Origin: a virus
Lineage: Duplodnaviria > Caudoviricetes
Length of the DNA stretch: 64,000 nt
IMG/VR virus record: IMGVR_UViG_3300042890_005066
Span: 1,777 to 65,776 of that record
Strand: one strand, 5' to 3'
Below, in pieces: positions 1-64,000 of the stretch (positions are counted from its first letter, which is position 1; every line of letters starts with the position of its first letter). Both the position numbers and the translations under genes were made by a program. Below the pieces are notes generated by a model. It ran no database searches. It worked only from the letters and a program-made list of their open reading frames with translations, and was not told where the DNA came from.

Positions 1-15
1 GCTCTGGCAATAAAA

Positions 16-804
16 TCATTGGTCAATGTTGAACTTATCATAGTATGAACTCAAAAAAGGACCTAGTATCTTGTGCGGGTGAGTACTAATTTTATTTAGC
101 GTGGGTCGGATAGCATGTAACCCATTAAGCCCCCAAGCAGCATCCTTCGACTCAGCACAAGCATTGTCAATGTTACCAAAATCATGATCACAGCCGCTTA
201 ATCCAAGATAATCATCAATTCTATTCATGGTCTCTAACGGAGAACCAGTAATCTCGTCATAAGACATCAATAAAATATTGCTACGATGATTGCTCAAACC
301 ATGAACAAGACTATTATAAGGATCAGAAATATAATTTTCCCACAAGCATTTAGCTCTAGCTTCAGTAGTGATAGGTATGCGCTTCTGCATAAGATGATTG
401 TCGACAAAATTGTCACCCTTTTGCTGATTCATAAGGACAATATACGACGTAATAACCTCGCTAATCGGCCTATAAGTGCACATTATTTTAGGAGAAGGAG
501 TTATGCACTTGGTGGCAGGCCAAACATTCCTGGGCCAACCCCTGTGCTTATCAATGATAACTGATTCATTATACTGACCATAATAAGTCTCGACGATAGC
601 TTTATAAATGTCAGTATCAATAGCCTCATTAAAAGTATAACAGACATTCAACCTATTGAAAGCTTCATTCGTAAAACACAATAAATCTAGCACCGGACTA
701 GTTGGAGTCACGTACACATCTCTTTGCTGGGCTAAAAGAGAACCAAGCAAAGTCGAACCACTTCTTGGCAAACCAGATAGGAAATGAATAGTTTTTACAG
801 ACAT
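16..804 (-). CDS. sulfotransferase family protein
   Basis: N-terminal PAPS-binding loop FLSGLPRSGSTLL; IIDKH; RPISEVITSY resembles the 3'-PB motif; YDEI near C-terminus. Confidence 0.85.
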   Translation of the reverse strand: MSVKTIHFLSGLPRSGSTLLGSLLAQQRDVYVTPTSPVLDLLCFTNEAFNRLNVCYTFNEAIDTDIYKAIVETYYGQYNESVIIDKHRGWPRNVWPATKCITPSPKIMCTYRPISEVITSYIVLMNQQKGDNFVDNHLMQKRIPITTEARAKCLWENYISDPYNSLVHGLSNHRSNILLMSYDEITGSPLETMNRIDDYLGLSGCDHDFGNIDNACAESKDAAWGLNGLHAIRPTLNKISTHPHKILGPFLSSYYDKFNIDQ

Positions 805-1502
805 CTATTATTCACCTTCATCATATGTGGATCGTTATATTTCTCAGTCTTTTCAGGGCTAGTAGACTCACCAGCCATATCAACCGCAAAAATCCCATGT
901 TGCACTATTGGGAATACATCTATCCTTAGCAACACATCAATACTAGTCACAATACCAAACTTAATAACATGAGTCAACAACTGCCTAGCTATCATAGGAT
1001 CAACAGCATAAGCGTGTGCCCTGAGCATGAACCTATAATTAGGATTTAATTGCCCATGGATAGGAATCAAGCCCCAATACTTATTCTCGACCTGCTCAAT
1101 ACTGCCGAGATACACAATGTTATTAATAGCATTATGATGAGTATAAGGCTGAACCATCACAGCGTCATGCTCAAGAATCACTATAGGCTGATCAATCTCA
1201 ACACACCTAGCCCATAAAGACAAATGGCTTAAAACTACAGACACCTCAGTCACAGCAAGTGCTGGGTTAATCTGCTTAATCCATTTCAAATATTGTCTGT
1301 CTTTAGAATGCTCAGGTATTAATATCTCGCCTTTAGTGCCATCAAAAGCATCGTATACCACATAATTCATGCCTACTTCTTTACAAGAATCTTGGCATCT
1401 TTGAGACATGGTTTCGGATAACTCATGCCCCTTCAATGTGATGATGTAAGCTGATTCTACTTCAGTGTTATACTTATATGAAAGCGATTCTTTGAGTATC
1501 AT
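795..1502 (-). CDS. glycosyltransferase family 25-like
   Basis: AYIITL, FDG, EVSVVLSHLSLW, IVILEHDA, AHAYAV, IDV pattern of GT25/LgtB-type enzymes. Confidence 0.7.
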   Translation of the reverse strand: MILKESLSYKYNTEVESAYIITLKGHELSETMSQRCQDSCKEVGMNYVVYDAFDGTKGEILIPEHSKDRQYLKWIKQINPALAVTEVSVVLSHLSLWARCVEIDQPIVILEHDAVMVQPYTHHNAINNIVYLGSIEQVENKYWGLIPIHGQLNPNYRFMLRAHAYAVDPMIARQLLTHVIKFGIVTSIDVLLRIDVFPIVQHGIFAVDMAGESTSPEKTEKYNDPHMMKVNNRCL

Positions 1503-2173
1503 TTATTAGGCTCATATAACTCTGGGATTGTGGTCTTACCCGACAGATCTTGTGCGAAAAGTCCATGCTGAACTATTGGGAAAATATCAGCCCTAATCAT
1601 ACAATCGACAGGAGTCGTTATCCCGTACTTGATCAAATGGGAGAGCAGATTTCTAGCCACCATAGGATCGACAGCGTAAGCGTGAGTTTTATAGATATAT
1701 CGAAAATCTGGCGATATCTGAGCATGAATTGGTATCAATCCGCAATAATTGTTTCTTACCTGCACATTACTACCAAGATACACAATATTATTTAGAGCAT
1801 TATGATGAGTGTACTTTTGAAGCATCACAGCATCATGTTCTAATATGATAATGGGACGATCTATTTCTACACACTTGCACCACAGAGAATAGTGACTTAG
1901 AAGACAGCATACCTCTGGTGGCGTGAGAGTAAAATTGACCATCTTTAACAATTTCAGATAGTCTTTATCTTTGGAGTGGTCAGGGACAATAATTCTTCCT
2001 GATGTCCCGTCGAATGCATCATATATCTGTGCTGATTGACCGACGTCTATGCATGATTCTATACATCTTTGGGCCATTGCTTCTGATTCAGCGTGACCTT
2101 TAAGTGTTATAATGTACGCCGATTCGACTTCCAGGTTATAGTGATAGCTCAGACCTTCGAATACTTCATCCAT
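1499..2173 (-). CDS. glycosyltransferase family 25-like (tandem paralog)
   Basis: Collinear, highly similar to 795..1502 (EVCCLLSHYSLW, IIILEHDA, THAYAVDP). Confidence 0.7.
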   Translation of the reverse strand: MDEVFEGLSYHYNLEVESAYIITLKGHAESEAMAQRCIESCIDVGQSAQIYDAFDGTSGRIIVPDHSKDKDYLKLLKMVNFTLTPPEVCCLLSHYSLWCKCVEIDRPIIILEHDAVMLQKYTHHNALNNIVYLGSNVQVRNNYCGLIPIHAQISPDFRYIYKTHAYAVDPMVARNLLSHLIKYGITTPVDCMIRADIFPIVQHGLFAQDLSGKTTIPELYEPNK

Positions 2174-3635
2174 TTAGTATCTCTTTTAATTTGGCTATTG
2201 GTTCATCCCATACTCTTGGGCGTTCCTGTCTCAGTAGTGTCACGTTGTCACCATACCATGGGCTCTGGTCTCCTGAGTGGGACCAAACATAGTATGCCGA
2301 GATCGGCACTAGTACTATTACTTTTTTGCCCATTGACGCGGCAGCATGAGCTATCGATGTGCAGGATGTAATCACGACGTCTAAGTTGGCTAGCGCACCG
2401 AACAGGTCTTCAATGGTTTCAAGATCACCACTTAGGTCTGATATGCCTGGGAAGTCTTGTAGTTCTTCTAGGCCATGGTCTCTTTGGAGGCTGTAATAAT
2501 AGTGATTTGGGTTTTTACCTATCGCTTCGTAAAGCTGCTTGACTGGGTATGATCTGTGCAGGTCATGGTCATATGCTGGATTACCTTGCCATCTGATGCC
2601 TATTTTCAGTCGTTTTGGTAATTCTTCTGGTAATGGTTCAAATCCTGAATAGTATGTCAGGTAGTTCCATGCGTAGTCTTCTAATTTTTTAGACCATTTT
2701 TCTACGAAGTCTTCATCAGCTTTCAAGTATGGTCCGTACCAGAGGTCTTCGTATTGCAAGTCTAGATAAATTGGTAGATGCATAGAATACGTCCATTGTA
2801 CTCCTGGTATTTTCCTTACTTCTGTTAGGTCGTTGATGACGGTGAAGCCGTTGTTTTGGAATAGTTCGGTTAAGCCTTTTCGTTCATCGTTGGTGGCTTT
2901 TCCATGCCATTTGGCATACCAGTATGGTGTTATGCCGCGATCTTTAAGATGCTTCATGAATCTGATATTGATTATTTCATCACCGATTCCTGCTTCTGCG
3001 TAGATTATCAAATGTTTAACATCTGGAGAGCCTTGCCAGAATGGCAGGTCTAATTCTTGGTTTCTGTTGAATATTGTTTCGGTATTCCATAGTTTCATTT
3101 TGGCACCGTCTAATATGAAGTGCCTCAGTCCTTCTTGGAATTTATCTCTGTATAGGTAATAAGTCCCTAGGTTAAAGTTGATTTTTATTCTTGTCTGTTC
3201 GGATATGTCTTTGCTTTCTAGCGCTTTGTGTAGTATTTCTTCTGCTTCTGGTTTTCTGTTTAATAGGTATAGTGAGTATGCTTTTTCGAGTTGCACGTCT
3301 GCGTCTTGTGGCATGATGCGTTCGTTGCATTTAATATATGTGAGTGCTTTTTCTGGTTGGTTTGCGTGGTTGTAGACGTTTATTAGGTTGTTTCGTGTGA
3401 TATAGGTATGTTGTGGGCTTGGTGCCACTACGAGTGCCTTTTCGCCATATTTAATGGCTTCCATATAGTTCTTGAGCTTGAAGTAGCATTTTGATATATT
3501 GTCGTATTGTGGGAAGTGCCCGGCATGTTTGGCGAATGTTTCTAGGATTTGGAAGGATAGGTCTGTCCTTCCAAATTTTTCCAACATGTATGTGATCGGC
3601 TCGAGGTCGTCTACGCCTTTTGGTTGTTCATCCAT
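2166..3635 (-). CDS. TPR-repeat protein with C-terminal GT9/GT-B-like domain
   Basis: Helical TPR-like N-terminus; AEAGIGDEI, IGIRWQGNP, DVVITSCTSIAHAAASMGK, SPWY typical of TPR+glycosyltransferase proteins. Confidence 0.75.
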   Translation of the reverse strand: MDEQPKGVDDLEPITYMLEKFGRTDLSFQILETFAKHAGHFPQYDNISKCYFKLKNYMEAIKYGEKALVVAPSPQHTYITRNNLINVYNHANQPEKALTYIKCNERIMPQDADVQLEKAYSLYLLNRKPEAEEILHKALESKDISEQTRIKINFNLGTYYLYRDKFQEGLRHFILDGAKMKLWNTETIFNRNQELDLPFWQGSPDVKHLIIYAEAGIGDEIINIRFMKHLKDRGITPYWYAKWHGKATNDERKGLTELFQNNGFTVINDLTEVRKIPGVQWTYSMHLPIYLDLQYEDLWYGPYLKADEDFVEKWSKKLEDYAWNYLTYYSGFEPLPEELPKRLKIGIRWQGNPAYDHDLHRSYPVKQLYEAIGKNPNHYYYSLQRDHGLEELQDFPGISDLSGDLETIEDLFGALANLDVVITSCTSIAHAAASMGKKVIVLVPISAYYVWSHSGDQSPWYGDNVTLLRQERPRVWDEPIAKLKEILNG

Positions 3636-4176
3636 TTTTCACCACCAGTAGTTTTATGAAGACGTCTTTGTATACGTTATTAAACCGTTTGCTGAGTGTA
3701 TCGAGCTCTTCGTATTTGCCTTCTGTGGCGAGGTGTTGGAAGTCATCGTCGACTGAGTATGAGTAGTCTGCTACTTCGAAGTCTACATTTAATCTGGGGG
3801 CGAAGCCGCTGCTACTTTCGTGGTGTTCTTTATGCCACTCACAGTATTTCTTGCTGAATTGTCTTAGCATGTTGACTGTTATTGGGCGTCTGTGGGTTGG
3901 GTCGCCGTAGTAGTTTTCGTGTCTGTGGTGTGGTACTGCTATGTCGATTATTGCACTGTCTTGGCAGACTCTATATAATTCTTTAATGACGTGGAAGAAG
4001 CCTTCTCCTATATGTTCTAGGATGTGGTGGGCTCTTATTTCTTCTATGCTGTTGTCTTCGAATGGCCAGGTTTCTGTTTCGAGGTTGAAGCAGTAGTCTG
4101 GTTGTGTTAATGGGTCGTGGTCTACGTTTTGGTAACCGTCTAGTCTTTTGTAGCCGCCGCCTATGTTTAGCTTCAT
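3628..4176 (-). CDS. class I SAM-dependent methyltransferase
   Basis: KLNIGGG motif I, WPFEDNS, HILEHI, ELYRV, DPTH. Confidence 0.75.
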   Translation of the reverse strand: MKLNIGGGYKRLDGYQNVDHDPLTQPDYCFNLETETWPFEDNSIEEIRAHHILEHIGEGFFHVIKELYRVCQDSAIIDIAVPHHRHENYYGDPTHRRPITVNMLRQFSKKYCEWHKEHHESSSGFAPRLNVDFEVADYSYSVDDDFQHLATEGKYEELDTLSKRFNNVYKDVFIKLLVVKNG

Positions 4177-4574
4177 CGTTTTTCCTGTATGAAGTCTTCT
4201 GGGCCGTATAGTTCTATTGTTTTATTGTATCGCATGATTATATACTGGGTGTTGTGTTTGTGTGCGAAATCAGTTAGTTCTGATATGGCTTGTGGGTTGA
4301 CGTTATTTGTTATTTCTATGGCTCTTAGGAATTGTCCTTTTGTCCATTTTTCTACTGAGATCATGAGTCCTGATTGGTCTGGTCTCATCCATTCTGGGAA
4401 TAGTTCTTGGGTCCATGCGCATTGGTAGTTTTTGCAGACTTCGGGTCTTGCGTTGTATATGAGGCATCCTGAGCATTGGAATGGGCATTTATTGTTTAAT
4501 ATGGTTAGGCCATATACATTTAGCTTTAGGTGGCCGTCGCAACAGGCTGTGCATTCAGAGCAAGGTCGCATCAT
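4173..4574 (-). CDS. YkgJ-like Cys-cluster (CxxCxxCC) protein
   Basis: CSECTACC, CPF, CLIYNARPEVCKNYQC; start reassigned to ATG 4574 overlapping the upstream TGA (ATGA coupling). Confidence 0.65.
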   Translation of the reverse strand: MMRPCSECTACCDGHLKLNVYGLTILNNKCPFQCSGCLIYNARPEVCKNYQCAWTQELFPEWMRPDQSGLMISVEKWTKGQFLRAIEITNNVNPQAISELTDFAHKHNTQYIIMRYNKTIELYGPEDFIQEKR

Positions 4575-5752
4575 GTATCGCTGCTTAGTATTAATAAGCT
4601 TATTGAATTGCCACCGTCGATTGATTTCCATTTTGATTGAGATATTGCTTGAATTGGTGAACTGCACCCTGTTGTGCTATTATTACCGAATTGTCCAGAA
4701 CCATTATCACCCCAAAAATATACAGTGCCGTTTTTTTTAATAGCGATTGTGTGGTAATACCCACAGGACACAGCATACCAATCAGTCCCGCCAGCTACTG
4801 TTTGGACGGGTGACGAACGGTTTATTGTGCTGTTATCGCCGAGTTGCCCATTGCTGTTTAAGCCCCAACACCATAAAGTACCATCGTATTTCACTGCAGC
4901 GGTGTGGTGATATAAGGTTGATACTTGTTTCCAATTAGAGCCGATAGTTTGGACAGGCGATGATCTATCAGTTGAAGTACCATCGCCAAGTGTGCCAAGA
5001 CTATTATAGCCCCACATCCATAATGTACCATTAGTCTTGATAGCGGCAGTATGTGCTCTCCCGCATTCTGCTTGATCCCAATTGTAACTAACTGTTATTT
5101 CTTGATGCACACGAGCGTCAAAAAGATTACAATGACCATAGGTTGATCCCTCGCCTAATTGCCCACTACTATTGAGCCCCCATGACCATAACGACCCATC
5201 AGTTTTAATAGCTGCAGAATGTGCATACCCGCAGGATACTTTTGACCAATTAGTAGCAGCGCTTATGTTGGGCATTGGCGAAATATAAGATTCAGTATTT
5301 GTGTCACGAAACCCAAGCCTGCAATCACCGCTAAATCCCCAACAGTATATTGTTCCGTCAGTCTTAACTGCAGCCGCGTGAAAATTCCCAGCTGAAACGC
5401 TTGCCCAAGAGCCTGCACCAAATATCTGAACTGGCGAACTTTTACTGGTACGTGTTCCATCACCAAGTTGACCATTTGTGCCTATACCCCATAACCATAA
5501 GGTGCCATCTGATTTAATAGCAGCTGAAAATCCACCGCCTCCCGTGGAAGCTTTAGCCCAGCTTGCGCCACCAGCTATGGTCTGGACAGGGGAGGATCTT
5601 GATGTTGTGGTATTGTCTCCGAGTCGTCCGGAACCGTTGGACCCAATAGCAAATAAAATACCAGAGCTATTAAGCATGTAGTACTTTTCCATATACACGT
5701 CGCTTAGGTCGACAGTCGCGTTATTGTAATTGAACTTGTAACCACTTGCCAT
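4571..5752 (-). CDS. RCC1-repeat beta-propeller protein (MASG-type N-terminus)
   Basis: About 7 repeats AAIKxDGTLWxWGxNxxGQLGDxT..SSPVQ. Confidence 0.9.
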   Translation of the reverse strand: MASGYKFNYNNATVDLSDVYMEKYYMLNSSGILFAIGSNGSGRLGDNTTTSRSSPVQTIAGGASWAKASTGGGGFSAAIKSDGTLWLWGIGTNGQLGDGTRTSKSSPVQIFGAGSWASVSAGNFHAAAVKTDGTIYCWGFSGDCRLGFRDTNTESYISPMPNISAATNWSKVSCGYAHSAAIKTDGSLWSWGLNSSGQLGEGSTYGHCNLFDARVHQEITVSYNWDQAECGRAHTAAIKTNGTLWMWGYNSLGTLGDGTSTDRSSPVQTIGSNWKQVSTLYHHTAAVKYDGTLWCWGLNSNGQLGDNSTINRSSPVQTVAGGTDWYAVSCGYYHTIAIKKNGTVYFWGDNGSGQFGNNSTTGCSSPIQAISQSKWKSIDGGNSISLLILSSDT

Positions 5753-5769
5753 TATCCATTTCTCCCTTA
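5684..5769. repeat. RCC1 gene-start repeat, copy 1 (others at ~6874-6959 and ~48949-49034)
   Basis: Near-identical ~86 bp covering RBS and first ~23 codons (CGTCGCTTAGGTCGA..GTCGCGTTATTGTA..TGAACTTGTA). Confidence 0.9.
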
Positions 5770-5772
5770 TTA

Positions 5773-6942
5773 TTATCCAGCAGCGATTGCAACAGTGTGA
5801 TCAGGACTACCAGACTGAGAAGACGCTGAAACGCTTTCCCAAACTATTCCTGTAACTACCGTCTGGACTGGACTAGATCTAGAAGTACTTGAATTGTCGC
5901 CCAAATTAGCATACTGATTATAACCCCATAACCATAAGCTACCATTGTTTTTAATGGCGGCGGTATAACCACCGCCACACGACAATATTTTCCATGTACT
6001 TCCACCAGCCACAGTCTGAACAGGGGAAGATCTGCCGGTTGTGGTATTATCACCCAATCGCCCATTGCCATTGCCGCCCCATGACCACAAAGTTCCATCA
6101 TTTTTAATAGCGGCACAATGATTAACTCCGACCGAAACGCTACTCCAAGTAGAACCAGCGGCTATGGTCTGAACAGGCGAACTCTTAGTCACTATAGTGT
6201 TATCACCCAATTGGCCGCTAGTTCCCAGGCCCCATAACCACAAAGTACCATCCGTTTTGGTTGCAGCGACAGTCCCTAAGCCAACCGAAACACTTCTCCA
6301 AGTAGAACCACCGGTTATAGTCTGAACAGGAGAACTTCTGTTGACTATCGTATTATCACCGAGTTCACCACTACTATTCAAACCCCAAGCCCAAAGTGTT
6401 CCGTCAGATTTAATTGCAGCAGTCACTTTATAGCCGCATGATACTTGTACCCAATTAGTACCACCAATTACAGTCTGAATGGGCGATGAATAATTTCCAG
6501 CTGTTACACCAAGTTGGCCAGAAGCGCCAGAACCCCACAGCCATAATGTACCATCAGTTTTTATAGAAGCAGCATGTATTTCGCCAGCAGAGACTTTATC
6601 CCAAGTATTGCCACCAGCTATAGTTTGTATAGGTGAACTTTTACTATTGGTCGTGCCGTCACCGAGTCCCCCAAGGAAATTTGCGCCCCAGCCCCACAGT
6701 GTACCATCAGTTTTAATAGCTAAAGTATAGCTATTACCGCTTGAAGCTTGTTTCCAATTCAACCCGCCTGTTACAGTTTGGACCGGCGAAGATTTAGAAA
6801 CAACTGTATTGTCGCCCATTGCGCCAGAGCCACCGTTACCCCATGACCATAGTAAATTATCACCGAAATACTGCTTTTCCACGTATACGTCGCTTAGGTC
6901 GATTGTCGCGTTATTGTAATTGAACTTGTAGCCACTCGCCAT
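5773..6942 (-). CDS. RCC1-repeat beta-propeller protein (MASG-type N-terminus)
   Basis: Same repeat; N-terminus MASGYKFNYNNAT shared with 4571..5752. Confidence 0.9.
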   Translation of the reverse strand: MASGYKFNYNNATIDLSDVYVEKQYFGDNLLWSWGNGGSGAMGDNTVVSKSSPVQTVTGGLNWKQASSGNSYTLAIKTDGTLWGWGANFLGGLGDGTTNSKSSPIQTIAGGNTWDKVSAGEIHAASIKTDGTLWLWGSGASGQLGVTAGNYSSPIQTVIGGTNWVQVSCGYKVTAAIKSDGTLWAWGLNSSGELGDNTIVNRSSPVQTITGGSTWRSVSVGLGTVAATKTDGTLWLWGLGTSGQLGDNTIVTKSSPVQTIAAGSTWSSVSVGVNHCAAIKNDGTLWSWGGNGNGRLGDNTTTGRSSPVQTVAGGSTWKILSCGGGYTAAIKNNGSLWLWGYNQYANLGDNSSTSRSSPVQTVVTGIVWESVSASSQSGSPDHTVAIAAG

Positions 6943-6956
6943 TATTCATTTCTCCC

Positions 6957-8186
6957 TTAATAATTACCATCAGCAATAGCAGCAGTAAAGCCAATACCGC
7001 CTGCAACTAGTTTCCAAGTAGTCCCACCAGCAATAGTCTGAACCGGCGACGATCTACTTCCTGTTGTATTATTACCAAGCTGGCCAAAAGCGTTAAAACC
7101 CCACAACCATAACGCACCATCAGATTTAACACAAGCAGTGTGCGCACTACCACACGAAACATTTTTCCAATTTGTCCCACCAGCAATAGTCTGAACCGGC
7201 GACGATCTACTTGTTACTGTATTATTACCAAGCTGGCCAAAAGCGTTAAAACCCCACAACCACAATGTACCATCAGTCTTAACAGCAGCAGTATGACTTT
7301 GGCCACACGCAACTTGTTTCCAATTTGTCCCACCAGCTATAGTCTGAACAGGTGAAGATCTCTTTGCTGTTGTGTTATTGCCAAGTTCGCCACTAATGTT
7401 ATTACCCCCCCACAACCATAATGTACCATCAGTTTTAACACAAGCAACATGGCCATAACCACATGATACTTGTTTCCAATTTGCCCCCCCTGTAATAGTC
7501 TGAACAGGGGAAGATTTATGCACTGTTGTATTATCACCAAGTTGACCATAACTGTTACAACCCCACAACCATAATGTACCATCAGATTTAACACCAGCAG
7601 AAAAACCCACAAACGAGCTAGATGCGGATACTTGCGTCCAATTTGCCCCACCAGTTATAGTCTGGACCGGCGACGATTTAGCCCCTGTATTACCTATACC
7701 AAGTTCACCATAGGCATTTCTGCCCCACAACCATAACGTACCGTCAGTCTTAACACCAGCAGTATGAAAATATCCGCACGCAACTTGTTTCCAATTTGTC
7801 CCCCCAGTAATTGTCTGAACAGGGGAAGATCTATCCACTATTGTATTATCGCCAAGCTGACCAGAGTAACTATTGCCACCCCACATCCATAATGTACCAT
7901 CAGTTTTAACACAAGCTGTGTGCTGATAACCACATGCAGCTTGGCTCCAATTTGCCCCACCAGTGATTGTCTGGGCCGGTGACGACCTATTCACTACTGT
8001 ATTATTACCAAGTTGACCAGAACTATTGCTACCCCACATCCACAATGCTGGGGTCTTCACACCCGGTATTAAATTAGGGTAAACATCTATGATATAATCC
8101 TTTAAAACCCAACCAGTCGCCCCAAAATCAGTATTTAACATCTGATCTCTAAAGCCAGTGACTATTGTCCGATCGACAACTGTCAT
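6957..8186 (-). CDS. RCC1-repeat beta-propeller protein
   Basis: Very regular ~51-aa RCC1 repeats; leader KDYIIDVYPNL.PGVKTPALWMWG. Confidence 0.9.
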   Translation of the reverse strand: MTVVDRTIVTGFRDQMLNTDFGATGWVLKDYIIDVYPNLIPGVKTPALWMWGSNSSGQLGNNTVVNRSSPAQTITGGANWSQAACGYQHTACVKTDGTLWMWGGNSYSGQLGDNTIVDRSSPVQTITGGTNWKQVACGYFHTAGVKTDGTLWLWGRNAYGELGIGNTGAKSSPVQTITGGANWTQVSASSSFVGFSAGVKSDGTLWLWGCNSYGQLGDNTTVHKSSPVQTITGGANWKQVSCGYGHVACVKTDGTLWLWGGNNISGELGNNTTAKRSSPVQTIAGGTNWKQVACGQSHTAAVKTDGTLWLWGFNAFGQLGNNTVTSRSSPVQTIAGGTNWKNVSCGSAHTACVKSDGALWLWGFNAFGQLGNNTTGSRSSPVQTIAGGTTWKLVAGGIGFTAAIADGNY

Positions 8187-8187
8187 A

Positions 8188-8877
8188 TCACTTCTCCTTA
8201 GATATCACGACAACAGCGTCAATATCATCTAAAGTAGAGCAAGCATCAATCTCATTAACCTTAGCTAACTCCCAATCAAAAGCAGACTGAACACTCTTAT
8301 CAACCTGCGAAAGAATATACTCAATATCAGCCCTATTCAAATTCACCCAACCATCCTGCAACTTCCAATTTATAAACTCATCACCCAAAGGAGGCAGCTT
8401 AGAAGCCAGTAAAGACCTGGTTGCCTTGTCAGTCCTAATAGTGACAGAACGACCGACAGGTAGAAAATCGACACCAACTGTCAAACTATCAGGCACATAA
8501 GACGGAGGAGAAAAAGGCAGAGACAGAGTTAAATCAACATTCTCCTTGTTATAACGCTCAACAGCCACCTCTTGCTTCAAATTACCCTTTGCGATATCAA
8601 TATTAAGAGGACTGGTATAATAAGTCGCGATCACTCTATCCTCTTGAATATCCCATAATGGACCATCAAGATATTGGGTTCTAGGATTGCAATCCTGCCT
8701 GATTTCTATGAGTGGTAATATTCTAGTACGGAGATCAAGAGAAAATGGTACTCTGTCCTGGTCAGACATCATCACCATACCCGCTACACCAAGGTCACGC
8801 AATTCAGAATTAATACGCCCAAGATACCATTTATCAAAGGTTATGGAAATCTGATTCATATAGACAAGAGCATACAT
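8188..8877 (-). CDS. fibre accessory protein (DUF4376-like C-terminus)
   Basis: RYNKE, INWK, VQSAFDWE, IDACSTLDDIDAV pattern; paralog of 50255..50956. Confidence 0.55.
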   Translation of the reverse strand: MYALVYMNQISITFDKWYLGRINSELRDLGVAGMVMMSDQDRVPFSLDLRTRILPLIEIRQDCNPRTQYLDGPLWDIQEDRVIATYYTSPLNIDIAKGNLKQEVAVERYNKENVDLTLSLPFSPPSYVPDSLTVGVDFLPVGRSVTIRTDKATRSLLASKLPPLGDEFINWKLQDGWVNLNRADIEYILSQVDKSVQSAFDWELAKVNEIDACSTLDDIDAVVVISKEK

Positions 8878-8880
8878 TTT

Positions 8881-9513
8881 TTAGACTCCTATCTCTTTAA
8901 GATCTAAAGCCACCAGAACAGCGTCAAGATCACAGACACTACCAGTAGCAAAACCGACCATATTAGAATAAACAGCAGTCGAAGTCTCAGCATCACATCT
9001 TACATAGAACAGCGTTTGTACACCACTACTCTGAGTACCGCCAAATAGCTCAAGAGCCAAGAGTTGTGCTTTGGCATCTTCTGTAATAGAGACTACTGCG
9101 CCATAGTGTGTTGCTGGTTCCACGCCGGACCCTGATAATGGTATGTCAAAGCTATTGCCGGGTGCTATAACAGCAGCCATCGAGTTGTATTGGTCTTTAG
9201 CTGGCTCTAAGCAGACCATATAATAGAGGTATGGTGTCGAGCTTTGGCCATCTGCGACTGTGACGTTGCCTGCGGTTGCTTCTATTGCCGTAGCTGCGTC
9301 TTGTTTTGCTTTTTCTATTTCGTATAGCTTAACGTGTTGTGTTATAAACCCACGGATCACGCTATTTGCAAAAACAGCTTTGCTTTGCGGATTCGGGATG
9401 GTTCCTGTACCGTTTGGGTTGGGTACTGTGTTTTGGTAGCTGAAGTTAGCAGCGATTGCATCAAATACTCTATCTGAGTCGATGTCTGCTATATAAATTG
9501 AAAGCGTTGCCAT
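8881..9513 (-). CDS. hypothetical fibre-cassette protein
   Basis: Full-length paralog of 52231..52827 (MA.LS.YI...D.DRV, HVK..EI, YVRCD, LVAL.L.EIG). Confidence 0.7.
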   Translation of the reverse strand: MATLSIYIADIDSDRVFDAIAANFSYQNTVPNPNGTGTIPNPQSKAVFANSVIRGFITQHVKLYEIEKAKQDAATAIEATAGNVTVADGQSSTPYLYYMVCLEPAKDQYNSMAAVIAPGNSFDIPLSGSGVEPATHYGAVVSITEDAKAQLLALELFGGTQSSGVQTLFYVRCDAETSTAVYSNMVGFATGSVCDLDAVLVALDLKEIGV

Positions 9514-9550
9514 GAGTAGCTATTCTCCATTTCCTATTATAGATTTGAGA

Positions 9551-11404
9551 TCAACCAGAGAATGTGGTTGCGAAAGTAGTATTATAACCACACTCGACCT
9601 GCTTCCAGAGAGACCCACCAGCAAGCGTCTGAATCGGTGATGACCTCCTAATTACAGTGTTATCACCAAGCTGGCCAACGCCATTAAAACCCCACACCCA
9701 TAATGTACCATCATTCTTGATAGCGGCAGTATGCTTATAGCCGCACGACACATATTTCCAATTAGTGCCACCAGCGACAGTCTGGACAGGCGAAGACCTA
9801 TCATTTATAGTATTGTCTCCAAGCTGGCCATAAGCGTTTGAACCCCATAACCATAAAGAACCGTCGGTCTTTATGCCAGCCATATGGCTCGCTCCAGCAG
9901 ACACTTTAAACCAATCCATACTCTTTGTAAAAACCTGAACCGGTGATGATCTATTCGTGATGCTGTTATCGCCCAGTTGCCCCCAGATGTTATAACCCCA
10001 TGTCCATAGAGAATAGTCAGTAGCGATAGCAGCAGAACTGCTGCTCACAGATACGTAGTTCCATCGTTTACCGGTGGCTGTGACTTGGATGGGAGAAGAC
10101 CTGTTAACGACCGTATTATCCCCAAGCTGACCATAAGCGTTACCACCCCAAAGCCATAGAGTATTATCATCTTTGATACCTGCAGAAGATAGTCCACCAC
10201 CTGTTGCCTGCAACCAGTTAGTTGCAGTTCCCACTTGAATTGGTGAGGACTTATTCACTGACGTAATATCACCGAGCTGACCACTACTATTTAACCCCCA
10301 TGTCCAAATAGTATTATCAGTCTTAGTCGCCACTGCATGGAGAGACATAGAAAGATACTTCCAATTAGTTCCGCCAGCAACAGTCTGAACTGGTGATGAT
10401 CTGTATGTAGTTGAAGTGTTTTGACCAAGCTCACCAGCAGTATTGTAACCCCATGTCCACAAAGTACCATCGGACTTGATACCGCCTGACCTATAAAAAC
10501 TCCTTGCAGCTTGTTCCCAATTTCCGCCGAAATCCACTGTCTGAACCGGCGTAGATCTGTTAGTTATAGAATTATCACCGAGCTGACCAAATTGATTAAC
10601 CCCAAACACAAATAATTTGCTACCAACATACTGATCTATCAACCAAGCATCAGTAATGAAAAGATCATTTAATTTGGTACCACCAGCATAAAATGTGCTC
10701 TTCCCAGTTCCATATGACAACCACCCTACGGTGCCGTGCGACTTTGTTGTCGCAACAGCGACATCTGAGGTATTACTGGCACCAAAAAGACCCGTTCCGC
10801 TCCATTGCAAATCGTTACTAATAATGCCGGTGCCATATGAGCCACCAGAATTCAAATTAATAGTAAACCCACCCTCCGTATCCGTAACGTTATTGTTGAA
10901 TTTCCAGTAATGAGATAAATTTAACGGGTACGGAGAGGTTAACTCTGTAGGTGCTCCACCATTGTAGATCGTGGTTAGGTTTACTGGGGTCGCATCAGTA
11001 CCTTGATAAATCTGAACTTCATCAACCGAGTCATAGAAGCCGATTGTATTAAAGCTCCTAGCGCCCGCCCCACCAGCCCCAATCGCAGTAAACGCTCCAG
11101 CATTTACACTATACCTATATCTTGGATTCTGAGGTACGTCATCAGCGCACCTTATCGCAAGCATATACCAAGTATCTGCAGTAGCGGCGCTAGCCGTTGT
11201 CGGGCCTAAAACCAAAGAACCATTCAAGCCTTCCACTACCCAATTACCAGAGCTGTAGGAAAACGAGATCATGCAGTTAGTATTAGGTGGTGTATTGTCG
11301 TCCACCCCGTTATCCAGCTTGAACCCTGATTTAACTCCTGCTGAGCTACGGTATTTGCACCATGCCACCATCGTCCAATCGCGTGCTGTTATAATTGCTG
11401 GCAT
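9551..11404 (-). CDS. LamG/concanavalin A-like domain fused to RCC1 repeats
   Basis: N-terminal WTMVAW, DTWYMLA, VDEVQIY, LSHYWKFN; C-terminal ~7 RCC1 repeats. Confidence 0.75.
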   Translation of the reverse strand: MPAIITARDWTMVAWCKYRSSAGVKSGFKLDNGVDDNTPPNTNCMISFSYSSGNWVVEGLNGSLVLGPTTASAATADTWYMLAIRCADDVPQNPRYRYSVNAGAFTAIGAGGAGARSFNTIGFYDSVDEVQIYQGTDATPVNLTTIYNGGAPTELTSPYPLNLSHYWKFNNNVTDTEGGFTINLNSGGSYGTGIISNDLQWSGTGLFGASNTSDVAVATTKSHGTVGWLSYGTGKSTFYAGGTKLNDLFITDAWLIDQYVGSKLFVFGVNQFGQLGDNSITNRSTPVQTVDFGGNWEQAARSFYRSGGIKSDGTLWTWGYNTAGELGQNTSTTYRSSPVQTVAGGTNWKYLSMSLHAVATKTDNTIWTWGLNSSGQLGDITSVNKSSPIQVGTATNWLQATGGGLSSAGIKDDNTLWLWGGNAYGQLGDNTVVNRSSPIQVTATGKRWNYVSVSSSSAAIATDYSLWTWGYNIWGQLGDNSITNRSSPVQVFTKSMDWFKVSAGASHMAGIKTDGSLWLWGSNAYGQLGDNTINDRSSPVQTVAGGTNWKYVSCGYKHTAAIKNDGTLWVWGFNGVGQLGDNTVIRRSSPIQTLAGGSLWKQVECGYNTTFATTFSG

Positions 11405-11407
11405 TTA

Positions 11408-14400
11408 TCATTCTCCTATGAGCTTGTTGTATTTCTCTTCGAGCTCATTGTATTTGATGCTCAATTCCTTTATTGCTTCCACCAGTAAGCTAGCCACATT
11501 GCCATAAGCCAATGATTTAACACCATCGTGTTCTTTCACAAGGTCTGGTAGCACTTTCTCTACCTCTTGCGCTATAAATCCTAAGCTATGGATGCCGGTA
11601 TCTTTCCAGTCAAATTCAACACCTCGGAGCTTGCTGACTTTATTAAGAGCATCTTCAATTGTTGAGATATTTTCTTTAAGTCTTTCATCCGAGTTCACGA
11701 TGATATTACCACCAGCTGTGAAATCACCGGTCGCTGGGTTAAAAGTTAGCTTTGTGGATGAAACATTAGCGGTCGTGATAGCACCGGAAGTAGCGCTCGT
11801 GAATACCAAATACCGCGTAGCTGCAGTGGTTGTGTCATCAACTATCGTCGTGCCACCAGTAATATCAGTAAGAAAAGCTATAGTCTGTCGGGTAGTAGAA
11901 GGCGAAAAATATAGCCTAGTCCCATCAAACTCCATATTGCCAGCAGCTATAGTAGTCATATTCGTGCCGCTGGTAAACCTCAAAGGTCCCGTTGATGCGG
12001 TACCGGCAACGAGATTTACAACTTTAGATGATAGCGTTTCCGCACCTGCTAATGTCGCCAAGGTACCAGTCGTCGGGAGAGTAACTGAAGTTATCCCGGT
12101 GGCGACAAATGTTCGTGCAAAAGCACCAGAGTGCGTGATATTGCCAGCCATTGTTAACGTGAAGCCGGTATTTGCGATCCCTGTGCCACCGTACTGACCA
12201 GGAATAACATTCCCGTTCCAAGTGGTATTCGTAGACAAGGTTTTATTCGTGAATGATTCAATGCCCGTCAGAGTCGCTAAAGTCCCAGTAGTGGGTAACG
12301 TGACCGATGTGGTACCGGTGGCTGTTAATGTACGGGCAAAAGCCCCAGCGTGAGAAACGTTACCAGCCATCGTTAGAGTGAAGCCAGTATTCGCTATACC
12401 TGTACCGCCATATTGACCAGGAATCACATTACCATTCCAAGTCGTATTAGTCGACAATGTCTTATTAGTAAAAGACTCTATACCAGTTAAAGTAGCGAGA
12501 GTCCCAGTAGTGGGTAATGTAACTGATGTAGTTCCGGTGGCAGTAAGTGTAGTAGCAAACGCACCACTAGTGGTAAGATTCCCACCGATAGTGATTGTCT
12601 TGCCGGTGTTTGCTATCCCAGTACCACCGTATTGCCCTGCTATTACAGTTCCGGTCCAAGTCCCTGTCATCGCACTATCAAGGTAAGCGACGACTTTTCT
12701 AGCACCAGCAACAGAAAAATAATAATTAGCATTGTCAAACTCTATGGAACCATTCGCTACAGCAGTAGTATTAGCTCCTGAGGTAAGTCTTAGCCCAGCG
12801 ACTGTAGTGTTACCAGCGCCTGTGGTAATATACTTATTGCTAAGTGATTCAGTGCCAGCTAATGTAGACAAAGTCCCAGTTGTGGGTAACGTTATTGAAG
12901 TGTTAGCAGTAGATGTAAAAGTAGTAGTAAAAGCACCGCTGGTGGTAAGATTCCCGCCAATAGTGATTGTTTTACCAGTGTTCGCTATCCCAGTCCCGCC
13001 ATACTGGCCCAGCACCACATTGCCATTATAATCAACATTAGTCGATAATGTCTTATTAGTAAAAGTCTCTGAGCCAGCCAATGTCGCTAAAGTTCCAGCA
13101 GTGGGTAAAGTAACTGAAGTATTAGCAGTGGAAGTTAAAGTAGTGGTGAAAGCACCAGATGTCGTAAAATCACCGCCAATTGTAATAGTCTTACCAGTGT
13201 TAGCGATACCTGTACCACCGTACTGACCTGCTATAACATTTCCATTCCACGCCGTATTAGTTGATAATGTCTTGTTGGTAAAAGTCTCGGACCCAGCTAA
13301 CGTTGACAAAGTCCCAGCAGTAGGCAACGTTACACTGGTGCCTGCAGTTGCTGTTAAAGTCGTATCGAAAGCACCAGATGTCGTGAAATTACCACCGATG
13401 GTGATAATCCTACCAGTGTTGGCCACGCCTGTACCACCGTATTGACCGGGGATAACATTACCATTCCAAGTCGTGTTAGTTGACAATGTTTTATTAGTTA
13501 ATGTTTCTGATCCTGCTAGCGTCGCGAGAGTCCCAGCCGTAGGCAAAGTGACTGATGTAGTGCCAGTGGCAGTTAAAGTAGTAGTAAACGCACCACTAGT
13601 AGTAAGATTCCCGCCGATAGTAATAGTTTTGCCAGTGTTTGCGATTCCAGTACCACCGTACTGCCCAGCTACTACAGCCCCCGCCCAAGTGCCAGTTAAA
13701 GTGCTATCTGTGTAAGCATTGACTTTTCTAGCACCAGCCACAGAAAAATAAAAATTCGTATTGTCGAATTCTATAGAACCATTCGCTACCGCAGTAGTAT
13801 TCGCACCAGAAGTCAGCACTAACCCAGCTATCGAAGTATTGCCCGCACCAGTTGTGATGTACTTGTTGCTTAAGGATTCAGTGCCAGTTAACGTTGCTAG
13901 CGTTCCGGTCGTAGGCAAAGTCACTGAAGTGTTAGCAGTAGAAGTTAAAGTAGTAGTGAAAGCCCCAGATGTCGTGAAATTGCCACCAATCGTTATGGTT
14001 TTACCTGTATTCGCTACTCCAGTACCACCGTACTGTCCTCCAATGACATTACCGTTCCACGTCGTATTTGTCGACAACGTCTTATTAGTTAATGTTTCTG
14101 ACCCAGCTAGCGTTGATAAAGTACCAGCCGTAGGTAACGTTACACTAGTGCCTGCGGTGGCTATTAAGGTAGTATCGAAAGCTCCAGATGTAGTTAAATT
14201 CCCACCTATAGTGATGGTCTTGCCGGTATTTGCTACTCCTGTTCCACCATACTGCCCTGCTATAATATTACCATTCCAAGTCGTATTAGTTGATAGCGTT
14301 TTATTAGTAAAAGATTCTATACCAGCTAACGTGGCTAGGGTCCCAGCAGTTGGTAACGTAACGGATGTGGCTCCAGTAGCTGTAAAAGTCTGGGCAAAAG

Positions 14401-15085
14401 CCCCAGCGTGAGAAACGTTACCAGCCATCGTTAGAGTGAAGCCAGTATTTGCTATCCCCGTACCACCGTATTGACCGGGGATGACATTCCCGTTCCAAGT
14501 GGTATTCGTAGACATAGTCTTATTGGTAAACGATTCAATACCAGCTAGAGTCGACAAAATGCCAGCGGTAGGCAATGTAACACTAGTATTAGCAGTAGAA
14601 GTAAAAGTCGTGGTAAAGGCGCCAGATGTCGTAAGATTACCACCTATCGTTATAGTCTTACCGGTATTAGCGATCCCCGTACCACCGTATTGGCCAGATA
14701 TCAAATTACCGTTGTAGTCTACGTTCGTTGATAATGTCTTGTTAGTGAGTGTCTGTACGTCCGTTAATGTGGCGTAGTTCACGATCTGATTCGCTGGCAG
14801 CGTTACAAAAACATTTTTCGTGCCTGTGCTGAATGTTACGACAGTGTTGGAGTTACTGCTTTTTAATACTGTTGTTCTTGTGAAAGTCGTTGGAGCACTT
14901 AAAGTTCCTAGACCTATTTCCCACTCTGTTGTGCCTGGGTTCTCGATAACGTAGTAGCAAGTATTGCCTACCCCTATGGTGGCGTTAAATGTTTGATATC
15001 CAGTCGCGGCCCCGGCTAGCGTAATATTAGTTGCGCCTGTAGTCTCGCTAGTCTCTTTCACTCTATCAGCTATTACCAGGGGCAT
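11408..15085 (-). CDS. repeat-rich tail/virion fibre with C-terminal peptidase S74 intramolecular chaperone
   Basis: N-terminal ADRVKET anchor; 11 copies of a ~73-aa GQYGGTG repeat; C-terminal SDERLKENI..LRGV.FDW..GFIAQEVE..LVEAIKEL coiled coil. Confidence 0.85.
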   Translation of the reverse strand: MPLVIADRVKETSETTGATNITLAGAATGYQTFNATIGVGNTCYYVIENPGTTEWEIGLGTLSAPTTFTRTTVLKSSNSNTVVTFSTGTKNVFVTLPANQIVNYATLTDVQTLTNKTLSTNVDYNGNLISGQYGGTGIANTGKTITIGGNLTTSGAFTTTFTSTANTSVTLPTAGILSTLAGIESFTNKTMSTNTTWNGNVIPGQYGGTGIANTGFTLTMAGNVSHAGAFAQTFTATGATSVTLPTAGTLATLAGIESFTNKTLSTNTTWNGNIIAGQYGGTGVANTGKTITIGGNLTTSGAFDTTLIATAGTSVTLPTAGTLSTLAGSETLTNKTLSTNTTWNGNVIGGQYGGTGVANTGKTITIGGNFTTSGAFTTTLTSTANTSVTLPTTGTLATLTGTESLSNKYITTGAGNTSIAGLVLTSGANTTAVANGSIEFDNTNFYFSVAGARKVNAYTDSTLTGTWAGAVVAGQYGGTGIANTGKTITIGGNLTTSGAFTTTLTATGTTSVTLPTAGTLATLAGSETLTNKTLSTNTTWNGNVIPGQYGGTGVANTGRIITIGGNFTTSGAFDTTLTATAGTSVTLPTAGTLSTLAGSETFTNKTLSTNTAWNGNVIAGQYGGTGIANTGKTITIGGDFTTSGAFTTTLTSTANTSVTLPTAGTLATLAGSETFTNKTLSTNVDYNGNVVLGQYGGTGIANTGKTITIGGNLTTSGAFTTTFTSTANTSITLPTTGTLSTLAGTESLSNKYITTGAGNTTVAGLRLTSGANTTAVANGSIEFDNANYYFSVAGARKVVAYLDSAMTGTWTGTVIAGQYGGTGIANTGKTITIGGNLTTSGAFATTLTATGTTSVTLPTTGTLATLTGIESFTNKTLSTNTTWNGNVIPGQYGGTGIANTGFTLTMAGNVSHAGAFARTLTATGTTSVTLPTTGTLATLTGIESFTNKTLSTNTTWNGNVIPGQYGGTGIANTGFTLTMAGNITHSGAFARTFVATGITSVTLPTTGTLATLAGAETLSSKVVNLVAGTASTGPLRFTSGTNMTTIAAGNMEFDGTRLYFSPSTTRQTIAFLTDITGGTTIVDDTTTAATRYLVFTSATSGAITTANVSSTKLTFNPATGDFTAGGNIIVNSDERLKENISTIEDALNKVSKLRGVEFDWKDTGIHSLGFIAQEVEKVLPDLVKEHDGVKSLAYGNVASLLVEAIKELSIKYNELEEKYNKLIGE

Positions 15086-15184
15086 AAAATTTCTCCTTAG
15101 GCTAAGATATATTTGTTACAAGTAAATATACGGTACCTAAAAATTATAGTCGCTAATGGCTATAGACACATAATAGGATAGAAT

Positions 15185-15493
15185 ATGTATAACCCTGAAA
15201 AACCGACATTTAACGTCTCCGAACCATTTCTAGGTGTCACGAGCGTACAGCTAAACAGACCCATGGTAGACCTACTGATAAACGTGCTGCAAGACCAAGA
15301 AGGCCAACTAGAAAAAGAAGTATGGGCATTAGTCAGAGCTTTAAACGACCCAGCTGGCTGTAGAGAAATGAGAGCACAACGCAAACGCCTCATTAGACCG
15401 ACAAGACCAAGATACAACACAAGATACAACCAATACGAAGAATACGAACAAGACACAGAAATAGACGAAACACAAGACCAACCAAACGAATAA
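15185..15493 (+). CDS. hypothetical protein
   Basis: AGGA RBS, divergent from fibre gene, followed by terminator. Confidence 0.7.
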   Translation: MYNPEKPTFNVSEPFLGVTSVQLNRPMVDLLINVLQDQEGQLEKEVWALVRALNDPAGCREMRAQRKRLIRPTRPRYNTRYNQYEEYEQDTEIDETQDQPNE

Positions 15494-15497
15494 TCAC

Positions 15498-15523
15498 AAG
15501 GCACGGTGAAAACCGTGCCTTTT
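15498..15523 (+). terminator. rho-independent terminator
   Basis: AAGGCACGGT-GAAA-ACCGTGCCTT followed by T residues, between convergent genes. Confidence 0.8.
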
Positions 15524-16020
15524 CAATAGACCTTACAATTATCAACCATAAAATCACCGATATTAGTCTTAATAATAACATCATAAACATCAGACTCAAG
15601 AGCTATCACCTTCACACCATAATGTGCTGAATGAATATGCTCAACAAGCTTCTTAATCTCACCATCGACAACGATCTGAGAATAGCAAACCGGGCAAATT
15701 AACTGAACAGTTTCCTCCCACAAATCGTCTAATAAAAAAAGAAACTCTAGATATTCATAAAATTTAGCCTTGTATACTTCATCGTACGAGAAGCATACTT
15801 GGTCCATCACGACAGAAAAATAATACCTCTCATCATCAAATCGTTTTATTTCGATAGAACCAAGCTTTACAGTATCATCGTTGATAATATGCACACACTC
15901 ACCCGAAAGTCTAAAAGGACCATTCTTCCTAGTGCTAAAAGCTTCAGCTATTCTCTTGATGCGTCTGATCTTACCGCCAGTAGCGATACCCAAAACATCA
16001 TACATCATCATTGTCACCAT
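15523..16020 (-). CDS. hypothetical protein with C2H2-like zinc finger
   Basis: CPVC...HIHSAH near C-terminus. Confidence 0.6.
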   Translation of the reverse strand: MVTMMMYDVLGIATGGKIRRIKRIAEAFSTRKNGPFRLSGECVHIINDDTVKLGSIEIKRFDDERYYFSVVMDQVCFSYDEVYKAKFYEYLEFLFLLDDLWEETVQLICPVCYSQIVVDGEIKKLVEHIHSAHYGVKVIALESDVYDVIIKTNIGDFMVDNCKVY

Positions 16021-16903
16021 ATTCCATAAAACGCAAAGACTTCTCTATCTTCCCACAAGCATCAATTAATAACTTGCGTGACTTACTCGATATTTTCTGC
16101 AACACCTTTCTATCCAAAGAGCCTAAAACCTTAACAACATCGGTCGCTTTTTTATCGGCAGCAGCATCACCTATAAAATCGTCTGGTAAACCATTCTCTA
16201 ACCACTGATGTAACCTCTTCCTAAAATCTTTCGCCCTATGGATCATAAACTCACCATCGTCCCTAAGATGGACAAGATATGAATCAGAAAGCTTAAAATC
16301 GGTATTCTTCTCGATTATCAGACGATATAAGCTCAATTGTATGCTATAATAGTTCAACTCGCAATTATCAAGATCGTTAAATGGTGGAAGAAGCTTCTCG
16401 TAATGGTTATCTATTCGAAATTTACCGGTCTTCCAGTCGAATATGTGCTTTGATTCAGTGCCTTTTATAGTGCATCTAAATATAGCGTCAACTCGACCAG
16501 CGACACCGTATTGTGCATCTCCTACTACACATTCTTGATACTCAAGTTTAGCTTTTAATTTAGAAGCTAGTCTTTCCCAGACTTTATCAAAGGCATTCAT
16601 TGCTTCTATGCGGTTGTTTACGGCTCTTGTGATGGGGTCTATTTTATCAACCATTAGATCTTCGATATATGTGTGCAGTCTTGTGCCCCTGTCTCTGCCC
16701 TGTTCTCCTTTCTTTTCCCATTGTTGCAGCACTTCTTCTTGTGATAACCCATCTCTTTCTGCTACTCTTCTGCTGACTCCTTCTTTGTCGAAGTCTGGTT
16801 TTAATCTTGATACAAGCGTGGTGGCCGAGATGAGGTTTTTATCATCTATTTTGTAGCCGTGGTTTTCAGTGTCTACTATAATGTGTTTGAATGCATTTTC
16901 CAT
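15998..16903 (-). CDS. PD-(D/E)XK RecB-family exonuclease
   Basis: SATTLV, GTRLH, E, AGRVD, IFDWKTG, YSIQLSLY motifs. Confidence 0.8.
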   Translation of the reverse strand: MENAFKHIIVDTENHGYKIDDKNLISATTLVSRLKPDFDKEGVSRRVAERDGLSQEEVLQQWEKKGEQGRDRGTRLHTYIEDLMVDKIDPITRAVNNRIEAMNAFDKVWERLASKLKAKLEYQECVVGDAQYGVAGRVDAIFRCTIKGTESKHIFDWKTGKFRIDNHYEKLLPPFNDLDNCELNYYSIQLSLYRLIIEKNTDFKLSDSYLVHLRDDGEFMIHRAKDFRKRLHQWLENGLPDDFIGDAAADKKATDVVKVLGSLDRKVLQKISSKSRKLLIDACGKIEKSLRFMEYGDNDDV

Positions 16904-16990
16904 ATAGTTTAAATACTGTTAAGATCTTGTGAAGTTGCTTAAAATAACGGAATTAACCAAAAACCTTGCTGATGTATCTCAAAACATATC

Positions 16991-17257
16991 ATGCACAAAG
17001 GAGGGCAAATTATGCCTAAGCTACCAAGTCCACATGTCATAGCAGCGATAGTCGTTCTGAGCTTCGCGGCAATGGCCAATACCGACGCTACTATAAAAGC
17101 ACTCGAACAAGAGCAGAAAATACTTGATGATAAAATATTCGATATTATGAGAAGAACATACATCAGACTCAAGATAGAAAATAAGCTACGAGGTCATCTC
17201 AAGAAAGAGTATGAGTCATTCATTGGGTATGACCTCGTGCTAAATCACCAATCATAG
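16991..17257 (+). CDS. hypothetical protein with N-terminal hydrophobic segment
   Basis: GGAGG RBS before MPKL; hydrophobic VIAAIVVLSFAAMA. Confidence 0.5.
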   Translation: MHKGGQIMPKLPSPHVIAAIVVLSFAAMANTDATIKALEQEQKILDDKIFDIMRRTYIRLKIENKLRGHLKKEYESFIGYDLVLNHQS

Positions 17258-17925
17258 CTCTCTAACATCATCTTCTTCAAAGATCTGCGAAAGCTTTCGG
17301 TTTTTGGAGAACGACCACGAACCCTATCAGCAAAGCTGCTAAATCTGGCTTGCGAATCGCCTCTCCTTGGTCTGAAAGGAGGTGCTGATGATTGAGCAGG
17401 TGCGGCAGCCAGCTCTGGTTCATCAGAATCATACTGGTCTATCATATCCCACATTGAGTCGTCGTATTCGACACCTTCTGGGTCTTGACCGTACAATTCA
17501 GGCATCGGCCCATATGCTCGTTCGCGTTCTGGGTCCGGCTCTGGCATTGGGGGACCTTGTGGCCATCTCCAACTTTTTGGTTTTTCATCCATCTTCATTT
17601 CTTCGCTACCACGAAGAAAATCAGTATCAGAGTCACCAGGGGAGTGGTAGACAGTGCCGGGCACGTCGCGTGCAGTCCTCCATAAATGGGCATTGTTAGG
17701 ATCATCATGCAGATCCTGGATTACTTTACCAACTGCAGCCGGGCTAGCTCCGCCAATGAGCTCAGCAATTTCAGCGTTACTCCACTCACCCGGGTGGTGA
17801 ATAAGAATATCTAAAATCTTTTCCCGAACACCTTTCGTGATATTCTTTCTTGGACCAGCCTCATTTAGATCATAAGACATGGCTTCAGCGATTAAAGCAA
17901 TAATATACGGAGACATATTTGACAT
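17245..17925 (-). CDS. HTH-containing hypothetical protein, possible head-internal protein
   Basis: WSNAEIAELIGGASPAAVGKVI helix-turn-helix; LIAE/LNE N-terminal sites; GAGG RBS. Confidence 0.55.
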   Translation of the reverse strand: MSNMSPYIIALIAEAMSYDLNEAGPRKNITKGVREKILDILIHHPGEWSNAEIAELIGGASPAAVGKVIQDLHDDPNNAHLWRTARDVPGTVYHSPGDSDTDFLRGSEEMKMDEKPKSWRWPQGPPMPEPDPERERAYGPMPELYGQDPEGVEYDDSMWDMIDQYDSDEPELAAAPAQSSAPPFRPRRGDSQARFSSFADRVRGRSPKTESFRRSLKKMMLESYDW

Positions 17926-17941
17926 AGCTAACCTCTCTTTC

Positions 17942-18598
17942 TTAACTTATGTTTACGTCCACAAAGCCAAGTTCGTCCAGACAAATAAAAGTTGTGCCAT
18001 CTATGGTATGTGACCAATCATTATGATAATGCCCAAAATACCAGAGCGAAGGCTTATGACATTCGAACATCTTCTGGAGATATATTGAGGTCAAAGTCGC
18101 AAAAGACAGCGGATCGAAACCAAATCCTGTTAGAACCCTATCATCGCCTACCATAGAAGTAAGCATTTTAGGGCACTCGTGCGTGACCATTATATCTGGT
18201 TTAGCTGCTTTGTATGCTTCCAAAGCTTTTTCAAAAACATCTTCTTTTAGCTCTTCATTAAACCAGTAAGTCGGAGGGCCTCCCCAAGACATAGCCCTAA
18301 GCCTAGATTGTTTGTCTATGGAGAAGCCACCACGCACAAAAAAGAGACTAACACCACCCAGAACAGCAGACCCGTAATCTTTAGAACCGTCTGAACTGAT
18401 CATAGCGTGCGGCGTCTGGTAGTAGTCGTCATAGTTATCATGGTTTCCACCCACAAAGACGTGGTTAGATGATTCAAGAGGGGATAGAGGCTCATAATCG
18501 AACCCCATGTCCCCTACTTGTAGCGAATATTCTGATTCAGATGCGATCTTCAGATATTCTTTGTATTTGCCGTGCACATCACCAATGATTCTTAACAT
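17942..18598 (-). CDS. calcineurin-like metallophosphoesterase
   Basis: GDVHG, VGD, GGNHD, THECP, FGHYH. Confidence 0.85.
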   Translation of the reverse strand: MLRIIGDVHGKYKEYLKIASESEYSLQVGDMGFDYEPLSPLESSNHVFVGGNHDNYDDYYQTPHAMISSDGSKDYGSAVLGGVSLFFVRGGFSIDKQSRLRAMSWGGPPTYWFNEELKEDVFEKALEAYKAAKPDIMVTHECPKMLTSMVGDDRVLTGFGFDPLSFATLTSIYLQKMFECHKPSLWYFGHYHNDWSHTIDGTTFICLDELGFVDVNIS

Positions 18599-18636
18599 GG
18601 TTCACCTCAGAGTTATGTTACTCTCTGAAATACATG

Positions 18637-18852
18637 TTAGACGTTGTAGGCTAGAAACTCCAAATACTTTGCGTTTTTGGGTATCGTCACTTCTTTGGTG
18701 AGGGTGTTGTCAATTGTGCCTATATTGGTTAATGTTGTGCCATATAGGTTTGAGCTCCCTACGATGTACTTTGTTCTATTCTCTTCGCTATTTGGTGGCA
18801 CTTGCACGAAACCGTTAATAATTGGGTATTGTCTAAAGATTCTGATAGCCAT
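18637..18852 (-). CDS. hypothetical protein
   Basis: ORF with AAGGA RBS and upstream AT-rich motif. Confidence 0.55.
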   Translation of the reverse strand: MAIRIFRQYPIINGFVQVPPNSEENRTKYIVGSSNLYGTTLTNIGTIDNTLTKEVTIPKNAKYLEFLAYNV

Positions 18853-18929
18853 GGTTCACTATCCTTTCAAGATTTGGGTGTGCTGTTAATTTATATTTTA
18901 TAAGCCACAGGCATACTATTTTATAGCCA

Positions 18930-19163
18930 TCATATATGTTTTTGCAGATTTTTCACATCTGCAACAGCCATATCAGTGAGTATACTGTTCAGAAGCACTT
19001 CATCTCTACAATAATCAACTAGCTCCATAGACGCGGAACCAGGATGCTTCTCATCGTATTCCAAGATGAACTTTGGATCTTTTATAGCAATATCGATCAA
19101 ACGCTTCCCAGAATAGATGCCATCAGTGACTCTGATGAGGTCGTTCCTGTGTTTATTAGCCAT
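18930..19163 (-). CDS. small protein, DUF3820-like (G-Y-G..D.DP)
   Basis: GIYSGKRLIDIAIKDPKFI resembles FGKYxG..I..DP.Y of 27659..27880. Confidence 0.45.
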   Translation of the reverse strand: MANKHRNDLIRVTDGIYSGKRLIDIAIKDPKFILEYDEKHPGSASMELVDYCRDEVLLNSILTDMAVADVKNLQKHI

Positions 19164-19212
19164 CTCTTAGACCCTTGAAAGTATTAGGTAATCATCAGAT
19201 ATCTATCACTGG

Positions 19213-20166
19213 TCAATCTCCAGCTCTGTTCAATGCGGCTGGTGAGGGGTCACTGGTATTATACCAGGCAAGTATCTGATTAAACCCATCTTCTCCAATA
19301 TATGATATCATCTTTTCGACATAAATTCGTTTAGTATCTGTCTCTGGTAAAGCTTGCCAACCCGCCCCGACATTTTCTATAGTTGATTTGATAGTAGAAG
19401 ATAGCTTTTCTGGAGCTGCCTTCAATATTTCTACAGCGTCATCTGGATATGCCTTGAACAAACTTATAAGAAGTTTGGGCGTTTCTTTGAAATTCGTTCT
19501 AGAGAATATCGGGCGGTATTTATTCCCCAGCTCCTCAGCGTCCTTATAAACCTGACAAAAATTAGTCAACAACAGCTCAATGAATTTCTTTGTCAATAGA
19601 ACGTTATAATAATAAGCCCTAGCCTTAGTAGAAAAAATACTGCGACGAGCCTCATTAATAGTAAAAAAGAACAGATTGATGTCTTCTTGGACCTGCTTGC
19701 CTTCTTCGGCCTGAGCCTTGGCTGGATCATTTCTAATCACCGAGAAATAGTATAGCCTCAATTGTTTGTTTGTGATATTATAGACCTCTTGTACTTTCGG
19801 CCCAGGCACCAATCTTTTGATTATCTCTTCTGTGATTTTAAACTCATAATTGCTGGGGTCAGACGGCACTTGTGGAAAGCGGGTTAACCCGCTATCTTTG
19901 AATTCTTTAGCGTTCGCAAATTTTTTAAAAAAATAATTCTTTATTAAATTTTGCATAGTCGCTTCACCCATTTTGGCGGATGGGTCTATATTATTATATA
20001 ATTCAACATAGTTGGATGGTATGCTGACCGGCTTATTTAATTCATAATAAATTTTACCAATATAATACTTAAAGTGGCTGCGATCCAGATCAGCCAAGCC
20101 ATAACCGGGCTCTGGTTTTCTACTAGGCCATTCTACAATTGGTTCATGTATTGAAGATAGTTTCAT
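19213..20166 (-). CDS. hypothetical protein, possible head-internal protein
   Basis: 317-aa ORF; MKLSSIHE leader; CAAATATA upstream. Confidence 0.6.
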   Translation of the reverse strand: MKLSSIHEPIVEWPSRKPEPGYGLADLDRSHFKYYIGKIYYELNKPVSIPSNYVELYNNIDPSAKMGEATMQNLIKNYFFKKFANAKEFKDSGLTRFPQVPSDPSNYEFKITEEIIKRLVPGPKVQEVYNITNKQLRLYYFSVIRNDPAKAQAEEGKQVQEDINLFFFTINEARRSIFSTKARAYYYNVLLTKKFIELLLTNFCQVYKDAEELGNKYRPIFSRTNFKETPKLLISLFKAYPDDAVEILKAAPEKLSSTIKSTIENVGAGWQALPETDTKRIYVEKMISYIGEDGFNQILAWYNTSDPSPAALNRAGD

Positions 20167-20217
20167 TATTATCCCTATAACATCTAGCCGTTCTCATAAA
20201 TTATATTTGGGACCAAA

Positions 20218-20910
20218 TCAGATTAAGCCATTTTTACGTTCGCGGTAACGCCTAGTTCTCTCCCGACTATCAGACTTACGACGTTCATATTCAGCTAGTT
20301 CTATCCAGACTTCTCTACCATAAGTATTATAATGCCAAAACACTTTACCATCTATAATAGTCCCACGCTTAACCTTATTATCGACCTTGAGCAGAATTCT
20401 GTCCCTCCGTATCCGACACTTCCTAACACATCTACCTGCGGTTTCTCTGCGAGCTTCGACATGTTTTTTTAAGCCTTCAGGGTCCTTCCAGCACGGTCTG
20501 TTGTGCGTATAATATGCAAAAAATAGTCCAGGCTTACTCGGATGTGGATCTCCAAAATTTAACGGCTCTTTTTTAAGCTTCGCGCACCTAGCTTTATGTC
20601 TTTTACGTATTCCGTCTCTTTTTTTCCTTATTAGGAGATATTCATTGTAATCTACCCATCGTTCTTTGGAACTTGTCCTCCCAACATAATATAATTTCTT
20701 GTGAAAATCATAATACCAAAGGGGCGGGTGCTCCTTCGTATTAAAAAGCTCTTTGTCCCTAGTCTCATAATCTTTGCAAATCTTAACTTTCTCATTGAAT
20801 CTCTTTTCATCATACCATAACTGTCTGCCGCCACTGTATGCGAAAAAGATTCTGCCATCAGCACCGACATCACCTCTCTTAAGAGGCCCATACTTGCTGA
20901 ATCGTTCCAT
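20218..20910 (-). CDS. basic protein with internal ~55-aa repeats (putative DNA-binding)
   Basis: LKRGD..DGRIFFAY..W / FGD..PGLFFAY..W / VKRGT..DGKVFWHY..W, K/R-rich helices between. Confidence 0.6.
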   Translation of the reverse strand: MERFSKYGPLKRGDVGADGRIFFAYSGGRQLWYDEKRFNEKVKICKDYETRDKELFNTKEHPPLWYYDFHKKLYYVGRTSSKERWVDYNEYLLIRKKRDGIRKRHKARCAKLKKEPLNFGDPHPSKPGLFFAYYTHNRPCWKDPEGLKKHVEARRETAGRCVRKCRIRRDRILLKVDNKVKRGTIIDGKVFWHYNTYGREVWIELAEYERRKSDSRERTRRYRERKNGLI

Positions 20911-20912
20911 GA

Positions 20913-21182
20913 TTAAGCTCCGTAGTAAATGAACTCATGGCCGTCAATAATGCGGTCAGCAATATTCATCGCATTCGGGTTAGCATCATGCTTAGCCATA
21001 ATACGGACCCCATTATTGTTAATGAGCAAAGTTAGTTGCCCCTCAACATCCGCTAAAGTACAACAATTCGCAGCAGATAACTCAGCCGCACATGCATCTG
21101 ACACTGGTGCTCCCTCCATTTCAAGAGCTAAAGTGCACTGCGAAGTGATCGAAGAAAACCAAATGATTTGTGATTTAGTCAT
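20913..21182 (-). CDS. hypothetical protein
   Basis: Tightly packed in minus-strand run. Confidence 0.55.
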   Translation of the reverse strand: MTKSQIIWFSSITSQCTLALEMEGAPVSDACAAELSAANCCTLADVEGQLTLLINNNGVRIMAKHDANPNAMNIADRIIDGHEFIYYGA

Positions 21183-21427
21183 TGATGCTTAGATTTCCTC
21201 TGATAATGGACTTTCTGAACCGGATTATGGTGATCTATATCGTCTGGATCTTGGTTAAAGCTGTAGACCAAGCCATCTTTTATAGCCAGTGCAGCTTCCT
21301 CTATGGTAGGGTAATAAACAGGCGACATGCCGGTTTTCACTACATACCCATTCCCTATCTTCTGAATCCTGATTTGTACACTGACATCATTCGGCTCATT
21401 GCGTACTACGAATTCTAATTCTGGCAT
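21179..21427 (-). CDS. hypothetical protein
   Basis: ATGA overlap with next gene; AGGA RBS. Confidence 0.6.
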   Translation of the reverse strand: MPELEFVVRNEPNDVSVQIRIQKIGNGYVVKTGMSPVYYPTIEEAALAIKDGLVYSFNQDPDDIDHHNPVQKVHYQRKSKHQ

Positions 21428-21430
21428 GTT

Positions 21431-21928
21431 TCATTCATTCCTGCTAGAGATTCCACCGTCTAACTTTGCCGTTATTGCGATAAAGCCGATTGCCCACAGC
21501 TCAAATTGTGCGTTATCACCACGGTTTTCCCAAATCACAACGCCATCCTCTTCTATCGAGACCGGCATGAATGTGTTGTCCTCTATAGCCCAGTAAGCAG
21601 CTATAGCCGCACGCATGACTGATTCGTGATAAGATACATCTGCAGTACCGCGCTCCATATAATTCAACCGAACATTCTTGGCGGCTACTTCTGCCTTCTC
21701 TATTGGCTTGTATTCATCGAGTGCCTTGCGACAAATAGTGCAATAGTCTTGTTCTACAGCATCATCAAACTGCTTTTTAGATGCAACAAGCCAAAATCTT
21801 ATTGCAGCATTCAGCCTACGGGCTATGAATTCAGGCCAATTGTCGCTGACAGAGTCATTCAGCCAATCATCTATCAGATCCTTTGGGATCATATCAGGTG
21901 TGATATAATACTTGTCTTCTATGAGCAT
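21431..21928 (-). CDS. hypothetical protein
   Basis: Packed ORF with RBS. Confidence 0.6.
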   Translation of the reverse strand: MLIEDKYYITPDMIPKDLIDDWLNDSVSDNWPEFIARRLNAAIRFWLVASKKQFDDAVEQDYCTICRKALDEYKPIEKAEVAAKNVRLNYMERGTADVSYHESVMRAAIAAYWAIEDNTFMPVSIEEDGVVIWENRGDNAQFELWAIGFIAITAKLDGGISSRNE

Positions 21929-21939
21929 TTCCTATATCC

Positions 21940-22221
21940 TTATTCTGGTAAAAATGGCACGTATTCTCTATGATACAATTTGGTGGGCTTTGCCTTCCAA
22001 ATCCTGCTTCTAATATCGTAAATGAGAGAGGCTTGGGGCTCATCATATTCGGAATGATGCGGAACGTACACGTAAATCCCTACTGCTTGGGGGTCGGTTT
22101 TTTCCGCAAAATTGACGATAGCCTCCAAATCAGAAGACTTAATCCCGCTAACTGAGTCAAGATAGACATCTAAAAACCCAGTACGGCTGATCCTATATCC
22201 CTCGAAGCCTTCAATAGTCAT
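21940..22221 (-). CDS. hypothetical protein
   Basis: ATGA-coupled to phosphoesterase gene. Confidence 0.6.
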   Translation of the reverse strand: MTIEGFEGYRISRTGFLDVYLDSVSGIKSSDLEAIVNFAEKTDPQAVGIYVYVPHHSEYDEPQASLIYDIRSRIWKAKPTKLYHREYVPFLPE

Positions 22222-22748
22222 TTTGCTAGCCCTTTCCTGGCTTCTTCAAGTACCCAATTCAAAAGCACAGGGCGATATCCAGTATGTTCAACACATACGT
22301 TCACATACCTAAAATCCCTGGCTCCATCACGCATCACATGATTGTAATGTGTATGACCATGGATGTTAAAGCTGAAACGACCAATACAATCAGGATGAAT
22401 GGGGATATGTGACATTACGGCTCCCTCATGGACATGCACAGCCCTTATGTCTCTAAAGTACCTGCGATACAGCGATATCCTTTCTGTGTCGTGATTACCA
22501 CGAATCAAGACTTTGTCGCCATTTAGCTTTCCTAGGGTGTGTATGTTTTTTGCGCCTATCGCTACGTCGCCTAGGTGATAGACTTTGTCGCATGGTCGTA
22601 CCACACTGTTCCATTGTTCGACCATGAAGTCATCCATCTCTTTGGATGTTTTAAATTCTGGCCTGGCGGCTGAGCCGTCGGCTTTAAGATATGTGAGCAT
22701 TTTCTCATGCCCAAAATGCGTGTCGCTGGTGACGAATATCTGTTTCAT
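22218..22748 (-). CDS. calcineurin-like phosphoesterase
   Basis: SDTHFGH, LGD, RGNHD, SHIP, HGHTH, NVCVE. Confidence 0.85.
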   Translation of the reverse strand: MKQIFVTSDTHFGHEKMLTYLKADGSAARPEFKTSKEMDDFMVEQWNSVVRPCDKVYHLGDVAIGAKNIHTLGKLNGDKVLIRGNHDTERISLYRRYFRDIRAVHVHEGAVMSHIPIHPDCIGRFSFNIHGHTHYNHVMRDGARDFRYVNVCVEHTGYRPVLLNWVLEEARKGLAK

Positions 22749-22840
22749 ACGACTCTATGGCAAGCATCTGTGTTGGTGTCAATTATATTATTTAAGCAAT
22801 TAAATTTATATTATAAAACAATTCTGTAGGGAGCTTCTAC

Positions 22841-24559
22841 ATGGCTGGCTTTAATAGACGCGATGTGATTAAACTTGAATCACGCACCAAGGGTATTCAT
22901 TGTTTTACTAAGGCTTATGAATATTTGTTAGAGGCAAAGACTCCATCTATTTCTGAGGATTTTAAGGCTGCGTGGCCGACGGTTCTTAATGCTATTAAAC
23001 AGGTTCAGAGGACTGGTCGGGCTCAGGAGCTTTTCATAACTGGTAAGTCTGTTAGCTATAAGAATTATGAGCCTCAGGGTGATATTAAGATGAAAGTGAC
23101 AGTCAAGCAGCATGAAGGCGAAGATGAAGGCGCGGTATATTCGAGAACGACTAGTAACGCACTCTCCGAGCCAGTCAATCACGGTATTATAAATGTCGAG
23201 AGATTCATTAATCCTGACGCTATATTTCGGGATTTTTATGATAGGTTATCGAAGGCTATGGGCGATACGGAGAAGGTCAGCGCGCTTAAGAAGGGTTTGA
23301 TGAATAAGTTGAAGAGGTATGGTGCTCCTGCGTCATGGCTAAAAATTGTACAGAGATATGTCGATACCTTGATAGACAAGAGCGGATCGAATGTGAGCTT
23401 TGTGGATATGATCATACGTACTATTGCTGGCTTTAGGATTGATGCGGATAATCTAGATGATGCGATAAGAATGTTAGATATAAAGCTGGCACAGGAAGGT
23501 GTGTTGGCAAGAGGTGAGATTAAGATATACACGAGGCCAGGCATATCGGATACAGAATATAAATCAATTTTTATACATGAACTTACACATGCTTTTGATC
23601 CTAAAGCTCATTTGCCACATAGAACCCGCGATAAAAACGATAAAAAAGGCTCTGAATATTATTCAATCGACCCGTTGGAGTTAGACGCATCGTTGAATCA
23701 GTTCGGTACTATAGCTAAAGAACTTCCAGATGAGTTTAATTCTGCTGTTAAGAATATCATTAAGAGGGGTCAAATCGGCGACTATACCTCGAGAGAGTTT
23801 GATAAACTGATTTCAAAATATAAGGGTAGGGTTAATGAGTCGACACTATTGCTTTATCAGGAGAATCTGTATCATCTGTACACAAGAATCAAGAAATTAT
23901 CTGATGAAGCAAAGGTCGGCTTGAATCTTTTCAGGACTCGCGATGGTAGTATTGATAAGAGTCAGAATAAGTTCTTCCTAAAGCTAATGAACATTTTGGA
24001 TGATCCTAAGGAAGCCATGAACAGGTCGCTACAGGATAGGCTTTCTTCTTATAAGGATTCTAAAAAGCGGAATGAGTCCCAGGGGTTTGAGAATTCTCCA
24101 ATTCCTCCAGCACCGGTTACTCCAGCACCAGCTCCTCCAGCACCAGCTCCTCCAGCACCAGCTCCATCTGCATCCGCCCCTTCGAATAATGCTACGCCGG
24201 GTGCCGTGGATGATTCGTTATTGCAAGAGGTGTTGCGTGAGACTTTTGGGGCAACTAATGGTGCGTATAATTATGGGAGGATGGCGTATGGTGATAGGCG
24301 TATTATGCCTCAAAATAGTGCGTTTAAGCATTATCCTGAGGTACTGGCTATGTGCAAAAACATAATTCAGCGTGGTGTTGCTGGTCTATCTGCTGCCGAA
24401 GCTAAACAGGTCGTATATCTTGTCGCGTTTATAATGGTACAGAAGGGCTCTAATCTTGCATTCCACCTTGGCAGATTATTGAATTTAAAGACCATAGCTA
24501 GGGTGGATGGTGGATTGTTTGCAAGGTTCGTGAAGGTCGCTATTGAGATGGAATTTTAA
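22841..24559 (+). CDS. large protein with HExxH (zincin-like) motif and Pro/Ala linker
   Basis: [11 protein letters not shown] plus downstream PLELDA; PAPAPPAPA tract; GGAG RBS. Confidence 0.6.
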
Positions 24560-24930
24560 TGGGTCTTGTACATAAGCCTCAGCAGTATTTCTCGTTGTTG
24601 ATGGGTTATGTCAGGGTCGTCTATAAATGTTTTCATCTCTTGTATGTGTTCATCCTCGCAGTATACCGTAGTGCTATCGGCTGATGAGGCTGCGTCAAAG
24701 AAGCCAACTTCGAGCAGAAAGTTTCTTAGCTTGATTGATTTTAGGTTATCTCTCGGCGGGTGACTGAAAAATGTCCCGCTGAGGTCCATTTTGTCTTGGT
24801 AGGAGAGTATGTGTTTTTTCATATTGTTGGCCTGTGGTGTTCCCATCTGTTGACGGCGCGGTGGTATGTGAGTTCTGGTTCGTCCTGGATGTTTGTCGTG
24901 TTCGTCATTAGCCATTGCCTTTGGTGTCAA
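24556..24930 (-). CDS. hypothetical protein (start uncertain)
   Basis: ORF; real start may be MKKH at 24822. Confidence 0.45.
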   Translation of the reverse strand: MTPKAMANDEHDKHPGRTRTHIPPRRQQMGTPQANNMKKHILSYQDKMDLSGTFFSHPPRDNLKSIKLRNFLLEVGFFDAASSADSTTVYCEDEHIQEMKTFIDDPDITHQQREILLRLMYKTH

Positions 24931-25421
24931 GGTTCGATTATACTTCGTTGGACTTCAATCCATTCTTGGAATTTGTAGTATTGGGTGTTTATGATGTTCA
25001 TGGTTTCGGTGTGCCGTTGATTTAACGTTTTTTTGGCTTCTTCCAGTGATTGTGTGAGTTGTTTGACGTTTTTGATTGCTTGCGCGTAGTCTAGAACGGC
25101 TTTCTGGAGTGCCAAGCTGGTTTGGAGTGGGTCGTGTGGGGGGTCTGGTTCATGTTTCGGCATATAGGAATCGCTTTTTGGTTGTTGGTCTGGCATTGTT
25201 GGTTCCATTGACGGATTTTCTAGCCGTACTTCTTGGCATCCGGTTTTATTGTGCATATAGAAATCTATCCCTGCTTTTTTAAGATAATCTTTGTTCTTGT
25301 CCCACCATGCTGCCTGTTCGGCTAGTCTTTTGGCTGAGACTTCTGCGGTCAGTTTGCGTTCTTGGTGGGCTCGTTCATCATTCGGACGGATGAACGACTG
25401 ATTGTCATTGTTTTTGGTCAT
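24927..25421 (-). CDS. hypothetical coiled-coil protein
   Basis: Start moved to MTKNND because the upstream part of the ORF overlaps a better small gene. Confidence 0.55.
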   Translation of the reverse strand: MTKNNDNQSFIRPNDERAHQERKLTAEVSAKRLAEQAAWWDKNKDYLKKAGIDFYMHNKTGCQEVRLENPSMEPTMPDQQPKSDSYMPKHEPDPPHDPLQTSLALQKAVLDYAQAIKNVKQLTQSLEEAKKTLNQRHTETMNIINTQYYKFQEWIEVQRSIIEP

Positions 25422-25461
25422 TTTTGCACTTTCTTCTGGACTTCCTTGCTCTAAATAGCAC

Positions 25462-25635
25462 TCACTCGGTGTCATCATCATCCTCTTCATTCTCATCATC
25501 AGGTTGGCAGTAACAGCAATAGTCACACTCGCCGCAGATCTCGCACTGGACCATGCTTGTGTTTGCTCTTCGTACCCAAATGCTCCACCACGCATCTTCG
25601 CACACAGGACAGATCAAAAACATACGCCGTATCAT
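25462..25635 (-). CDS. 57-aa Cys-rich zinc-binding protein with acidic tail (not in ORF track)
   Basis: GAGGAG RBS; MIRRMFLICPVCEDAWWSIWVRRANTSMVQCEICGECDYCCYCQPDDENEEDDDDTE. Confidence 0.65.
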   Translation of the reverse strand: MIRRMFLICPVCEDAWWSIWVRRANTSMVQCEICGECDYCCYCQPDDENEEDDDDTE

Positions 25636-25644
25636 GTGGTCTCC

Positions 25645-25914
25645 TCATAGCCCAATACCATTGTCGAACCATCTCACCTCCCCCTTATAAACCACAGCGT
25701 GCCATTCGAAAGGATAAATAAAGCCGGTAGGGATGTACTCCTCAGCATCTTCCTTTGTTGGAAAGAGGATCATTGCACCAAATCTTTTTACCAGTCTTTT
25801 TTCTTTGATGTGCTCAATCGCCCAAACGACTGGCCTGTTCACCAGTTCGGCTTCAAGCTCGGCAATCTTGGCCTCAAGCTCGGCTTGTTTATCTGTCACT
25901 CTGAACATCTCCAA
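25645..25914 (-). CDS. hypothetical protein
   Basis: ORF with short coiled coil. Confidence 0.55.
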   Translation of the reverse strand: MEMFRVTDKQAELEAKIAELEAELVNRPVVWAIEHIKEKRLVKRFGAMILFPTKEDAEEYIPTGFIYPFEWHAVVYKGEVRWFDNGIGL

Positions 25915-26491
25915 TCTTCTGGGTGCTTATAAAATCACCAGACTTCATCCACTTGCCGTGCTCTAAAGACAATACATCATCAGCAGCCTGAATAATAACA
26001 AGAGAATGAGTCGCTATTATTATCTGACACTTGCGTTCACTAGCCCTTGTGACCTCATCCCAGACTTTAAACTGATTTCTTAACGATAAACCGGCCTCAG
26101 GCTCATCCAACAAGATCACACTATCCTTCACCTTTTTGAGACAGTCAACCGTATACATTTTTAAAACCTCACCATGAGACTTAAATCTAGACATGATTGA
26201 CCCGACATAGCCAATACCAATATCCTCACCGTTAGCCTTAGAGTAAAGCGTCGGATCAGTGGTCCTGGGATTCATATTCTCCGAATCAAAATAAAATGAA
26301 TTCACTCCCTTTAAACCAAGAGGAGTTAGCTGAAGATCTAAAAATTTACCCTGGGCTTGTAACCCCTTCAATAATGTTGATTTACCACAGCCCTGGTCAC
26401 CGACTATGACCGTTATATCTCTAAATCTGAATTTTTGACCCTTTTTGAAGCATCTGTGCTGGCTAGCGATTTTCGCCTGTTCAATGTACAC
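25889..26491 (-). CDS. ABC/AAA-type ATPase
   Basis: Walker A GDQGCGKST, signature-like SHGE, Walker B ILLDEPEAGLS, H-loop IATHS; likely GTG start after GAGGAG. Confidence 0.8.
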   Translation of the reverse strand: MYIEQAKIASQHRCFKKGQKFRFRDITVIVGDQGCGKSTLLKGLQAQGKFLDLQLTPLGLKGVNSFYFDSENMNPRTTDPTLYSKANGEDIGIGYVGSIMSRFKSHGEVLKMYTVDCLKKVKDSVILLDEPEAGLSLRNQFKVWDEVTRASERKCQIIIATHSLVIIQAADDVLSLEHGKWMKSGDFISTQKIGDVQSDR

Positions 26492-26656
26492 TAGTGACTC
26501 CTCTTCTTGATTGTGTGACTCTAACCAGTCATTAATGGCAAGCAATCAAGTCGGCGTCAATATCAGACCTTCTCTAATCTGAAACCATAGACCACAATAG
26601 TTTCATTATCTTTTTGATAGTCTGAACATTGGAGTTCTACATTTCTATCCTTGTTG

Positions 26657-26893
26657 TCATTCATTTCTGTCCCCTATCGCATTGGGTGATACCCTGTTAA
26701 CAATCTTATGAAAGTGTCTCCGAGCTTTCCAATGTTGTCCAAAAAAGCATGGGTCATCCCCAGTCATGATATTTGGCCTTGTGCGGAGAGTATAGGGCAA
26801 GCCCAAGGGATCTTCGTCTTTTTCCTTGACCAACTCTATTGTGATACCATTCACTGTAACAGAGTTGATCATTATCAGATCATCTTCAAGCAT
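26657..26893 (-). CDS. hypothetical protein
   Basis: GGAGG RBS. Confidence 0.6.
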   Translation of the reverse strand: MLEDDLIMINSVTVNGITIELVKEKDEDPLGLPYTLRTRPNIMTGDDPCFFGQHWKARRHFHKIVNRVSPNAIGDRNE

Positions 26894-26918
26894 GAAATTC
26901 CTCCCTTATATCAGGGTG

Positions 26919-27167
26919 CTAATATAGCTCATCTGGCACAGCGTCGATGTATACGACGTTCTCAAGGGTATCATACCATACGGAGAGAGCCGGTTCTTCA
27001 TGGATTCGACCATCCGTGGTCTCAAATTCGTACCGTAAAGAAACCGTGGCGCTTTGTTCTAATTGTAAGAGCTTTTCGATTAGCTCAGCGATAGTCATTG
27101 TCTTCTCCTTACTGCCTCTTTTAGGTTTTAGGGTGCCTACACGCCCCCAACACATCATACAATACAA
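26919..27167 (-). CDS. hypothetical protein (likely start MTIAEL)
   Basis: AAGGAG before MTIAELIEKL, common small phage protein start. Confidence 0.55.
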   Translation of the reverse strand: MYCMMCWGRVGTLKPKRGSKEKTMTIAELIEKLLQLEQSATVSLRYEFETTDGRIHEEPALSVWYDTLENVVYIDAVPDELY

Positions 27168-27182
27168 TTCCTCCGCTCTAGA

Positions 27183-27443
27183 TTACCAGTTGTTTTTAGA
27201 ATCCTGAAGCACTATCAACTGCCGCACCAACGCAGGATTAGCCTTGCCGTCAAGAGCCATCATAATCTGAACTAACAAAAAATTCTTTACAGAGTCAGGA
27301 TTTTTCTTGCCAGTCTTGAATTCTTCCATCACCTTGGAATTCAACTCTAAAACACCTCTAATCGCTTTTAATATCTGAATTTCATCATTAAGCCTTCCAG
27401 TTTGATTAGGACCGCTCAGATCGATATCCTTGATATCGCTCAT
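27183..27443 (-). CDS. GatB C-terminal/Yqey-like small protein
   Basis: FKTGK..NFLL.QIM....GKANPALV resembles the GatB tail. Confidence 0.5.
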   Translation of the reverse strand: MSDIKDIDLSGPNQTGRLNDEIQILKAIRGVLELNSKVMEEFKTGKKNPDSVKNFLLVQIMMALDGKANPALVRQLIVLQDSKNNW

Positions 27444-27655
27444 CCCTGCTCCTCATTTAATTTAGACATAGGAATATAGGTTGTTTTGCATCCACCTTCC
27501 TCATCGAAAGCCTCGACCGCTATGGCAGGAACACAGTCCCCCATGTAGTCCTCGCACGGCGCAAGATCGCCCAGCCCGCAACCACATTCACCATTGCACA
27601 GTCCCTCAGCACCTATCTGCCGGAGCTGGATCACTATCATATCAAGAACTCTCAT
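27440..27655 (-). CDS. Cys-rich hypothetical protein
   Basis: GLCNGECGC..DLAPC..CVP. Confidence 0.6.
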   Translation of the reverse strand: MRVLDMIVIQLRQIGAEGLCNGECGCGLGDLAPCEDYMGDCVPAIAVEAFDEEGGCKTTYIPMSKLNEEQG

Positions 27656-27658
27656 TGT

Positions 27659-27880
27659 TTAGCCCCTATCCCCATAGTTCTCAGCATCAAAGTAAGCCGA
27701 CATTTCCATAATCTCTGCTTCTTCTTGGCACGCTAACATCAACTCAAGGCTGCATGGGACTGGTTTCACAGTATGATACATCCACACGATATAATGCGGA
27801 TCAATAATCGACACATCACAAGGCATCATGCCTCTATACTTGCCAAAAGTAAGGTAGACCTCATCAATATCCTTAGCCAT
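27659..27880 (-). CDS. DUF3820-like small protein
   Basis: LTFGKYRG...IDPHYIVWM. Confidence 0.6.
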   Translation of the reverse strand: MAKDIDEVYLTFGKYRGMMPCDVSIIDPHYIVWMYHTVKPVPCSLELMLACQEEAEIMEMSAYFDAENYGDRG

Positions 27881-27981
27881 CTATCACTCCTATTCTATAA
27901 CATATAAAATACAAAAGGACTACCGAAGCAATAATAATAAAAGTAAATATAGCGACATTCCAAGCCATTCCAAAGGACACT

Positions 27982-28716
27982 GTGATGATAATCGCATACT
28001 ATCCAATTCACTACGGCTCAGATTACTTAGGTTACAGTATCAAAAGCATATATGACCGAGTTGACCAGATCCATATTTTATATGCACAGAACCCCTCACA
28101 CGGGCATGGCACAAATCTCAAAAACCCAGACACATTCGATAAATTACTAGAAGCGAGCTCGCAATTCGGAGACCCCCAGAATAAAATAGTATGGCATCAC
28201 GGTGAATGGCCATACGAAGGTGCTCAACGAGACACTATTAATAAAATCGCTTCAAAAGTAAACGCCGACATGATACTGGCAGTCGATGCAGATGAAATAT
28301 GGGACGAAAACGTTCTAGACCAGGCAATAACAACGGCATTTCAAAACAACAAAAAATTTAACCTAATCAGAATGTTAACGTTCTGGCGATGCTTCAATAA
28401 AGTAGTAACAGATGAAATGTGCCCAAACAGGATAATTCTACCAAAAGCAGAAGAAGGTACAAATTATCTTACCGGAAGGGTCCACCACTTCGGATACGCC
28501 AGAACAATCGAAAACATAGAATACAAAATGTCGATCCACGGCCATAAAAACGAATGGCGAAAAGAATGGATAGACATATACAAAAATTGGCCCCACTCAA
28601 GAAACACAGACCTGCACCCAACATGCGAAAACATGTGGACCGTAGAAGATTTTGATAAAACCACCCTGCCAGATTTCATGCACCAACACCCATACTACGA
28701 TTTAGAAATAATCTAA
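27982..28716 (+). CDS. GT-A/GT2-like glycosyltransferase
   Basis: SIKSIY..VDQI, EGAQRD, ILAVDADEIW (DxD), HHFGYAR. Confidence 0.7.
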   Translation: MMIIAYYPIHYGSDYLGYSIKSIYDRVDQIHILYAQNPSHGHGTNLKNPDTFDKLLEASSQFGDPQNKIVWHHGEWPYEGAQRDTINKIASKVNADMILAVDADEIWDENVLDQAITTAFQNNKKFNLIRMLTFWRCFNKVVTDEMCPNRIILPKAEEGTNYLTGRVHHFGYARTIENIEYKMSIHGHKNEWRKEWIDIYKNWPHSRNTDLHPTCENMWTVEDFDKTTLPDFMHQHPYYDLEII

Positions 28717-28725
28717 GAGGTAAAA

Positions 28726-29232
28726 ATGGGCGAGCTAAAAATGGGCAAAGGATCATACGGAAGTATAGTGAGACGAGGAGTCCACAATAGCATCACAGTT
28801 GGTAATTATTGCTCCATAGCAGAAGGATGCATCTGTGACGGTGGTTTCGGCCACAACACCAAATTTGTAACAACATATCCTTTAAACGTCAACATGAGAG
28901 ACTGCAGTCAACTTACCGGACACCCTGTCTGGAAAGGAGACATCATAATAGGTAATGATGTATGGATCGGTGAACATTGTATGCTCATGAGCGGAATAAC
29001 AATTGGAGATGGAGCAGTAATCGGCGCAAGATCGATAGTCACCAAAGATATACCACCATACACAATAGCAGCAGGCTCCCCAGCCAGAGTAATCAAAAAA
29101 CGATTCACCGATGATCAAATAGAAAAATTGCTAAAAATAAAATGGTGGGACTGGGACGAACAAAAAATAGTCGACAATGCTCACCTGTTAATGAACACTA
29201 ATATCGACAATTTCACATCTTTACACCTCTGA
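28726..29232 (+). CDS. CatB/Vat-related hexapeptide-repeat O-acetyltransferase
   Basis: [54 protein letters not shown]. Confidence 0.9.
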
Positions 29233-29242
29233 AAGAAACCAA

Positions 29243-29803
29243 ATGCTAGATTCTGCTAGAAACCTGTCGACGACAACAAGAGAAACTGTAAGCCAAACAG
29301 ACCTATCAAAAAACATAAACAAGATAGAGGACACTTTTGCTCATTATTATACGGCTTCCCCGGGTGCTGAACATTATAGGCTACTAGCATATATCAGTTA
29401 TTTCACTAACGGAACCAATATCCTAGACATCGGAACTTATCTAGGATATTCATCGATAGCATTAAGCCAAAACAATAACAATAAAATTATTTCATACGAC
29501 GTTAACAAACAACACAACCAAGAAGATCACGATAATGTTACTTATCGGATAGGTGATGCTAGAGACTTTGAGGATTTTGAAAACACAAAAGTGATATTGT
29601 TAGATACATATCACGACGGTGTATATGAAGAAAAATTCATAGAGCATTTAAGATCGATAAAATGGCATGGGTTACTCATCATGGATGATATCCATGAATA
29701 CCCGCAGTTGAAAGAATTATACGACAAATTGCCAGAAGAAAAATACGACATAACAAATATTGGTCACTGGTCAGGGACTGGTATAGTACTATTTCAAAAA
29801 TAA
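29243..29803 (+). CDS. SAM-dependent O-methyltransferase (Methyltransf_24-like)
   Basis: ILDIGTYLGYS, ILLDTYHDG, LIMDDI, GTGIV. Confidence 0.75.
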   Translation: MLDSARNLSTTTRETVSQTDLSKNINKIEDTFAHYYTASPGAEHYRLLAYISYFTNGTNILDIGTYLGYSSIALSQNNNNKIISYDVNKQHNQEDHDNVTYRIGDARDFEDFENTKVILLDTYHDGVYEEKFIEHLRSIKWHGLLIMDDIHEYPQLKELYDKLPEEKYDITNIGHWSGTGIVLFQK

Positions 29804-29840
29804 ACTAAAACTCCCTTAATCAATTGGATATCGCGATATA

Positions 29841-30479
29841 ATGATTAATCTTGATAGGATCACGGCTGTTTGCTGGGATGGGCGGCCTTTGACACCGGAG
29901 CGCTCATCTAGATATCAAGCTATTTTTAAGCATATGTCAAACAAATTCAAATTTGCTGCGATTAACTTATATATAAATGGTAGTTTTAACTATGAAGGAG
30001 TAAAAGTTACCAACATTAATGAATCTAGCATAAACGATTACAATATATGGTGCCAAACCAAATTAGCTGACTCTTTTAACACTGATTTTGTGTTAGTATT
30101 TCAAGACGATGGCTTCCCAATACATCCTGATAATTGGAAAAACGAGTTTTACGAATATGACTACATAGGTGCGCCATGGCCCTTATATATAGGATGGCCA
30201 AAAGAAAATTTTCAGGTAGGTAATGGCGGTTTTAGTTTAAGATCGAAGAAAATATGCACAAGAGTACAAAAATTCCCTGCTACAACTAGCAATGAAGATG
30301 CAGTTCTCTGCTCAAATTATAAACCATTGCTGGAGAAAGAGGGCTTTAAATGGGCACCCATAGATGTGGCTAAAAGCTTTGCTATTGAATTCCCAATAGA
30401 CGAAAAACATTCATTAGCCAGCGTATTTGGATATCATGGAAATGTGCATAATCATGAAATATCTAAGATCATATTTTGA
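29841..30479 (+). CDS. DUF5672-like putative glycosyltransferase
   Basis: LVFQDDG, YDYIGAPW, VGNGGFSLRS, NED, FGYH. Confidence 0.8.
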   Translation: MINLDRITAVCWDGRPLTPERSSRYQAIFKHMSNKFKFAAINLYINGSFNYEGVKVTNINESSINDYNIWCQTKLADSFNTDFVLVFQDDGFPIHPDNWKNEFYEYDYIGAPWPLYIGWPKENFQVGNGGFSLRSKKICTRVQKFPATTSNEDAVLCSNYKPLLEKEGFKWAPIDVAKSFAIEFPIDEKHSLASVFGYHGNVHNHEISKIIF

Positions 30480-30554
30480 AGCAGTGTTTTGATTCTACTA
30501 GGCCGAAAAACGTTGTAGCAACGGACGATTAAAAATAATATGAGGAGCTAAATA

Positions 30555-31190
30555 ATGAGCATTATGATAGGCATACCTGTAATTTATAATGAGACTTGTG
30601 TAAGAATATGCTTAGAACACTTAAAAAATCAAAACATCGAATTATTCATAATAGATAATAACTCAGAAGAATCGATCAAAAAACTAATCGAACCATATAA
30701 AAAAATAGTAAACGCACAAAACGTATACGTGAACCCAGCATGGAACCAAATACTAGAGGAATTCCTTAAAACAGGCCATGACCTATTAGTCATAATGAAT
30801 AGCGACCTTTACCTTAATCACGACGTTATAAAAAAACTAAGCGAACTAGACTTAGATAGAGATAAAACCATAGCATGTCTAAACCTAGTAGACCTCTTCT
30901 ATGAATGCGAGAGGCAAATAACCTATGTTAGTGGTGGCGTAGCAGGCGTCTTTATCCCCTTAACCAAAAAAATGGCAAGAGAAGTATACCCAATACCGCC
31001 AGAACTAAAAATCTGGTACGGTGATAACTGGATATATGAAAAACTCAAAAAAATAGGCTACCAGCTAACAATCTTTAACGATTTGCAAGCCCAACACATC
31101 TGGAGCAGTAGCGTGGGCGTACTGCCAGAAGCACACCAAGTTATAGAACAGGACCAACTAGCATGGCCGACAGTACAGACACGCATCTGA
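30555..31190 (+). CDS. GT2-like glycosyltransferase
   Basis: IGIPV, IIDNNS, YVNPAWN, MNSD, WYGDNW. Confidence 0.75.
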   Translation: MSIMIGIPVIYNETCVRICLEHLKNQNIELFIIDNNSEESIKKLIEPYKKIVNAQNVYVNPAWNQILEEFLKTGHDLLVIMNSDLYLNHDVIKKLSELDLDRDKTIACLNLVDLFYECERQITYVSGGVAGVFIPLTKKMAREVYPIPPELKIWYGDNWIYEKLKKIGYQLTIFNDLQAQHIWSSSVGVLPEAHQVIEQDQLAWPTVQTRI

Positions 31191-31759
31191 CCCGCGACAT
31201 CATAATCAACAGACTTATCCAACAAAAAGAATACAAATCATACCTAGAGATAGGAATCCAATACAAAGTCAATTGGAACCTTATTAAATGCCAAGACATG
31301 GTCGGCGTAGAACCGTCAGCAGATGAAATGCATGACGACAGAATAATCAAAGTCACAAGCGATCAATACTTCGCAAACCACACCAAAACTTTTGACATTA
31401 TATTCATAGACGGCGACCATAACGCACCAACCGTAAGCAGAGATCTCGAGAATTCATTCAAAGTTTTAAACGAAGGAGGAACAGTTGTTTTACATGACAC
31501 CTATCCTCCAGAAGAAGAGTTCACACACCCGTACAGATGTGGGACAGTATACGAAGCTGTCTGGCAATTCAGACAAAACCCGGGCTTCGACATACTCACA
31601 TACCAACATGATTTTGGAGTCTGCCTTATGAAGAGGGGACAGACTGACAAGACAATACATCCAAAGACAACATACTCGGACTACGTGAACAACGCTAGAG
31701 AAATTATCAACTTAAAAAACACAAACGAAGAATTTTACAGAGCATTAAAAGAATGGTGA
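31163..31759 (+). CDS. SAM-dependent methyltransferase (Methyltransf_24-like)
   Basis: YLEIG, FDIIFIDGDH, LNEGGTVVLHDT. Confidence 0.85.
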   Translation: MADSTDTHLTRDIIINRLIQQKEYKSYLEIGIQYKVNWNLIKCQDMVGVEPSADEMHDDRIIKVTSDQYFANHTKTFDIIFIDGDHNAPTVSRDLENSFKVLNEGGTVVLHDTYPPEEEFTHPYRCGTVYEAVWQFRQNPGFDILTYQHDFGVCLMKRGQTDKTIHPKTTYSDYVNNAREIINLKNTNEEFYRALKEW

Positions 31760-31760
31760 T

Positions 31761-32123
31761 CTAACCAGACGTTGCAAAGTTTATCTCGTGGGTCACCGTT
31801 TCTGCCGCATCTTTGGGTATCCATGTTGCTTCAGCCTTAGAGGGCGAAACAAACTCGATCGAGTGATAAAACCAAGGGGAATACCATTCGAACAATACCG
31901 TCTGATTCACAGACGCTGAGACTCTATGAGGAGCCGGTATCAGACCACTCTCAAATTGGGCGAAAAAGCGCGACGCCGAATCCACAAGCTCAACAGGTGG
32001 AGTAATTGAATCTTCCCCATCAAAATTATTCTCATAATTCCGTATTCTAAGTAATTCAGAGTAAATAAATTCAGGCGGCGTCTTGGCCCCCACAACGATC
32101 TTGTCACTCATCACACGCTCCAT
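31761..32123 (-). CDS. hypothetical protein
   Basis: NNFDGEDSITP...VLFEW pattern of small phage proteins. Confidence 0.55.
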   Translation of the reverse strand: MERVMSDKIVVGAKTPPEFIYSELLRIRNYENNFDGEDSITPPVELVDSASRFFAQFESGLIPAPHRVSASVNQTVLFEWYSPWFYHSIEFVSPSKAEATWIPKDAAETVTHEINFATSG

Positions 32124-32152
32124 TCTTAAAATTCTTTAATTAAGATACATCA

Positions 32153-33856
32153 TTAGTCGTGAGTAATTCTATCCTTGATTTCCGTAAACCATTCATTAGG
32201 TGCTTTGTGTCTATTGACAGAATATAGTTTTATATCACTAGTGTCATATTCTTTATTTATAGAGGCTAACATAGTATTATCAACATGTAGCACCACCCGA
32301 TCAGCCATGACCTTACATTTCCGTATTAATGGCATGAAAAATGCCGATTCCCACTTCTCATAAGTCCCATAATTAACTCCATCCAAGTAATCCTCCTTAT
32401 TATAAAATGGCGGAGATGTCAGAATAAAATCCGACTTCTTCCAATCATAGTCTTGCCATTTTTTATTTTGAATATCGTATCCAGATCCTAGAAATTTTTG
32501 GATGCGTTTTAAACCCTCAAAAGTCACACCAGGATCAGTAGCTTCATACTCATAATTTAAAACATATGCAACCAAAAGTCTGTTACCCCAACCAGCACAA
32601 GGGTCGAACCATTTCCCTTTTAGACCAAAATTCTTGATAGCCGCTAGTATGACTGGGACACTTAACAAAGAAGCACTAGACAAACCAGTATATTTAAGCT
32701 CTCTGAGAAGCCTAGCCGGGTATAGCTTATCCTCTTGCTTTAAGAACGCTTGCGTAGCTCTTCTAACATGCTTTTCATGCTTGATCAAATCGGCTAAACA
32801 GGGTGTATTATTCTGTCTTATACGAAATATAATTGGCTGGTAATGCGATATGACTTTATTGCCAGGTGCTAAACCATTCCTAATGCCCTCGCCTTCAATG
32901 AGATAGTTCTTAAGATTAATATTCTTGCAGTCCTCTAAATCTTTAGATACATCATATTTCGGATTAGACCATCCTTCTGATAGTAAACGCTTAAGTATAA
33001 TCTGTTCAGTATTCTCATTTACACATGTTACTCTAAAATCATGCATATTATTCCATTCTATCCCATCAGATTTAACTAACGCACTATTAAATTTAAGCTT
33101 TTTTCGCAGAAGACAATACATGTAGCCGTTTTTGTAAATATAGCTGTGAAATGTCTCCACATTTTTTAGATTTGGATATACTAAAGCGTAAACACCTTTC
33201 CTATCCCTCACGATATTGGCAGGCCCACCGTCCACTATAATTCTATTCTTGATGGCTTCTAAATGGTCCTCGTACTTGCACACGATATTCGCATACCACC
33301 TTCTTTTCTTGCGATGTAACCTTTTCTGAGAACTGATGCAGCCATCTCCATCAAAATAGCCTCTAACAAATACAGAAAACAAGTCGTCAGGGATAACATC
33401 AAGAATCCTCGAATTTAAGCCAGTCTTATAATCAAGCCAGCCAAGCTCTATTAACTTCTTGCCCATGTAAACATCGTTAAACACGACAGAAACACGCCTA
33501 TGACCGTCCCGGTTTGACACATGCAACTTGCCCCTATATCCTACAAATCTAGCGAATTCTTCTAAGTGGAGTTGATCTCTGTCCTGTATCGACAACCTCA
33601 AAGCCCGAAACGTACCAGCCGACTTTGCCAAACAACCGTCAGCAAGCAAAAATCCAAGCCAATAGGCTTTCTCAGGCATATCGATATTGTCAAAGATAGT
33701 GCTGTTAATTGTATAGGATCTAACACCCACACTATGGCCTTTCAAATCGGCCTTCTTCATTAGCCTTCTAATGGTTTTAATACTGACATTTAGGGATTCC
33801 GCCATCGATTGCTGAGTAGCACCATTAGAGTGCATCTCTCTGATTCTGTCTATCAT
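32153..33856 (-). CDS. HTH + LAGLIDADG endonuclease fused to amino-DNA methyltransferase
   Basis: N-terminal HTH; YWLGFLLADGC and FVRGYFDGDGC; C-terminal FDPCAGWG (motif I) and TSPPF (motif IV). Confidence 0.8.
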   Translation of the reverse strand: MIDRIREMHSNGATQQSMAESLNVSIKTIRRLMKKADLKGHSVGVRSYTINSTIFDNIDMPEKAYWLGFLLADGCLAKSAGTFRALRLSIQDRDQLHLEEFARFVGYRGKLHVSNRDGHRRVSVVFNDVYMGKKLIELGWLDYKTGLNSRILDVIPDDLFSVFVRGYFDGDGCISSQKRLHRKKRRWYANIVCKYEDHLEAIKNRIIVDGGPANIVRDRKGVYALVYPNLKNVETFHSYIYKNGYMYCLLRKKLKFNSALVKSDGIEWNNMHDFRVTCVNENTEQIILKRLLSEGWSNPKYDVSKDLEDCKNINLKNYLIEGEGIRNGLAPGNKVISHYQPIIFRIRQNNTPCLADLIKHEKHVRRATQAFLKQEDKLYPARLLRELKYTGLSSASLLSVPVILAAIKNFGLKGKWFDPCAGWGNRLLVAYVLNYEYEATDPGVTFEGLKRIQKFLGSGYDIQNKKWQDYDWKKSDFILTSPPFYNKEDYLDGVNYGTYEKWESAFFMPLIRKCKVMADRVVLHVDNTMLASINKEYDTSDIKLYSVNRHKAPNEWFTEIKDRITHD

Positions 33857-34016
33857 ATCGATCTCCTATGGGTACTTTTATAAAATACACATACCGTGTA
33901 CGTAATATATTTTTTAATAAAAGTACCAACTGAGTTTCTATTATTCTTAATATTATATCAAGCGATACCAAGCTATAACTTTGCCATATTCTGTCATATT
34001 TTTTAGTAGAAATACT

Positions 34017-34046
34017 AAGACGCCCCAGATTTCTCTGGGGCGTCTT
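34017..34046 (-). terminator. terminator hairpin after major capsid gene
   Basis: 13-bp stem AAGACGCCCCAGA with GAAA loop (minus strand); weak U tract. Confidence 0.7.
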
Positions 34047-34078
34047 GTGGCTTCCTTACTGTTTCTGAAAATCAGAAC

Positions 34079-35665
34079 TCACAGGTTAGAAACATTAATT
34101 GTCGCATAGTACAGACCGCCATCTTCAATCAGCTTCTTACCATAACGGCACATGATGCCCTTCGATGGCGAGTAGCTGTTGGGGTCGAGAACCGTAGGGG
34201 TACTCAGCAGCGGAATATAAGGAGCATAGAAGTAGCCAGCATCCAGAACGCTTGATCCCTTGAAGCCCATCAGGATTTTGCAGTTAGGGAACAATGGGTC
34301 CTTGTAGAGGCGCATCTTGCCTTGGATTGTTCCAACGTTCATGATGCCGATGTCCACACCTTCGGTGTTCATGGCGTCTGAGGCGCGGAAGTCGTTGAGT
34401 TGCTCGAACTTCGATGCGATGTCGGCGCTCATAACCATCCAGTTAGCAGGGCCACGCAGGGTGGTTCTGTGGATGATGTTGGCAACTTCGAGTGACTTGT
34501 ACATCAGGGCGATGTTACGGTCGGTGAAGTTAACCGAGGCACCAGCGGCGGTGGCGAAGTTGTGATCGGCGCGGATAGCAGCAGCAATGATGAGGTCATT
34601 GATGATTTCCCGGTCGATTTCGGCAACCATTTCGTCGGCCATGAGGTCGGTCAAGGTGCTCTCAGCGTCAATGTTGTGAACTGACTTGAGGTCTTGAGCG
34701 GCTTCGAGGCTCCAGGAGGTCTTCAGCTTACGGGTGATTGCGGAGACCGAATCACTGTCGATGCTGAGGGTGACTTCTGGCTGGAATGGGTTGGATTCCA
34801 GGTCGTACTCGTAGTTGATGCGAGCGATCGCGCCAACTGGGTAGATGCCTGCTGTGAGGCGGATGTTTACTTCGCCGGTGGCGTGGTTGAAGCTTGAAGA
34901 GGCTTCGTTGACTGCCAGATTAGCGGTGAAGCTACAGTCGCCGATGACAACCGTGTCGACTGCGCCGTCGGAGTCGAAGGTGACGCGGAGACATGGTGTT
35001 GGGTCGTTACAAGCTGGGCTTGCTCCGGCTTCGTCGGCGTAGACTTCTACGGCTACTGTACCGGCGAGTACTGGGCGGTGAGCCAGTGTTTGTTGGACGT
35101 GGTTGCGGTTCAGAATCGTACCGGTTTCACCCACAACTTGTTGTGAGGAGTAGTATGGGTCGAGAGCCCAGCCGTTGTTACGGGCGTAACTTTGGGCTGT
35201 GTTTTGGCGCATGATCTGTGTTCCGGCGACCGTTTGTCCCTTGGAGAGGGCGTAGCGATAGCGGATGTAGAAGATGAGCGATGCTGGCTGGCTCATTGGC
35301 TGGACACCGACCAGGTTGTCGGCGATCAGCTTTGGATATGATTTGCGGATGAGGGGGAGGGCAAACCGTGTGAAGTCAGCGATGTTCGATGTCGTGGTTT
35401 GGTCTTCCAGGATCATGGAGCGACGTTCTGGGTTCCAGGCGTTGAACTGGTTTTCCAGGATGCTTGCCATGAGGCCGAATTTGGCCTTAGGTACTTCTTT
35501 GCACTTGTTGAGGACTGAGGCCCATTTACCAACGAGTTGGTTTTTCTTGGACTCGTGGATGATGCTAGCCTTGTGGAGGTCCGTGGCGGCTCCAGCGATG
35601 GCTTGGCGGTTTTCGGTGAGGTGACGACGGCCTTGTGGGGCGCGTGATTGTGTTCTGGGTAGCAT
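34079..35665 (-). CDS. gp23: major capsid protein (T4 gp23-like)
   Basis: LVGVQPMSQP, TRKLKTSWSLEAAQDL, EMVAEIDREII, GYFYAPYIPL, P.KGIMCRYG. Confidence 0.97.
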   Translation of the reverse strand: MLPRTQSRAPQGRRHLTENRQAIAGAATDLHKASIIHESKKNQLVGKWASVLNKCKEVPKAKFGLMASILENQFNAWNPERRSMILEDQTTTSNIADFTRFALPLIRKSYPKLIADNLVGVQPMSQPASLIFYIRYRYALSKGQTVAGTQIMRQNTAQSYARNNGWALDPYYSSQQVVGETGTILNRNHVQQTLAHRPVLAGTVAVEVYADEAGASPACNDPTPCLRVTFDSDGAVDTVVIGDCSFTANLAVNEASSSFNHATGEVNIRLTAGIYPVGAIARINYEYDLESNPFQPEVTLSIDSDSVSAITRKLKTSWSLEAAQDLKSVHNIDAESTLTDLMADEMVAEIDREIINDLIIAAAIRADHNFATAAGASVNFTDRNIALMYKSLEVANIIHRTTLRGPANWMVMSADIASKFEQLNDFRASDAMNTEGVDIGIMNVGTIQGKMRLYKDPLFPNCKILMGFKGSSVLDAGYFYAPYIPLLSTPTVLDPNSYSPSKGIMCRYGKKLIEDGGLYYATINVSNL

Positions 35666-35717
35666 TTACTAACTCCGTACCTGTTCAGGAAAAAGTGTGT
35701 GAAATCGGATTCTAGTG

Positions 35718-36428
35718 TCAGACGAGGTCCGTGTCCATGTTTGCCGCGATGTCTAGGACTGTAATGTTACTGGTCGGTCGGACAGTTACGTTACTTTGTC
35801 TTGGCTTCGAGGCTGGACGGCGCTCTTGGCTTTCGAGAAGAGTGGCGCGAGTCGTTGTCGGTTTGCTTTGACGCACGGTTGGTTCCATTCGGCGGGGTGA
35901 GCGGTTTTCTACAACCGGTCTGCTCGCGTTTTGGAATTTAGCGTTTTCTGCGACTAGGGCTCGGTTCTGCTTCAGGGCTTTTTCGGCGATAGCTGTCTTA
36001 CGATTAGCTTCGGCGACTGCTCTGTTGCGTTCTTCTGCAAGTTGCTGAGCTCGACGGTTGGCTTTTTCCAGAGCGGCGGCGGATTGTCCATTTGCAATAC
36101 CATTCAGCTGTACGCCTTCGAGCAGTGCTCGAACGCTCTTGAGCTTGGTCATTGCTTGGGATTCGCTTAATGCCGACATTTTAGCCAGCTGGGTCTCGAT
36201 CGCAGCGGATTTTGTCTCACAGAAAATCTGGAGACGACGGGCTAGCTCACGCTTGTGGGCTTCCGTTTCTTCGACGCAGACCTTCTTGGTTTTTTCAACT
36301 GTGCTATTAAAATTAGCAGCAAATTGCTCTTGAAGACCTGTCTTGTATCTGTCCAAAGATTCAGCAATCGCATTTACCAATTCAGGCTTGCAACCAGACT
36401 TGGAGAGCAACTCTTTGATCTTATCCAT
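35718..36428 (-). CDS. prohead core scaffold (gp22-like)
   Basis: Coiled-coil protein immediately upstream of MCP, with LSE/VVE/LLE sites. Confidence 0.7.
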   Translation of the reverse strand: MDKIKELLSKSGCKPELVNAIAESLDRYKTGLQEQFAANFNSTVEKTKKVCVEETEAHKRELARRLQIFCETKSAAIETQLAKMSALSESQAMTKLKSVRALLEGVQLNGIANGQSAAALEKANRRAQQLAEERNRAVAEANRKTAIAEKALKQNRALVAENAKFQNASRPVVENRSPRRMEPTVRQSKPTTTRATLLESQERRPASKPRQSNVTVRPTSNITVLDIAANMDTDLV

Positions 36429-36520
36429 TATCAGCTCCTATAGGGACCAGTTTAGCTTATTTTTGCCGAAATCCCTAAAAATATTCATACTCGGCACAAT
36501 AGTCATATAGTATTTTTTTC

Positions 36521-37447
36521 TCAATCATCATCGTCTATGTCATCATCACCAGTATAAGCAGCCTTCATATCCTGCAAAATCTTACCAATCTGATCCATAG
36601 CATCAGCCACAGCACCACGATCCTTCAACTTATCCAACATAGCAGCCTTCAATGCTGAAAAATCACCCTTCAACGTTGCCTTCATCCTATCTGGAACTAC
36701 ACCATACACACCATCCAAAGTAGCAAGATTATCAACATGCTGCTCAGCAACATCATCAGGACACTGCAAAACCCGCTTGATAATCCTCTTCGCACCCTTC
36801 TGCAAATTAATAAACTTTAATTGCTTCTCCTTTTCATCTGACTTCTTAACAACATTCTCCTTAACATGCTTAACTAAATCAGCAGATAAGCCAGACTCAC
36901 CCGCCACAATAGAATCATACACAGCCTTGGAAATATAATAGTCCTCACGATACGGAATATAAGCATATTTATGAAGAGCCGGCTCATCCAAAAACCGTTT
37001 CATAAACCTATCATACACAATGTTCATATCATCAGAATACCCAGAAAAATTCAAAAATGCTGGAGCATCACCATGTCTATCAACATAATCAGTTAAACAA
37101 TTAATCATAACACTGTAAACAAACACCTCATTCTTTAAACCAGTCTTATCAAAATTTTCTATCACATTAGGTTTATTACCCCAAGTTAACCCCATACCAA
37201 CAGAACCAGGATACTCACTCAAAATGGCCCTAAACAACTGGGACATTCTAGGGGGATCATTAGTTATATTCACTTTATAATAAGGACTTTTAGCCCCAAG
37301 CTTCGGATCTCTAAAGACATAGTCATAATCACCATTCTTGATAATGGGCTCTATACCCAGGCTTTTTAACTTCTGCGGATCTCGATCAAACACTTCATTA
37401 AGAACAAGGCTTACTTTTTCATTGAATCTCATAGCGCACCCCAACAT
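36521..37447 (-). CDS. hypothetical protein, possible head-internal protein
   Basis: MRFNEKVSLVLNE leader; lies within head module. Confidence 0.6.
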   Translation of the reverse strand: MLGCAMRFNEKVSLVLNEVFDRDPQKLKSLGIEPIIKNGDYDYVFRDPKLGAKSPYYKVNITNDPPRMSQLFRAILSEYPGSVGMGLTWGNKPNVIENFDKTGLKNEVFVYSVMINCLTDYVDRHGDAPAFLNFSGYSDDMNIVYDRFMKRFLDEPALHKYAYIPYREDYYISKAVYDSIVAGESGLSADLVKHVKENVVKKSDEKEKQLKFINLQKGAKRIIKRVLQCPDDVAEQHVDNLATLDGVYGVVPDRMKATLKGDFSALKAAMLDKLKDRGAVADAMDQIGKILQDMKAAYTGDDDIDDDD

Positions 37448-37503
37448 GGTTCAAGTATAAAATATTTTCACAATCAAACCATAACGGCGACAAGACTACA
37501 TTA

Positions 37504-37602
37504 TCAGCTCTTATAAGATGAACACTTAATAGCAAACCCAACAACAAGTATACCCACAATGAACCAACCAATCAGTTCTACTATCAGCCTGATGCACAGC
37601 AT
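37504..37602 (-). CDS. 32-aa single-TM peptide (not in ORF track)
   Basis: GAGGGG RBS; MLCIRLIVELIGWFIVGILVVGFAIKCSSYKS. Confidence 0.45.
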   Translation of the reverse strand: MLCIRLIVELIGWFIVGILVVGFAIKCSSYKS

Positions 37603-37624
37603 AGATCACCCCTCGCAAAGCACA

Positions 37625-38329
37625 TCAAAATGTAACGTACTTGATATTTGAAAAGCAAAACTGGTGCCTCTGCCCAGAAGTCAAATGTCCCTGCCAACCA
37701 TCAGGAATATAGCAAGTCGTGTCAGCCTTACCTAAAGCAGAAGCAAGAACAGCCTGACCACTAAATGAACACACAAAATGATGACAACTATGGATAACGT
37801 CAGCATAGTGCATCAACGAATCAACATCAACATGTCCATTAACGGAGAACTCATTATTCACAACCGTGGTAACCTTGCGCTTAAAAACAGGGCTCACTAC
37901 AAGCTTACCCGGGAACTGCTCCCGAATCATCTCGTTGAATCGCAACGGTATGCTTTTAGAACCACTCACACCACTAATATCTATGACAATTATATCCTTA
38001 AGCTCATCAATAAAATTGGGCTTGTAATATAACTTGCAAAGGTCATTCTTAGGGGCAAAACCATGAGCGATCTCTTGATTAAAAACAATGTTTTTATGAG
38101 GTACTAGCCTCTTATCATACATGCAACTACCGATATTATGCGGTTCTTTCGATATGCCTTTAACAAATGGATTTGTCCCCCACACTAGGTCGTATATCTC
38201 CGGACTCCTATAGGCATTAGCTTCTGAGACGTAAAAATCCCATCCACGATCAGCGTATAACTCCGGCAATGTGCTGTATTGAAGATTATCTCCGAGGCCA
38301 CCCCAAGGCTGAAACAAGATTTTATTCAT
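37625..38329 (-). CDS. putative GT-B glycosyltransferase
   Basis: GGLGDNL, NPFV, FVCSFSG..LASAL. Confidence 0.55.
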   Translation of the reverse strand: MNKILFQPWGGLGDNLQYSTLPELYADRGWDFYVSEANAYRSPEIYDLVWGTNPFVKGISKEPHNIGSCMYDKRLVPHKNIVFNQEIAHGFAPKNDLCKLYYKPNFIDELKDIIVIDISGVSGSKSIPLRFNEMIREQFPGKLVVSPVFKRKVTTVVNNEFSVNGHVDVDSLMHYADVIHSCHHFVCSFSGQAVLASALGKADTTCYIPDGWQGHLTSGQRHQFCFSNIKYVTF

Positions 38330-38400
38330 ATATCCTTCTTTGGTCTTAGAGACATTCTAGTAGTATTTACATATAGCCGAACAACATAAGGGACCAAAAA

Positions 38401-39138
38401 ATGAACAATATACCAGCTAATAGAGAGACCTGCGAAATCTCTTTGAATATCCTAAAAAGAATGCAACCATGGGGGGTAAAAAACTCGCCATATGCTTATA
38501 ACCATATAGTTCCTGCCTCTACACTAAGCCCTTGGTATAGCGATATAGAATTCATAGAAATCTATTCCAAAATAGGCATAAACTACACCCTCGTCGACCA
38601 TTATAGGTGCTATGAACTCTGGACGCTAGCAAAGCAGACCCACAAGATACCAGGTGTAATCCTTGAAGTTGGTGTATGGAGAGGAGGCTCCGGGGCTCTT
38701 CTAGCCAAAGCCGCACCCGACAAAAAAGTATACTTGGCAGATACGTTTAGTGGGGTCGTCAAGGCATCCAGTAAAGACTTAACTTACATTGGTGGAGAAC
38801 ATTCTGATACTTCTAGAGCGACAGTCCAGACAATACTGGACGAATTAGACATTACAAACGCGGAGGTGCTAGTTGGCGTATTTCCCGACGACACTGGGCA
38901 TATGATTTCAGAAAATATAGCGCTATTACATTGTGATGTAGACGTCTTTGAGTCAGCAAGAGACATTACGCAATGGTGCCTGCCAAAGCTTTCAGTCGGT
39001 GGTATACTCGTATTTGATGACTATGGGTTTGAACAATGCAATGGAATAAGCTTACTTTGTGATATGCTTAGAGAAGATGAGAATTTACTGTTTTTATATA
39101 ATCTAAATGGGCATGCGATATTCATTAAAATTAAATGA
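38401..39138 (+). CDS. TylF/MycF-family sugar O-methyltransferase
   Basis: GVILEVGVWRGGS, DTFSG, LLHCDVD, GGILVFDDYG. Confidence 0.88.
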   Translation: MNNIPANRETCEISLNILKRMQPWGVKNSPYAYNHIVPASTLSPWYSDIEFIEIYSKIGINYTLVDHYRCYELWTLAKQTHKIPGVILEVGVWRGGSGALLAKAAPDKKVYLADTFSGVVKASSKDLTYIGGEHSDTSRATVQTILDELDITNAEVLVGVFPDDTGHMISENIALLHCDVDVFESARDITQWCLPKLSVGGILVFDDYGFEQCNGISLLCDMLREDENLLFLYNLNGHAIFIKIK

Positions 39139-40651
39139 TGATCTTTACAAAACATAATTTCTTACCACCATACTTTTTAATATATCCGAACTGCTCTGCA
39201 TAAGCGTTCTCAGTTGTGCTAAGCCTTTTAGCCCTAGAGTACAAGGTCTTCTTATGCATCACCCATCCATTCTGATCCACATACCAATAATCAGAGTCAA
39301 CTTCGTGGTGCATTTTAAAACCCAAAGACTTATAGACAGCTCCAGTATGTCCAACTGTGGTGTCACAATAGCTCACTATATTATCACAGTCCAAATGCTT
39401 AAAAGTCTTAGACAGGAAATAACTAGCCAGATTGTGCTTTTGATAACTTGGATGGATACAAAGCCTTGCCAATTCTAAGCTTTTACCATCGAACTGATGA
39501 CCAATATTCTGACGGACCAAGTTAGAATAAACGGCACAAGCCACAAGCTCATCACCCAAAAAAGCTCCAAAGCATTTGCCTGACCTTCCTTTCCCAATGT
39601 AATGGTAGGCATCGAGGAAGCTATTCAAGGACTTCGCTGATACATCATCAGATATTTTAAGATCCTTAAAATCGAAATCGTTCACCTTAACATCAATGCC
39701 AAACTTGGACTTAAGCCTCCCGAGTACCTTATCCTTAGCATAAAACTCATGCTCCCAGATATACATTATCTCATATTCTGGAAAATACTTCTCGATATAG
39801 GTGAATTTAGCCTTATCTCTGGCAGGTGCTCTTTCTAGTGTATGCCAATAGTCACCCTGGCATTCAATCAATAGCCTCTTATACCTCGTAGGGACCATAC
39901 AATCGAAGACATATGGCCCTATCACTGTATTTGGACCCTCTTTGTGATAGGCGATATTCAAATCATCTAGAAACTTGTAGAGTAACCTCTGAATATTACT
40001 CTCTCTAGGCTGATTAGCCCTAGCAACAGCCATTTTGGACTTCACATCTTCAGTATATCCTGATGATTGCTTGGCTCTGTAGCCATCATTATTCCATAAA
40101 ACTTTGCTCTGTCTACTCTTTAATTCAGAATAGTCTTCTCTTTGCCAAGCCAATTTTACGGATTCTGATAGCATCTTTATTCTCTGTGTATCAGACCATA
40201 TCTTCTTTGATATTTCCGATCTTCTGTCTTTGGATAACTCTTTTTTAGCAGACATTTGGTCCCTATAACTGCTATCAGCCCACCTCTCTTTAGCTAATTC
40301 TGATAGTATCTTTTTACCCTCTTCAGACGGGGTATTGTGTACCACAATGAATTTTCCATCCTTATGCCCCTGAACCATAGCACAATGATGGCATCTCCAA
40401 TCTTTAAACCTTCCAGCCCTAAATAGCTGCTCCTGTGTCTTACCACAATCAATGCAAGTATAAGTCACTATTTCGTTTGTCTTCATCTCATGCTTCTGCT
40501 TAACACATGACATGCATATATGCTCTGGCTTTCTTTTAGCCACTTGATATAGCTGGCTTCTAGGCTTATTGCATTTTTCGCAGACGACAATAATTTTGTC
40601 TTTATTTTTCGCTATTTCTACCGATGATTTTGAAAGCTGCCAATCTATCAT
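39131..40651 (-). CDS. Zn-ribbon + Vsr/DUF559-type endonuclease + Mom-like GNAT fusion
   Basis: Four CxxC; NUMOD3-like helices; FD..IECQGDYWH..D; FLDAYHY, ELARLC, IVSYCD..GHTGAVYK..GF; start at MIDW after AAGGAG. Confidence 0.75.
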   Translation of the reverse strand: MIDWQLSKSSVEIAKNKDKIIVVCEKCNKPRSQLYQVAKRKPEHICMSCVKQKHEMKTNEIVTYTCIDCGKTQEQLFRAGRFKDWRCHHCAMVQGHKDGKFIVVHNTPSEEGKKILSELAKERWADSSYRDQMSAKKELSKDRRSEISKKIWSDTQRIKMLSESVKLAWQREDYSELKSRQSKVLWNNDGYRAKQSSGYTEDVKSKMAVARANQPRESNIQRLLYKFLDDLNIAYHKEGPNTVIGPYVFDCMVPTRYKRLLIECQGDYWHTLERAPARDKAKFTYIEKYFPEYEIMYIWEHEFYAKDKVLGRLKSKFGIDVKVNDFDFKDLKISDDVSAKSLNSFLDAYHYIGKGRSGKCFGAFLGDELVACAVYSNLVRQNIGHQFDGKSLELARLCIHPSYQKHNLASYFLSKTFKHLDCDNIVSYCDTTVGHTGAVYKSLGFKMHHEVDSDYWYVDQNGWVMHKKTLYSRAKRLSTTENAYAEQFGYIKKYGGKKLCFVKIII

Positions 40652-40668
40652 ATAAGTGCTCCTTATTA

Positions 40669-40676
40669 TATTTATA
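40669..40676 (-). promoter_or_regulatory. T4-type late promoter TATAAATA
   Basis: Exact TATAAATA about 18 nt upstream of the 40651 start. Confidence 0.45.
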
Positions 40677-40707
40677 ATACAAGGAGCTGCCAAGCTACGG
40701 ATTATAT

Positions 40708-40737
40708 GAAAAAGGCCAACAGTTTCCTGTTGGCCTT
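40708..40737 (-). terminator. rho-independent terminator after protease gene
   Basis: AAGGCCAACAG-GAAA-CTGTTGGCCTT followed by T residues. Confidence 0.85.
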
Positions 40738-40766
40738 GGGCCTAGGATAAAACCCTAGGGGAGGAA

Positions 40767-41489
40767 TTATTTAACACCAAAATACTTGTTGATCTCTTTA
40801 ACAAGCATGTCCTGGTATACTTCTGGTCTAAACATCGCCTTCTTCTCTTGGATAGGACGTACTCTTTTTTGCAGTCCTTCTGAGATGTTTAGAATAGCAC
40901 CAGTTACTGATGGTTCAGCGACAACATCCCACGTCACGAAAGAATACCCTGGCAGCACTCTGTAGATCTCTTTGCCATTGTGTTCGACAATTTCCATATC
41001 GCCGACACCGCGAGAGGAGATCCCAACTTGAATCTTGTGCTCAAACAGTCCCCGCAGGCATGCACCCAGTGGTAGTTTGTGCAGCACTTCTGCTTCACCG
41101 TATACCTTTTTGCCTTCCATCCAGATTTTAGTCATAAGGTGACTAATGCGATCTAGGTGGATTTTGGCGTCTGCTGGGTGGTCGTATTCGCCCATCACTG
41201 ATCTTCTTGAGATATCCTCTTGGATGTCTCTTACAGCTGGGCCTAGCACATCGTTAGAGCTGTATACTCTACCGTTGGCATTTTCGTTATCGCCCATTTG
41301 GATGAGCCCGGTGATTTTCATCACTTGGTGCTCACGTCCATTTGAGTCTTCTGCCATCACTTTTTTCTGGTCAAGCACTTGGAATGGGTAAGTGTCTTGC
41401 ATCAGGGAGTAACCAGCAGGAATCATGCCGGTTTCGGCTATCAGCCGCCGATCAATTGATCGGCGGTTTGCGTTTCTTGAGCGGATCAT
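40767..41489 (-). CDS. gp21: prohead core protease (T4 gp21-like)
   Basis: NANGRVY, GEYDHP, ISH, GISSRGVG, WDVVAEPS. Confidence 0.95.
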   Translation of the reverse strand: MIRSRNANRRSIDRRLIAETGMIPAGYSLMQDTYPFQVLDQKKVMAEDSNGREHQVMKITGLIQMGDNENANGRVYSSNDVLGPAVRDIQEDISRRSVMGEYDHPADAKIHLDRISHLMTKIWMEGKKVYGEAEVLHKLPLGACLRGLFEHKIQVGISSRGVGDMEIVEHNGKEIYRVLPGYSFVTWDVVAEPSVTGAILNISEGLQKRVRPIQEKKAMFRPEVYQDMLVKEINKYFGVK

Positions 41490-44400
41490 TTTTTGCCACC
41501 TTTTCTTGCGAATGGTGGGTTTGATCCTTTGCCATCATCGGTTTTAAGATCAGGACCCATGCCCTCTAGCTTGTTACCGTTACCTTTTTTGCCGATGGCG
41601 TGTTTTGGTACTTCACGGCGATCAGCGTTTGCGACTTTGTTGTAGCCGCCTTCTGATGGAGCTGTGATGTCCATATCTTCGGCCAGACCTTCATCGTCGT
41701 CGTCAGACTCGTCATCGTCATCAGACTCTTCGTCTTCGTCTTCTTCGTCGTCAGACTCATCATCTTTATCGAAGTCAGGCATTTCGTCGCCATCGAGGTC
41801 TTTCTTGACTTCGATCGTGTCGTCAACTGGCTCGATCTCGACTGCGTCTACTGGCTTCATTTCGTCCATGTCTTCGTCATCAATATCTTCGTCATCGACG
41901 TCGATATCTCCAGACAATTCCACTTTCATTGAACCATTCTTGCCAGTGGTAATAACTGCCATAGCTTCGTTGAGAGCCTGATCTTCTTCAGAGCTGGTAC
42001 CACGGAGTTGTTCGACCGATTCGGTTAGCCATCTCGTGAAGGCAGAAGAGTCGCCTTTAGCCAGACCAGCTGAAGCCAGAGCACCCTTGACGAGCTTGGC
42101 AGGAATCGGGATTTCAGCACTGATACCATCTTCGCTCAGGATTACAGGCTGAATCGAACTAGCTGAACCACCGTGATCAAGGATGAAGTTAACACCGTTG
42201 ATCATGCCCATGGCTGCATCTTCTTGCCGCTCAAGCCAAGTGATCTTGCCTTCTGAAGCGACACCCCTCTTGGACTTGCTAGCTGTCATGCCAGCTCTGC
42301 CGTAACCAGCCTTCTTCATACGGGCTGATTTGTACTGGTCTTCTGCGAAGCCATCATCTTCGTCACCTGGATGCACCGGAGGAGGCGTTCCATCTGCGCG
42401 ACGGGCGAACAAGTCTACCAAGTTACCAGTTTCCAAGGCGTTATATATGTCACGGTCGAGAACAATATATCCACCCTTGACAATTTCATCCCAATCATAG
42501 CCATATTTCTGAGCTAACTGTCTGCCTGTCTTAGTGCCGACTTTGACGTATCCCTTGTCGTACGAGTCCCCATAGCTGGACCAGATTTTTTCGAAGACGT
42601 CATATTCTTCCATGTCATTTGAAAGCTGATCGTCGCTTTCTTTAACCGTAGCGAAAGGATTGCCATCAGATTCTTCGTCAGATTCTTCGTCCGAATCTTC
42701 GTCGTCCTTGTGCTTCTTGCCGAACGGCTTGGCAGCACCTGGGAACGGAGCCTTGGCTTCTGAAATGAAAGTCTGGACGGCTTGCTCGATAGCAGCTTCC
42801 ATTCTAGCTTCTGGAACTCTCAGGCCAACAGCTTCGATGCTGGCTTCAGCCATGTCATCAAGATTTTCAGCAAGATCTCTGCCAGTGAGGTTATGCTCAA
42901 CAGCCAGACGTCGCATCAAGCCAACAACACGGTCCAGGTCAGCTTCATCTTTAATGACTGGCGAACCATATTCCATCAGATAAGAAGACTTGCCCTTGCC
43001 TGAGAAGGCATATGGGTCATTCGACTCTTCAATTTCGTGATCAACTTCTTCTGTATCATCCGAAAGATCATCATTTTCATCGTTCATCTCATAATGAAGC
43101 GGACGCGATTCATTAAGTGAGCTGAAACGATTACGTGATTCGAAACGAGGTGGTGCCGGGGCTGCTGGAGCTGCTGGAGCGCCTGCTGCACCTGGGCCTG
43201 CTGGAGCTGGGGCCGGAGCTGGAGCCGGAGCTGGAGCTGGAGCTGGTGCGAATTCTTCCTCGCCGCCGAGCATAGAATCGAGTTCATCGTCTTCTGACGG
43301 TGGCATCTCTGGATCGAGCTCTTCTTCCTCAGCACTACCGCTTGATCCACCGATTTGGATCAGAGGGCTGTTGATGTTAATGATTGGTTGGCCTTTTCCG
43401 CCACCATTCGAAATAGCATCAACTGGTGCGTTCATTCCACCACCTGCGCCACCCATGTCGCCCATGTCGCCAGGCATTGAATCGAAGTCTTTGAGTGATT
43501 CTGATGCTGACAATTCTTCTTGAATTGTGGCGATCAGGTCTTCTGCTTCGTAGATCGCTGAATCATCAAAGTCTGATCTCTTCAAGCGTGAGATGAGGCT
43601 CATCAGCTTGCTTGAAAGGTCATGCGATTCTTTGATTTTTGGCGTTTTGTCGCGGAGGACTTGGAGCGTCGTGGCGAGTGATTCAGCAGCGACTTGGCGG
43701 TTGCTGATTGCTTCGAACACGAGGTGGAGGAATTTATTGTATGAAGCTTCGAAGTTTTTGGATTCTGATAGAATCTGAACGTTTTCTGCGAGCACTGGGT
43801 GTTCGGCGTTTCTCGCGATTGCTTTCCACTCTTTTACAATCTTGTTCTTACTGACTTTTAAGTTAGTCTTGAAGAAGAGTGTTGATGTGTCGTCACAGAG
43901 TTGTTGGTTAAATACACCTTGTGTTGCAAGAGTGTTCTCGATCAGTGTCGAGACTTGTTTCCTGTTTAACAGTGTGAATTCTTCCATTTCCATCAGGAAT
44001 GGTGCGAGCGTCTTGATTGCGTTCTCAATTTTGTTTTCAGCAATCATGTTGGAAACTGCGAGGATTCTTTCCTGGAATCCTTGGCTTTGGTAGGCGGTGT
44101 TTGCTACGTCTCGCATCTTGCGAGCTACCAGTTTGCGGGTTGCCCATTTGGTGACTGGAAGTCTAAAGCGTTGACCGTCGTTGAAGTATCCGGCAGTTAC
44201 CTGACCGTTTTCGACGATTACTTTATCTTGCAGACTTTCTACGATAGTTGAAACGAGCTTGTCTTTAACTGATTCGTTAAAACCGTCTTGGCTTACACTG
44301 ATATTACGGATAATACCGTCTCTTGTGCGGACCACACCCGAAGCTGGGACTGTTCGTCCGCTAAATCTTTGGGCTTTCATTCTGCCAAAGGCAGATGACA

Positions 44401-44758
44401 TTTTGCTCTGATCGTTTTCTTCGATTGCATTGACTAAACGCAAGCAGGAGTCTTCGAATAATCCGGCTTTTTCACCTTCAACGACCTCAATAGAACGAAT
44501 ATTGCTGATAGCAATACGGCCTTGATCTTTTGTATGCGATGCTACAAAAAATTGATTGTCATTGACGTCTTCAATGAATAAATCTTTAGAGCGAAGAGCG
44601 GCTAATCGCCACTGTTTGCCCGCCAATTTACCCATCTCTTCGACCTTTTCGGAGAAGAATGAAACTCTTGCTTGAGCGCTATCGTTCAACGCACTCAGAA
44701 ACTTTCGGCTATCCATTTTGATACTTGAACTAGCCATAGTATTCTGATTTTGTGCCAT
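41486..44758 (-). CDS. giant acidic prohead core protein (positional analog of gp67/gp68)
   Basis: Between portal and protease; helical N-half, Gly/Pro-Ala/Asp-Glu tracts, many xxE sites. Confidence 0.6.
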   Translation of the reverse strand: MAQNQNTMASSSIKMDSRKFLSALNDSAQARVSFFSEKVEEMGKLAGKQWRLAALRSKDLFIEDVNDNQFFVASHTKDQGRIAISNIRSIEVVEGEKAGLFEDSCLRLVNAIEENDQSKMSSAFGRMKAQRFSGRTVPASGVVRTRDGIIRNISVSQDGFNESVKDKLVSTIVESLQDKVIVENGQVTAGYFNDGQRFRLPVTKWATRKLVARKMRDVANTAYQSQGFQERILAVSNMIAENKIENAIKTLAPFLMEMEEFTLLNRKQVSTLIENTLATQGVFNQQLCDDTSTLFFKTNLKVSKNKIVKEWKAIARNAEHPVLAENVQILSESKNFEASYNKFLHLVFEAISNRQVAAESLATTLQVLRDKTPKIKESHDLSSKLMSLISRLKRSDFDDSAIYEAEDLIATIQEELSASESLKDFDSMPGDMGDMGGAGGGMNAPVDAISNGGGKGQPIININSPLIQIGGSSGSAEEEELDPEMPPSEDDELDSMLGGEEEFAPAPAPAPAPAPAPAPAGPGAAGAPAAPAAPAPPRFESRNRFSSLNESRPLHYEMNDENDDLSDDTEEVDHEIEESNDPYAFSGKGKSSYLMEYGSPVIKDEADLDRVVGLMRRLAVEHNLTGRDLAENLDDMAEASIEAVGLRVPEARMEAAIEQAVQTFISEAKAPFPGAAKPFGKKHKDDEDSDEESDEESDGNPFATVKESDDQLSNDMEEYDVFEKIWSSYGDSYDKGYVKVGTKTGRQLAQKYGYDWDEIVKGGYIVLDRDIYNALETGNLVDLFARRADGTPPPVHPGDEDDGFAEDQYKSARMKKAGYGRAGMTASKSKRGVASEGKITWLERQEDAAMGMINGVNFILDHGGSASSIQPVILSEDGISAEIPIPAKLVKGALASAGLAKGDSSAFTRWLTESVEQLRGTSSEEDQALNEAMAVITTGKNGSMKVELSGDIDVDDEDIDDEDMDEMKPVDAVEIEPVDDTIEVKKDLDGDEMPDFDKDDESDDEEDEDEESDDDDESDDDDEGLAEDMDITAPSEGGYNKVANADRREVPKHAIGKKGNGNKLEGMGPDLKTDDGKGSNPPFARKGGKK

Positions 44759-44844
44759 GTTATGACCCCTTATGCTTGCATGCATATTAAACTACTCATA
44801 AATTTGCCGAGAAACCAACCATATGTCTCTCCGGCCAGACCCGT

Positions 44845-46827
44845 TTACCCAACTATCGCAGGTAGATCATCATCAGTAATATCGCCCTCTTCTACCTCAG
44901 GCTTAGCGGCATTCTCCATTAAAACATCATAATTCTCCCTGATAGCGTCATTTCTCTCACCCTCATCAACAGACCAACGGACCAAACAACTCTCAGAACG
45001 ACTAGGATCATAAATATCCAAACCATCATTCAGATACCTCTCCCTAGTCAAACCATCAAATTCCTTAGTATTCAACATGAACTCATATGCATTATTAAAG
45101 GACTGCTCTTCATCCTTATAGACCTCTTTATTCTGACGCTTAGTCCAAGACTCCATGATTTTACGTCGCCTGTTACGATCCCTGGTCTTAGCCATCTCAT
45201 TAATCAGACGACGATTAGCAGACTGGTCAAGCCCATACAAGCCTTCAGGCAACCCACCCTCAGGAGGAGCACCAGCTTCAGGACCACCAGCCGCACCAGC
45301 CTCAGGAGGAGCACCACCAGCCTCACCACCCTCAGGAGGAGCACCCTCAGGACCCCCCTCAATGCCGCCCAAATCATCACCGCCCCCAAGATCAGCCATT
45401 CCACCGCCCATCCCACCACCGCCGCCAAAGCCGCCACCACCACCGGCAGCCTCATCAGCCTCAACATCCTTAAGCTCTTCAATCTCATCAGGAGACAAAT
45501 CAGTAAAATGAGTAACGATCCATTCCTTAGGAAACCAGCCCAAATCCTTTAAATCATTCATAACAGAAGCACGAGTCTGCCAAGTCTCAATCCTATAAAG
45601 CTCCTCCAAAGCAGAGCCAGCAGAAAACATCAGCTCAAAGCCCTTCATATCATCCACAGAATAACCGCGCAACGCAAGGTGAACAATGGCAACCTTAGTT
45701 AAGCCATTAACACCCTCACGCTGCACCCACTGAACAGCCTTAGCAAACTCAGAGCTGGACTGCGATAACGACTTATCGTTAGCCTCACCAGCACCATCGC
45801 CAATCCCGACTCTCGCAAACGGGATCTTCATGGGAGCAATCATCTTCTTCTTGAAATACTCGATATCCTTAATCTGATCAAGATTCTCAGCACCAGGCAT
45901 CACCTCAATATCAGGGCCAGAACCATCAGGACGACGTGGTAAAAAGAAATCATCCTCCTGGATCAACGGAGAATATCGTTCATCAAAAGCACCGGTGGTC
46001 GGATTATAGAACCGCTGCCTCTTAAACGTCCTAGCAACCATCTGCATGTACTCAGGGACTTCCTTAGGAGGAATGTTACCGACAGGAATCACGAACTTTC
46101 TTTTCTCAGGAGCTCTAGTGATTCTATAAATCAAAGCAGCATCTTCCATCAACCGCAACTGCTTAAAAGCCTTCCTACCGCCATCAAGAAGGCTTCTACC
46201 ATAAGGGTGATAGATGTTTTCGAAGCTCGTGAGACGTAAATGCATCACCTGCCAAGGATGCAGAAACTGTGGTTTTGGGAAGAGAGCATCCATAAAGAAG
46301 AAACCGATTAGGTCACCATACCTAGTCTCAATTCTTGTAAAATTGTAGACGTTCATGAACCGCAATGAGCTAACGCCACCACGGTTTTGGTCTAATACTA
46401 TTTCAAACGGGGCGTCGCCATATTTGCAGAGGTATCTCATAGTGGGACGACAAAAATTATCCCATCTTAGTATGTTATAGAATAAGTCTTCTAATTCTTT
46501 TTTAAGCCTTTTATTTTTAGCTTTTATGACTAGCGTGTGCTTTCGTTCACTATCAACTAGGGAAGCTTCATCGGCGTATAAGTCCAGGGCAAGACTCACT
46601 TCGCCAGTTTGATCCATCTGCTCGTAGTCTTTGTATCGTTCAAGCCTATTTATCTGGAGATTTGTCTGATCAAGGATAGCAGCTTGGGAACTGAAATCCA
46701 AGAACTCTCCGCCAGTAGTAAGCTTGTCTAAACTAGACTGATCCTGGAATATTTTATCTGCTCTGAAAACGTTCGCAGATTTGGTCAGCGCGCGTATTCT
46801 GTCAAAGACAAGCCAATTACTAGGCAT
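44845..46827 (-). CDS. gp20: portal protein (T4 gp20-like)
   Basis: QLRLMEDAALIYRITRAPEKRKF.I.VGN.P, EDDFFLPRR, DIEYFKKK. Confidence 0.95.
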   Translation of the reverse strand: MPSNWLVFDRIRALTKSANVFRADKIFQDQSSLDKLTTGGEFLDFSSQAAILDQTNLQINRLERYKDYEQMDQTGEVSLALDLYADEASLVDSERKHTLVIKAKNKRLKKELEDLFYNILRWDNFCRPTMRYLCKYGDAPFEIVLDQNRGGVSSLRFMNVYNFTRIETRYGDLIGFFFMDALFPKPQFLHPWQVMHLRLTSFENIYHPYGRSLLDGGRKAFKQLRLMEDAALIYRITRAPEKRKFVIPVGNIPPKEVPEYMQMVARTFKRQRFYNPTTGAFDERYSPLIQEDDFFLPRRPDGSGPDIEVMPGAENLDQIKDIEYFKKKMIAPMKIPFARVGIGDGAGEANDKSLSQSSSEFAKAVQWVQREGVNGLTKVAIVHLALRGYSVDDMKGFELMFSAGSALEELYRIETWQTRASVMNDLKDLGWFPKEWIVTHFTDLSPDEIEELKDVEADEAAGGGGGFGGGGGMGGGMADLGGGDDLGGIEGGPEGAPPEGGEAGGAPPEAGAAGGPEAGAPPEGGLPEGLYGLDQSANRRLINEMAKTRDRNRRRKIMESWTKRQNKEVYKDEEQSFNNAYEFMLNTKEFDGLTRERYLNDGLDIYDPSRSESCLVRWSVDEGERNDAIRENYDVLMENAAKPEVEEGDITDDDLPAIVG

Positions 46828-46879
46828 CGAAAAATCCCCGTATGTATTGTTAATATATATTTACAAGGAGTCGCTGAAT

Positions 46880-48241
46880 ATGATCAATTGGAACAAGACC
46901 CATCATAAATTTGGATACAGGTCCCTAATAGACCTAAAAGGAATCAAGCGACCATTAGTAGTATGTGAATGCGTACGGTGCAAAAAAGAAAAAGATATCC
47001 AGCTACGATCAAAACAAGGCTTTGTATGGACCTGCCCAGCCTGCATATCACTATCCAGAAGCGACAAAATATCAGAACAATTAAAATCCAATTGGCAAGA
47101 CAAAACATATCGAGCGAACCAGCTAACAAAAAAGAATCAAGAAGACTATAGAAAGAACCAATCTGACCTGTCGAAGGAACGCTGGAAAACCGAAGAATAC
47201 GCATCCAAGCTAAGGACTGGAATCGATCAGGAAAGACTTAAAGAAGATAAATTTAAAATCTTAGAGTCCACCAATTGGCAACAGCAAATAACAGTGAGAT
47301 GCCTTACCTGTGGCTTTGTAAATTCTTTAACGCCACAAAGGCACTTCGATAATCAATACTGTCCAAAATGCCATATAAGCAAGGGACAAAGAGAAATATC
47401 AGAATGGCTGTCTTCTTTAGAAATACCACATACCATAAACGACTGGAATATATTAAAACACAAAGAACTAGATATATTCTTACCAAATCACAATATAGCA
47501 ATAGAGTATCACGGATTATACTGGCATTCCGAAAGTATAAATGGCTCTAAAAACATTAAAGAGAGCCACCAGTCAAAAGCAATCGCCTGCAGGGATAAAA
47601 ACATCAGATTATATCAAATATTCGAGCATGAATGGTCAAAACAAAAAGATCTAGTAAAATCGATGATATTGTTAAACATTTTATCACCACAAAAGATAGA
47701 TGCACGTAAAACCACATTCAAAAAATTACAGAATAACGAAGCAAAACGATTCTTCGAAGCCAATCATTTGCAGGGTCACAGAAACGCTAAACATATATAT
47801 GGGTTGATTTACGATAAAGAATTAGTGATTGCTATATCATTTAACGAAATCAAGAGAGCTGAATATGAAATCATACGCCTAGCCAGCAAGCAAGGCCATA
47901 TGATCAGAGGTGGTGCTAGTAAACTTATCGCTAATTTCGATAAGCTTTTTAACAGTCCGATAATCCATACATTTGCTGATTTAAGGCACTCGCAAGGCAC
48001 AGTGTATAAGACTCTGGGATTTTTGGAATTATCTGTAACGCCACCTGGGTATTTTTATTATCATCCGAACGGTAACGTAATCTTATCACGCCAACAATGT
48101 CAGAAGCACAAACTTCATAAATTATTAGAGAATTTTAATAACGCTGCTTCTGAAACTCAGAATATGTTCAATAACGGGTTCAGACGAGTTTGGACAGCGG
48201 GAAATATTAAATTCATTAGACCTAAACTCATCTCATCCTAA
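46880..48241 (+). CDS. Zn-ribbon + Vsr/DUF559-type (Hef-like) endonuclease + Mom-like domain
   Basis: Four CxxC; ELDIFLP..IAIEYHGLYWHS; FFEANHLQG, EIIRLAS, GGASKL, TFAD..GTVYK.LGF; start after AAGGAG. Confidence 0.75.
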   Translation: MINWNKTHHKFGYRSLIDLKGIKRPLVVCECVRCKKEKDIQLRSKQGFVWTCPACISLSRSDKISEQLKSNWQDKTYRANQLTKKNQEDYRKNQSDLSKERWKTEEYASKLRTGIDQERLKEDKFKILESTNWQQQITVRCLTCGFVNSLTPQRHFDNQYCPKCHISKGQREISEWLSSLEIPHTINDWNILKHKELDIFLPNHNIAIEYHGLYWHSESINGSKNIKESHQSKAIACRDKNIRLYQIFEHEWSKQKDLVKSMILLNILSPQKIDARKTTFKKLQNNEAKRFFEANHLQGHRNAKHIYGLIYDKELVIAISFNEIKRAEYEIIRLASKQGHMIRGGASKLIANFDKLFNSPIIHTFADLRHSQGTVYKTLGFLELSVTPPGYFYYHPNGNVILSRQQCQKHKLHKLLENFNNAASETQNMFNNGFRRVWTAGNIKFIRPKLISS

Positions 48242-48521
48242 CCCAGACGTTTTTATCAGTCGCTTTATTCTTTCTGTAGAGGACATTTTCGATCGCGTTG
48301 TAATAGTAGTCGCTTCTGTGGGTTTCTGGGTCTGGTTCGAAAGCTGTGGGCTGAACTATGTGTGCTCCATGCTTTTCTAGAAACCACACACAGTCTCCGC
48401 GACTATAGTTCAATCTGCGACGGTTGAGTATGTCAGTCAAAAAGTCACTCTGTGTGGCTATCTGGGCTTCTGAGAAATCAACAAAGGCACCAACGCCGAA
48501 TGGTTCACCAAACATGAGCAA
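48228..48521 (-). CDS. hypothetical protein
   Basis: ORF with GGAGG RBS. Confidence 0.55.
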   Translation of the reverse strand: MLMFGEPFGVGAFVDFSEAQIATQSDFLTDILNRRRLNYSRGDCVWFLEKHGAHIVQPTAFEPDPETHRSDYYYNAIENVLYRKNKATDKNVWVRMR

Positions 48522-48642
48522 CCTCCCCCACTACGATATTATTTAAGGTCATCAGATTGTGCCGTTTGGGACTGACTTGGCAATATTGCATGATTGCTCC
48601 TTAGGACATCCTCGGGGTGAAGTTTACGGTGTAGAGGCTTGA

Positions 48643-49017
48643 TCATTGTAGACGAGGAGGTCCTTCGTTTAACATATACCAATCTCTAATTGCTCCGTAC
48701 CCGTACCCTACCTTGGTCCACGCAAATAGTTTTCTATCACTTCGGATGGCATATGTGCTTTTAATTGGACCTAGGAAATTCCCGGTTGAAAGGCCAACAC
48801 TTATTTTGCTCCAATCTTGACCTAATCCAAGAGTAGTTTGGACTGGCGAAGACCTGCTAAAATAATCACCTACTCCCATCGTGTCTCCACCATAAGAGTT
48901 TCCACTATTCCCACCCCACATCAGTATAGAATTAAAACTGAAGTATTGCTTTTCCATGTATACGTCGCTTAGGTCGACTGTCGCGTTATTGTATGTGAAC
49001 TTGTAACCGCTTGCCAT
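48643..49017 (-). pseudogene. truncated MASG-type RCC1 gene
   Basis: Same N-terminus as 4571..5752 and 5773..6942 but only ~1.5 repeats before a stop. Confidence 0.65.
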
Positions 49018-49031
49018 TGTTCATTTTTCCT

Positions 49032-50255
49032 TTAATAATTTCCATCAGCGATAGCAGCAGTATGACCAGGACTACCAGATTGCGCAGATGCTGAAACACT
49101 TTTCCAAAAGTTTCCGCGCATAACAGTTTGAACTGGACTAGACCTACTAGTGATTGAATCATCACCCAAATTAGCATATTGATTGTAGCCCCATGACCAT
49201 AGACTACCATCGGTTTTGATAGCAGCGGTGTAACCACCACCACATGATAATGATCTCCATGCACTCCCACCAGCTACAGTTTGCACAGGCGAAGACCTGC
49301 TGATTAGCGTATTATCACCCAATCGCCCATTGCCACTACCACCCCACGACCACAAAGTACCATCAGTTTTAATAGCAGCACAGTGGTTATGTCCGACCGA
49401 GACACTGCGCCAATTAGAACCACCAGCTATGGTCTGGACAGGCGAACTTCTACTAGTTATAGTGTTATCACCCAATTCACCGCTAGTTCCCAGACCCCAA
49501 AGCCACAATGTGCCGTCAGATTTAATCGCTGCTACGGTGCAACTAGTCGTATTACTACCCACCGAAATACTATTCCAATTAGAGCCTCCCGTTATAGTCT
49601 GTATAGGTGAACTTTTATTAACGATGGTGTTATCACCAAGTTGGCCTTTGTTATTTAACCCCCATAGCCACAATGTACCGTCAGTTTTTATAGCAGCAGT
49701 CACCTTATAACCACATGATACTTGCTTCCAATTATTCCCACCAGTCACTGTTTGAACCGGTGATGAACGATTAGTGACTGTATTAGAACCAATTTGGCCA
49801 GAACCACCGTTGCCCCATAACCATAGCCTCCCATCGGTCTTTATAGCAGCACAATGGACTCCGGCAGCAGAAACCGCACGCCAATTAGAACCACCGGCGA
49901 CAGTCTGCACCGGCGAAGATTTAGAAACAACTGTATTATCGCCAAGTGACCCAGTATCATTAGTACCCCATCCCCATAATGTACCATCAGTTTTAATAGC
50001 TAAGGTATAGTTAGTACCGCATGATGCTTGTGCCCAATTACTGCCTCCTGTCACAGTTTGAACCGGCGAACTTCTGGTCGTATTTGCGTTATCTCCCAAC
50101 TGGCCAGCACTATTATTTCCCCACATCCATAACGCTGGTGTTTTCACACCTGGCGCTAAATTTGGGTAAACATCGATAATATAATCCTTGGTTACCAATC
50201 CCTTGCCACCAATGTCAGTGCTCACATCCACAAACTTAGTTGTGATATCAGGCAT
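49032..50255 (-). CDS. RCC1-repeat beta-propeller protein (mosaic)
   Basis: About 7 RCC1 repeats. Confidence 0.9.
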   Translation of the reverse strand: MPDITTKFVDVSTDIGGKGLVTKDYIIDVYPNLAPGVKTPALWMWGNNSAGQLGDNANTTRSSPVQTVTGGSNWAQASCGTNYTLAIKTDGTLWGWGTNDTGSLGDNTVVSKSSPVQTVAGGSNWRAVSAAGVHCAAIKTDGRLWLWGNGGSGQIGSNTVTNRSSPVQTVTGGNNWKQVSCGYKVTAAIKTDGTLWLWGLNNKGQLGDNTIVNKSSPIQTITGGSNWNSISVGSNTTSCTVAAIKSDGTLWLWGLGTSGELGDNTITSRSSPVQTIAGGSNWRSVSVGHNHCAAIKTDGTLWSWGGSGNGRLGDNTLISRSSPVQTVAGGSAWRSLSCGGGYTAAIKTDGSLWSWGYNQYANLGDDSITSRSSPVQTVMRGNFWKSVSASAQSGSPGHTAAIADGNY

Positions 50256-50956
50256 TATACGACCCCCGAATCGGGTAAACCAGGATTAGCAGGCTCCTCA
50301 AGATTCTCAGGCTTCTCAATAATCTTAACAGCGATCAAATCATCCAGACTATAACAATTATCGACCTCAGCGTGCTTATTAAATTCCCAATCATATACAC
50401 TCTGCACATGTTCGTCAATATGAAGGATCATGAGCTCTAAATCCAAATGGTTTACAAGTGCCCATCCTTCATTAAATTTCCAATTGATGAAGTCATTCCC
50501 TGTGGTCGCTAGCTTAGATGATATCAATGACCTTGTCTCTCTGCTTGTCGAGACTGAGACTGTTTCGAAAAGCTCGGCTTTGTCATTTATTATGGGTATT
50601 GGTATTTGTATAGTTGTTGTTTCTTTAGCGTATCTGATTGTTGTGATATTTTCTTTTAAGATGCCTTTTGCTATGTTTAGGTCTAGTGGTCTTGTGTAGT
50701 AGTTGGCTATTACTTTGTCTTCTTGTATGTCGTAGGTTGGTCCGTCGTAGCATTGTATTCTCGGGTTTATTGGTGGGTATGATACGAGGTATTTTAGTAT
50801 TTTGGTGTCTTCGTCTATCGTTATGGGGACGTTTTGTTCGTCTGATGGGTATATTGTTTTGTTGATTTCTAGGTCTTGTAGTTCTGAGTTCAGTCTACCG
50901 ACGTACCATTTTTCGCTGGTGATCGTTACGTTGTTTTTGTGAACTATCGCGTACAT
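50255..50956 (-). CDS. fibre accessory protein (DUF4376-like C-terminus)
   Basis: Paralog of 8188..8877. Confidence 0.55.
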   Translation of the reverse strand: MYAIVHKNNVTITSEKWYVGRLNSELQDLEINKTIYPSDEQNVPITIDEDTKILKYLVSYPPINPRIQCYDGPTYDIQEDKVIANYYTRPLDLNIAKGILKENITTIRYAKETTTIQIPIPIINDKAELFETVSVSTSRETRSLISSKLATTGNDFINWKFNEGWALVNHLDLELMILHIDEHVQSVYDWEFNKHAEVDNCYSLDDLIAVKIIEKPENLEEPANPGLPDSGVV

Positions 50957-50968
50957 TCAAGCTTCTCC

Positions 50969-52231
50969 TTAGATATTTTGCTGAATAGCACCAGTAAAAT
51001 GCCAGCCGCATGTTACTTGCGACCATTTCTTGCCACCAAATGTCTGCACGGGTGAAGACTTGTCCACTGTTGTGTCATCACCAAGCATCCCTATTGCCTG
51101 AGTCCCATAAATGTATAGATTATTATTGCCCCACATCCATAGCGTACCATCTTGTTTAATGGCTGCTGTGGTCGAATGACCTTTTGATACTTTATGCCAA
51201 TTCGTACCACCGCTTACGGTCTGAACTGGTGAGGACCTTGTTATTATAGTATTATCGCCAAGTTGACCATAAGCATTACTACCCCACATCCACAATGTTC
51301 CGTCAGTCTTCACAGCCGCAGTTGATCCTCTAACATCAAAATAATACCCATTCCCGCTATTACACGAGACTTGCTTCCAAGTAGTCCCACCGGTGATGGT
51401 CTGGACCGGACTAGATGTACCAACTGTGGTATTAGTACCAAGATTTCCGGTAAAGTTTGGTCCCCATAACCATAACGTACCGTCTGTTTTAACAGCAGCT
51501 GTATAAGTACCACTACATGATACTTGTTTCCAAGTAGTACCACCGGTTATAGTCTGAACTGCTGAAGATTTGCTTACAACGGTATTATCACCAAGCTGTC
51601 CATTATCATTGTAGCCCCATAACCATAACGTACCATCAGTTTTTATAGCTGCCATATGGGTTTGCCCACACGCTACTTGTTTCCAAGCACCACCAGCCAT
51701 GGTTTGAACTGGCGAAGATTTTGGCACAACAGTATTATCGCCAAGCTGACCCAAATCATTTCTGCCCCAAGCCCAAAGTGTTCCATCAGTCTTAATAGCA
51801 GCAGTAAAACCAACACCACACGCTACTTGTTTCCAAGTAGTTCCTCCAGTTATCTCCTGGGTTGGTACGGAAACACTCGTGTAAACATTGGCGGGGTATG
51901 GGAGTGCCTGACCGTTGCCTATTTGACCATATTCATTTGATCCCCAGCTATACAATTTATTATCTGCAGTAATGGCAGACATGCATGATGCATATCCATT
52001 CCTAACGCCTGAACATGAAATTTGCGTCCAATAATAATCGTTTATGACCGTAGGTACTAATACTACATGATTTGTATATTGATATCCTTGGCCGAATATT
52101 CCCCAGACTCTTTGCGCGAAATTTTTGCCCCACATCCATATCTGCCCGGTTTGCCTCACATGTTGATCAACAATGTCAGCGTCAGTGAAGTAAAAATTAT
52201 TGAGATTTACACCGCCTGAATAGAATGGCAT
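50969..52231 (-). CDS. RCC1-repeat beta-propeller protein
   Basis: RCC1 repeats with loop insertions. Confidence 0.9.
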   Translation of the reverse strand: MPFYSGGVNLNNFYFTDADIVDQHVRQTGQIWMWGKNFAQRVWGIFGQGYQYTNHVVLVPTVINDYYWTQISCSGVRNGYASCMSAITADNKLYSWGSNEYGQIGNGQALPYPANVYTSVSVPTQEITGGTTWKQVACGVGFTAAIKTDGTLWAWGRNDLGQLGDNTVVPKSSPVQTMAGGAWKQVACGQTHMAAIKTDGTLWLWGYNDNGQLGDNTVVSKSSAVQTITGGTTWKQVSCSGTYTAAVKTDGTLWLWGPNFTGNLGTNTTVGTSSPVQTITGGTTWKQVSCNSGNGYYFDVRGSTAAVKTDGTLWMWGSNAYGQLGDNTIITRSSPVQTVSGGTNWHKVSKGHSTTAAIKQDGTLWMWGNNNLYIYGTQAIGMLGDDTTVDKSSPVQTFGGKKWSQVTCGWHFTGAIQQNI

Positions 52232-52827
52232 TATACACCACCAATCTCAGTAAGACCAAGGGCAACCAAAACATCCCCAAAAGTGCACAACTCGCCGATC
52301 TTATCAAAACCCACAATATTACTACTCACAGCAATATTGCTAACAAAATCACACCTCACATAATACAAAAGAATCGAGCCTCCAGACTCCGTGCCCCCCA
52401 ATAACTCCATCGCAGCAAGGCTCTCCCTCATACCCTCAGTAGCAGCCAAAGACAAACCCCAATACAAGTCACCAATGCTATTCGCAAGATTCACATTAAA
52501 AACCGAACCAGGCAACAGCTGCCCAGCAATCCCATCATATTGAGCCTTAACAGCATCAACACACACCATATGATATTGATAAGGAGTGACGGTTGTAGCA
52601 TCTTCCAGATCAACGTGGCTACCAGCAATAGCAGCCGCCTCAGCAGCTACCCTAGCCTCAGTGATCTCAAAAGCCTTAACATGCTCCTGAAGAAAATTCC
52701 TGATGACTTGATTCACAAAAGACTGTATTGTCTGCCCAGAATCACTAGACCAACCATGATTAGAAGCGACCGCATTGAGTACACGATCAGTATCAGACTC
52801 AGGAATATACACAGAAAGAACAGCCAT
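52231..52827 (-). CDS. hypothetical fibre-cassette protein
   Basis: Paralog of 8881..9513. Confidence 0.7.
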   Translation of the reverse strand: MAVLSVYIPESDTDRVLNAVASNHGWSSDSGQTIQSFVNQVIRNFLQEHVKAFEITEARVAAEAAAIAGSHVDLEDATTVTPYQYHMVCVDAVKAQYDGIAGQLLPGSVFNVNLANSIGDLYWGLSLAATEGMRESLAAMELLGGTESGGSILLYYVRCDFVSNIAVSSNIVGFDKIGELCTFGDVLVALGLTEIGGV

Positions 52828-53014
52828 TACTTCACGAACCTTTCAACAAGAGCCTCAAGAAGTTTAATTCTCTTATCTTAATCTTTGATCGCCGCATTGA
52901 GTACACGATCAGTATCAGACTCAGGAATATACTCAGAAAGAACAGCCATTACTTGACAAGCCTTTCAACAAGAGCTTCGAGCAGTTTAATTCTCTTATCC
53001 TGATCTTTGATCGC
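52771..53014. repeat. 122-bp tandem duplication of the fibre/next-gene junction
   Basis: 52771-52892 vs 52893-53014, 9 mismatches by manual alignment. Confidence 0.95.
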
Positions 53015-56000
53015 CTCAATCAATACAGCAATAAGATTACCATACGCAACCGACTTCAAACCTTTATGCGTCAACACTACCTCAGGTATGATATCCTCGA
53101 CTTCTTGAGCGATCATACCGATACCATGTCCACCAGATTCAATCCAATCGAATTCCACACCACGCAAGTTATTCACTTTGTCAACTGCACCAGTAATAGT
53201 GGTGATATTATTTTTCAAAGTCCGGTCAGACAATGCTGTGATACTGCCACCAGCAGTAAGATCGCCAGTGGAGGGATTAAAATAAAGTTTTGAAGATGAT
53301 GTATTAGCTGTAGAGACTGAACCAGACGTGGCATTAGTAAAAATAAGATATCGCGTAGCATTTGAAGACGTATCATCAGCAACTGTCAAGCCACCTGTGA
53401 TATCAGTGAGGAAGGCAACTGTCTCACGAGTAGTCGATGGTGTGAATAAAAGTCTAGTACCGTTGAATTCCATATTGCCAGCAGCCGCAGCCGTCATATT
53501 CGTACCACTGGTGAACCTCAAAGGTCCCGTGGTAGCGTTACCAGCAGCAAGATTGACTGTCTTGTTAGATAAAGTCTCAATACCAGCTAGCGTCGCCAAG
53601 GTACCAGCAGTCGGAAGTGTGATTGAAGTGGTACCGGTGGCTGTTAATGTGCGGGCAAAAGCCCCAGCATGAGTAACGTTACCGGCCATTGTTAACGTAA
53701 AGCCGGTATTCGCTATACCTGTACCGCCGTACTGACCTGGGATTACGTTACCATTCCAAGTCGTGTTGGTCGACATGGTTTTATTAGTAAATGATTCTAT
53801 GCCAGCTAGCGTCGCTAAAGTCCCAGCAGTTGGTAATGTAACTGATGTAGTTCCAGTAGCTGTAAAAGTCTGAGTAAAAGCCCCAGCATGACTGACGTTA
53901 CCAGCCATAGTAAGAGTAAAACCAGTATTCGCTATACCTGTACCGCCGTACTGACCTGGGATTACGTTACCATTCCATGTCGTATTAGTCGACATGGTTT
54001 TATTAGTGAATGATTCTATGCCTGCTAATGTAGCGAGAGTCCCAGTAGTTGGTAAAGTGACCGATGTTGTGCCAGTAGCTGTTAAAGTTTGGGCGAAAGC
54101 CCCAGCGTGACTGACGTTACCAGCCATCGTTAACGTAAAGCCGGTGTTCGCTATTCCTGTACCGCCATACTGGCCGGGGATGACGTTGCCATTCCAGGTC
54201 GTATTGGTCGACAATGTTTTATTGGTAAACGATTCAATACCAGCTAGCGTCGCTAAAGTGCCGGTGGTCGGAAGAGTAACTGAAGTGTTAGCCGTAGAGG
54301 TTAAGGTCGTGGTAAAAGCACCAGAAGTGGTTAAATTTCCGCCAATTGTGATAGTTTTTCCAGTGTTTGCTGCCCCAGTTCCACCGTATTGACCTGCTAC
54401 TACTGCCCCGCTCCATGTACCGGTTAAATTACTGTCAAGGTAAGCATTGACTTTTCTACTACCAGCAAAAGAGAAGTAATAATTCGTGTTATCAAACTCG
54501 ATAGAACCATTGGCCACCGCAGTAGTATTGGAACCAGAGGTGAGGACTAGCCCAGCAGCAGTGGTGTTACCGGCGCTTGTAGTGATGTACTTGTTGCTTA
54601 AGGATTCAGTACCAGCTAGCGTAGCTAGAGTCCCAGCAACTGGCAATGTGACTGAAGTGTTAGCAGTGGCTGTTAAAGTAGTAGTAAACGCACCACTAGT
54701 AGTAAGATTCCCGCCGATAGTAATAGTTTTGCCAGTGTTTGCGATTCCAGTACCACCGTACTGCCCTGCTATAACATTACCATTCCACGTCGTGTTAGTC
54801 GACAATGTTTTATTCGTAAATGTTTCTGACCCAGCTAACGTGGATAAAGTGCCAGCCGTAGGCAACGTCACGCTGGTGGCTGCGACGGTCGTTAAAGTCA
54901 CATCGAAAGCGCCAGATGTCGTTAAATTCCCACCTATAGTAATAGTCTTACCAGTATTCGCTACTCCAGTACCACCGTACTGCCCTGCTATAACATTACC
55001 ATTCCACGTCGTGTTAGTCGACAATGTTTTATTAGTGAATGATTCTAGACCAGCTAGCGTCGCTAAAGTACCGGCAGTTGGGAGGGTAACTGATGTGGTT
55101 CCGGTGGCTGTTAAGGTACGGGCGAAAGCCCCAGCATGAGAGACGTTACCAGCCATAGTTAAAGTGAAACCAGTATTTGCTATTCCAGTGCCACCGTATT
55201 GGCCGGGAATAACATTACCATTCCAAGTAGTGTTAGTCGACAATGTCTTATTAGTGAATGATTCTACACCAGCTAAAGTCGCTAAAGTACCGGTAGTTGG
55301 TAAAGTGACTGATGTGGTTCCGGTGGCCGTAAAAGTCTGTGCGAAAGCTCCAGCGTGTGAAACGTTGCCAGCCATAGTTAAAGTGAAACCAGTGTTCGCT
55401 ATCCCAGTTCCACCATATTGACCGGGAATCACATTACCATTCCAAGTCGTGTTGGTCGATAATGTCTTATTAGTGAATGATTCTATACCAGCTAGCGTCG
55501 CTAAGGTACCGGCAGTTGGGAGGGTAACTGAAGTATTAGCTGTAGCTGTTAAAGTCGTGGTAAAAGCGCCAGAAGTGGTTAGATTACCACCGATAGTTAT
55601 TGTCTTGCCGGTGTTGGCTATCCCAGTTCCACCGTATTGCCCTGCTACTACAGTTCCGGTCCAAGTACCTGTCATCGCACTATCTAGGTAAGCATTAACT
55701 TTCCTAGCACCGGCCACCGAAAAATAAAAATTTGTATTATCGAATTCTATAGAACCATTCGCAACGGCAGTGGTGTTAGAACCAGAGGTTAAGACTAACC
55801 CAGCGACTGTAGTGTTACCAGCACCTGTGGTGATATACTTGTTACTTAAGGATTCAATACCAGCCAGTGTTGCTAACGTTCCGGTCGTTGGTAAGGTAAC
55901 ACTGGTATTAGCAGTAGAAGTAAAAGTAGTAGTGAAAGCCCCGGATGTCGTTAAATTCCCACCTATAGTAATAGTCTTACCAGTGTTAGCGACTCCAGTT

Positions 56001-58645
56001 CCACCATACTGCCCTGCAATGACATTACCGTTCCACGTCGTATTAGTTGAAAATGTCTTGTTAGTTAAAGTCTCAGACCCAGCTAGCGTTGATAAAGTAC
56101 CAGCCGTAGGTAAGGTAACACTGGTATTAGCAGTAGAAGTAAAAGTAGTAGTGAAAGCCCCGGATGTCGTTAAATTCCCACCTATAGTGATAGTCTTGCC
56201 GGTGTTTGCTACCCCTGTTCCACCATATAGCCCTGCTATAACATTCCCATTCCAAGTCGTATTGGTTGATAGCGTTTTATTAGTGAATGATTCTACACCA
56301 GCTAGCGTCGCTATAGTACCAGCCGTAGGTAATGTGACTGACGTCGTTCCAGTAGCCGTAAAAGTCTGTGCAAAAGCCCCAGCATGACTGACGTTACCAG
56401 CCATCGTTAACGTAAAGCCGGTGTTCGCTATTCCCGTGCCGCCGTACTGGCCTGGGATGACGTTGCCATTCCAGGTTGTATTGGTCGACAATGTTTTATT
56501 GGTAAACGATTCAATGCCAGCCAAAGTCGACAAAGTACCGACGGTAGGTAACGTTATGCTGGTGTTTGCGGTTGATGTTAAAGTCGTGGTGAAAGCACCA
56601 GAGGTAGTAAGGTTTCCACCGATAGTGATCGTCTTCCCGGTGTTAGCAATCCCGGTGCCACCGTACTGACCCGCTACTACTGTCCCGCTCCAAGTCCCTG
56701 TAATATTACTATCAAGGTAAGCAACGGTCTTCCTAGCACCAGCCACCGAAAAGTAGAAATTAGTGTTATCGAACTCGATAGAACCATTCGCGACCGCAGT
56801 AGTATTAGTGCCTGATGTGAGTATTAATCCGGCGACAGTGGTATTTCCGGCACCTGTGGTAATATACTTGTTGCTTAACGTCTCAGTGCCAGCTAATGTG
56901 GCTAATGTACCGGTTGTTGGCAACGTTATGCTTGTATTGGCCGTGGAAGTTAGAGTAGTAGTGAAGGAACCCAAGGTCGTTAAATTACCGCCAATCGTGA
57001 TTGTCCTGCCGGTATTCGCTACTCCAGTACCTCCATACTGCCCCGCGATGACATCGCCGTTCCAAGTAGTGTTGGTGGAAAATGTTTTATTAGTAAAAGT
57101 CTCTGAACCTGCAAGTGTCGCTAAAGTACCGGCTGTCGGTAATGTTATGCTAGTGCCTGCCGTGACTGTAATGGTAGTGTCGAAAGCACCAGAAGTCGTT
57201 AAGTTACCACCGATGGTGATAGTCTTTCCAGTATTGGCCACTCCAGTGCCGCCATACTGCCCTGCTATAACATTGCCATTCCAGGTAGTATCGGTTGACA
57301 AAGTCTTATTAGTTAATATCTCAGAACCGGCAATAGTCGCTAATGTACCGGTCGTTGGTAATGTGAGTGAAGTATTAGCAGTAGAAGTTAAAGTCGTGGT
57401 GAAAGCACCAGAGGTAGTGAGGTTACCACCAATTGTAATCGTTTTTCCGGTGTTCGCTATCCCTGTACCACCGTATTGTCCCAGCACAACATTACCATTG
57501 TAATCAACGTTGGTCGATAACGTCTTATTGGCTAAAGTTTCAGAACCAGCCAGAGTCGCTAAGGTACCAGTCGTCGGCAACGTTACTGAAGTGTTAGCGG
57601 TAACAGTGAGAATGGTATCAAAGGCACCACTGATGGTTAGCGCGGGCTTGCCAACCAGGTCGGTATAATTCCCAGATGTTGCCACGTTGGCTAGCGTGGG
57701 CTTGCCTGTGATATTAGCATAAGTGAAGTTAGACGATGGAAGCTTTGCGTCCAGAGCTGTTTGAAGCCCTGTGACGTTGGATATTTCGTGCGTGTGTCCT
57801 AAAACCGCAAACGTCGAGTTGGCACTGGTGATAGTCAAGTATGGTGTAAGGTTGGCCGATGTCAGCCCATCGGTAATGCCATATCCTGCTAGCGTGGTTG
57901 GCTTGCCAGTCAGGTTTGCAAACGTCAGGTTGGCGGACGTAAGGTAAGCCCCGACAGCCTGATAACGAGTGTCCATCATACTACGTGTAAGAATTGAATC
58001 GTCTGTTTCAGTATAGTTGCCGTTATAGAAAAGATCAAAACTGGTAGAAGTTAAAACCACATTGATGTTCTGGCTTGAAACTAAATCTTGAACAGTCCAG
58101 CTAGACTGATTTGTCCTAAGATTAAACGTCGATATATAAGTGTCGTCACTATATGACGATTCAACTCCCAATGCGTAGTCCCAAACTACAGAAGCTTCAT
58201 TAACCCCTGAACTCGAAGCAACACCAAATGTGCCGCTACCTGTTACAGACTGAGCTATATTATTGTCTAACTGCACATACCTAGCATCTACCAGAGAAGT
58301 AATATCACTTTGAGTAAGTGTGGCAGCTACCAAGTTAACAAACTGATCAGAAGTCAGAGCAAGGGAAATAGTCTTATCGCCAGCAATAAAAGACACCTTA
58401 TCATCGTTAGAACTGCTAGTCTTAACAGTGGTTCTCTGTAATAAGTTAACATTTATAAGAGTCCCGATACCAGTTTCCCAGTATCCGGTTCCTGTATCGA
58501 CAATGCTATAATAACATGTGTCCCCAATAGCCATAACTGAAGAAAAAGTCTTAAACCCTGCTGGGTTGCCAATCAACACAGCATCACCAAACCCAATCAC
58601 TGATGCGTTTTCTTTGACTCTATCGGTTGTAATCAGTGCCATCAT
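52949..58645 (-). CDS. long repeat-rich tail/virion fibre with C-terminal peptidase S74 chaperone
   Basis: DRVKE anchor, KPTTLAGYGITD and HTH..VTGLQTALD fibre motifs, 16 G(Q/L)YGGTG repeats, SDRTLKNNI chaperone. Confidence 0.85.
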   Translation of the reverse strand: MMALITTDRVKENASVIGFGDAVLIGNPAGFKTFSSVMAIGDTCYYSIVDTGTGYWETGIGTLINVNLLQRTTVKTSSSNDDKVSFIAGDKTISLALTSDQFVNLVAATLTQSDITSLVDARYVQLDNNIAQSVTGSGTFGVASSSGVNEASVVWDYALGVESSYSDDTYISTFNLRTNQSSWTVQDLVSSQNINVVLTSTSFDLFYNGNYTETDDSILTRSMMDTRYQAVGAYLTSANLTFANLTGKPTTLAGYGITDGLTSANLTPYLTITSANSTFAVLGHTHEISNVTGLQTALDAKLPSSNFTYANITGKPTLANVATSGNYTDLVGKPALTISGAFDTILTVTANTSVTLPTTGTLATLAGSETLANKTLSTNVDYNGNVVLGQYGGTGIANTGKTITIGGNLTTSGAFTTTLTSTANTSLTLPTTGTLATIAGSEILTNKTLSTDTTWNGNVIAGQYGGTGVANTGKTITIGGNLTTSGAFDTTITVTAGTSITLPTAGTLATLAGSETFTNKTFSTNTTWNGDVIAGQYGGTGVANTGRTITIGGNLTTLGSFTTTLTSTANTSITLPTTGTLATLAGTETLSNKYITTGAGNTTVAGLILTSGTNTTAVANGSIEFDNTNFYFSVAGARKTVAYLDSNITGTWSGTVVAGQYGGTGIANTGKTITIGGNLTTSGAFTTTLTSTANTSITLPTVGTLSTLAGIESFTNKTLSTNTTWNGNVIPGQYGGTGIANTGFTLTMAGNVSHAGAFAQTFTATGTTSVTLPTAGTIATLAGVESFTNKTLSTNTTWNGNVIAGLYGGTGVANTGKTITIGGNLTTSGAFTTTFTSTANTSVTLPTAGTLSTLAGSETLTNKTFSTNTTWNGNVIAGQYGGTGVANTGKTITIGGNLTTSGAFTTTFTSTANTSVTLPTTGTLATLAGIESLSNKYITTGAGNTTVAGLVLTSGSNTTAVANGSIEFDNTNFYFSVAGARKVNAYLDSAMTGTWTGTVVAGQYGGTGIANTGKTITIGGNLTTSGAFTTTLTATANTSVTLPTAGTLATLAGIESFTNKTLSTNTTWNGNVIPGQYGGTGIANTGFTLTMAGNVSHAGAFAQTFTATGTTSVTLPTTGTLATLAGVESFTNKTLSTNTTWNGNVIPGQYGGTGIANTGFTLTMAGNVSHAGAFARTLTATGTTSVTLPTAGTLATLAGLESFTNKTLSTNTTWNGNVIAGQYGGTGVANTGKTITIGGNLTTSGAFDVTLTTVAATSVTLPTAGTLSTLAGSETFTNKTLSTNTTWNGNVIAGQYGGTGIANTGKTITIGGNLTTSGAFTTTLTATANTSVTLPVAGTLATLAGTESLSNKYITTSAGNTTAAGLVLTSGSNTTAVANGSIEFDNTNYYFSFAGSRKVNAYLDSNLTGTWSGAVVAGQYGGTGAANTGKTITIGGNLTTSGAFTTTLTSTANTSVTLPTTGTLATLAGIESFTNKTLSTNTTWNGNVIPGQYGGTGIANTGFTLTMAGNVSHAGAFAQTLTATGTTSVTLPTTGTLATLAGIESFTNKTMSTNTTWNGNVIPGQYGGTGIANTGFTLTMAGNVSHAGAFTQTFTATGTTSVTLPTAGTLATLAGIESFTNKTMSTNTTWNGNVIPGQYGGTGIANTGFTLTMAGNVTHAGAFARTLTATGTTSITLPTAGTLATLAGIETLSNKTVNLAAGNATTGPLRFTSGTNMTAAAAGNMEFNGTRLLFTPSTTRETVAFLTDITGGLTVADDTSSNATRYLIFTNATSGSVSTANTSSSKLYFNPSTGDLTAGGSITALSDRTLKNNITTITGAVDKVNNLRGVEFDWIESGGHGIGMIAQEVEDIIPEVVLTHKGLKSVAYGNLIAVLIEAIKDQDKRIKLLEALVERLVK

Positions 58646-58672
58646 ACTCTCCAAATGTTAGATACTATATTT

Positions 58673-60661
58673 TTATTTATTATTCTTAGGAGCTTTAGTA
58701 TAGAAATAGTCTCTTGGGGTGACAATCGGCTTACCCTGGCTTATAGGAATAGCTCCAAGCTGCAACGTATAAGCATCAATAACTCTAGAAGCCACAGTCT
58801 CAGGAAGCTCTTCCGGGCTCAGTGCCATAGGCATCAAAGTCATCTGACCACCCTTCTCAATAAAGCTCTTCTGGTAATCAATCATAGCGCTATCGCCGTA
58901 CAGCATCGGGCCAGTCATGCTAGTGAAATCAATGCTGCCATTGGTAGGCATCATGTTGCCAGCATCAAGCACAAAACCATCGCTTGTACCAACAAGTGCT
59001 AAAGCTGTACTCATCACAAGGTCATCGAAGTTGCCAGCACCGTCTTCTGCCTCTGTCCTGCCGGTGTCTCTGCCAGACCTATCTCTTTTCCTGACGTAGA
59101 TCTGCAGCTGTTTATACAATCTCTTGCTGTAGATCTTCCATGTTTCTTCTGGATTAGCTCGAATACAATCAGTCAAGTACTTGTTAAGAATAGCCTTACT
59201 GGCATTGCTTGTGTTATAACCGTAATGCGATACTTTTAGCGCTCGTTGCTTTCTTCTAGTACCGCTTTGGGGTACAGGTTTGTCATTTATGTCTTTTTTC
59301 CTCCAAAGCTTTGGGTAGTTCACATCATATCTAAGACTATCAATAACAATGTCTCCGCCGTTGTTACGTTCTACGACAGCCACAGCATTATTATAATAGC
59401 GTCCTATTCTGTCGACATATTTTACTAATTCTCTTGGTAGAACACGAGCCATGAATTCAGCTACTTGTTCTTGCTCCTCCAAGTCGAATACCTCTATTGC
59501 GCTATAGTCACGGCCTTTGCCTGTAGAAATATCGACACCCATAACGTAAGTGTGGGCGCCTTGGCCTGGGTCTACTATCTTGCCATTAATTCGTTTTTCT
59601 GGTAGAGCGATTACCGGTTTCTTAAAGATCCAGAGCCCCTGATCTGCGTCATCAAATTCGAAATCCTGCGCTTCGGATTGGCCTGTAACAGGGTGGATGT
59701 AAACCTGAGTGCCTTTAACTCGTGTCTCTGGGTCTCGGACAGTCGTCGATATAAGCGACAGGACTTCCTTATCTAAAACGGTATTGCCGCTACCAACAAA
59801 GGATGCGAGGATTTCCTGTTCGAATTTCCAGGCTTCACCTTCTGAGACAAGATTCTGATATTGGTGCTCTAACCATGGGGACCAATAGGGGCCATATTTC
59901 TTAATCTCATCTGAATTTTTACATGGGCGTATTCCGTCTATCGGACAGATCCTCACATCTTTTTTGCTTAACGGGTCAACATAATTTATGACCCAGTCCA
60001 TATCCCACCAATTTATAACAATTGGGTTCCAACTATTTAGGCCAGCTTCCGCATCAACCCATGTATTCCAGTACCATCCGCCGATGCCAGCAGTAGTGCT
60101 GATTGCTATAACACTACCACCCATGTTTAATGTGGGAGCTGCTGACGCCCACATTTCATCCATGCCTTGGATGAACGCTGCTTCGTCTATGATGTTTAAC
60201 GAGGAACTGTTTGAGCGCATAACGTCAGGGTGGCTTGTCAGACTGCTTATTCTCGACCCGTTTGGGAAGATCACTTCGTGTTCTGTTTGCTTTACCGGCT
60301 TCCAGTTCTCCTTCATCCATTCGGGTAAATGGTTAAAAGGGAACATAATCTGCTCTCGTAAAAAACCCATTGCATCTTCGTTCCGGCGAGAGACGATAAG
60401 AATGGTTTTATTATTTTGAAACATCGCGTACCATAACGCGAAACCACCAGCGATTTTTGAAGCGCCTACTTGCCTACATTTCTTGAAAATGTTAAATCTA
60501 TTTGTTCTAAAGCATTTTAAAGCATGCTTTTGATAGTTGAAAACATTGAATGGAATTATACCAGCCATCGGGTGTTTGATCTTGCCAAAGTTTCTAAGAA
60601 ACCATGAACATGATTTCTGGCACCGCTTGACAGCTTCTAACTGGTGTTTATCTAGTGCCAT
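58673..60661 (-). CDS. gp17: terminase large subunit (T4 gp17-like)
   Basis: KCRQVGAS Walker A, IIDEAAF Walker B, ISTT motif III, MGVDISTG, VERNNGG, DDLVMS nuclease motifs. Confidence 0.93.
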   Translation of the reverse strand: MALDKHQLEAVKRCQKSCSWFLRNFGKIKHPMAGIIPFNVFNYQKHALKCFRTNRFNIFKKCRQVGASKIAGGFALWYAMFQNNKTILIVSRRNEDAMGFLREQIMFPFNHLPEWMKENWKPVKQTEHEVIFPNGSRISSLTSHPDVMRSNSSSLNIIDEAAFIQGMDEMWASAAPTLNMGGSVIAISTTAGIGGWYWNTWVDAEAGLNSWNPIVINWWDMDWVINYVDPLSKKDVRICPIDGIRPCKNSDEIKKYGPYWSPWLEHQYQNLVSEGEAWKFEQEILASFVGSGNTVLDKEVLSLISTTVRDPETRVKGTQVYIHPVTGQSEAQDFEFDDADQGLWIFKKPVIALPEKRINGKIVDPGQGAHTYVMGVDISTGKGRDYSAIEVFDLEEQEQVAEFMARVLPRELVKYVDRIGRYYNNAVAVVERNNGGDIVIDSLRYDVNYPKLWRKKDINDKPVPQSGTRRKQRALKVSHYGYNTSNASKAILNKYLTDCIRANPEETWKIYSKRLYKQLQIYVRKRDRSGRDTGRTEAEDGAGNFDDLVMSTALALVGTSDGFVLDAGNMMPTNGSIDFTSMTGPMLYGDSAMIDYQKSFIEKGGQMTLMPMALSPEELPETVASRVIDAYTLQLGAIPISQGKPIVTPRDYFYTKAPKNNK

Positions 60662-60668
60662 TCATTCC

Positions 60669-61169
60669 TCAATATTCGTCATCCATCGGATTTGCTAGAA
60701 TGTCTTTAAGGTAATCGTCGCCTGTAGCAATGTTCAAATTATTATTATTAACGGTTAATGAACCTGCCTTTGTCGCAGCCAGCATCTTCGCATTTACTTC
60801 CATTATCTTGACAGCCATCATATTCACATTAGCTTTAGTTTCTAAAAGCTTAGTCAGATTATCCGTGTACCCACGTGAGGGGATTCGTCCGTTATCCCTG
60901 TCTTCTCGTATTTCGTCGAACATTAAGTTCACGACTTCTTGGATTTCTGCTCTGTCTTGCTTGCAGGCTGTCAGCACTTCTTCTGTTACGATGTCTAGTT
61001 TTGCATGATATTTTATGACGTCAACTGGCGGGCTCTGCGGCTCTGCCTTCAATATAATTGATTGCTCTGGAGCTTTTTTTTCTGACGCTTCTGGTATATT
61101 CAAAGCGTCATTGGGCTCGTCTGACTCATCATCAAGTTCTTGAAATAATGCGTCTAATTCTTCACTCAT
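60669..61169 (-). CDS. probable terminase small subunit
   Basis: Immediately upstream of TerL; helical, with TVNNNNLNI tail as in gp16-like proteins. Confidence 0.55.
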   Translation of the reverse strand: MSEELDALFQELDDESDEPNDALNIPEASEKKAPEQSIILKAEPQSPPVDVIKYHAKLDIVTEEVLTACKQDRAEIQEVVNLMFDEIREDRDNGRIPSRGYTDNLTKLLETKANVNMMAVKIMEVNAKMLAATKAGSLTVNNNNLNIATGDDYLKDILANPMDDEY

Positions 61170-61650
61170 TTTCTTTTTTGCTGTCCGGCTCAGGGTTTTT
61201 GTCTAGCTCTTTTAAAATAGCATATGCGAAATTCGAATCGATTAATCGGTGCTCGATCAGATCGAGAATAATCTTTTTGTCTTTAATTAGCTCTGATATT
61301 TTTTTCGCTTTTTCAAAGTACAATGTGTCTGCTTTGGCTTCAGGCTCTTTTTTGTCTTCATGCATGGCTTGGATGGTCTTGGAACTATGTTTTCTGCCTA
61401 GCTTACCTCTACCGTGATTTTGTTTATTCTTTGGTTTTCGCTTTGGCTTGACCCGGCTATCAAAGGTCGGGGTACGCAATGGCTGGTGACCATCTCGGTC
61501 GATATGGGATTTGGTAGCGTTAACTTGTGTGCGCCGTCGTATTCTTTCTTGTACAGATGAAGCTATACTATCATTTATAAGGGCATCGAAATCCTCAGTG
61601 GTAACTGTCATATTTTCGATTTTGCTCAATATCTCTTCAAATATGTTCAT
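61162..61650 (-). CDS. hypothetical protein
   Basis: Translationally coupled ORF with basic central region. Confidence 0.65.
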   Translation of the reverse strand: MNIFEEILSKIENMTVTTEDFDALINDSIASSVQERIRRRTQVNATKSHIDRDGHQPLRTPTFDSRVKPKRKPKNKQNHGRGKLGRKHSSKTIQAMHEDKKEPEAKADTLYFEKAKKISELIKDKKIILDLIEHRLIDSNFAYAILKELDKNPEPDSKKENE

Positions 61651-63908
61651 TATCCAAAATCCTCATCATCAACGACATTCTTCCTTTTATCATATTTAAA
61701 TTCACTATAAGTGCGGTTGAGAGGACTATCTGTAAATTCAAAGCTTCTCAATTTCACCATCTTGAGAAAATTGGTGACAATAGCCCTAGATAACCCAGAT
61801 TCGTCTACCAATTTTCCTATTAGCCCGTCGTGGGGCCGATCATCAGTCATCACTATTTTTTCTAAAGCATCTAAGATACTCAAATGGTCTGCACTATATT
61901 GGGATAATTGTCTGGCTTCTTGTAAAAACCTATCAACGATATTATTATTGTTACGTTGCCTTGTTCCTAGGTGATTCATATAGTTATGGCCGTTCTTTCT
62001 GTCTCTACCTTCTTTTTTAATGTATGCCAATATAACTGTTCTCGAAATCTGGGACCACATATTGAAAACTTTACTCATGCCTCTGTAGATTATTGTCTCT
62101 GTACCCCCGAAGCATCCTTGTCTTGGTAAGATGTATGGATACGATTCTAATTTAGTGTTACAGTGCGGGCAGGTTGGATGATTTAATATTACTTGGTTTA
62201 TCTTGATGATACCATATTCCCTAACATCTGGCATATAAAGAACTGAATCGGCTGGTCTATCTGGGTTAAAGCACGTGCGGCAGTGTGGTCTTGATCGGTA
62301 TTTGTACAGGGTGCGTTCTAGTTGGCAATTATGGGTTATAATGCCATTGGCCGTAAAATTATGAACATCCTTGACCCTAATGTCGTAAGTCTCAGATTCA
62401 CCGTATGAGATGTCTGACACTGGGAACCATCTAATCGTCCCGATCTCGATTCGGCGTTCGAGTAAGAACCTATCGGTAATGGCTAGGTCATCAACCAGCT
62501 TTATGAAAGTGTTGTCAGTCAGTCTTTTTTTCTTGATTATCAAATGCTTGTCGACCCCAATTATACTCAGAAGCTTTTTTGGCAGAACAGGGGAGGGGAG
62601 GTAGGCTCCGCAATAAACCTTCCTAATATACTCAATCATTTTTTGAGAGCTTACCATGTCCATATATTGAAATGGCTTACAGGATAGATTATCTTGCTTT
62701 TTTAGTTTATAATCAATTCTGAAGCCTATTTCGTCGTAAAATTTTCTCGAATCTCGTGTAGAAGCCTTTAACTGGTACGCTGTGCTGGCGATATGTGCCC
62801 ATCCCTTAGGACCAATCACTTCTCCTCTGTCGACTATAGTAGTCTTAGTGAATATCCCAAAATTCAATAAGAGTATTCGAAGCTGTTCTATCAGAGTAGG
62901 CGAACCAGAACTGTATCCGATCTCACCATTATGCTCTGACGAGTGCCCATCGCCATCAAACATCCCTTGCAGTAAAGCCACTAATATTTTCTTACTACAT
63001 CGAAACAGCCTATCTGGGATATGCTTATCTTTAAATGTCGTTCCTGGTGGAAGCCCGAGCTGTGTAAAAAGCTCTACCAATCTAATCCTATTGCACGTAT
63101 TCCTGCCCTCACCTTCATATCTGAATGTTAGGCCGGCTGGATTAGCTGAAAGGAAATCTATGACCTGTTGATTAGTGTTATAAATTATAACTCTGTTTTT
63201 TTCGATAGAACCTTCTGATATAACTAGACCTATTATATAAGCTAAGTCTTCTGTGAACATGTCTGGCCACCAATCGAAGGTGGCTCTCTTAACAGGGCTA
63301 TACTCCACATCATCTTCGTTGCCAAACACTTGCTGACCAGCCTGCACAGCAATCAGATCACCGATCTCTATTTTATCAGCGTTCTTAAAAAACGGACCAT
63401 CGGGTCCCATCACATAAAGAGGATGATCTCCAGTCGCTTCAATATTATAATGTTGAGCCAGCTTAATCTTGTATGTTCTTGTTTTCGGTCTTCTAGCCCA
63501 GTATTCAGCTAGATGCAGGCCATCCTTCCCAAACACTTTTATACTAATATCACCTTCTTCAGGGTGGTTCGCCAACATTTCAATAGGCATTAAACCACGC
63601 TCGGTGAATATCATAGTGCCAGGGACAACACACCACGCTGTTTGTAATAGATCTCCGAATGCCGATTCTTCTTGACCAGGGTATATCGTGTGCAAGCCTT
63701 GTTTTCTTATTATCTGCCTTATTAGCTCTGCTGCGTGGCTCATTATGCTGTCACGCAACTCTATCCTTGTACAGCCTGTCCAGATATATTGGGTCAGATC
63801 CCATTCTACTTTTTCGTTTATAAAATATAACTTTCTAAGCGGGGGCTCAACTTTTGTTGAGGTATCTACTGGTGATTTTCCAACGGTTTCTGATGAGTTC
63901 TGTTCCAT
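61650..63908 (-). CDS. gp55-like late sigma factor, intein-containing, with Zn-ribbon insert
   Basis: Extein LYFINEK..., DLLQTAW|CQLERTLYKY, KVFNMWSQISRTVILAYIKKE resemble sigma70 region 2/gp55; CRTC and CPHC insert. Confidence 0.65.
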   Translation of the reverse strand: MEQNSSETVGKSPVDTSTKVEPPLRKLYFINEKVEWDLTQYIWTGCTRIELRDSIMSHAAELIRQIIRKQGLHTIYPGQEESAFGDLLQTAWCVVPGTMIFTERGLMPIEMLANHPEEGDISIKVFGKDGLHLAEYWARRPKTRTYKIKLAQHYNIEATGDHPLYVMGPDGPFFKNADKIEIGDLIAVQAGQQVFGNEDDVEYSPVKRATFDWWPDMFTEDLAYIIGLVISEGSIEKNRVIIYNTNQQVIDFLSANPAGLTFRYEGEGRNTCNRIRLVELFTQLGLPPGTTFKDKHIPDRLFRCSKKILVALLQGMFDGDGHSSEHNGEIGYSSGSPTLIEQLRILLLNFGIFTKTTIVDRGEVIGPKGWAHIASTAYQLKASTRDSRKFYDEIGFRIDYKLKKQDNLSCKPFQYMDMVSSQKMIEYIRKVYCGAYLPSPVLPKKLLSIIGVDKHLIIKKKRLTDNTFIKLVDDLAITDRFLLERRIEIGTIRWFPVSDISYGESETYDIRVKDVHNFTANGIITHNCQLERTLYKYRSRPHCRTCFNPDRPADSVLYMPDVREYGIIKINQVILNHPTCPHCNTKLESYPYILPRQGCFGGTETIIYRGMSKVFNMWSQISRTVILAYIKKEGRDRKNGHNYMNHLGTRQRNNNNIVDRFLQEARQLSQYSADHLSILDALEKIVMTDDRPHDGLIGKLVDESGLSRAIVTNFLKMVKLRSFEFTDSPLNRTYSEFKYDKRKNVVDDEDFG
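62328..63632 (-). mobile_element. intein with LAGLIDADG homing endonuclease (435 aa)
   Basis: Block A CVVPGT, block B ATGDHP, IGLVISEG and LQGMFDGDG, block F/G TYDI.V..VHNFTANGIITHN followed by C+1. Confidence 0.95.
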
Positions 63909-63999
63909 CCATTAATCCACCAGGTAAGACAATTTTGACGGGATAGCCAGCCTCAATGATCGTTTGCATCCTTGCTTTTGAGTGCTGATAGAGATATTT
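63847..63999 (-). CDS. 3' end of a gene, probably UvsW-like helicase (partial)
   Basis: KYLYQHSKARMQTIIEAGY resembles the UvsW C-terminal motif; truncated by window edge. Confidence 0.4.
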   Translation of the reverse strand, partial: KYLYQHSKARMQTIIEAGYPVKIVLPGGLMDGTELIRNRWKITSRYLNKS

Positions 64000-64000
64000 A

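Follow-up and report, generated by a model that had tools for sequence, protein, structure and literature searches.

Gene content and skew domains of the window

The stretch of 64,000 nucleotides analysed here (the window) is part of the genome of a T4-like giant phage, uncultured and from fresh water, whose structural and packaging genes include those for the Gp23 capsid protein, portal, protease and terminase. Its silent sites flip between nearly pure A/C and nearly pure G/T at intervals of a few hundred to a few thousand bases. The bias was quantified as the third-position keto skew (K3) in windows of 50 codons. The 409 windows were highly heterogeneous (chi2 2261 on 408 df), with a K3 SD of 0.331 compared to a mean of 0.141 and a maximum of 0.154 in 1000 shuffles; phage T4, with an SD of 0.14, is at the level of the shuffled window. 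By gene, coding-strand K3 ranged from -0.72 to +0.68 (65 ORFs). The skew was strongest at third codon positions, which reach 90-100% A/C or G/T within domains, in line with the first-pass annotation, which had placed the bias mainly at silent sites. Its five hand counts of 20 codons each were reproduced exactly, with coding-strand third positions in A/C at 19/20 (4081-4140), 18/20 (14821-14880) and 20/20 (50701-50760), and in G/T at 17/20 (36661-36720) and 16/20 (50341-50400), and the sign that it gave to + strand K3 was correct for all 13 domains that it named.

The first + strand G/T domain (2200..4550; K3(+) +0.56, all-site keto skew +0.26) contains two genes on the minus strand, encoding a TPR protein and a protein resembling methyltransferases (Pfam/PHROG matches), which have K3 values of -0.48 and -0.72 and A/C-ending codons nearly throughout. 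An A/C domain lies at 7000..9000 (K3(+) -0.45). The short G/T domain at 14700..15050 (K3(+) +0.23) corresponds to the first ~125 codons of a 1225-aa fibre gene with an intragenic change point at codon 125, and is followed by an A/C domain at 15200..16300 (K3(+) -0.48). The G/T domain at 22500..25400 (K3(+) +0.37; gene table and 300-bp profile) covers one + gene and, in part or whole, three - genes and is therefore independent of orientation. The A/C domain at 25500..31800 (K3(+) -0.25) spans - genes and a + strand sugar-modification cluster (Pfam matches for 28726-31759). The Gp23-type major capsid gene, which has 50% C-ending codons and a change point at codon 472, lies with its upstream gene in the G/T domain at 34300..36200 (K3(+) +0.42), and the A/C domain at 36500..38000 (K3(+) -0.59) includes gene 36521-37447, the coding-strand third positions of which are overwhelmingly G/T. 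The G/T domain at 43600..44400 (K3(+) +0.38) falls within the N-terminal part of a 1099-aa gene. The portal gene, identified by a match, enters the A/C domain at 44900..47700 (K3(+) -0.39) from its change point near codon ~212, and a + gene follows. Gene 50255-50956, with its first ~140 codons almost purely A/C-ending and its last ~50 G/T-ending, overlaps the G/T domain at 50550..50950 (K3(+) +0.79), and the A/C domain at 52200..53300 (K3(+) -0.51) comprises the 3' end of a 1901-aa fibre gene together with gene 52231-52827. The domain at 59.2-61.6 kb, described as weak in the first-pass annotation, had a K3(+) of +0.10.

The skew follows the DNA strand

The skew is a real, heritable property of the DNA strand rather than of the gene. 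Across junctions between genes of opposite orientation, + strand K3 remained correlated in the window (0.60, n=14) and in a 231-kb relative, G001 (r=0.66, n=49; divergent 0.68, convergent 0.76), compared to r=0.56 for the tandem junctions of G001 (n=182). As in replication-associated asymmetry, one strand thus carries the G/T excess regardless of gene direction. The proposed independence of gene direction is therefore borne out for the domains, which run at the kb scale through orientation changes, so that gene orientation is not the explanation, but it does not extend to the ORF borders, which show a phase relation described below. Spacer skew followed the K3 of the flanking genes (rho 0.68 for 21 spacers; 0.57 for 72 spacers of G001), and K3 correlated with K1 (rho 0.66) and K2 (rho 0.40) in 49 genes. 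Gene identity alone is likewise insufficient, as significant change points fall inside 13 of 49 genes, paralogues at 43-44% identity differ in their skew patterns and ~40% of the excess K3 variance lies within genes.

The four-fold, T-versus-C and G-versus-A measures intercorrelated at 0.76-0.90. Four-fold sites consist of T.60, G.22, A.08 and C.10 in G/T zones and of A.51, C.30, T.10 and G.09 in A/C zones, so that the two zone types are nearly reverse-complement symmetric. The C>T plus A>G type of composition on one strand, noticed at the outset, is thus present, together with an extra excess of T over A. No single oligomer accounts for the skew (absolute z at most 5.9). Amino-acid usage moves along with the skew zone.

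Two processes that act on genes match the pattern poorly. Transcription-associated asymmetry would leave a G/T-rich coding strand, whereas the + genes of G001 are A/C-coded (-0.15) and its - genes G/T-coded (+0.07), and the domains cross orientation changes. Translational codon-usage selection would restrict the bias to synonymous sites and tie it to the coding sense, whereas K1, K2 and spacers covary with K3 and the skew goes with the DNA strand.

Position of the steps relative to ORFs

A feature that had not been noticed before is that G/T-to-A/C steps are located at ORF junctions and A/C-to-G/T steps inside ORFs. A sharp example of the former lies at 36428..36521 (junction table), and others at 4428-4571, 9513-9551, 15085-15160, 16903-16991, 18852-18930, 27094-27183, 44785-44845, 50956-50969 and 52231. 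For all seven window junctions with D>=0.6, the maximum-likelihood change point was offset by -5 to +8 codons, and G/T-to-A/C steps were ~10 codons or less from an ORF junction in 7/7 cases in the window and 6/8 in G001. The opposite steps avoid junctions, with 2-6% within 75 bp compared to 19% at random (step window h=60). In addition, the 5' thirds of genes are more A/C-rich than the 3' thirds in both orientations (-0.18, p=2e-9). Both the locking of steps to ORF junctions and this 5'-to-3' gradient count against a pure DNA-level process, which would need added assumptions to accommodate the locking.

These observations would instead fit selection on mRNA or decoding, by which the phage would use two codon dialects, one A/C-ending (Watson-Crick pairing with U34/G34 tRNAs) and one G/T-ending (wobble), the 5' parts of ORFs and highly expressed genes such as that of the capsid being held A/C-ending and unstructured. 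We regard this as unlikely, although it is consistent with the locked steps, with the trend along genes regardless of orientation, with the 50% C-ending codons of the capsid gene and with the T or G found at the first anticodon position in 19 of the 23 tRNAs of G006, a complete relative. However, with a skew that belongs to the DNA strand, opposite-orientation neighbours are anti-correlated in the coding sense; spacers and the first two codon positions shift as well, the composition is near reverse-complement symmetric, some genes (e.g. 52231-52827) are G/T-ending from codon 1, the 43-44% identical paralogues have different patterns, and neither the window nor the 231 kb of G001 contains a tRNA gene.

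The first-pass annotation had further described the switches as quasi-periodic and of one preferred polarity. Several major steps do have G/T on the left and A/C on the right; however, both polarities occur in similar numbers (window: 17 G/T-to-A/C and 17 A/C-to-G/T; G001: 52 and 43) and are similarly sharp. Power in the 6.5-9 kb band exceeded that of gene-order shuffles in the window (8.9 compared to 3.9+-2.0, p=0.013) and in G001 (9.1 compared to 3.2+-0.9, with 0/300 shuffles as high), but the spacing of large steps has a CV of 0.5 for the window and of 0.77-0.79 for G001 (random = 1). The 8-10 kb length scale is thus only weakly periodic. Parts of the window show sawtooth-like stretches between major steps, another resemblance to replication asymmetry. 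Neither step type is marked by a sequence motif or a GC dip, and the search for a motif at the switch centres, suggested by the annotation, yielded none shared by the 24 G/T-to-A/C steps.

The absence of a common motif at these 24 steps bears on the explanation first put forward from the sequence, namely programmed site-specific double-strand breaks, made for instance by homing nucleases, followed by 5'-3' resection and deamination of the 3' tails. At 36.4 and 44.8 kb, G/T on the left does meet an extra-strong A/C signal on the right that decays over ~2 kb, and the window encodes a LAGLIDADG protein (32153-33856) and a nuclease-Mom fusion (39131-40693). These nuclease genes lie 2-3 kb away from the major steps, however, and a search of G001 with four homing-nuclease families gave one Mom, no LAGLIDADG_3, no GIY-YIG and one HNH_3 match, that is, two matches for 52 G/T-to-A/C steps. 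Breaks would moreover predict a sharp G/T-to-A/C change with a gradual return, whereas the opposite steps are equally sharp. In keeping with breaks, the 3' end of the capsid gene, where it adjoins the LAGLIDADG gene, forms a diverged tract, but the capsid side of this site appears, by our reasoning on signs, to be opposite to what tail deamination would produce. Overall, such breaks seem improbable as the cause.

In T4-type phages, co-converted or recoded tracts are found beside homing endonuclease genes. The capsid 3' end, diverged and with a different codon style from codon 472, resembles such a tract. Unlike the tracts known from homing, the steps are far too many for the nuclease genes present; co-conversion explains at most a few of them, and was rejected as a general cause in view of the two matches to four families compared to 95 steps in G001.

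Conservation among relatives and lineage distribution

The same profile was found in G001 (r=0.98 over 135 windows), and distant relatives with saturated third positions keep the positional pattern (r=0.57-0.83), whereas the profile correlation is about 0 for relatives without strong skew. The conservation at saturated silent divergence also fits selection, and counts against a DNA-level origin. Strong skew is lineage-specific, with sister lineages that lack the pattern: of 52 loci from relatives, each of at least 12 kb, 17 had a K3 SD>=0.26, 30 had an SD<=0.20 and five were intermediate; the SD in LR756511 was 0.16. A quick capsid tree requires at least three changes between strong skew and none. 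In all five contigs of relatives, genes on the majority strand are G/T-coded, whereas those on the minority strand are A/C-coded. No global sign flip was detected along the 231 kb of G001 or the 408 kb of G006, and in G006 the link between skew and gene strand is absent (rho 0.13).

The agreement of independent contigs (r=0.98) also bears on whether the domains are foreign relics, inversions or a product of chimeric assembly. The window is a mosaic relative to G001, with blocks at 65-98% identity, and the 22.5-25.4 kb domain is compatible with a simple inversion. However, switches occur within intact ORFs (13/49 genes), both step types are non-random relative to ORF junctions, the pattern is conserved at saturated divergence, and 12 DNA runs, besides the two possible source samples, each contain half or more of the sampled words. 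Chimeric assembly, which the first-pass annotation had listed as a possible artefact, is thereby ruled out, and this whole class of explanations, contradicted on each of these points, is extremely unlikely.

Recent substitutions and replacement patches

Polarised singletons (14-31 counts per class) showed, in + strand A/C zones, per-site rates of 0.127 from G/T to A/C and 0.056 in reverse, and in + strand G/T zones rates of 0.052 compared to 0.045. The A/C-zone rates agree with a continuing C>T and A>G excess on the G/T-rich strand, as expected from single-strand deamination, whereas the G/T-zone rates do not, and the counts are too small to demonstrate a bias still at work. With 34% of columns masked, recent changes in + strand G/T zones comprised 14 towards G/T and 29 away (p=0.03). 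Such erosion is unexpected under a steady-state mutation pressure and counts against a DNA-level process; in the A/C-coded, capsid-type zones recent changes oppose the skew, which is how slightly deleterious variants would behave under selection.

Allelic replacement patches are frequent (200-bp difference table). In the patch at 36481..37280 (- strand), two relatives have almost the same sequence, from which the window departs by 15-30%, and one end of the patch coincides with the step at 36428-36521. T4-type phages recombine heavily, and biased gene conversion during modular recombination could produce domains if tracts stopped at gene junctions and each strand of a tract gained G/T in its 3' portion. 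We reason that an invading 3' strand would favour G or T in heteroduplex, with tolerance of G.T mispairs and rejection of A.C mispairs. The A/C then G/T unit, read 5' to 3' on both strands, resembles a tract with two 3' ends, and the frequent patches, one of them bounded by a major step, point in the same direction, as does the tie of a published analogue, GRINS, to gene conversion (PMC8256042). The ends of homology blocks between the window and G001 did not, however, stand out by significantly larger steps (mean D 0.19, n=17, compared to 0.12, n=51, at other junctions; p=0.54), the replaced gene 36521-37447 is one-signed along its whole length, T.60 compared to A.08 at four-fold sites requires more than transitions, and the genome-wide layer of the bias is left unaccounted for. 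Gene conversion is quite unlikely to be the explanation.

Comparison with known systems

GRINS are the closest published analogue (PMC8256042, 2021). As described there, they share >80% identity with other copies in the gene cluster that holds them and are linked to conversion among these repeats, and their GC-TA skew correlation is 0.70 inside and 0.09 outside (PMC8256042). Likenesses to that description include GC and TA skews that are intense, rise and fall together and take both signs on one strand within 1 kb, abrupt changes that are maximal at third codon positions, proteins that remain functional, and amino-acid shifts, with more Gly and Val in G/T zones and more Pro, Thr, His and Gln in A/C zones; Cys departs from the published trend (PMC8256042). 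The GRINS skew definition (more than 500 bp with mean absolute GC and TA skews above 0.15; 150-nt windows, step 30, smoothed) picked out six regions of 540-1080 bp, 4410 bp in total. In the phage, GC and TA skews correlated at r=0.37 over 2129 windows, third positions being dominant. The repeats are lacking, as the 65.8-kb contig contains no intragenomic matches of >=300 bp at >=80% identity. Unlike GRINS, the phage pattern extends over the whole genome in single copy, with its steps locked to ORF junctions, and is superposed on a genome-wide strand bias.

Replication-associated asymmetry is known as the ori/ter skew of bacteria and the skew N-domains of mammalian genomes. The phage differs from an ori/ter skew in having no single flip over 231 (G001) or 408 kb (G006) and 52+43 local steps in G001, in its far larger amplitude, and in sharp sawtooth jumps that are opposite in sign to origin jumps. 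On the heavy strand of animal mitochondria, deamination of the displaced strand gives one polarity per genome, with a gradient from two origins. Here, too, third positions can consist to ~90% of two bases, with C>T-type and A>G-type shifts on the same strand; unlike mitochondria, however, the phage has many domains of both polarities and steps at ORF borders.

Interpretation

The reading that we prefer, although we would stop just short of calling it probable, is a strand-specific, mostly silent substitution bias at the DNA level, in which one strand per domain is exposed single-stranded or is copied or corrected in a polar manner. The bias has two layers, a genome-wide one that makes the majority-coding strand G/T-rich regardless of local gene direction, and fixed domains of 0.3-3 kb that intensify or reverse it. 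The same strand would be exposed, or copied or corrected in a polar manner, in every generation, during replication or recombination-dependent repair, so that it would build up C-to-T and A-to-G transitions as well as an excess of T, and polarity would switch at anchors, from G/T to A/C at ORF junctions and from A/C to G/T within ORFs. Single-strandedness or polar repair as the cause, and the nature of the anchors, are what we infer from the pattern. Fixed breaks with resection, fixed fork-direction domains and polar heteroduplex tracts have the same geometry and are indistinguishable here, and fixed termini with internal origins fit it as well as the break model.

In a further-reaching form, which we consider speculative and unlikely as a whole, the silent sites would be a fixed heritable map of strand handling, with ~40-50 polar units of roughly 8-10 kb and smaller sub-units, anchored without a motif at gene junctions and written by a machinery gained and lost among sister lineages, and the same process would underlie the GRINS-type skews of bacteria.

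Since amino-acid composition moves with the skew, the domains distort phylogenies and estimates of dN/dS, as well as gene finding and the prediction of hosts from codon usage. As sister lineages exist with and without the pattern, they can be compared to look for the gene or host factor behind it. If a DNA-level process writes the domains, the phage would offer a tractable model for the intense nucleotide skews of bacterial gene clusters (GRINS), and its silent sites would be a sequence-only read-out of giant phage replication and recombination, recording strand, direction and anchors.

Strength and length scale of the skew

The keto skew (G+T-A-C) ranges from -0.29 to +0.36 in 500-bp windows. 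At third codon positions of the coding strand, the same skew (K3) runs from -0.72 (gene 3628-4176) to +0.68 (52231-52827) among 65 ORFs, which lie mostly on one strand. Heterogeneity among 409 windows of 50 codons is high (chi2 2261, 408 df), and the standard deviation (SD) of K3 is 0.331, compared to 0.141 (maximum 0.154) in 1000 shuffles. In 50 kb of phage T4 the SD is 0.14, which equals the binomial value, and it is 0.16 in 50 kb of LR756511, an uncultured phage of 595 kb. Long runs of third positions are almost pure. In gene 50255-50956 the third positions of the first ~140 codons are ~90% A/C and those of the last ~50 are ~90% G/T, and G/T is overwhelming in the third positions of the last 130 codons of gene 36521-37447. 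The five 20-codon hand counts of the first-pass annotation were exactly reproduced, and the sign of all 13 of its listed domains was confirmed. The skew pattern is thus real and strong, and it is heritable. The earlier description was largely right, but its claims on periodicity and polarity need qualification.

Major steps from a G/T-rich left side to an A/C-rich right side of the + strand (G/T|A/C steps) lie near 4.5, 15.1, 25.5, 36.4, 44.8 and 51.0 kb. Band power was compared with that of gene-order shuffles. The 6.5-9 kb band was raised in the window (8.9 vs 3.9+-2.0, p=0.013) and in G001, a collinear 231-kb contig of a relative (9.1 vs 3.2+-0.9, reached by 0 of 300 shuffles). In G006, another relative, the 9-12 kb (10.8 vs 2.6+-0.7) and 12-17 kb (7.7 vs 2.5+-0.9) bands were raised, and three further relatives (G002, G003 and G004) had no raised band against gene-order shuffles (p 0.29-0.71). 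The coefficient of variation of step spacing was 0.5 in the window, 0.77-0.79 in G001 and ~0.95 in G006. The quasi-periodicity initially proposed is thus partly borne out, as the spacing has a characteristic scale but follows no strict period.

Strand versus codon property

K3 covaries with the skew at first (rho 0.66) and second (0.40) codon positions in 49 window genes, and likewise in 163 genes of G001 (0.66 and 0.38). The skew of intergenic spacers tracks the K3 of the flanking genes (rho 0.68 for 21 spacers, 0.57 for 72 spacers). The skew at four-fold degenerate sites, the T-versus-C choice and the G-versus-A choice are correlated (0.76-0.90). The composition of four-fold sites in G/T zones (T.60, G.22, A.08, C.10) is nearly the complement of that in A/C zones (A.51, C.30, T.10, G.09). 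Amino-acid usage moves with the zones, with opposite shifts for Gly, Val and Phe and for Thr, Pro, Ile and Gln.

The first-pass annotation had claimed that the domains are independent of gene direction, and the test considered decisive, the correlation of + strand K3 across gene junctions, supports a property of the DNA strand. Across junctions of oppositely oriented genes the correlation was 0.66 in G001 (n=49; divergent 0.68, convergent 0.76) and 0.60 in the window (n=14), similar to the value for tandem junctions (0.56, n=182). As the opposite-orientation values are positive on the + strand, such neighbours are anti-correlated in the coding sense. The G/T domain at 22.5-25.4 kb covers one gene on the + strand and three on the - strand, and the A/C domain at 25.5-34 kb crosses - strand genes and the + strand sugar-modifying cluster.

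A genome-wide layer was also detected. In G001, + strand genes are A/C-coded (-0.15) and - strand genes G/T-coded (+0.07), and in five contigs of relatives the strand carrying most genes is G/T-rich, the minority-strand genes being A/C-coded. The complete 408-kb G006 genome showed neither a sign flip nor a link of skew to gene strand (rho 0.13), and the absence of a sign flip rules out an ori/ter pattern for this layer. A defining test speaks against each of three known kinds of bias: ori/ter skew, transcription skew and codon selection.

Phase of the steps with ORF borders

The phase relation of the steps to the ORFs is new in this analysis. Of the 49 window genes with 150 codons or more, 13 had a significant internal change point, the 5' part being the more A/C-rich in 12; in G001 this was true of 48 of 163 genes (39 vs 9 with the more A/C-rich 5' part). 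K3 in the first third of genes minus that in the last third was -0.18 (p=2e-9), which is also true of + strand genes. As the order 'A/C then G/T' in the 5' to 3' direction is its own reverse complement, on the + strand the junctions receive the G/T|A/C steps and the gene interiors the A/C|G/T steps, whichever direction the genes have.

Steps were called with h=60 and a threshold of 0.6, and those no more than 75 bp from a gene border were considered near it, as expected for 19% of random positions. By this measure 65% of 17 G/T|A/C steps in the window and 52% of 52 in G001 were near a border, compared to 6% of 17 and 2% of 43, respectively, for the A/C|G/T steps. Among the 231 junctions of G001 the step size D exceeded 0.4 at 34 and was below -0.4 at one. 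The offset of the strongest junction steps from their junction was between -5 and +8 codons in the window (7/7) and no more than 10 codons in G001 (6/8). The polarity initially proposed is partly right: G/T|A/C is preferred at junctions, but the opposite steps are overall about as numerous and as sharp.

About 40% of the excess variance (0.037 of 0.092) lies within genes. Relative to the gene middle, K3 differs by -0.08 in the 5' 60 codons and by +0.06 to +0.12 in the 3' 60 codons, whatever the orientation of the neighbour. An apparent 'divergent > tandem > convergent' ranking of the junction effect was rejected as a pure 5'-end effect, being mostly a product of the genome-wide strand effect.

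Source phage and gene content

The window (64 kb) corresponds to positions 1777-65776 of a viral contig of 65,776 bp with a CheckV completeness of 22%. By its gene content the source is a T4-like giant phage. The major capsid protein is of the Gp23 type (34079-35665, minus strand; Pfam Gp23, E=2e-77), and further head and packaging genes are those for a head maturation protease (40767-41489), a portal protein (44845-46827) and a large terminase (58673-60661). RCC1-repeat proteins and long fibre proteins are also encoded. Megablast against isolated phages gave no match to the window, and the closest capsid among them has 38% identity. Besides two possible source samples, at least 12 lake or freshwater DNA runs contain 50% or more of the words sampled from a 10-kb stretch. 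Among the 24 sequencing runs listed, all of which consist of contigs, X3 and X5 are almost identical to the window and X6 and X9 carry a variant. G001 (231,672 bp) aligns with the window in blocks of 88-98% identity.

Terminator-like hairpins were found immediately after the capsid gene (34017-34046, minus strand; strong, with a 13-bp stem and 8 G-C pairs) and after the protease gene (40712-40737). Just downstream of the capsid gene lies a LAGLIDADG ORF (32153-33856, minus strand; Pfam LAGLIDADG_3, 1.6e-6), in which no methyltransferase part was found by a Pfam scan at E<=0.01; it is missing from G001, where homology resumes at 34083. ORF 39131-40693 (minus strand) fuses a REase_MTES_1575-type nuclease fold to a Mom-family GNAT domain (Pfam Mom, 6.6e-15). 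ORF 46781-48241 (plus strand) has no significant Pfam match, and ORF 61650-63908 (minus strand, 752 aa) has only weak PHROG matches (a family of unknown function; terminase-like, 2.8e-8). Inside the head-gene region, a cluster of sugar- or small-molecule-modifying enzymes (28726-31759 and 38401-39138, both plus strand) comprises a hexapeptide acyltransferase, methyltransferases, DUF5672, a family 2 glycosyltransferase and a TylF-type O-methyltransferase, all on the minority strand. Two paralogous cassettes (4571-9513 and 49032-52827) each contain RCC1-repeat genes and two small genes, the small-gene pairs sharing 43-44% identity. The 1225-aa and 1901-aa fibre genes have many internal repeats in common (65-86% identity), also with G001.

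Inheritance and distribution

The skew profiles of the window and G001 are almost superimposable (r=0.98, 135 windows of 300 bp). In orthologous 40-codon windows the correlation was 0.74-0.83 with loci L007-L009 of other relatives and 0.57-0.69 with L019-22, L025, L040, L041 and L054. For these relatives amino-acid identity is ~0.62 and, where residues are identical, ~0.5 of third positions agree, so that silent sites are saturated. With relatives lacking strong skew, r was between -0.2 and +0.3.

Among 52 loci of relatives (at least 12 kb), the SD was at least 0.26 in 17, at most 0.20 in 30 and intermediate in 5. This classification by capsid locus is imperfect, as G006 is 'unskewed' there, yet over its first 200 kb has an SD of 0.24 and the same continuity across junctions. 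On a quick capsid tree, on which these results rest, the skew state is clustered (6 changes vs 13.6 in shuffles), at least 3 changes are forced by well-supported branches, and sister lineages include strongly skewed and unskewed ones. The Mom-nuclease gene near the capsid gene showed no association with the skew trait (4/17 vs 6/30); a 1099-aa gene near the capsid gene did (15/17 vs 8/30), but relatedness confounds this association.

Paralogues at 43-44% identity have different skew patterns. The TPR-gene relatives, at 58% identity, lie in another gene order and the A/C zone is absent there. Together with the distribution among lineages, this indicates that the pattern follows place and lineage, not protein family. 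Coding K3 is weakly linked to third-position divergence (rho 0.26). Mosaicism or gene conversion was rejected as the origin of the steps inside genes, since no 20-codon block of the paralogue pairs 50255-50956/8188-8877 and 52231-52827/8881-9513 departs from the low range of 30-65% nucleotide identity, and thus there was no recent conversion.

Tests of mechanism

The dominant signal is a DNA-level, strand-specific, domain-wise substitution bias. Its tentative explanation, which we consider plausible, is that one strand of each domain is regularly exposed as single strand, or is copied or corrected in a polar manner. This would occur in replication or in recombination-dependent repair, and the domains would be anchored at ORF junctions. 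The fixed double-strand breaks with 5'-3' resection initially suggested are a possible member of this class, but their geometry would equally result from polar heteroduplex tracts or from domains of fixed fork direction. A search at 24 G/T|A/C and 16 A/C|G/T steps of G001 found neither a motif nor a GC dip, the lone outstanding word there being the stop/start overlap. Matches to nuclease families in the 231 kb of G001 were Mom 1, HNH_3 1, LAGLIDADG_3 0 and GIY-YIG 0.

Recombination is frequent between 34 and 45.7 kb, where the window, locus L002 and G001, three close genomes, differ patchwise. Gene 36521-37447 in the window carries a replaced allele (36481-37280), 15-30% different from L002 and G001, whose copies are almost identical. 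On one side this patch ends at the 36428-36521 step, and both alleles have the same extreme G/T-ending codon style. Where homology blocks shared by the window and G001 end, steps were not significantly larger than at other junctions (0.19 vs 0.12, p=0.54).

Singleton substitutions were polarised in the same three genomes after masking of recombinant patches (34% of columns), because the unmasked count is dominated by the imported allele at 36481-37280. In + strand G/T zones 14 changes were to G/T and 29 away (p=0.03), in A/C zones 24 were to G/T and 17 away (per-site rates 0.056 and 0.127), and in mixed zones 31 were to G/T and 16 away. These small counts suggest a maintaining bias in the A/C zones, but not in the G/T zones, which are mostly the capsid region.

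No oligomer emerged as a cause, as no word went beyond |z| 5.9 against synonymous-codon shuffles; this test showed the usual avoidance of Shine-Dalgarno-like words, and the Shine-Dalgarno sites of the genes are ordinary. The T4 late-promoter word occurs twice vs 4.5 expected and is not used. G006 (loci L135, L142 and L146) encodes 23 tRNAs in two clusters, with T or G at the first anticodon position in 19, which pair by Watson-Crick rules with A- and C-ending codons; there are no tRNA genes in the window or in the 231 kb of G001. Two adjacent G006 genes were called tRNA-SeC with anticodon TCA and could read TGA. Selection on mRNA or decoding would account for the locking to ORFs, the conservation and the capsid gene, but we regard it as an unlikely source of the pattern, as it conflicts with the strand continuity, the complement symmetry and the fact that non-silent positions shift too. 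Selection may contribute a minor second component, seen as the -0.08/+0.1 change from the 5' to the 3' parts of genes.

Comparison with known systems

Our literature search found no description of this skew pattern for phages, although the supplements of the paper on GRINS, the intense nucleotide skews of bacteria, may list phage genes. In that paper (PMC8256042), GRINS are defined as copies of >80% identity, whereas such copies are absent from the window. The compositional signatures are alike, and the mechanism is unexplained in both cases. The pattern described here is of a kind already known from GRINS, present in the window in a single-copy form.
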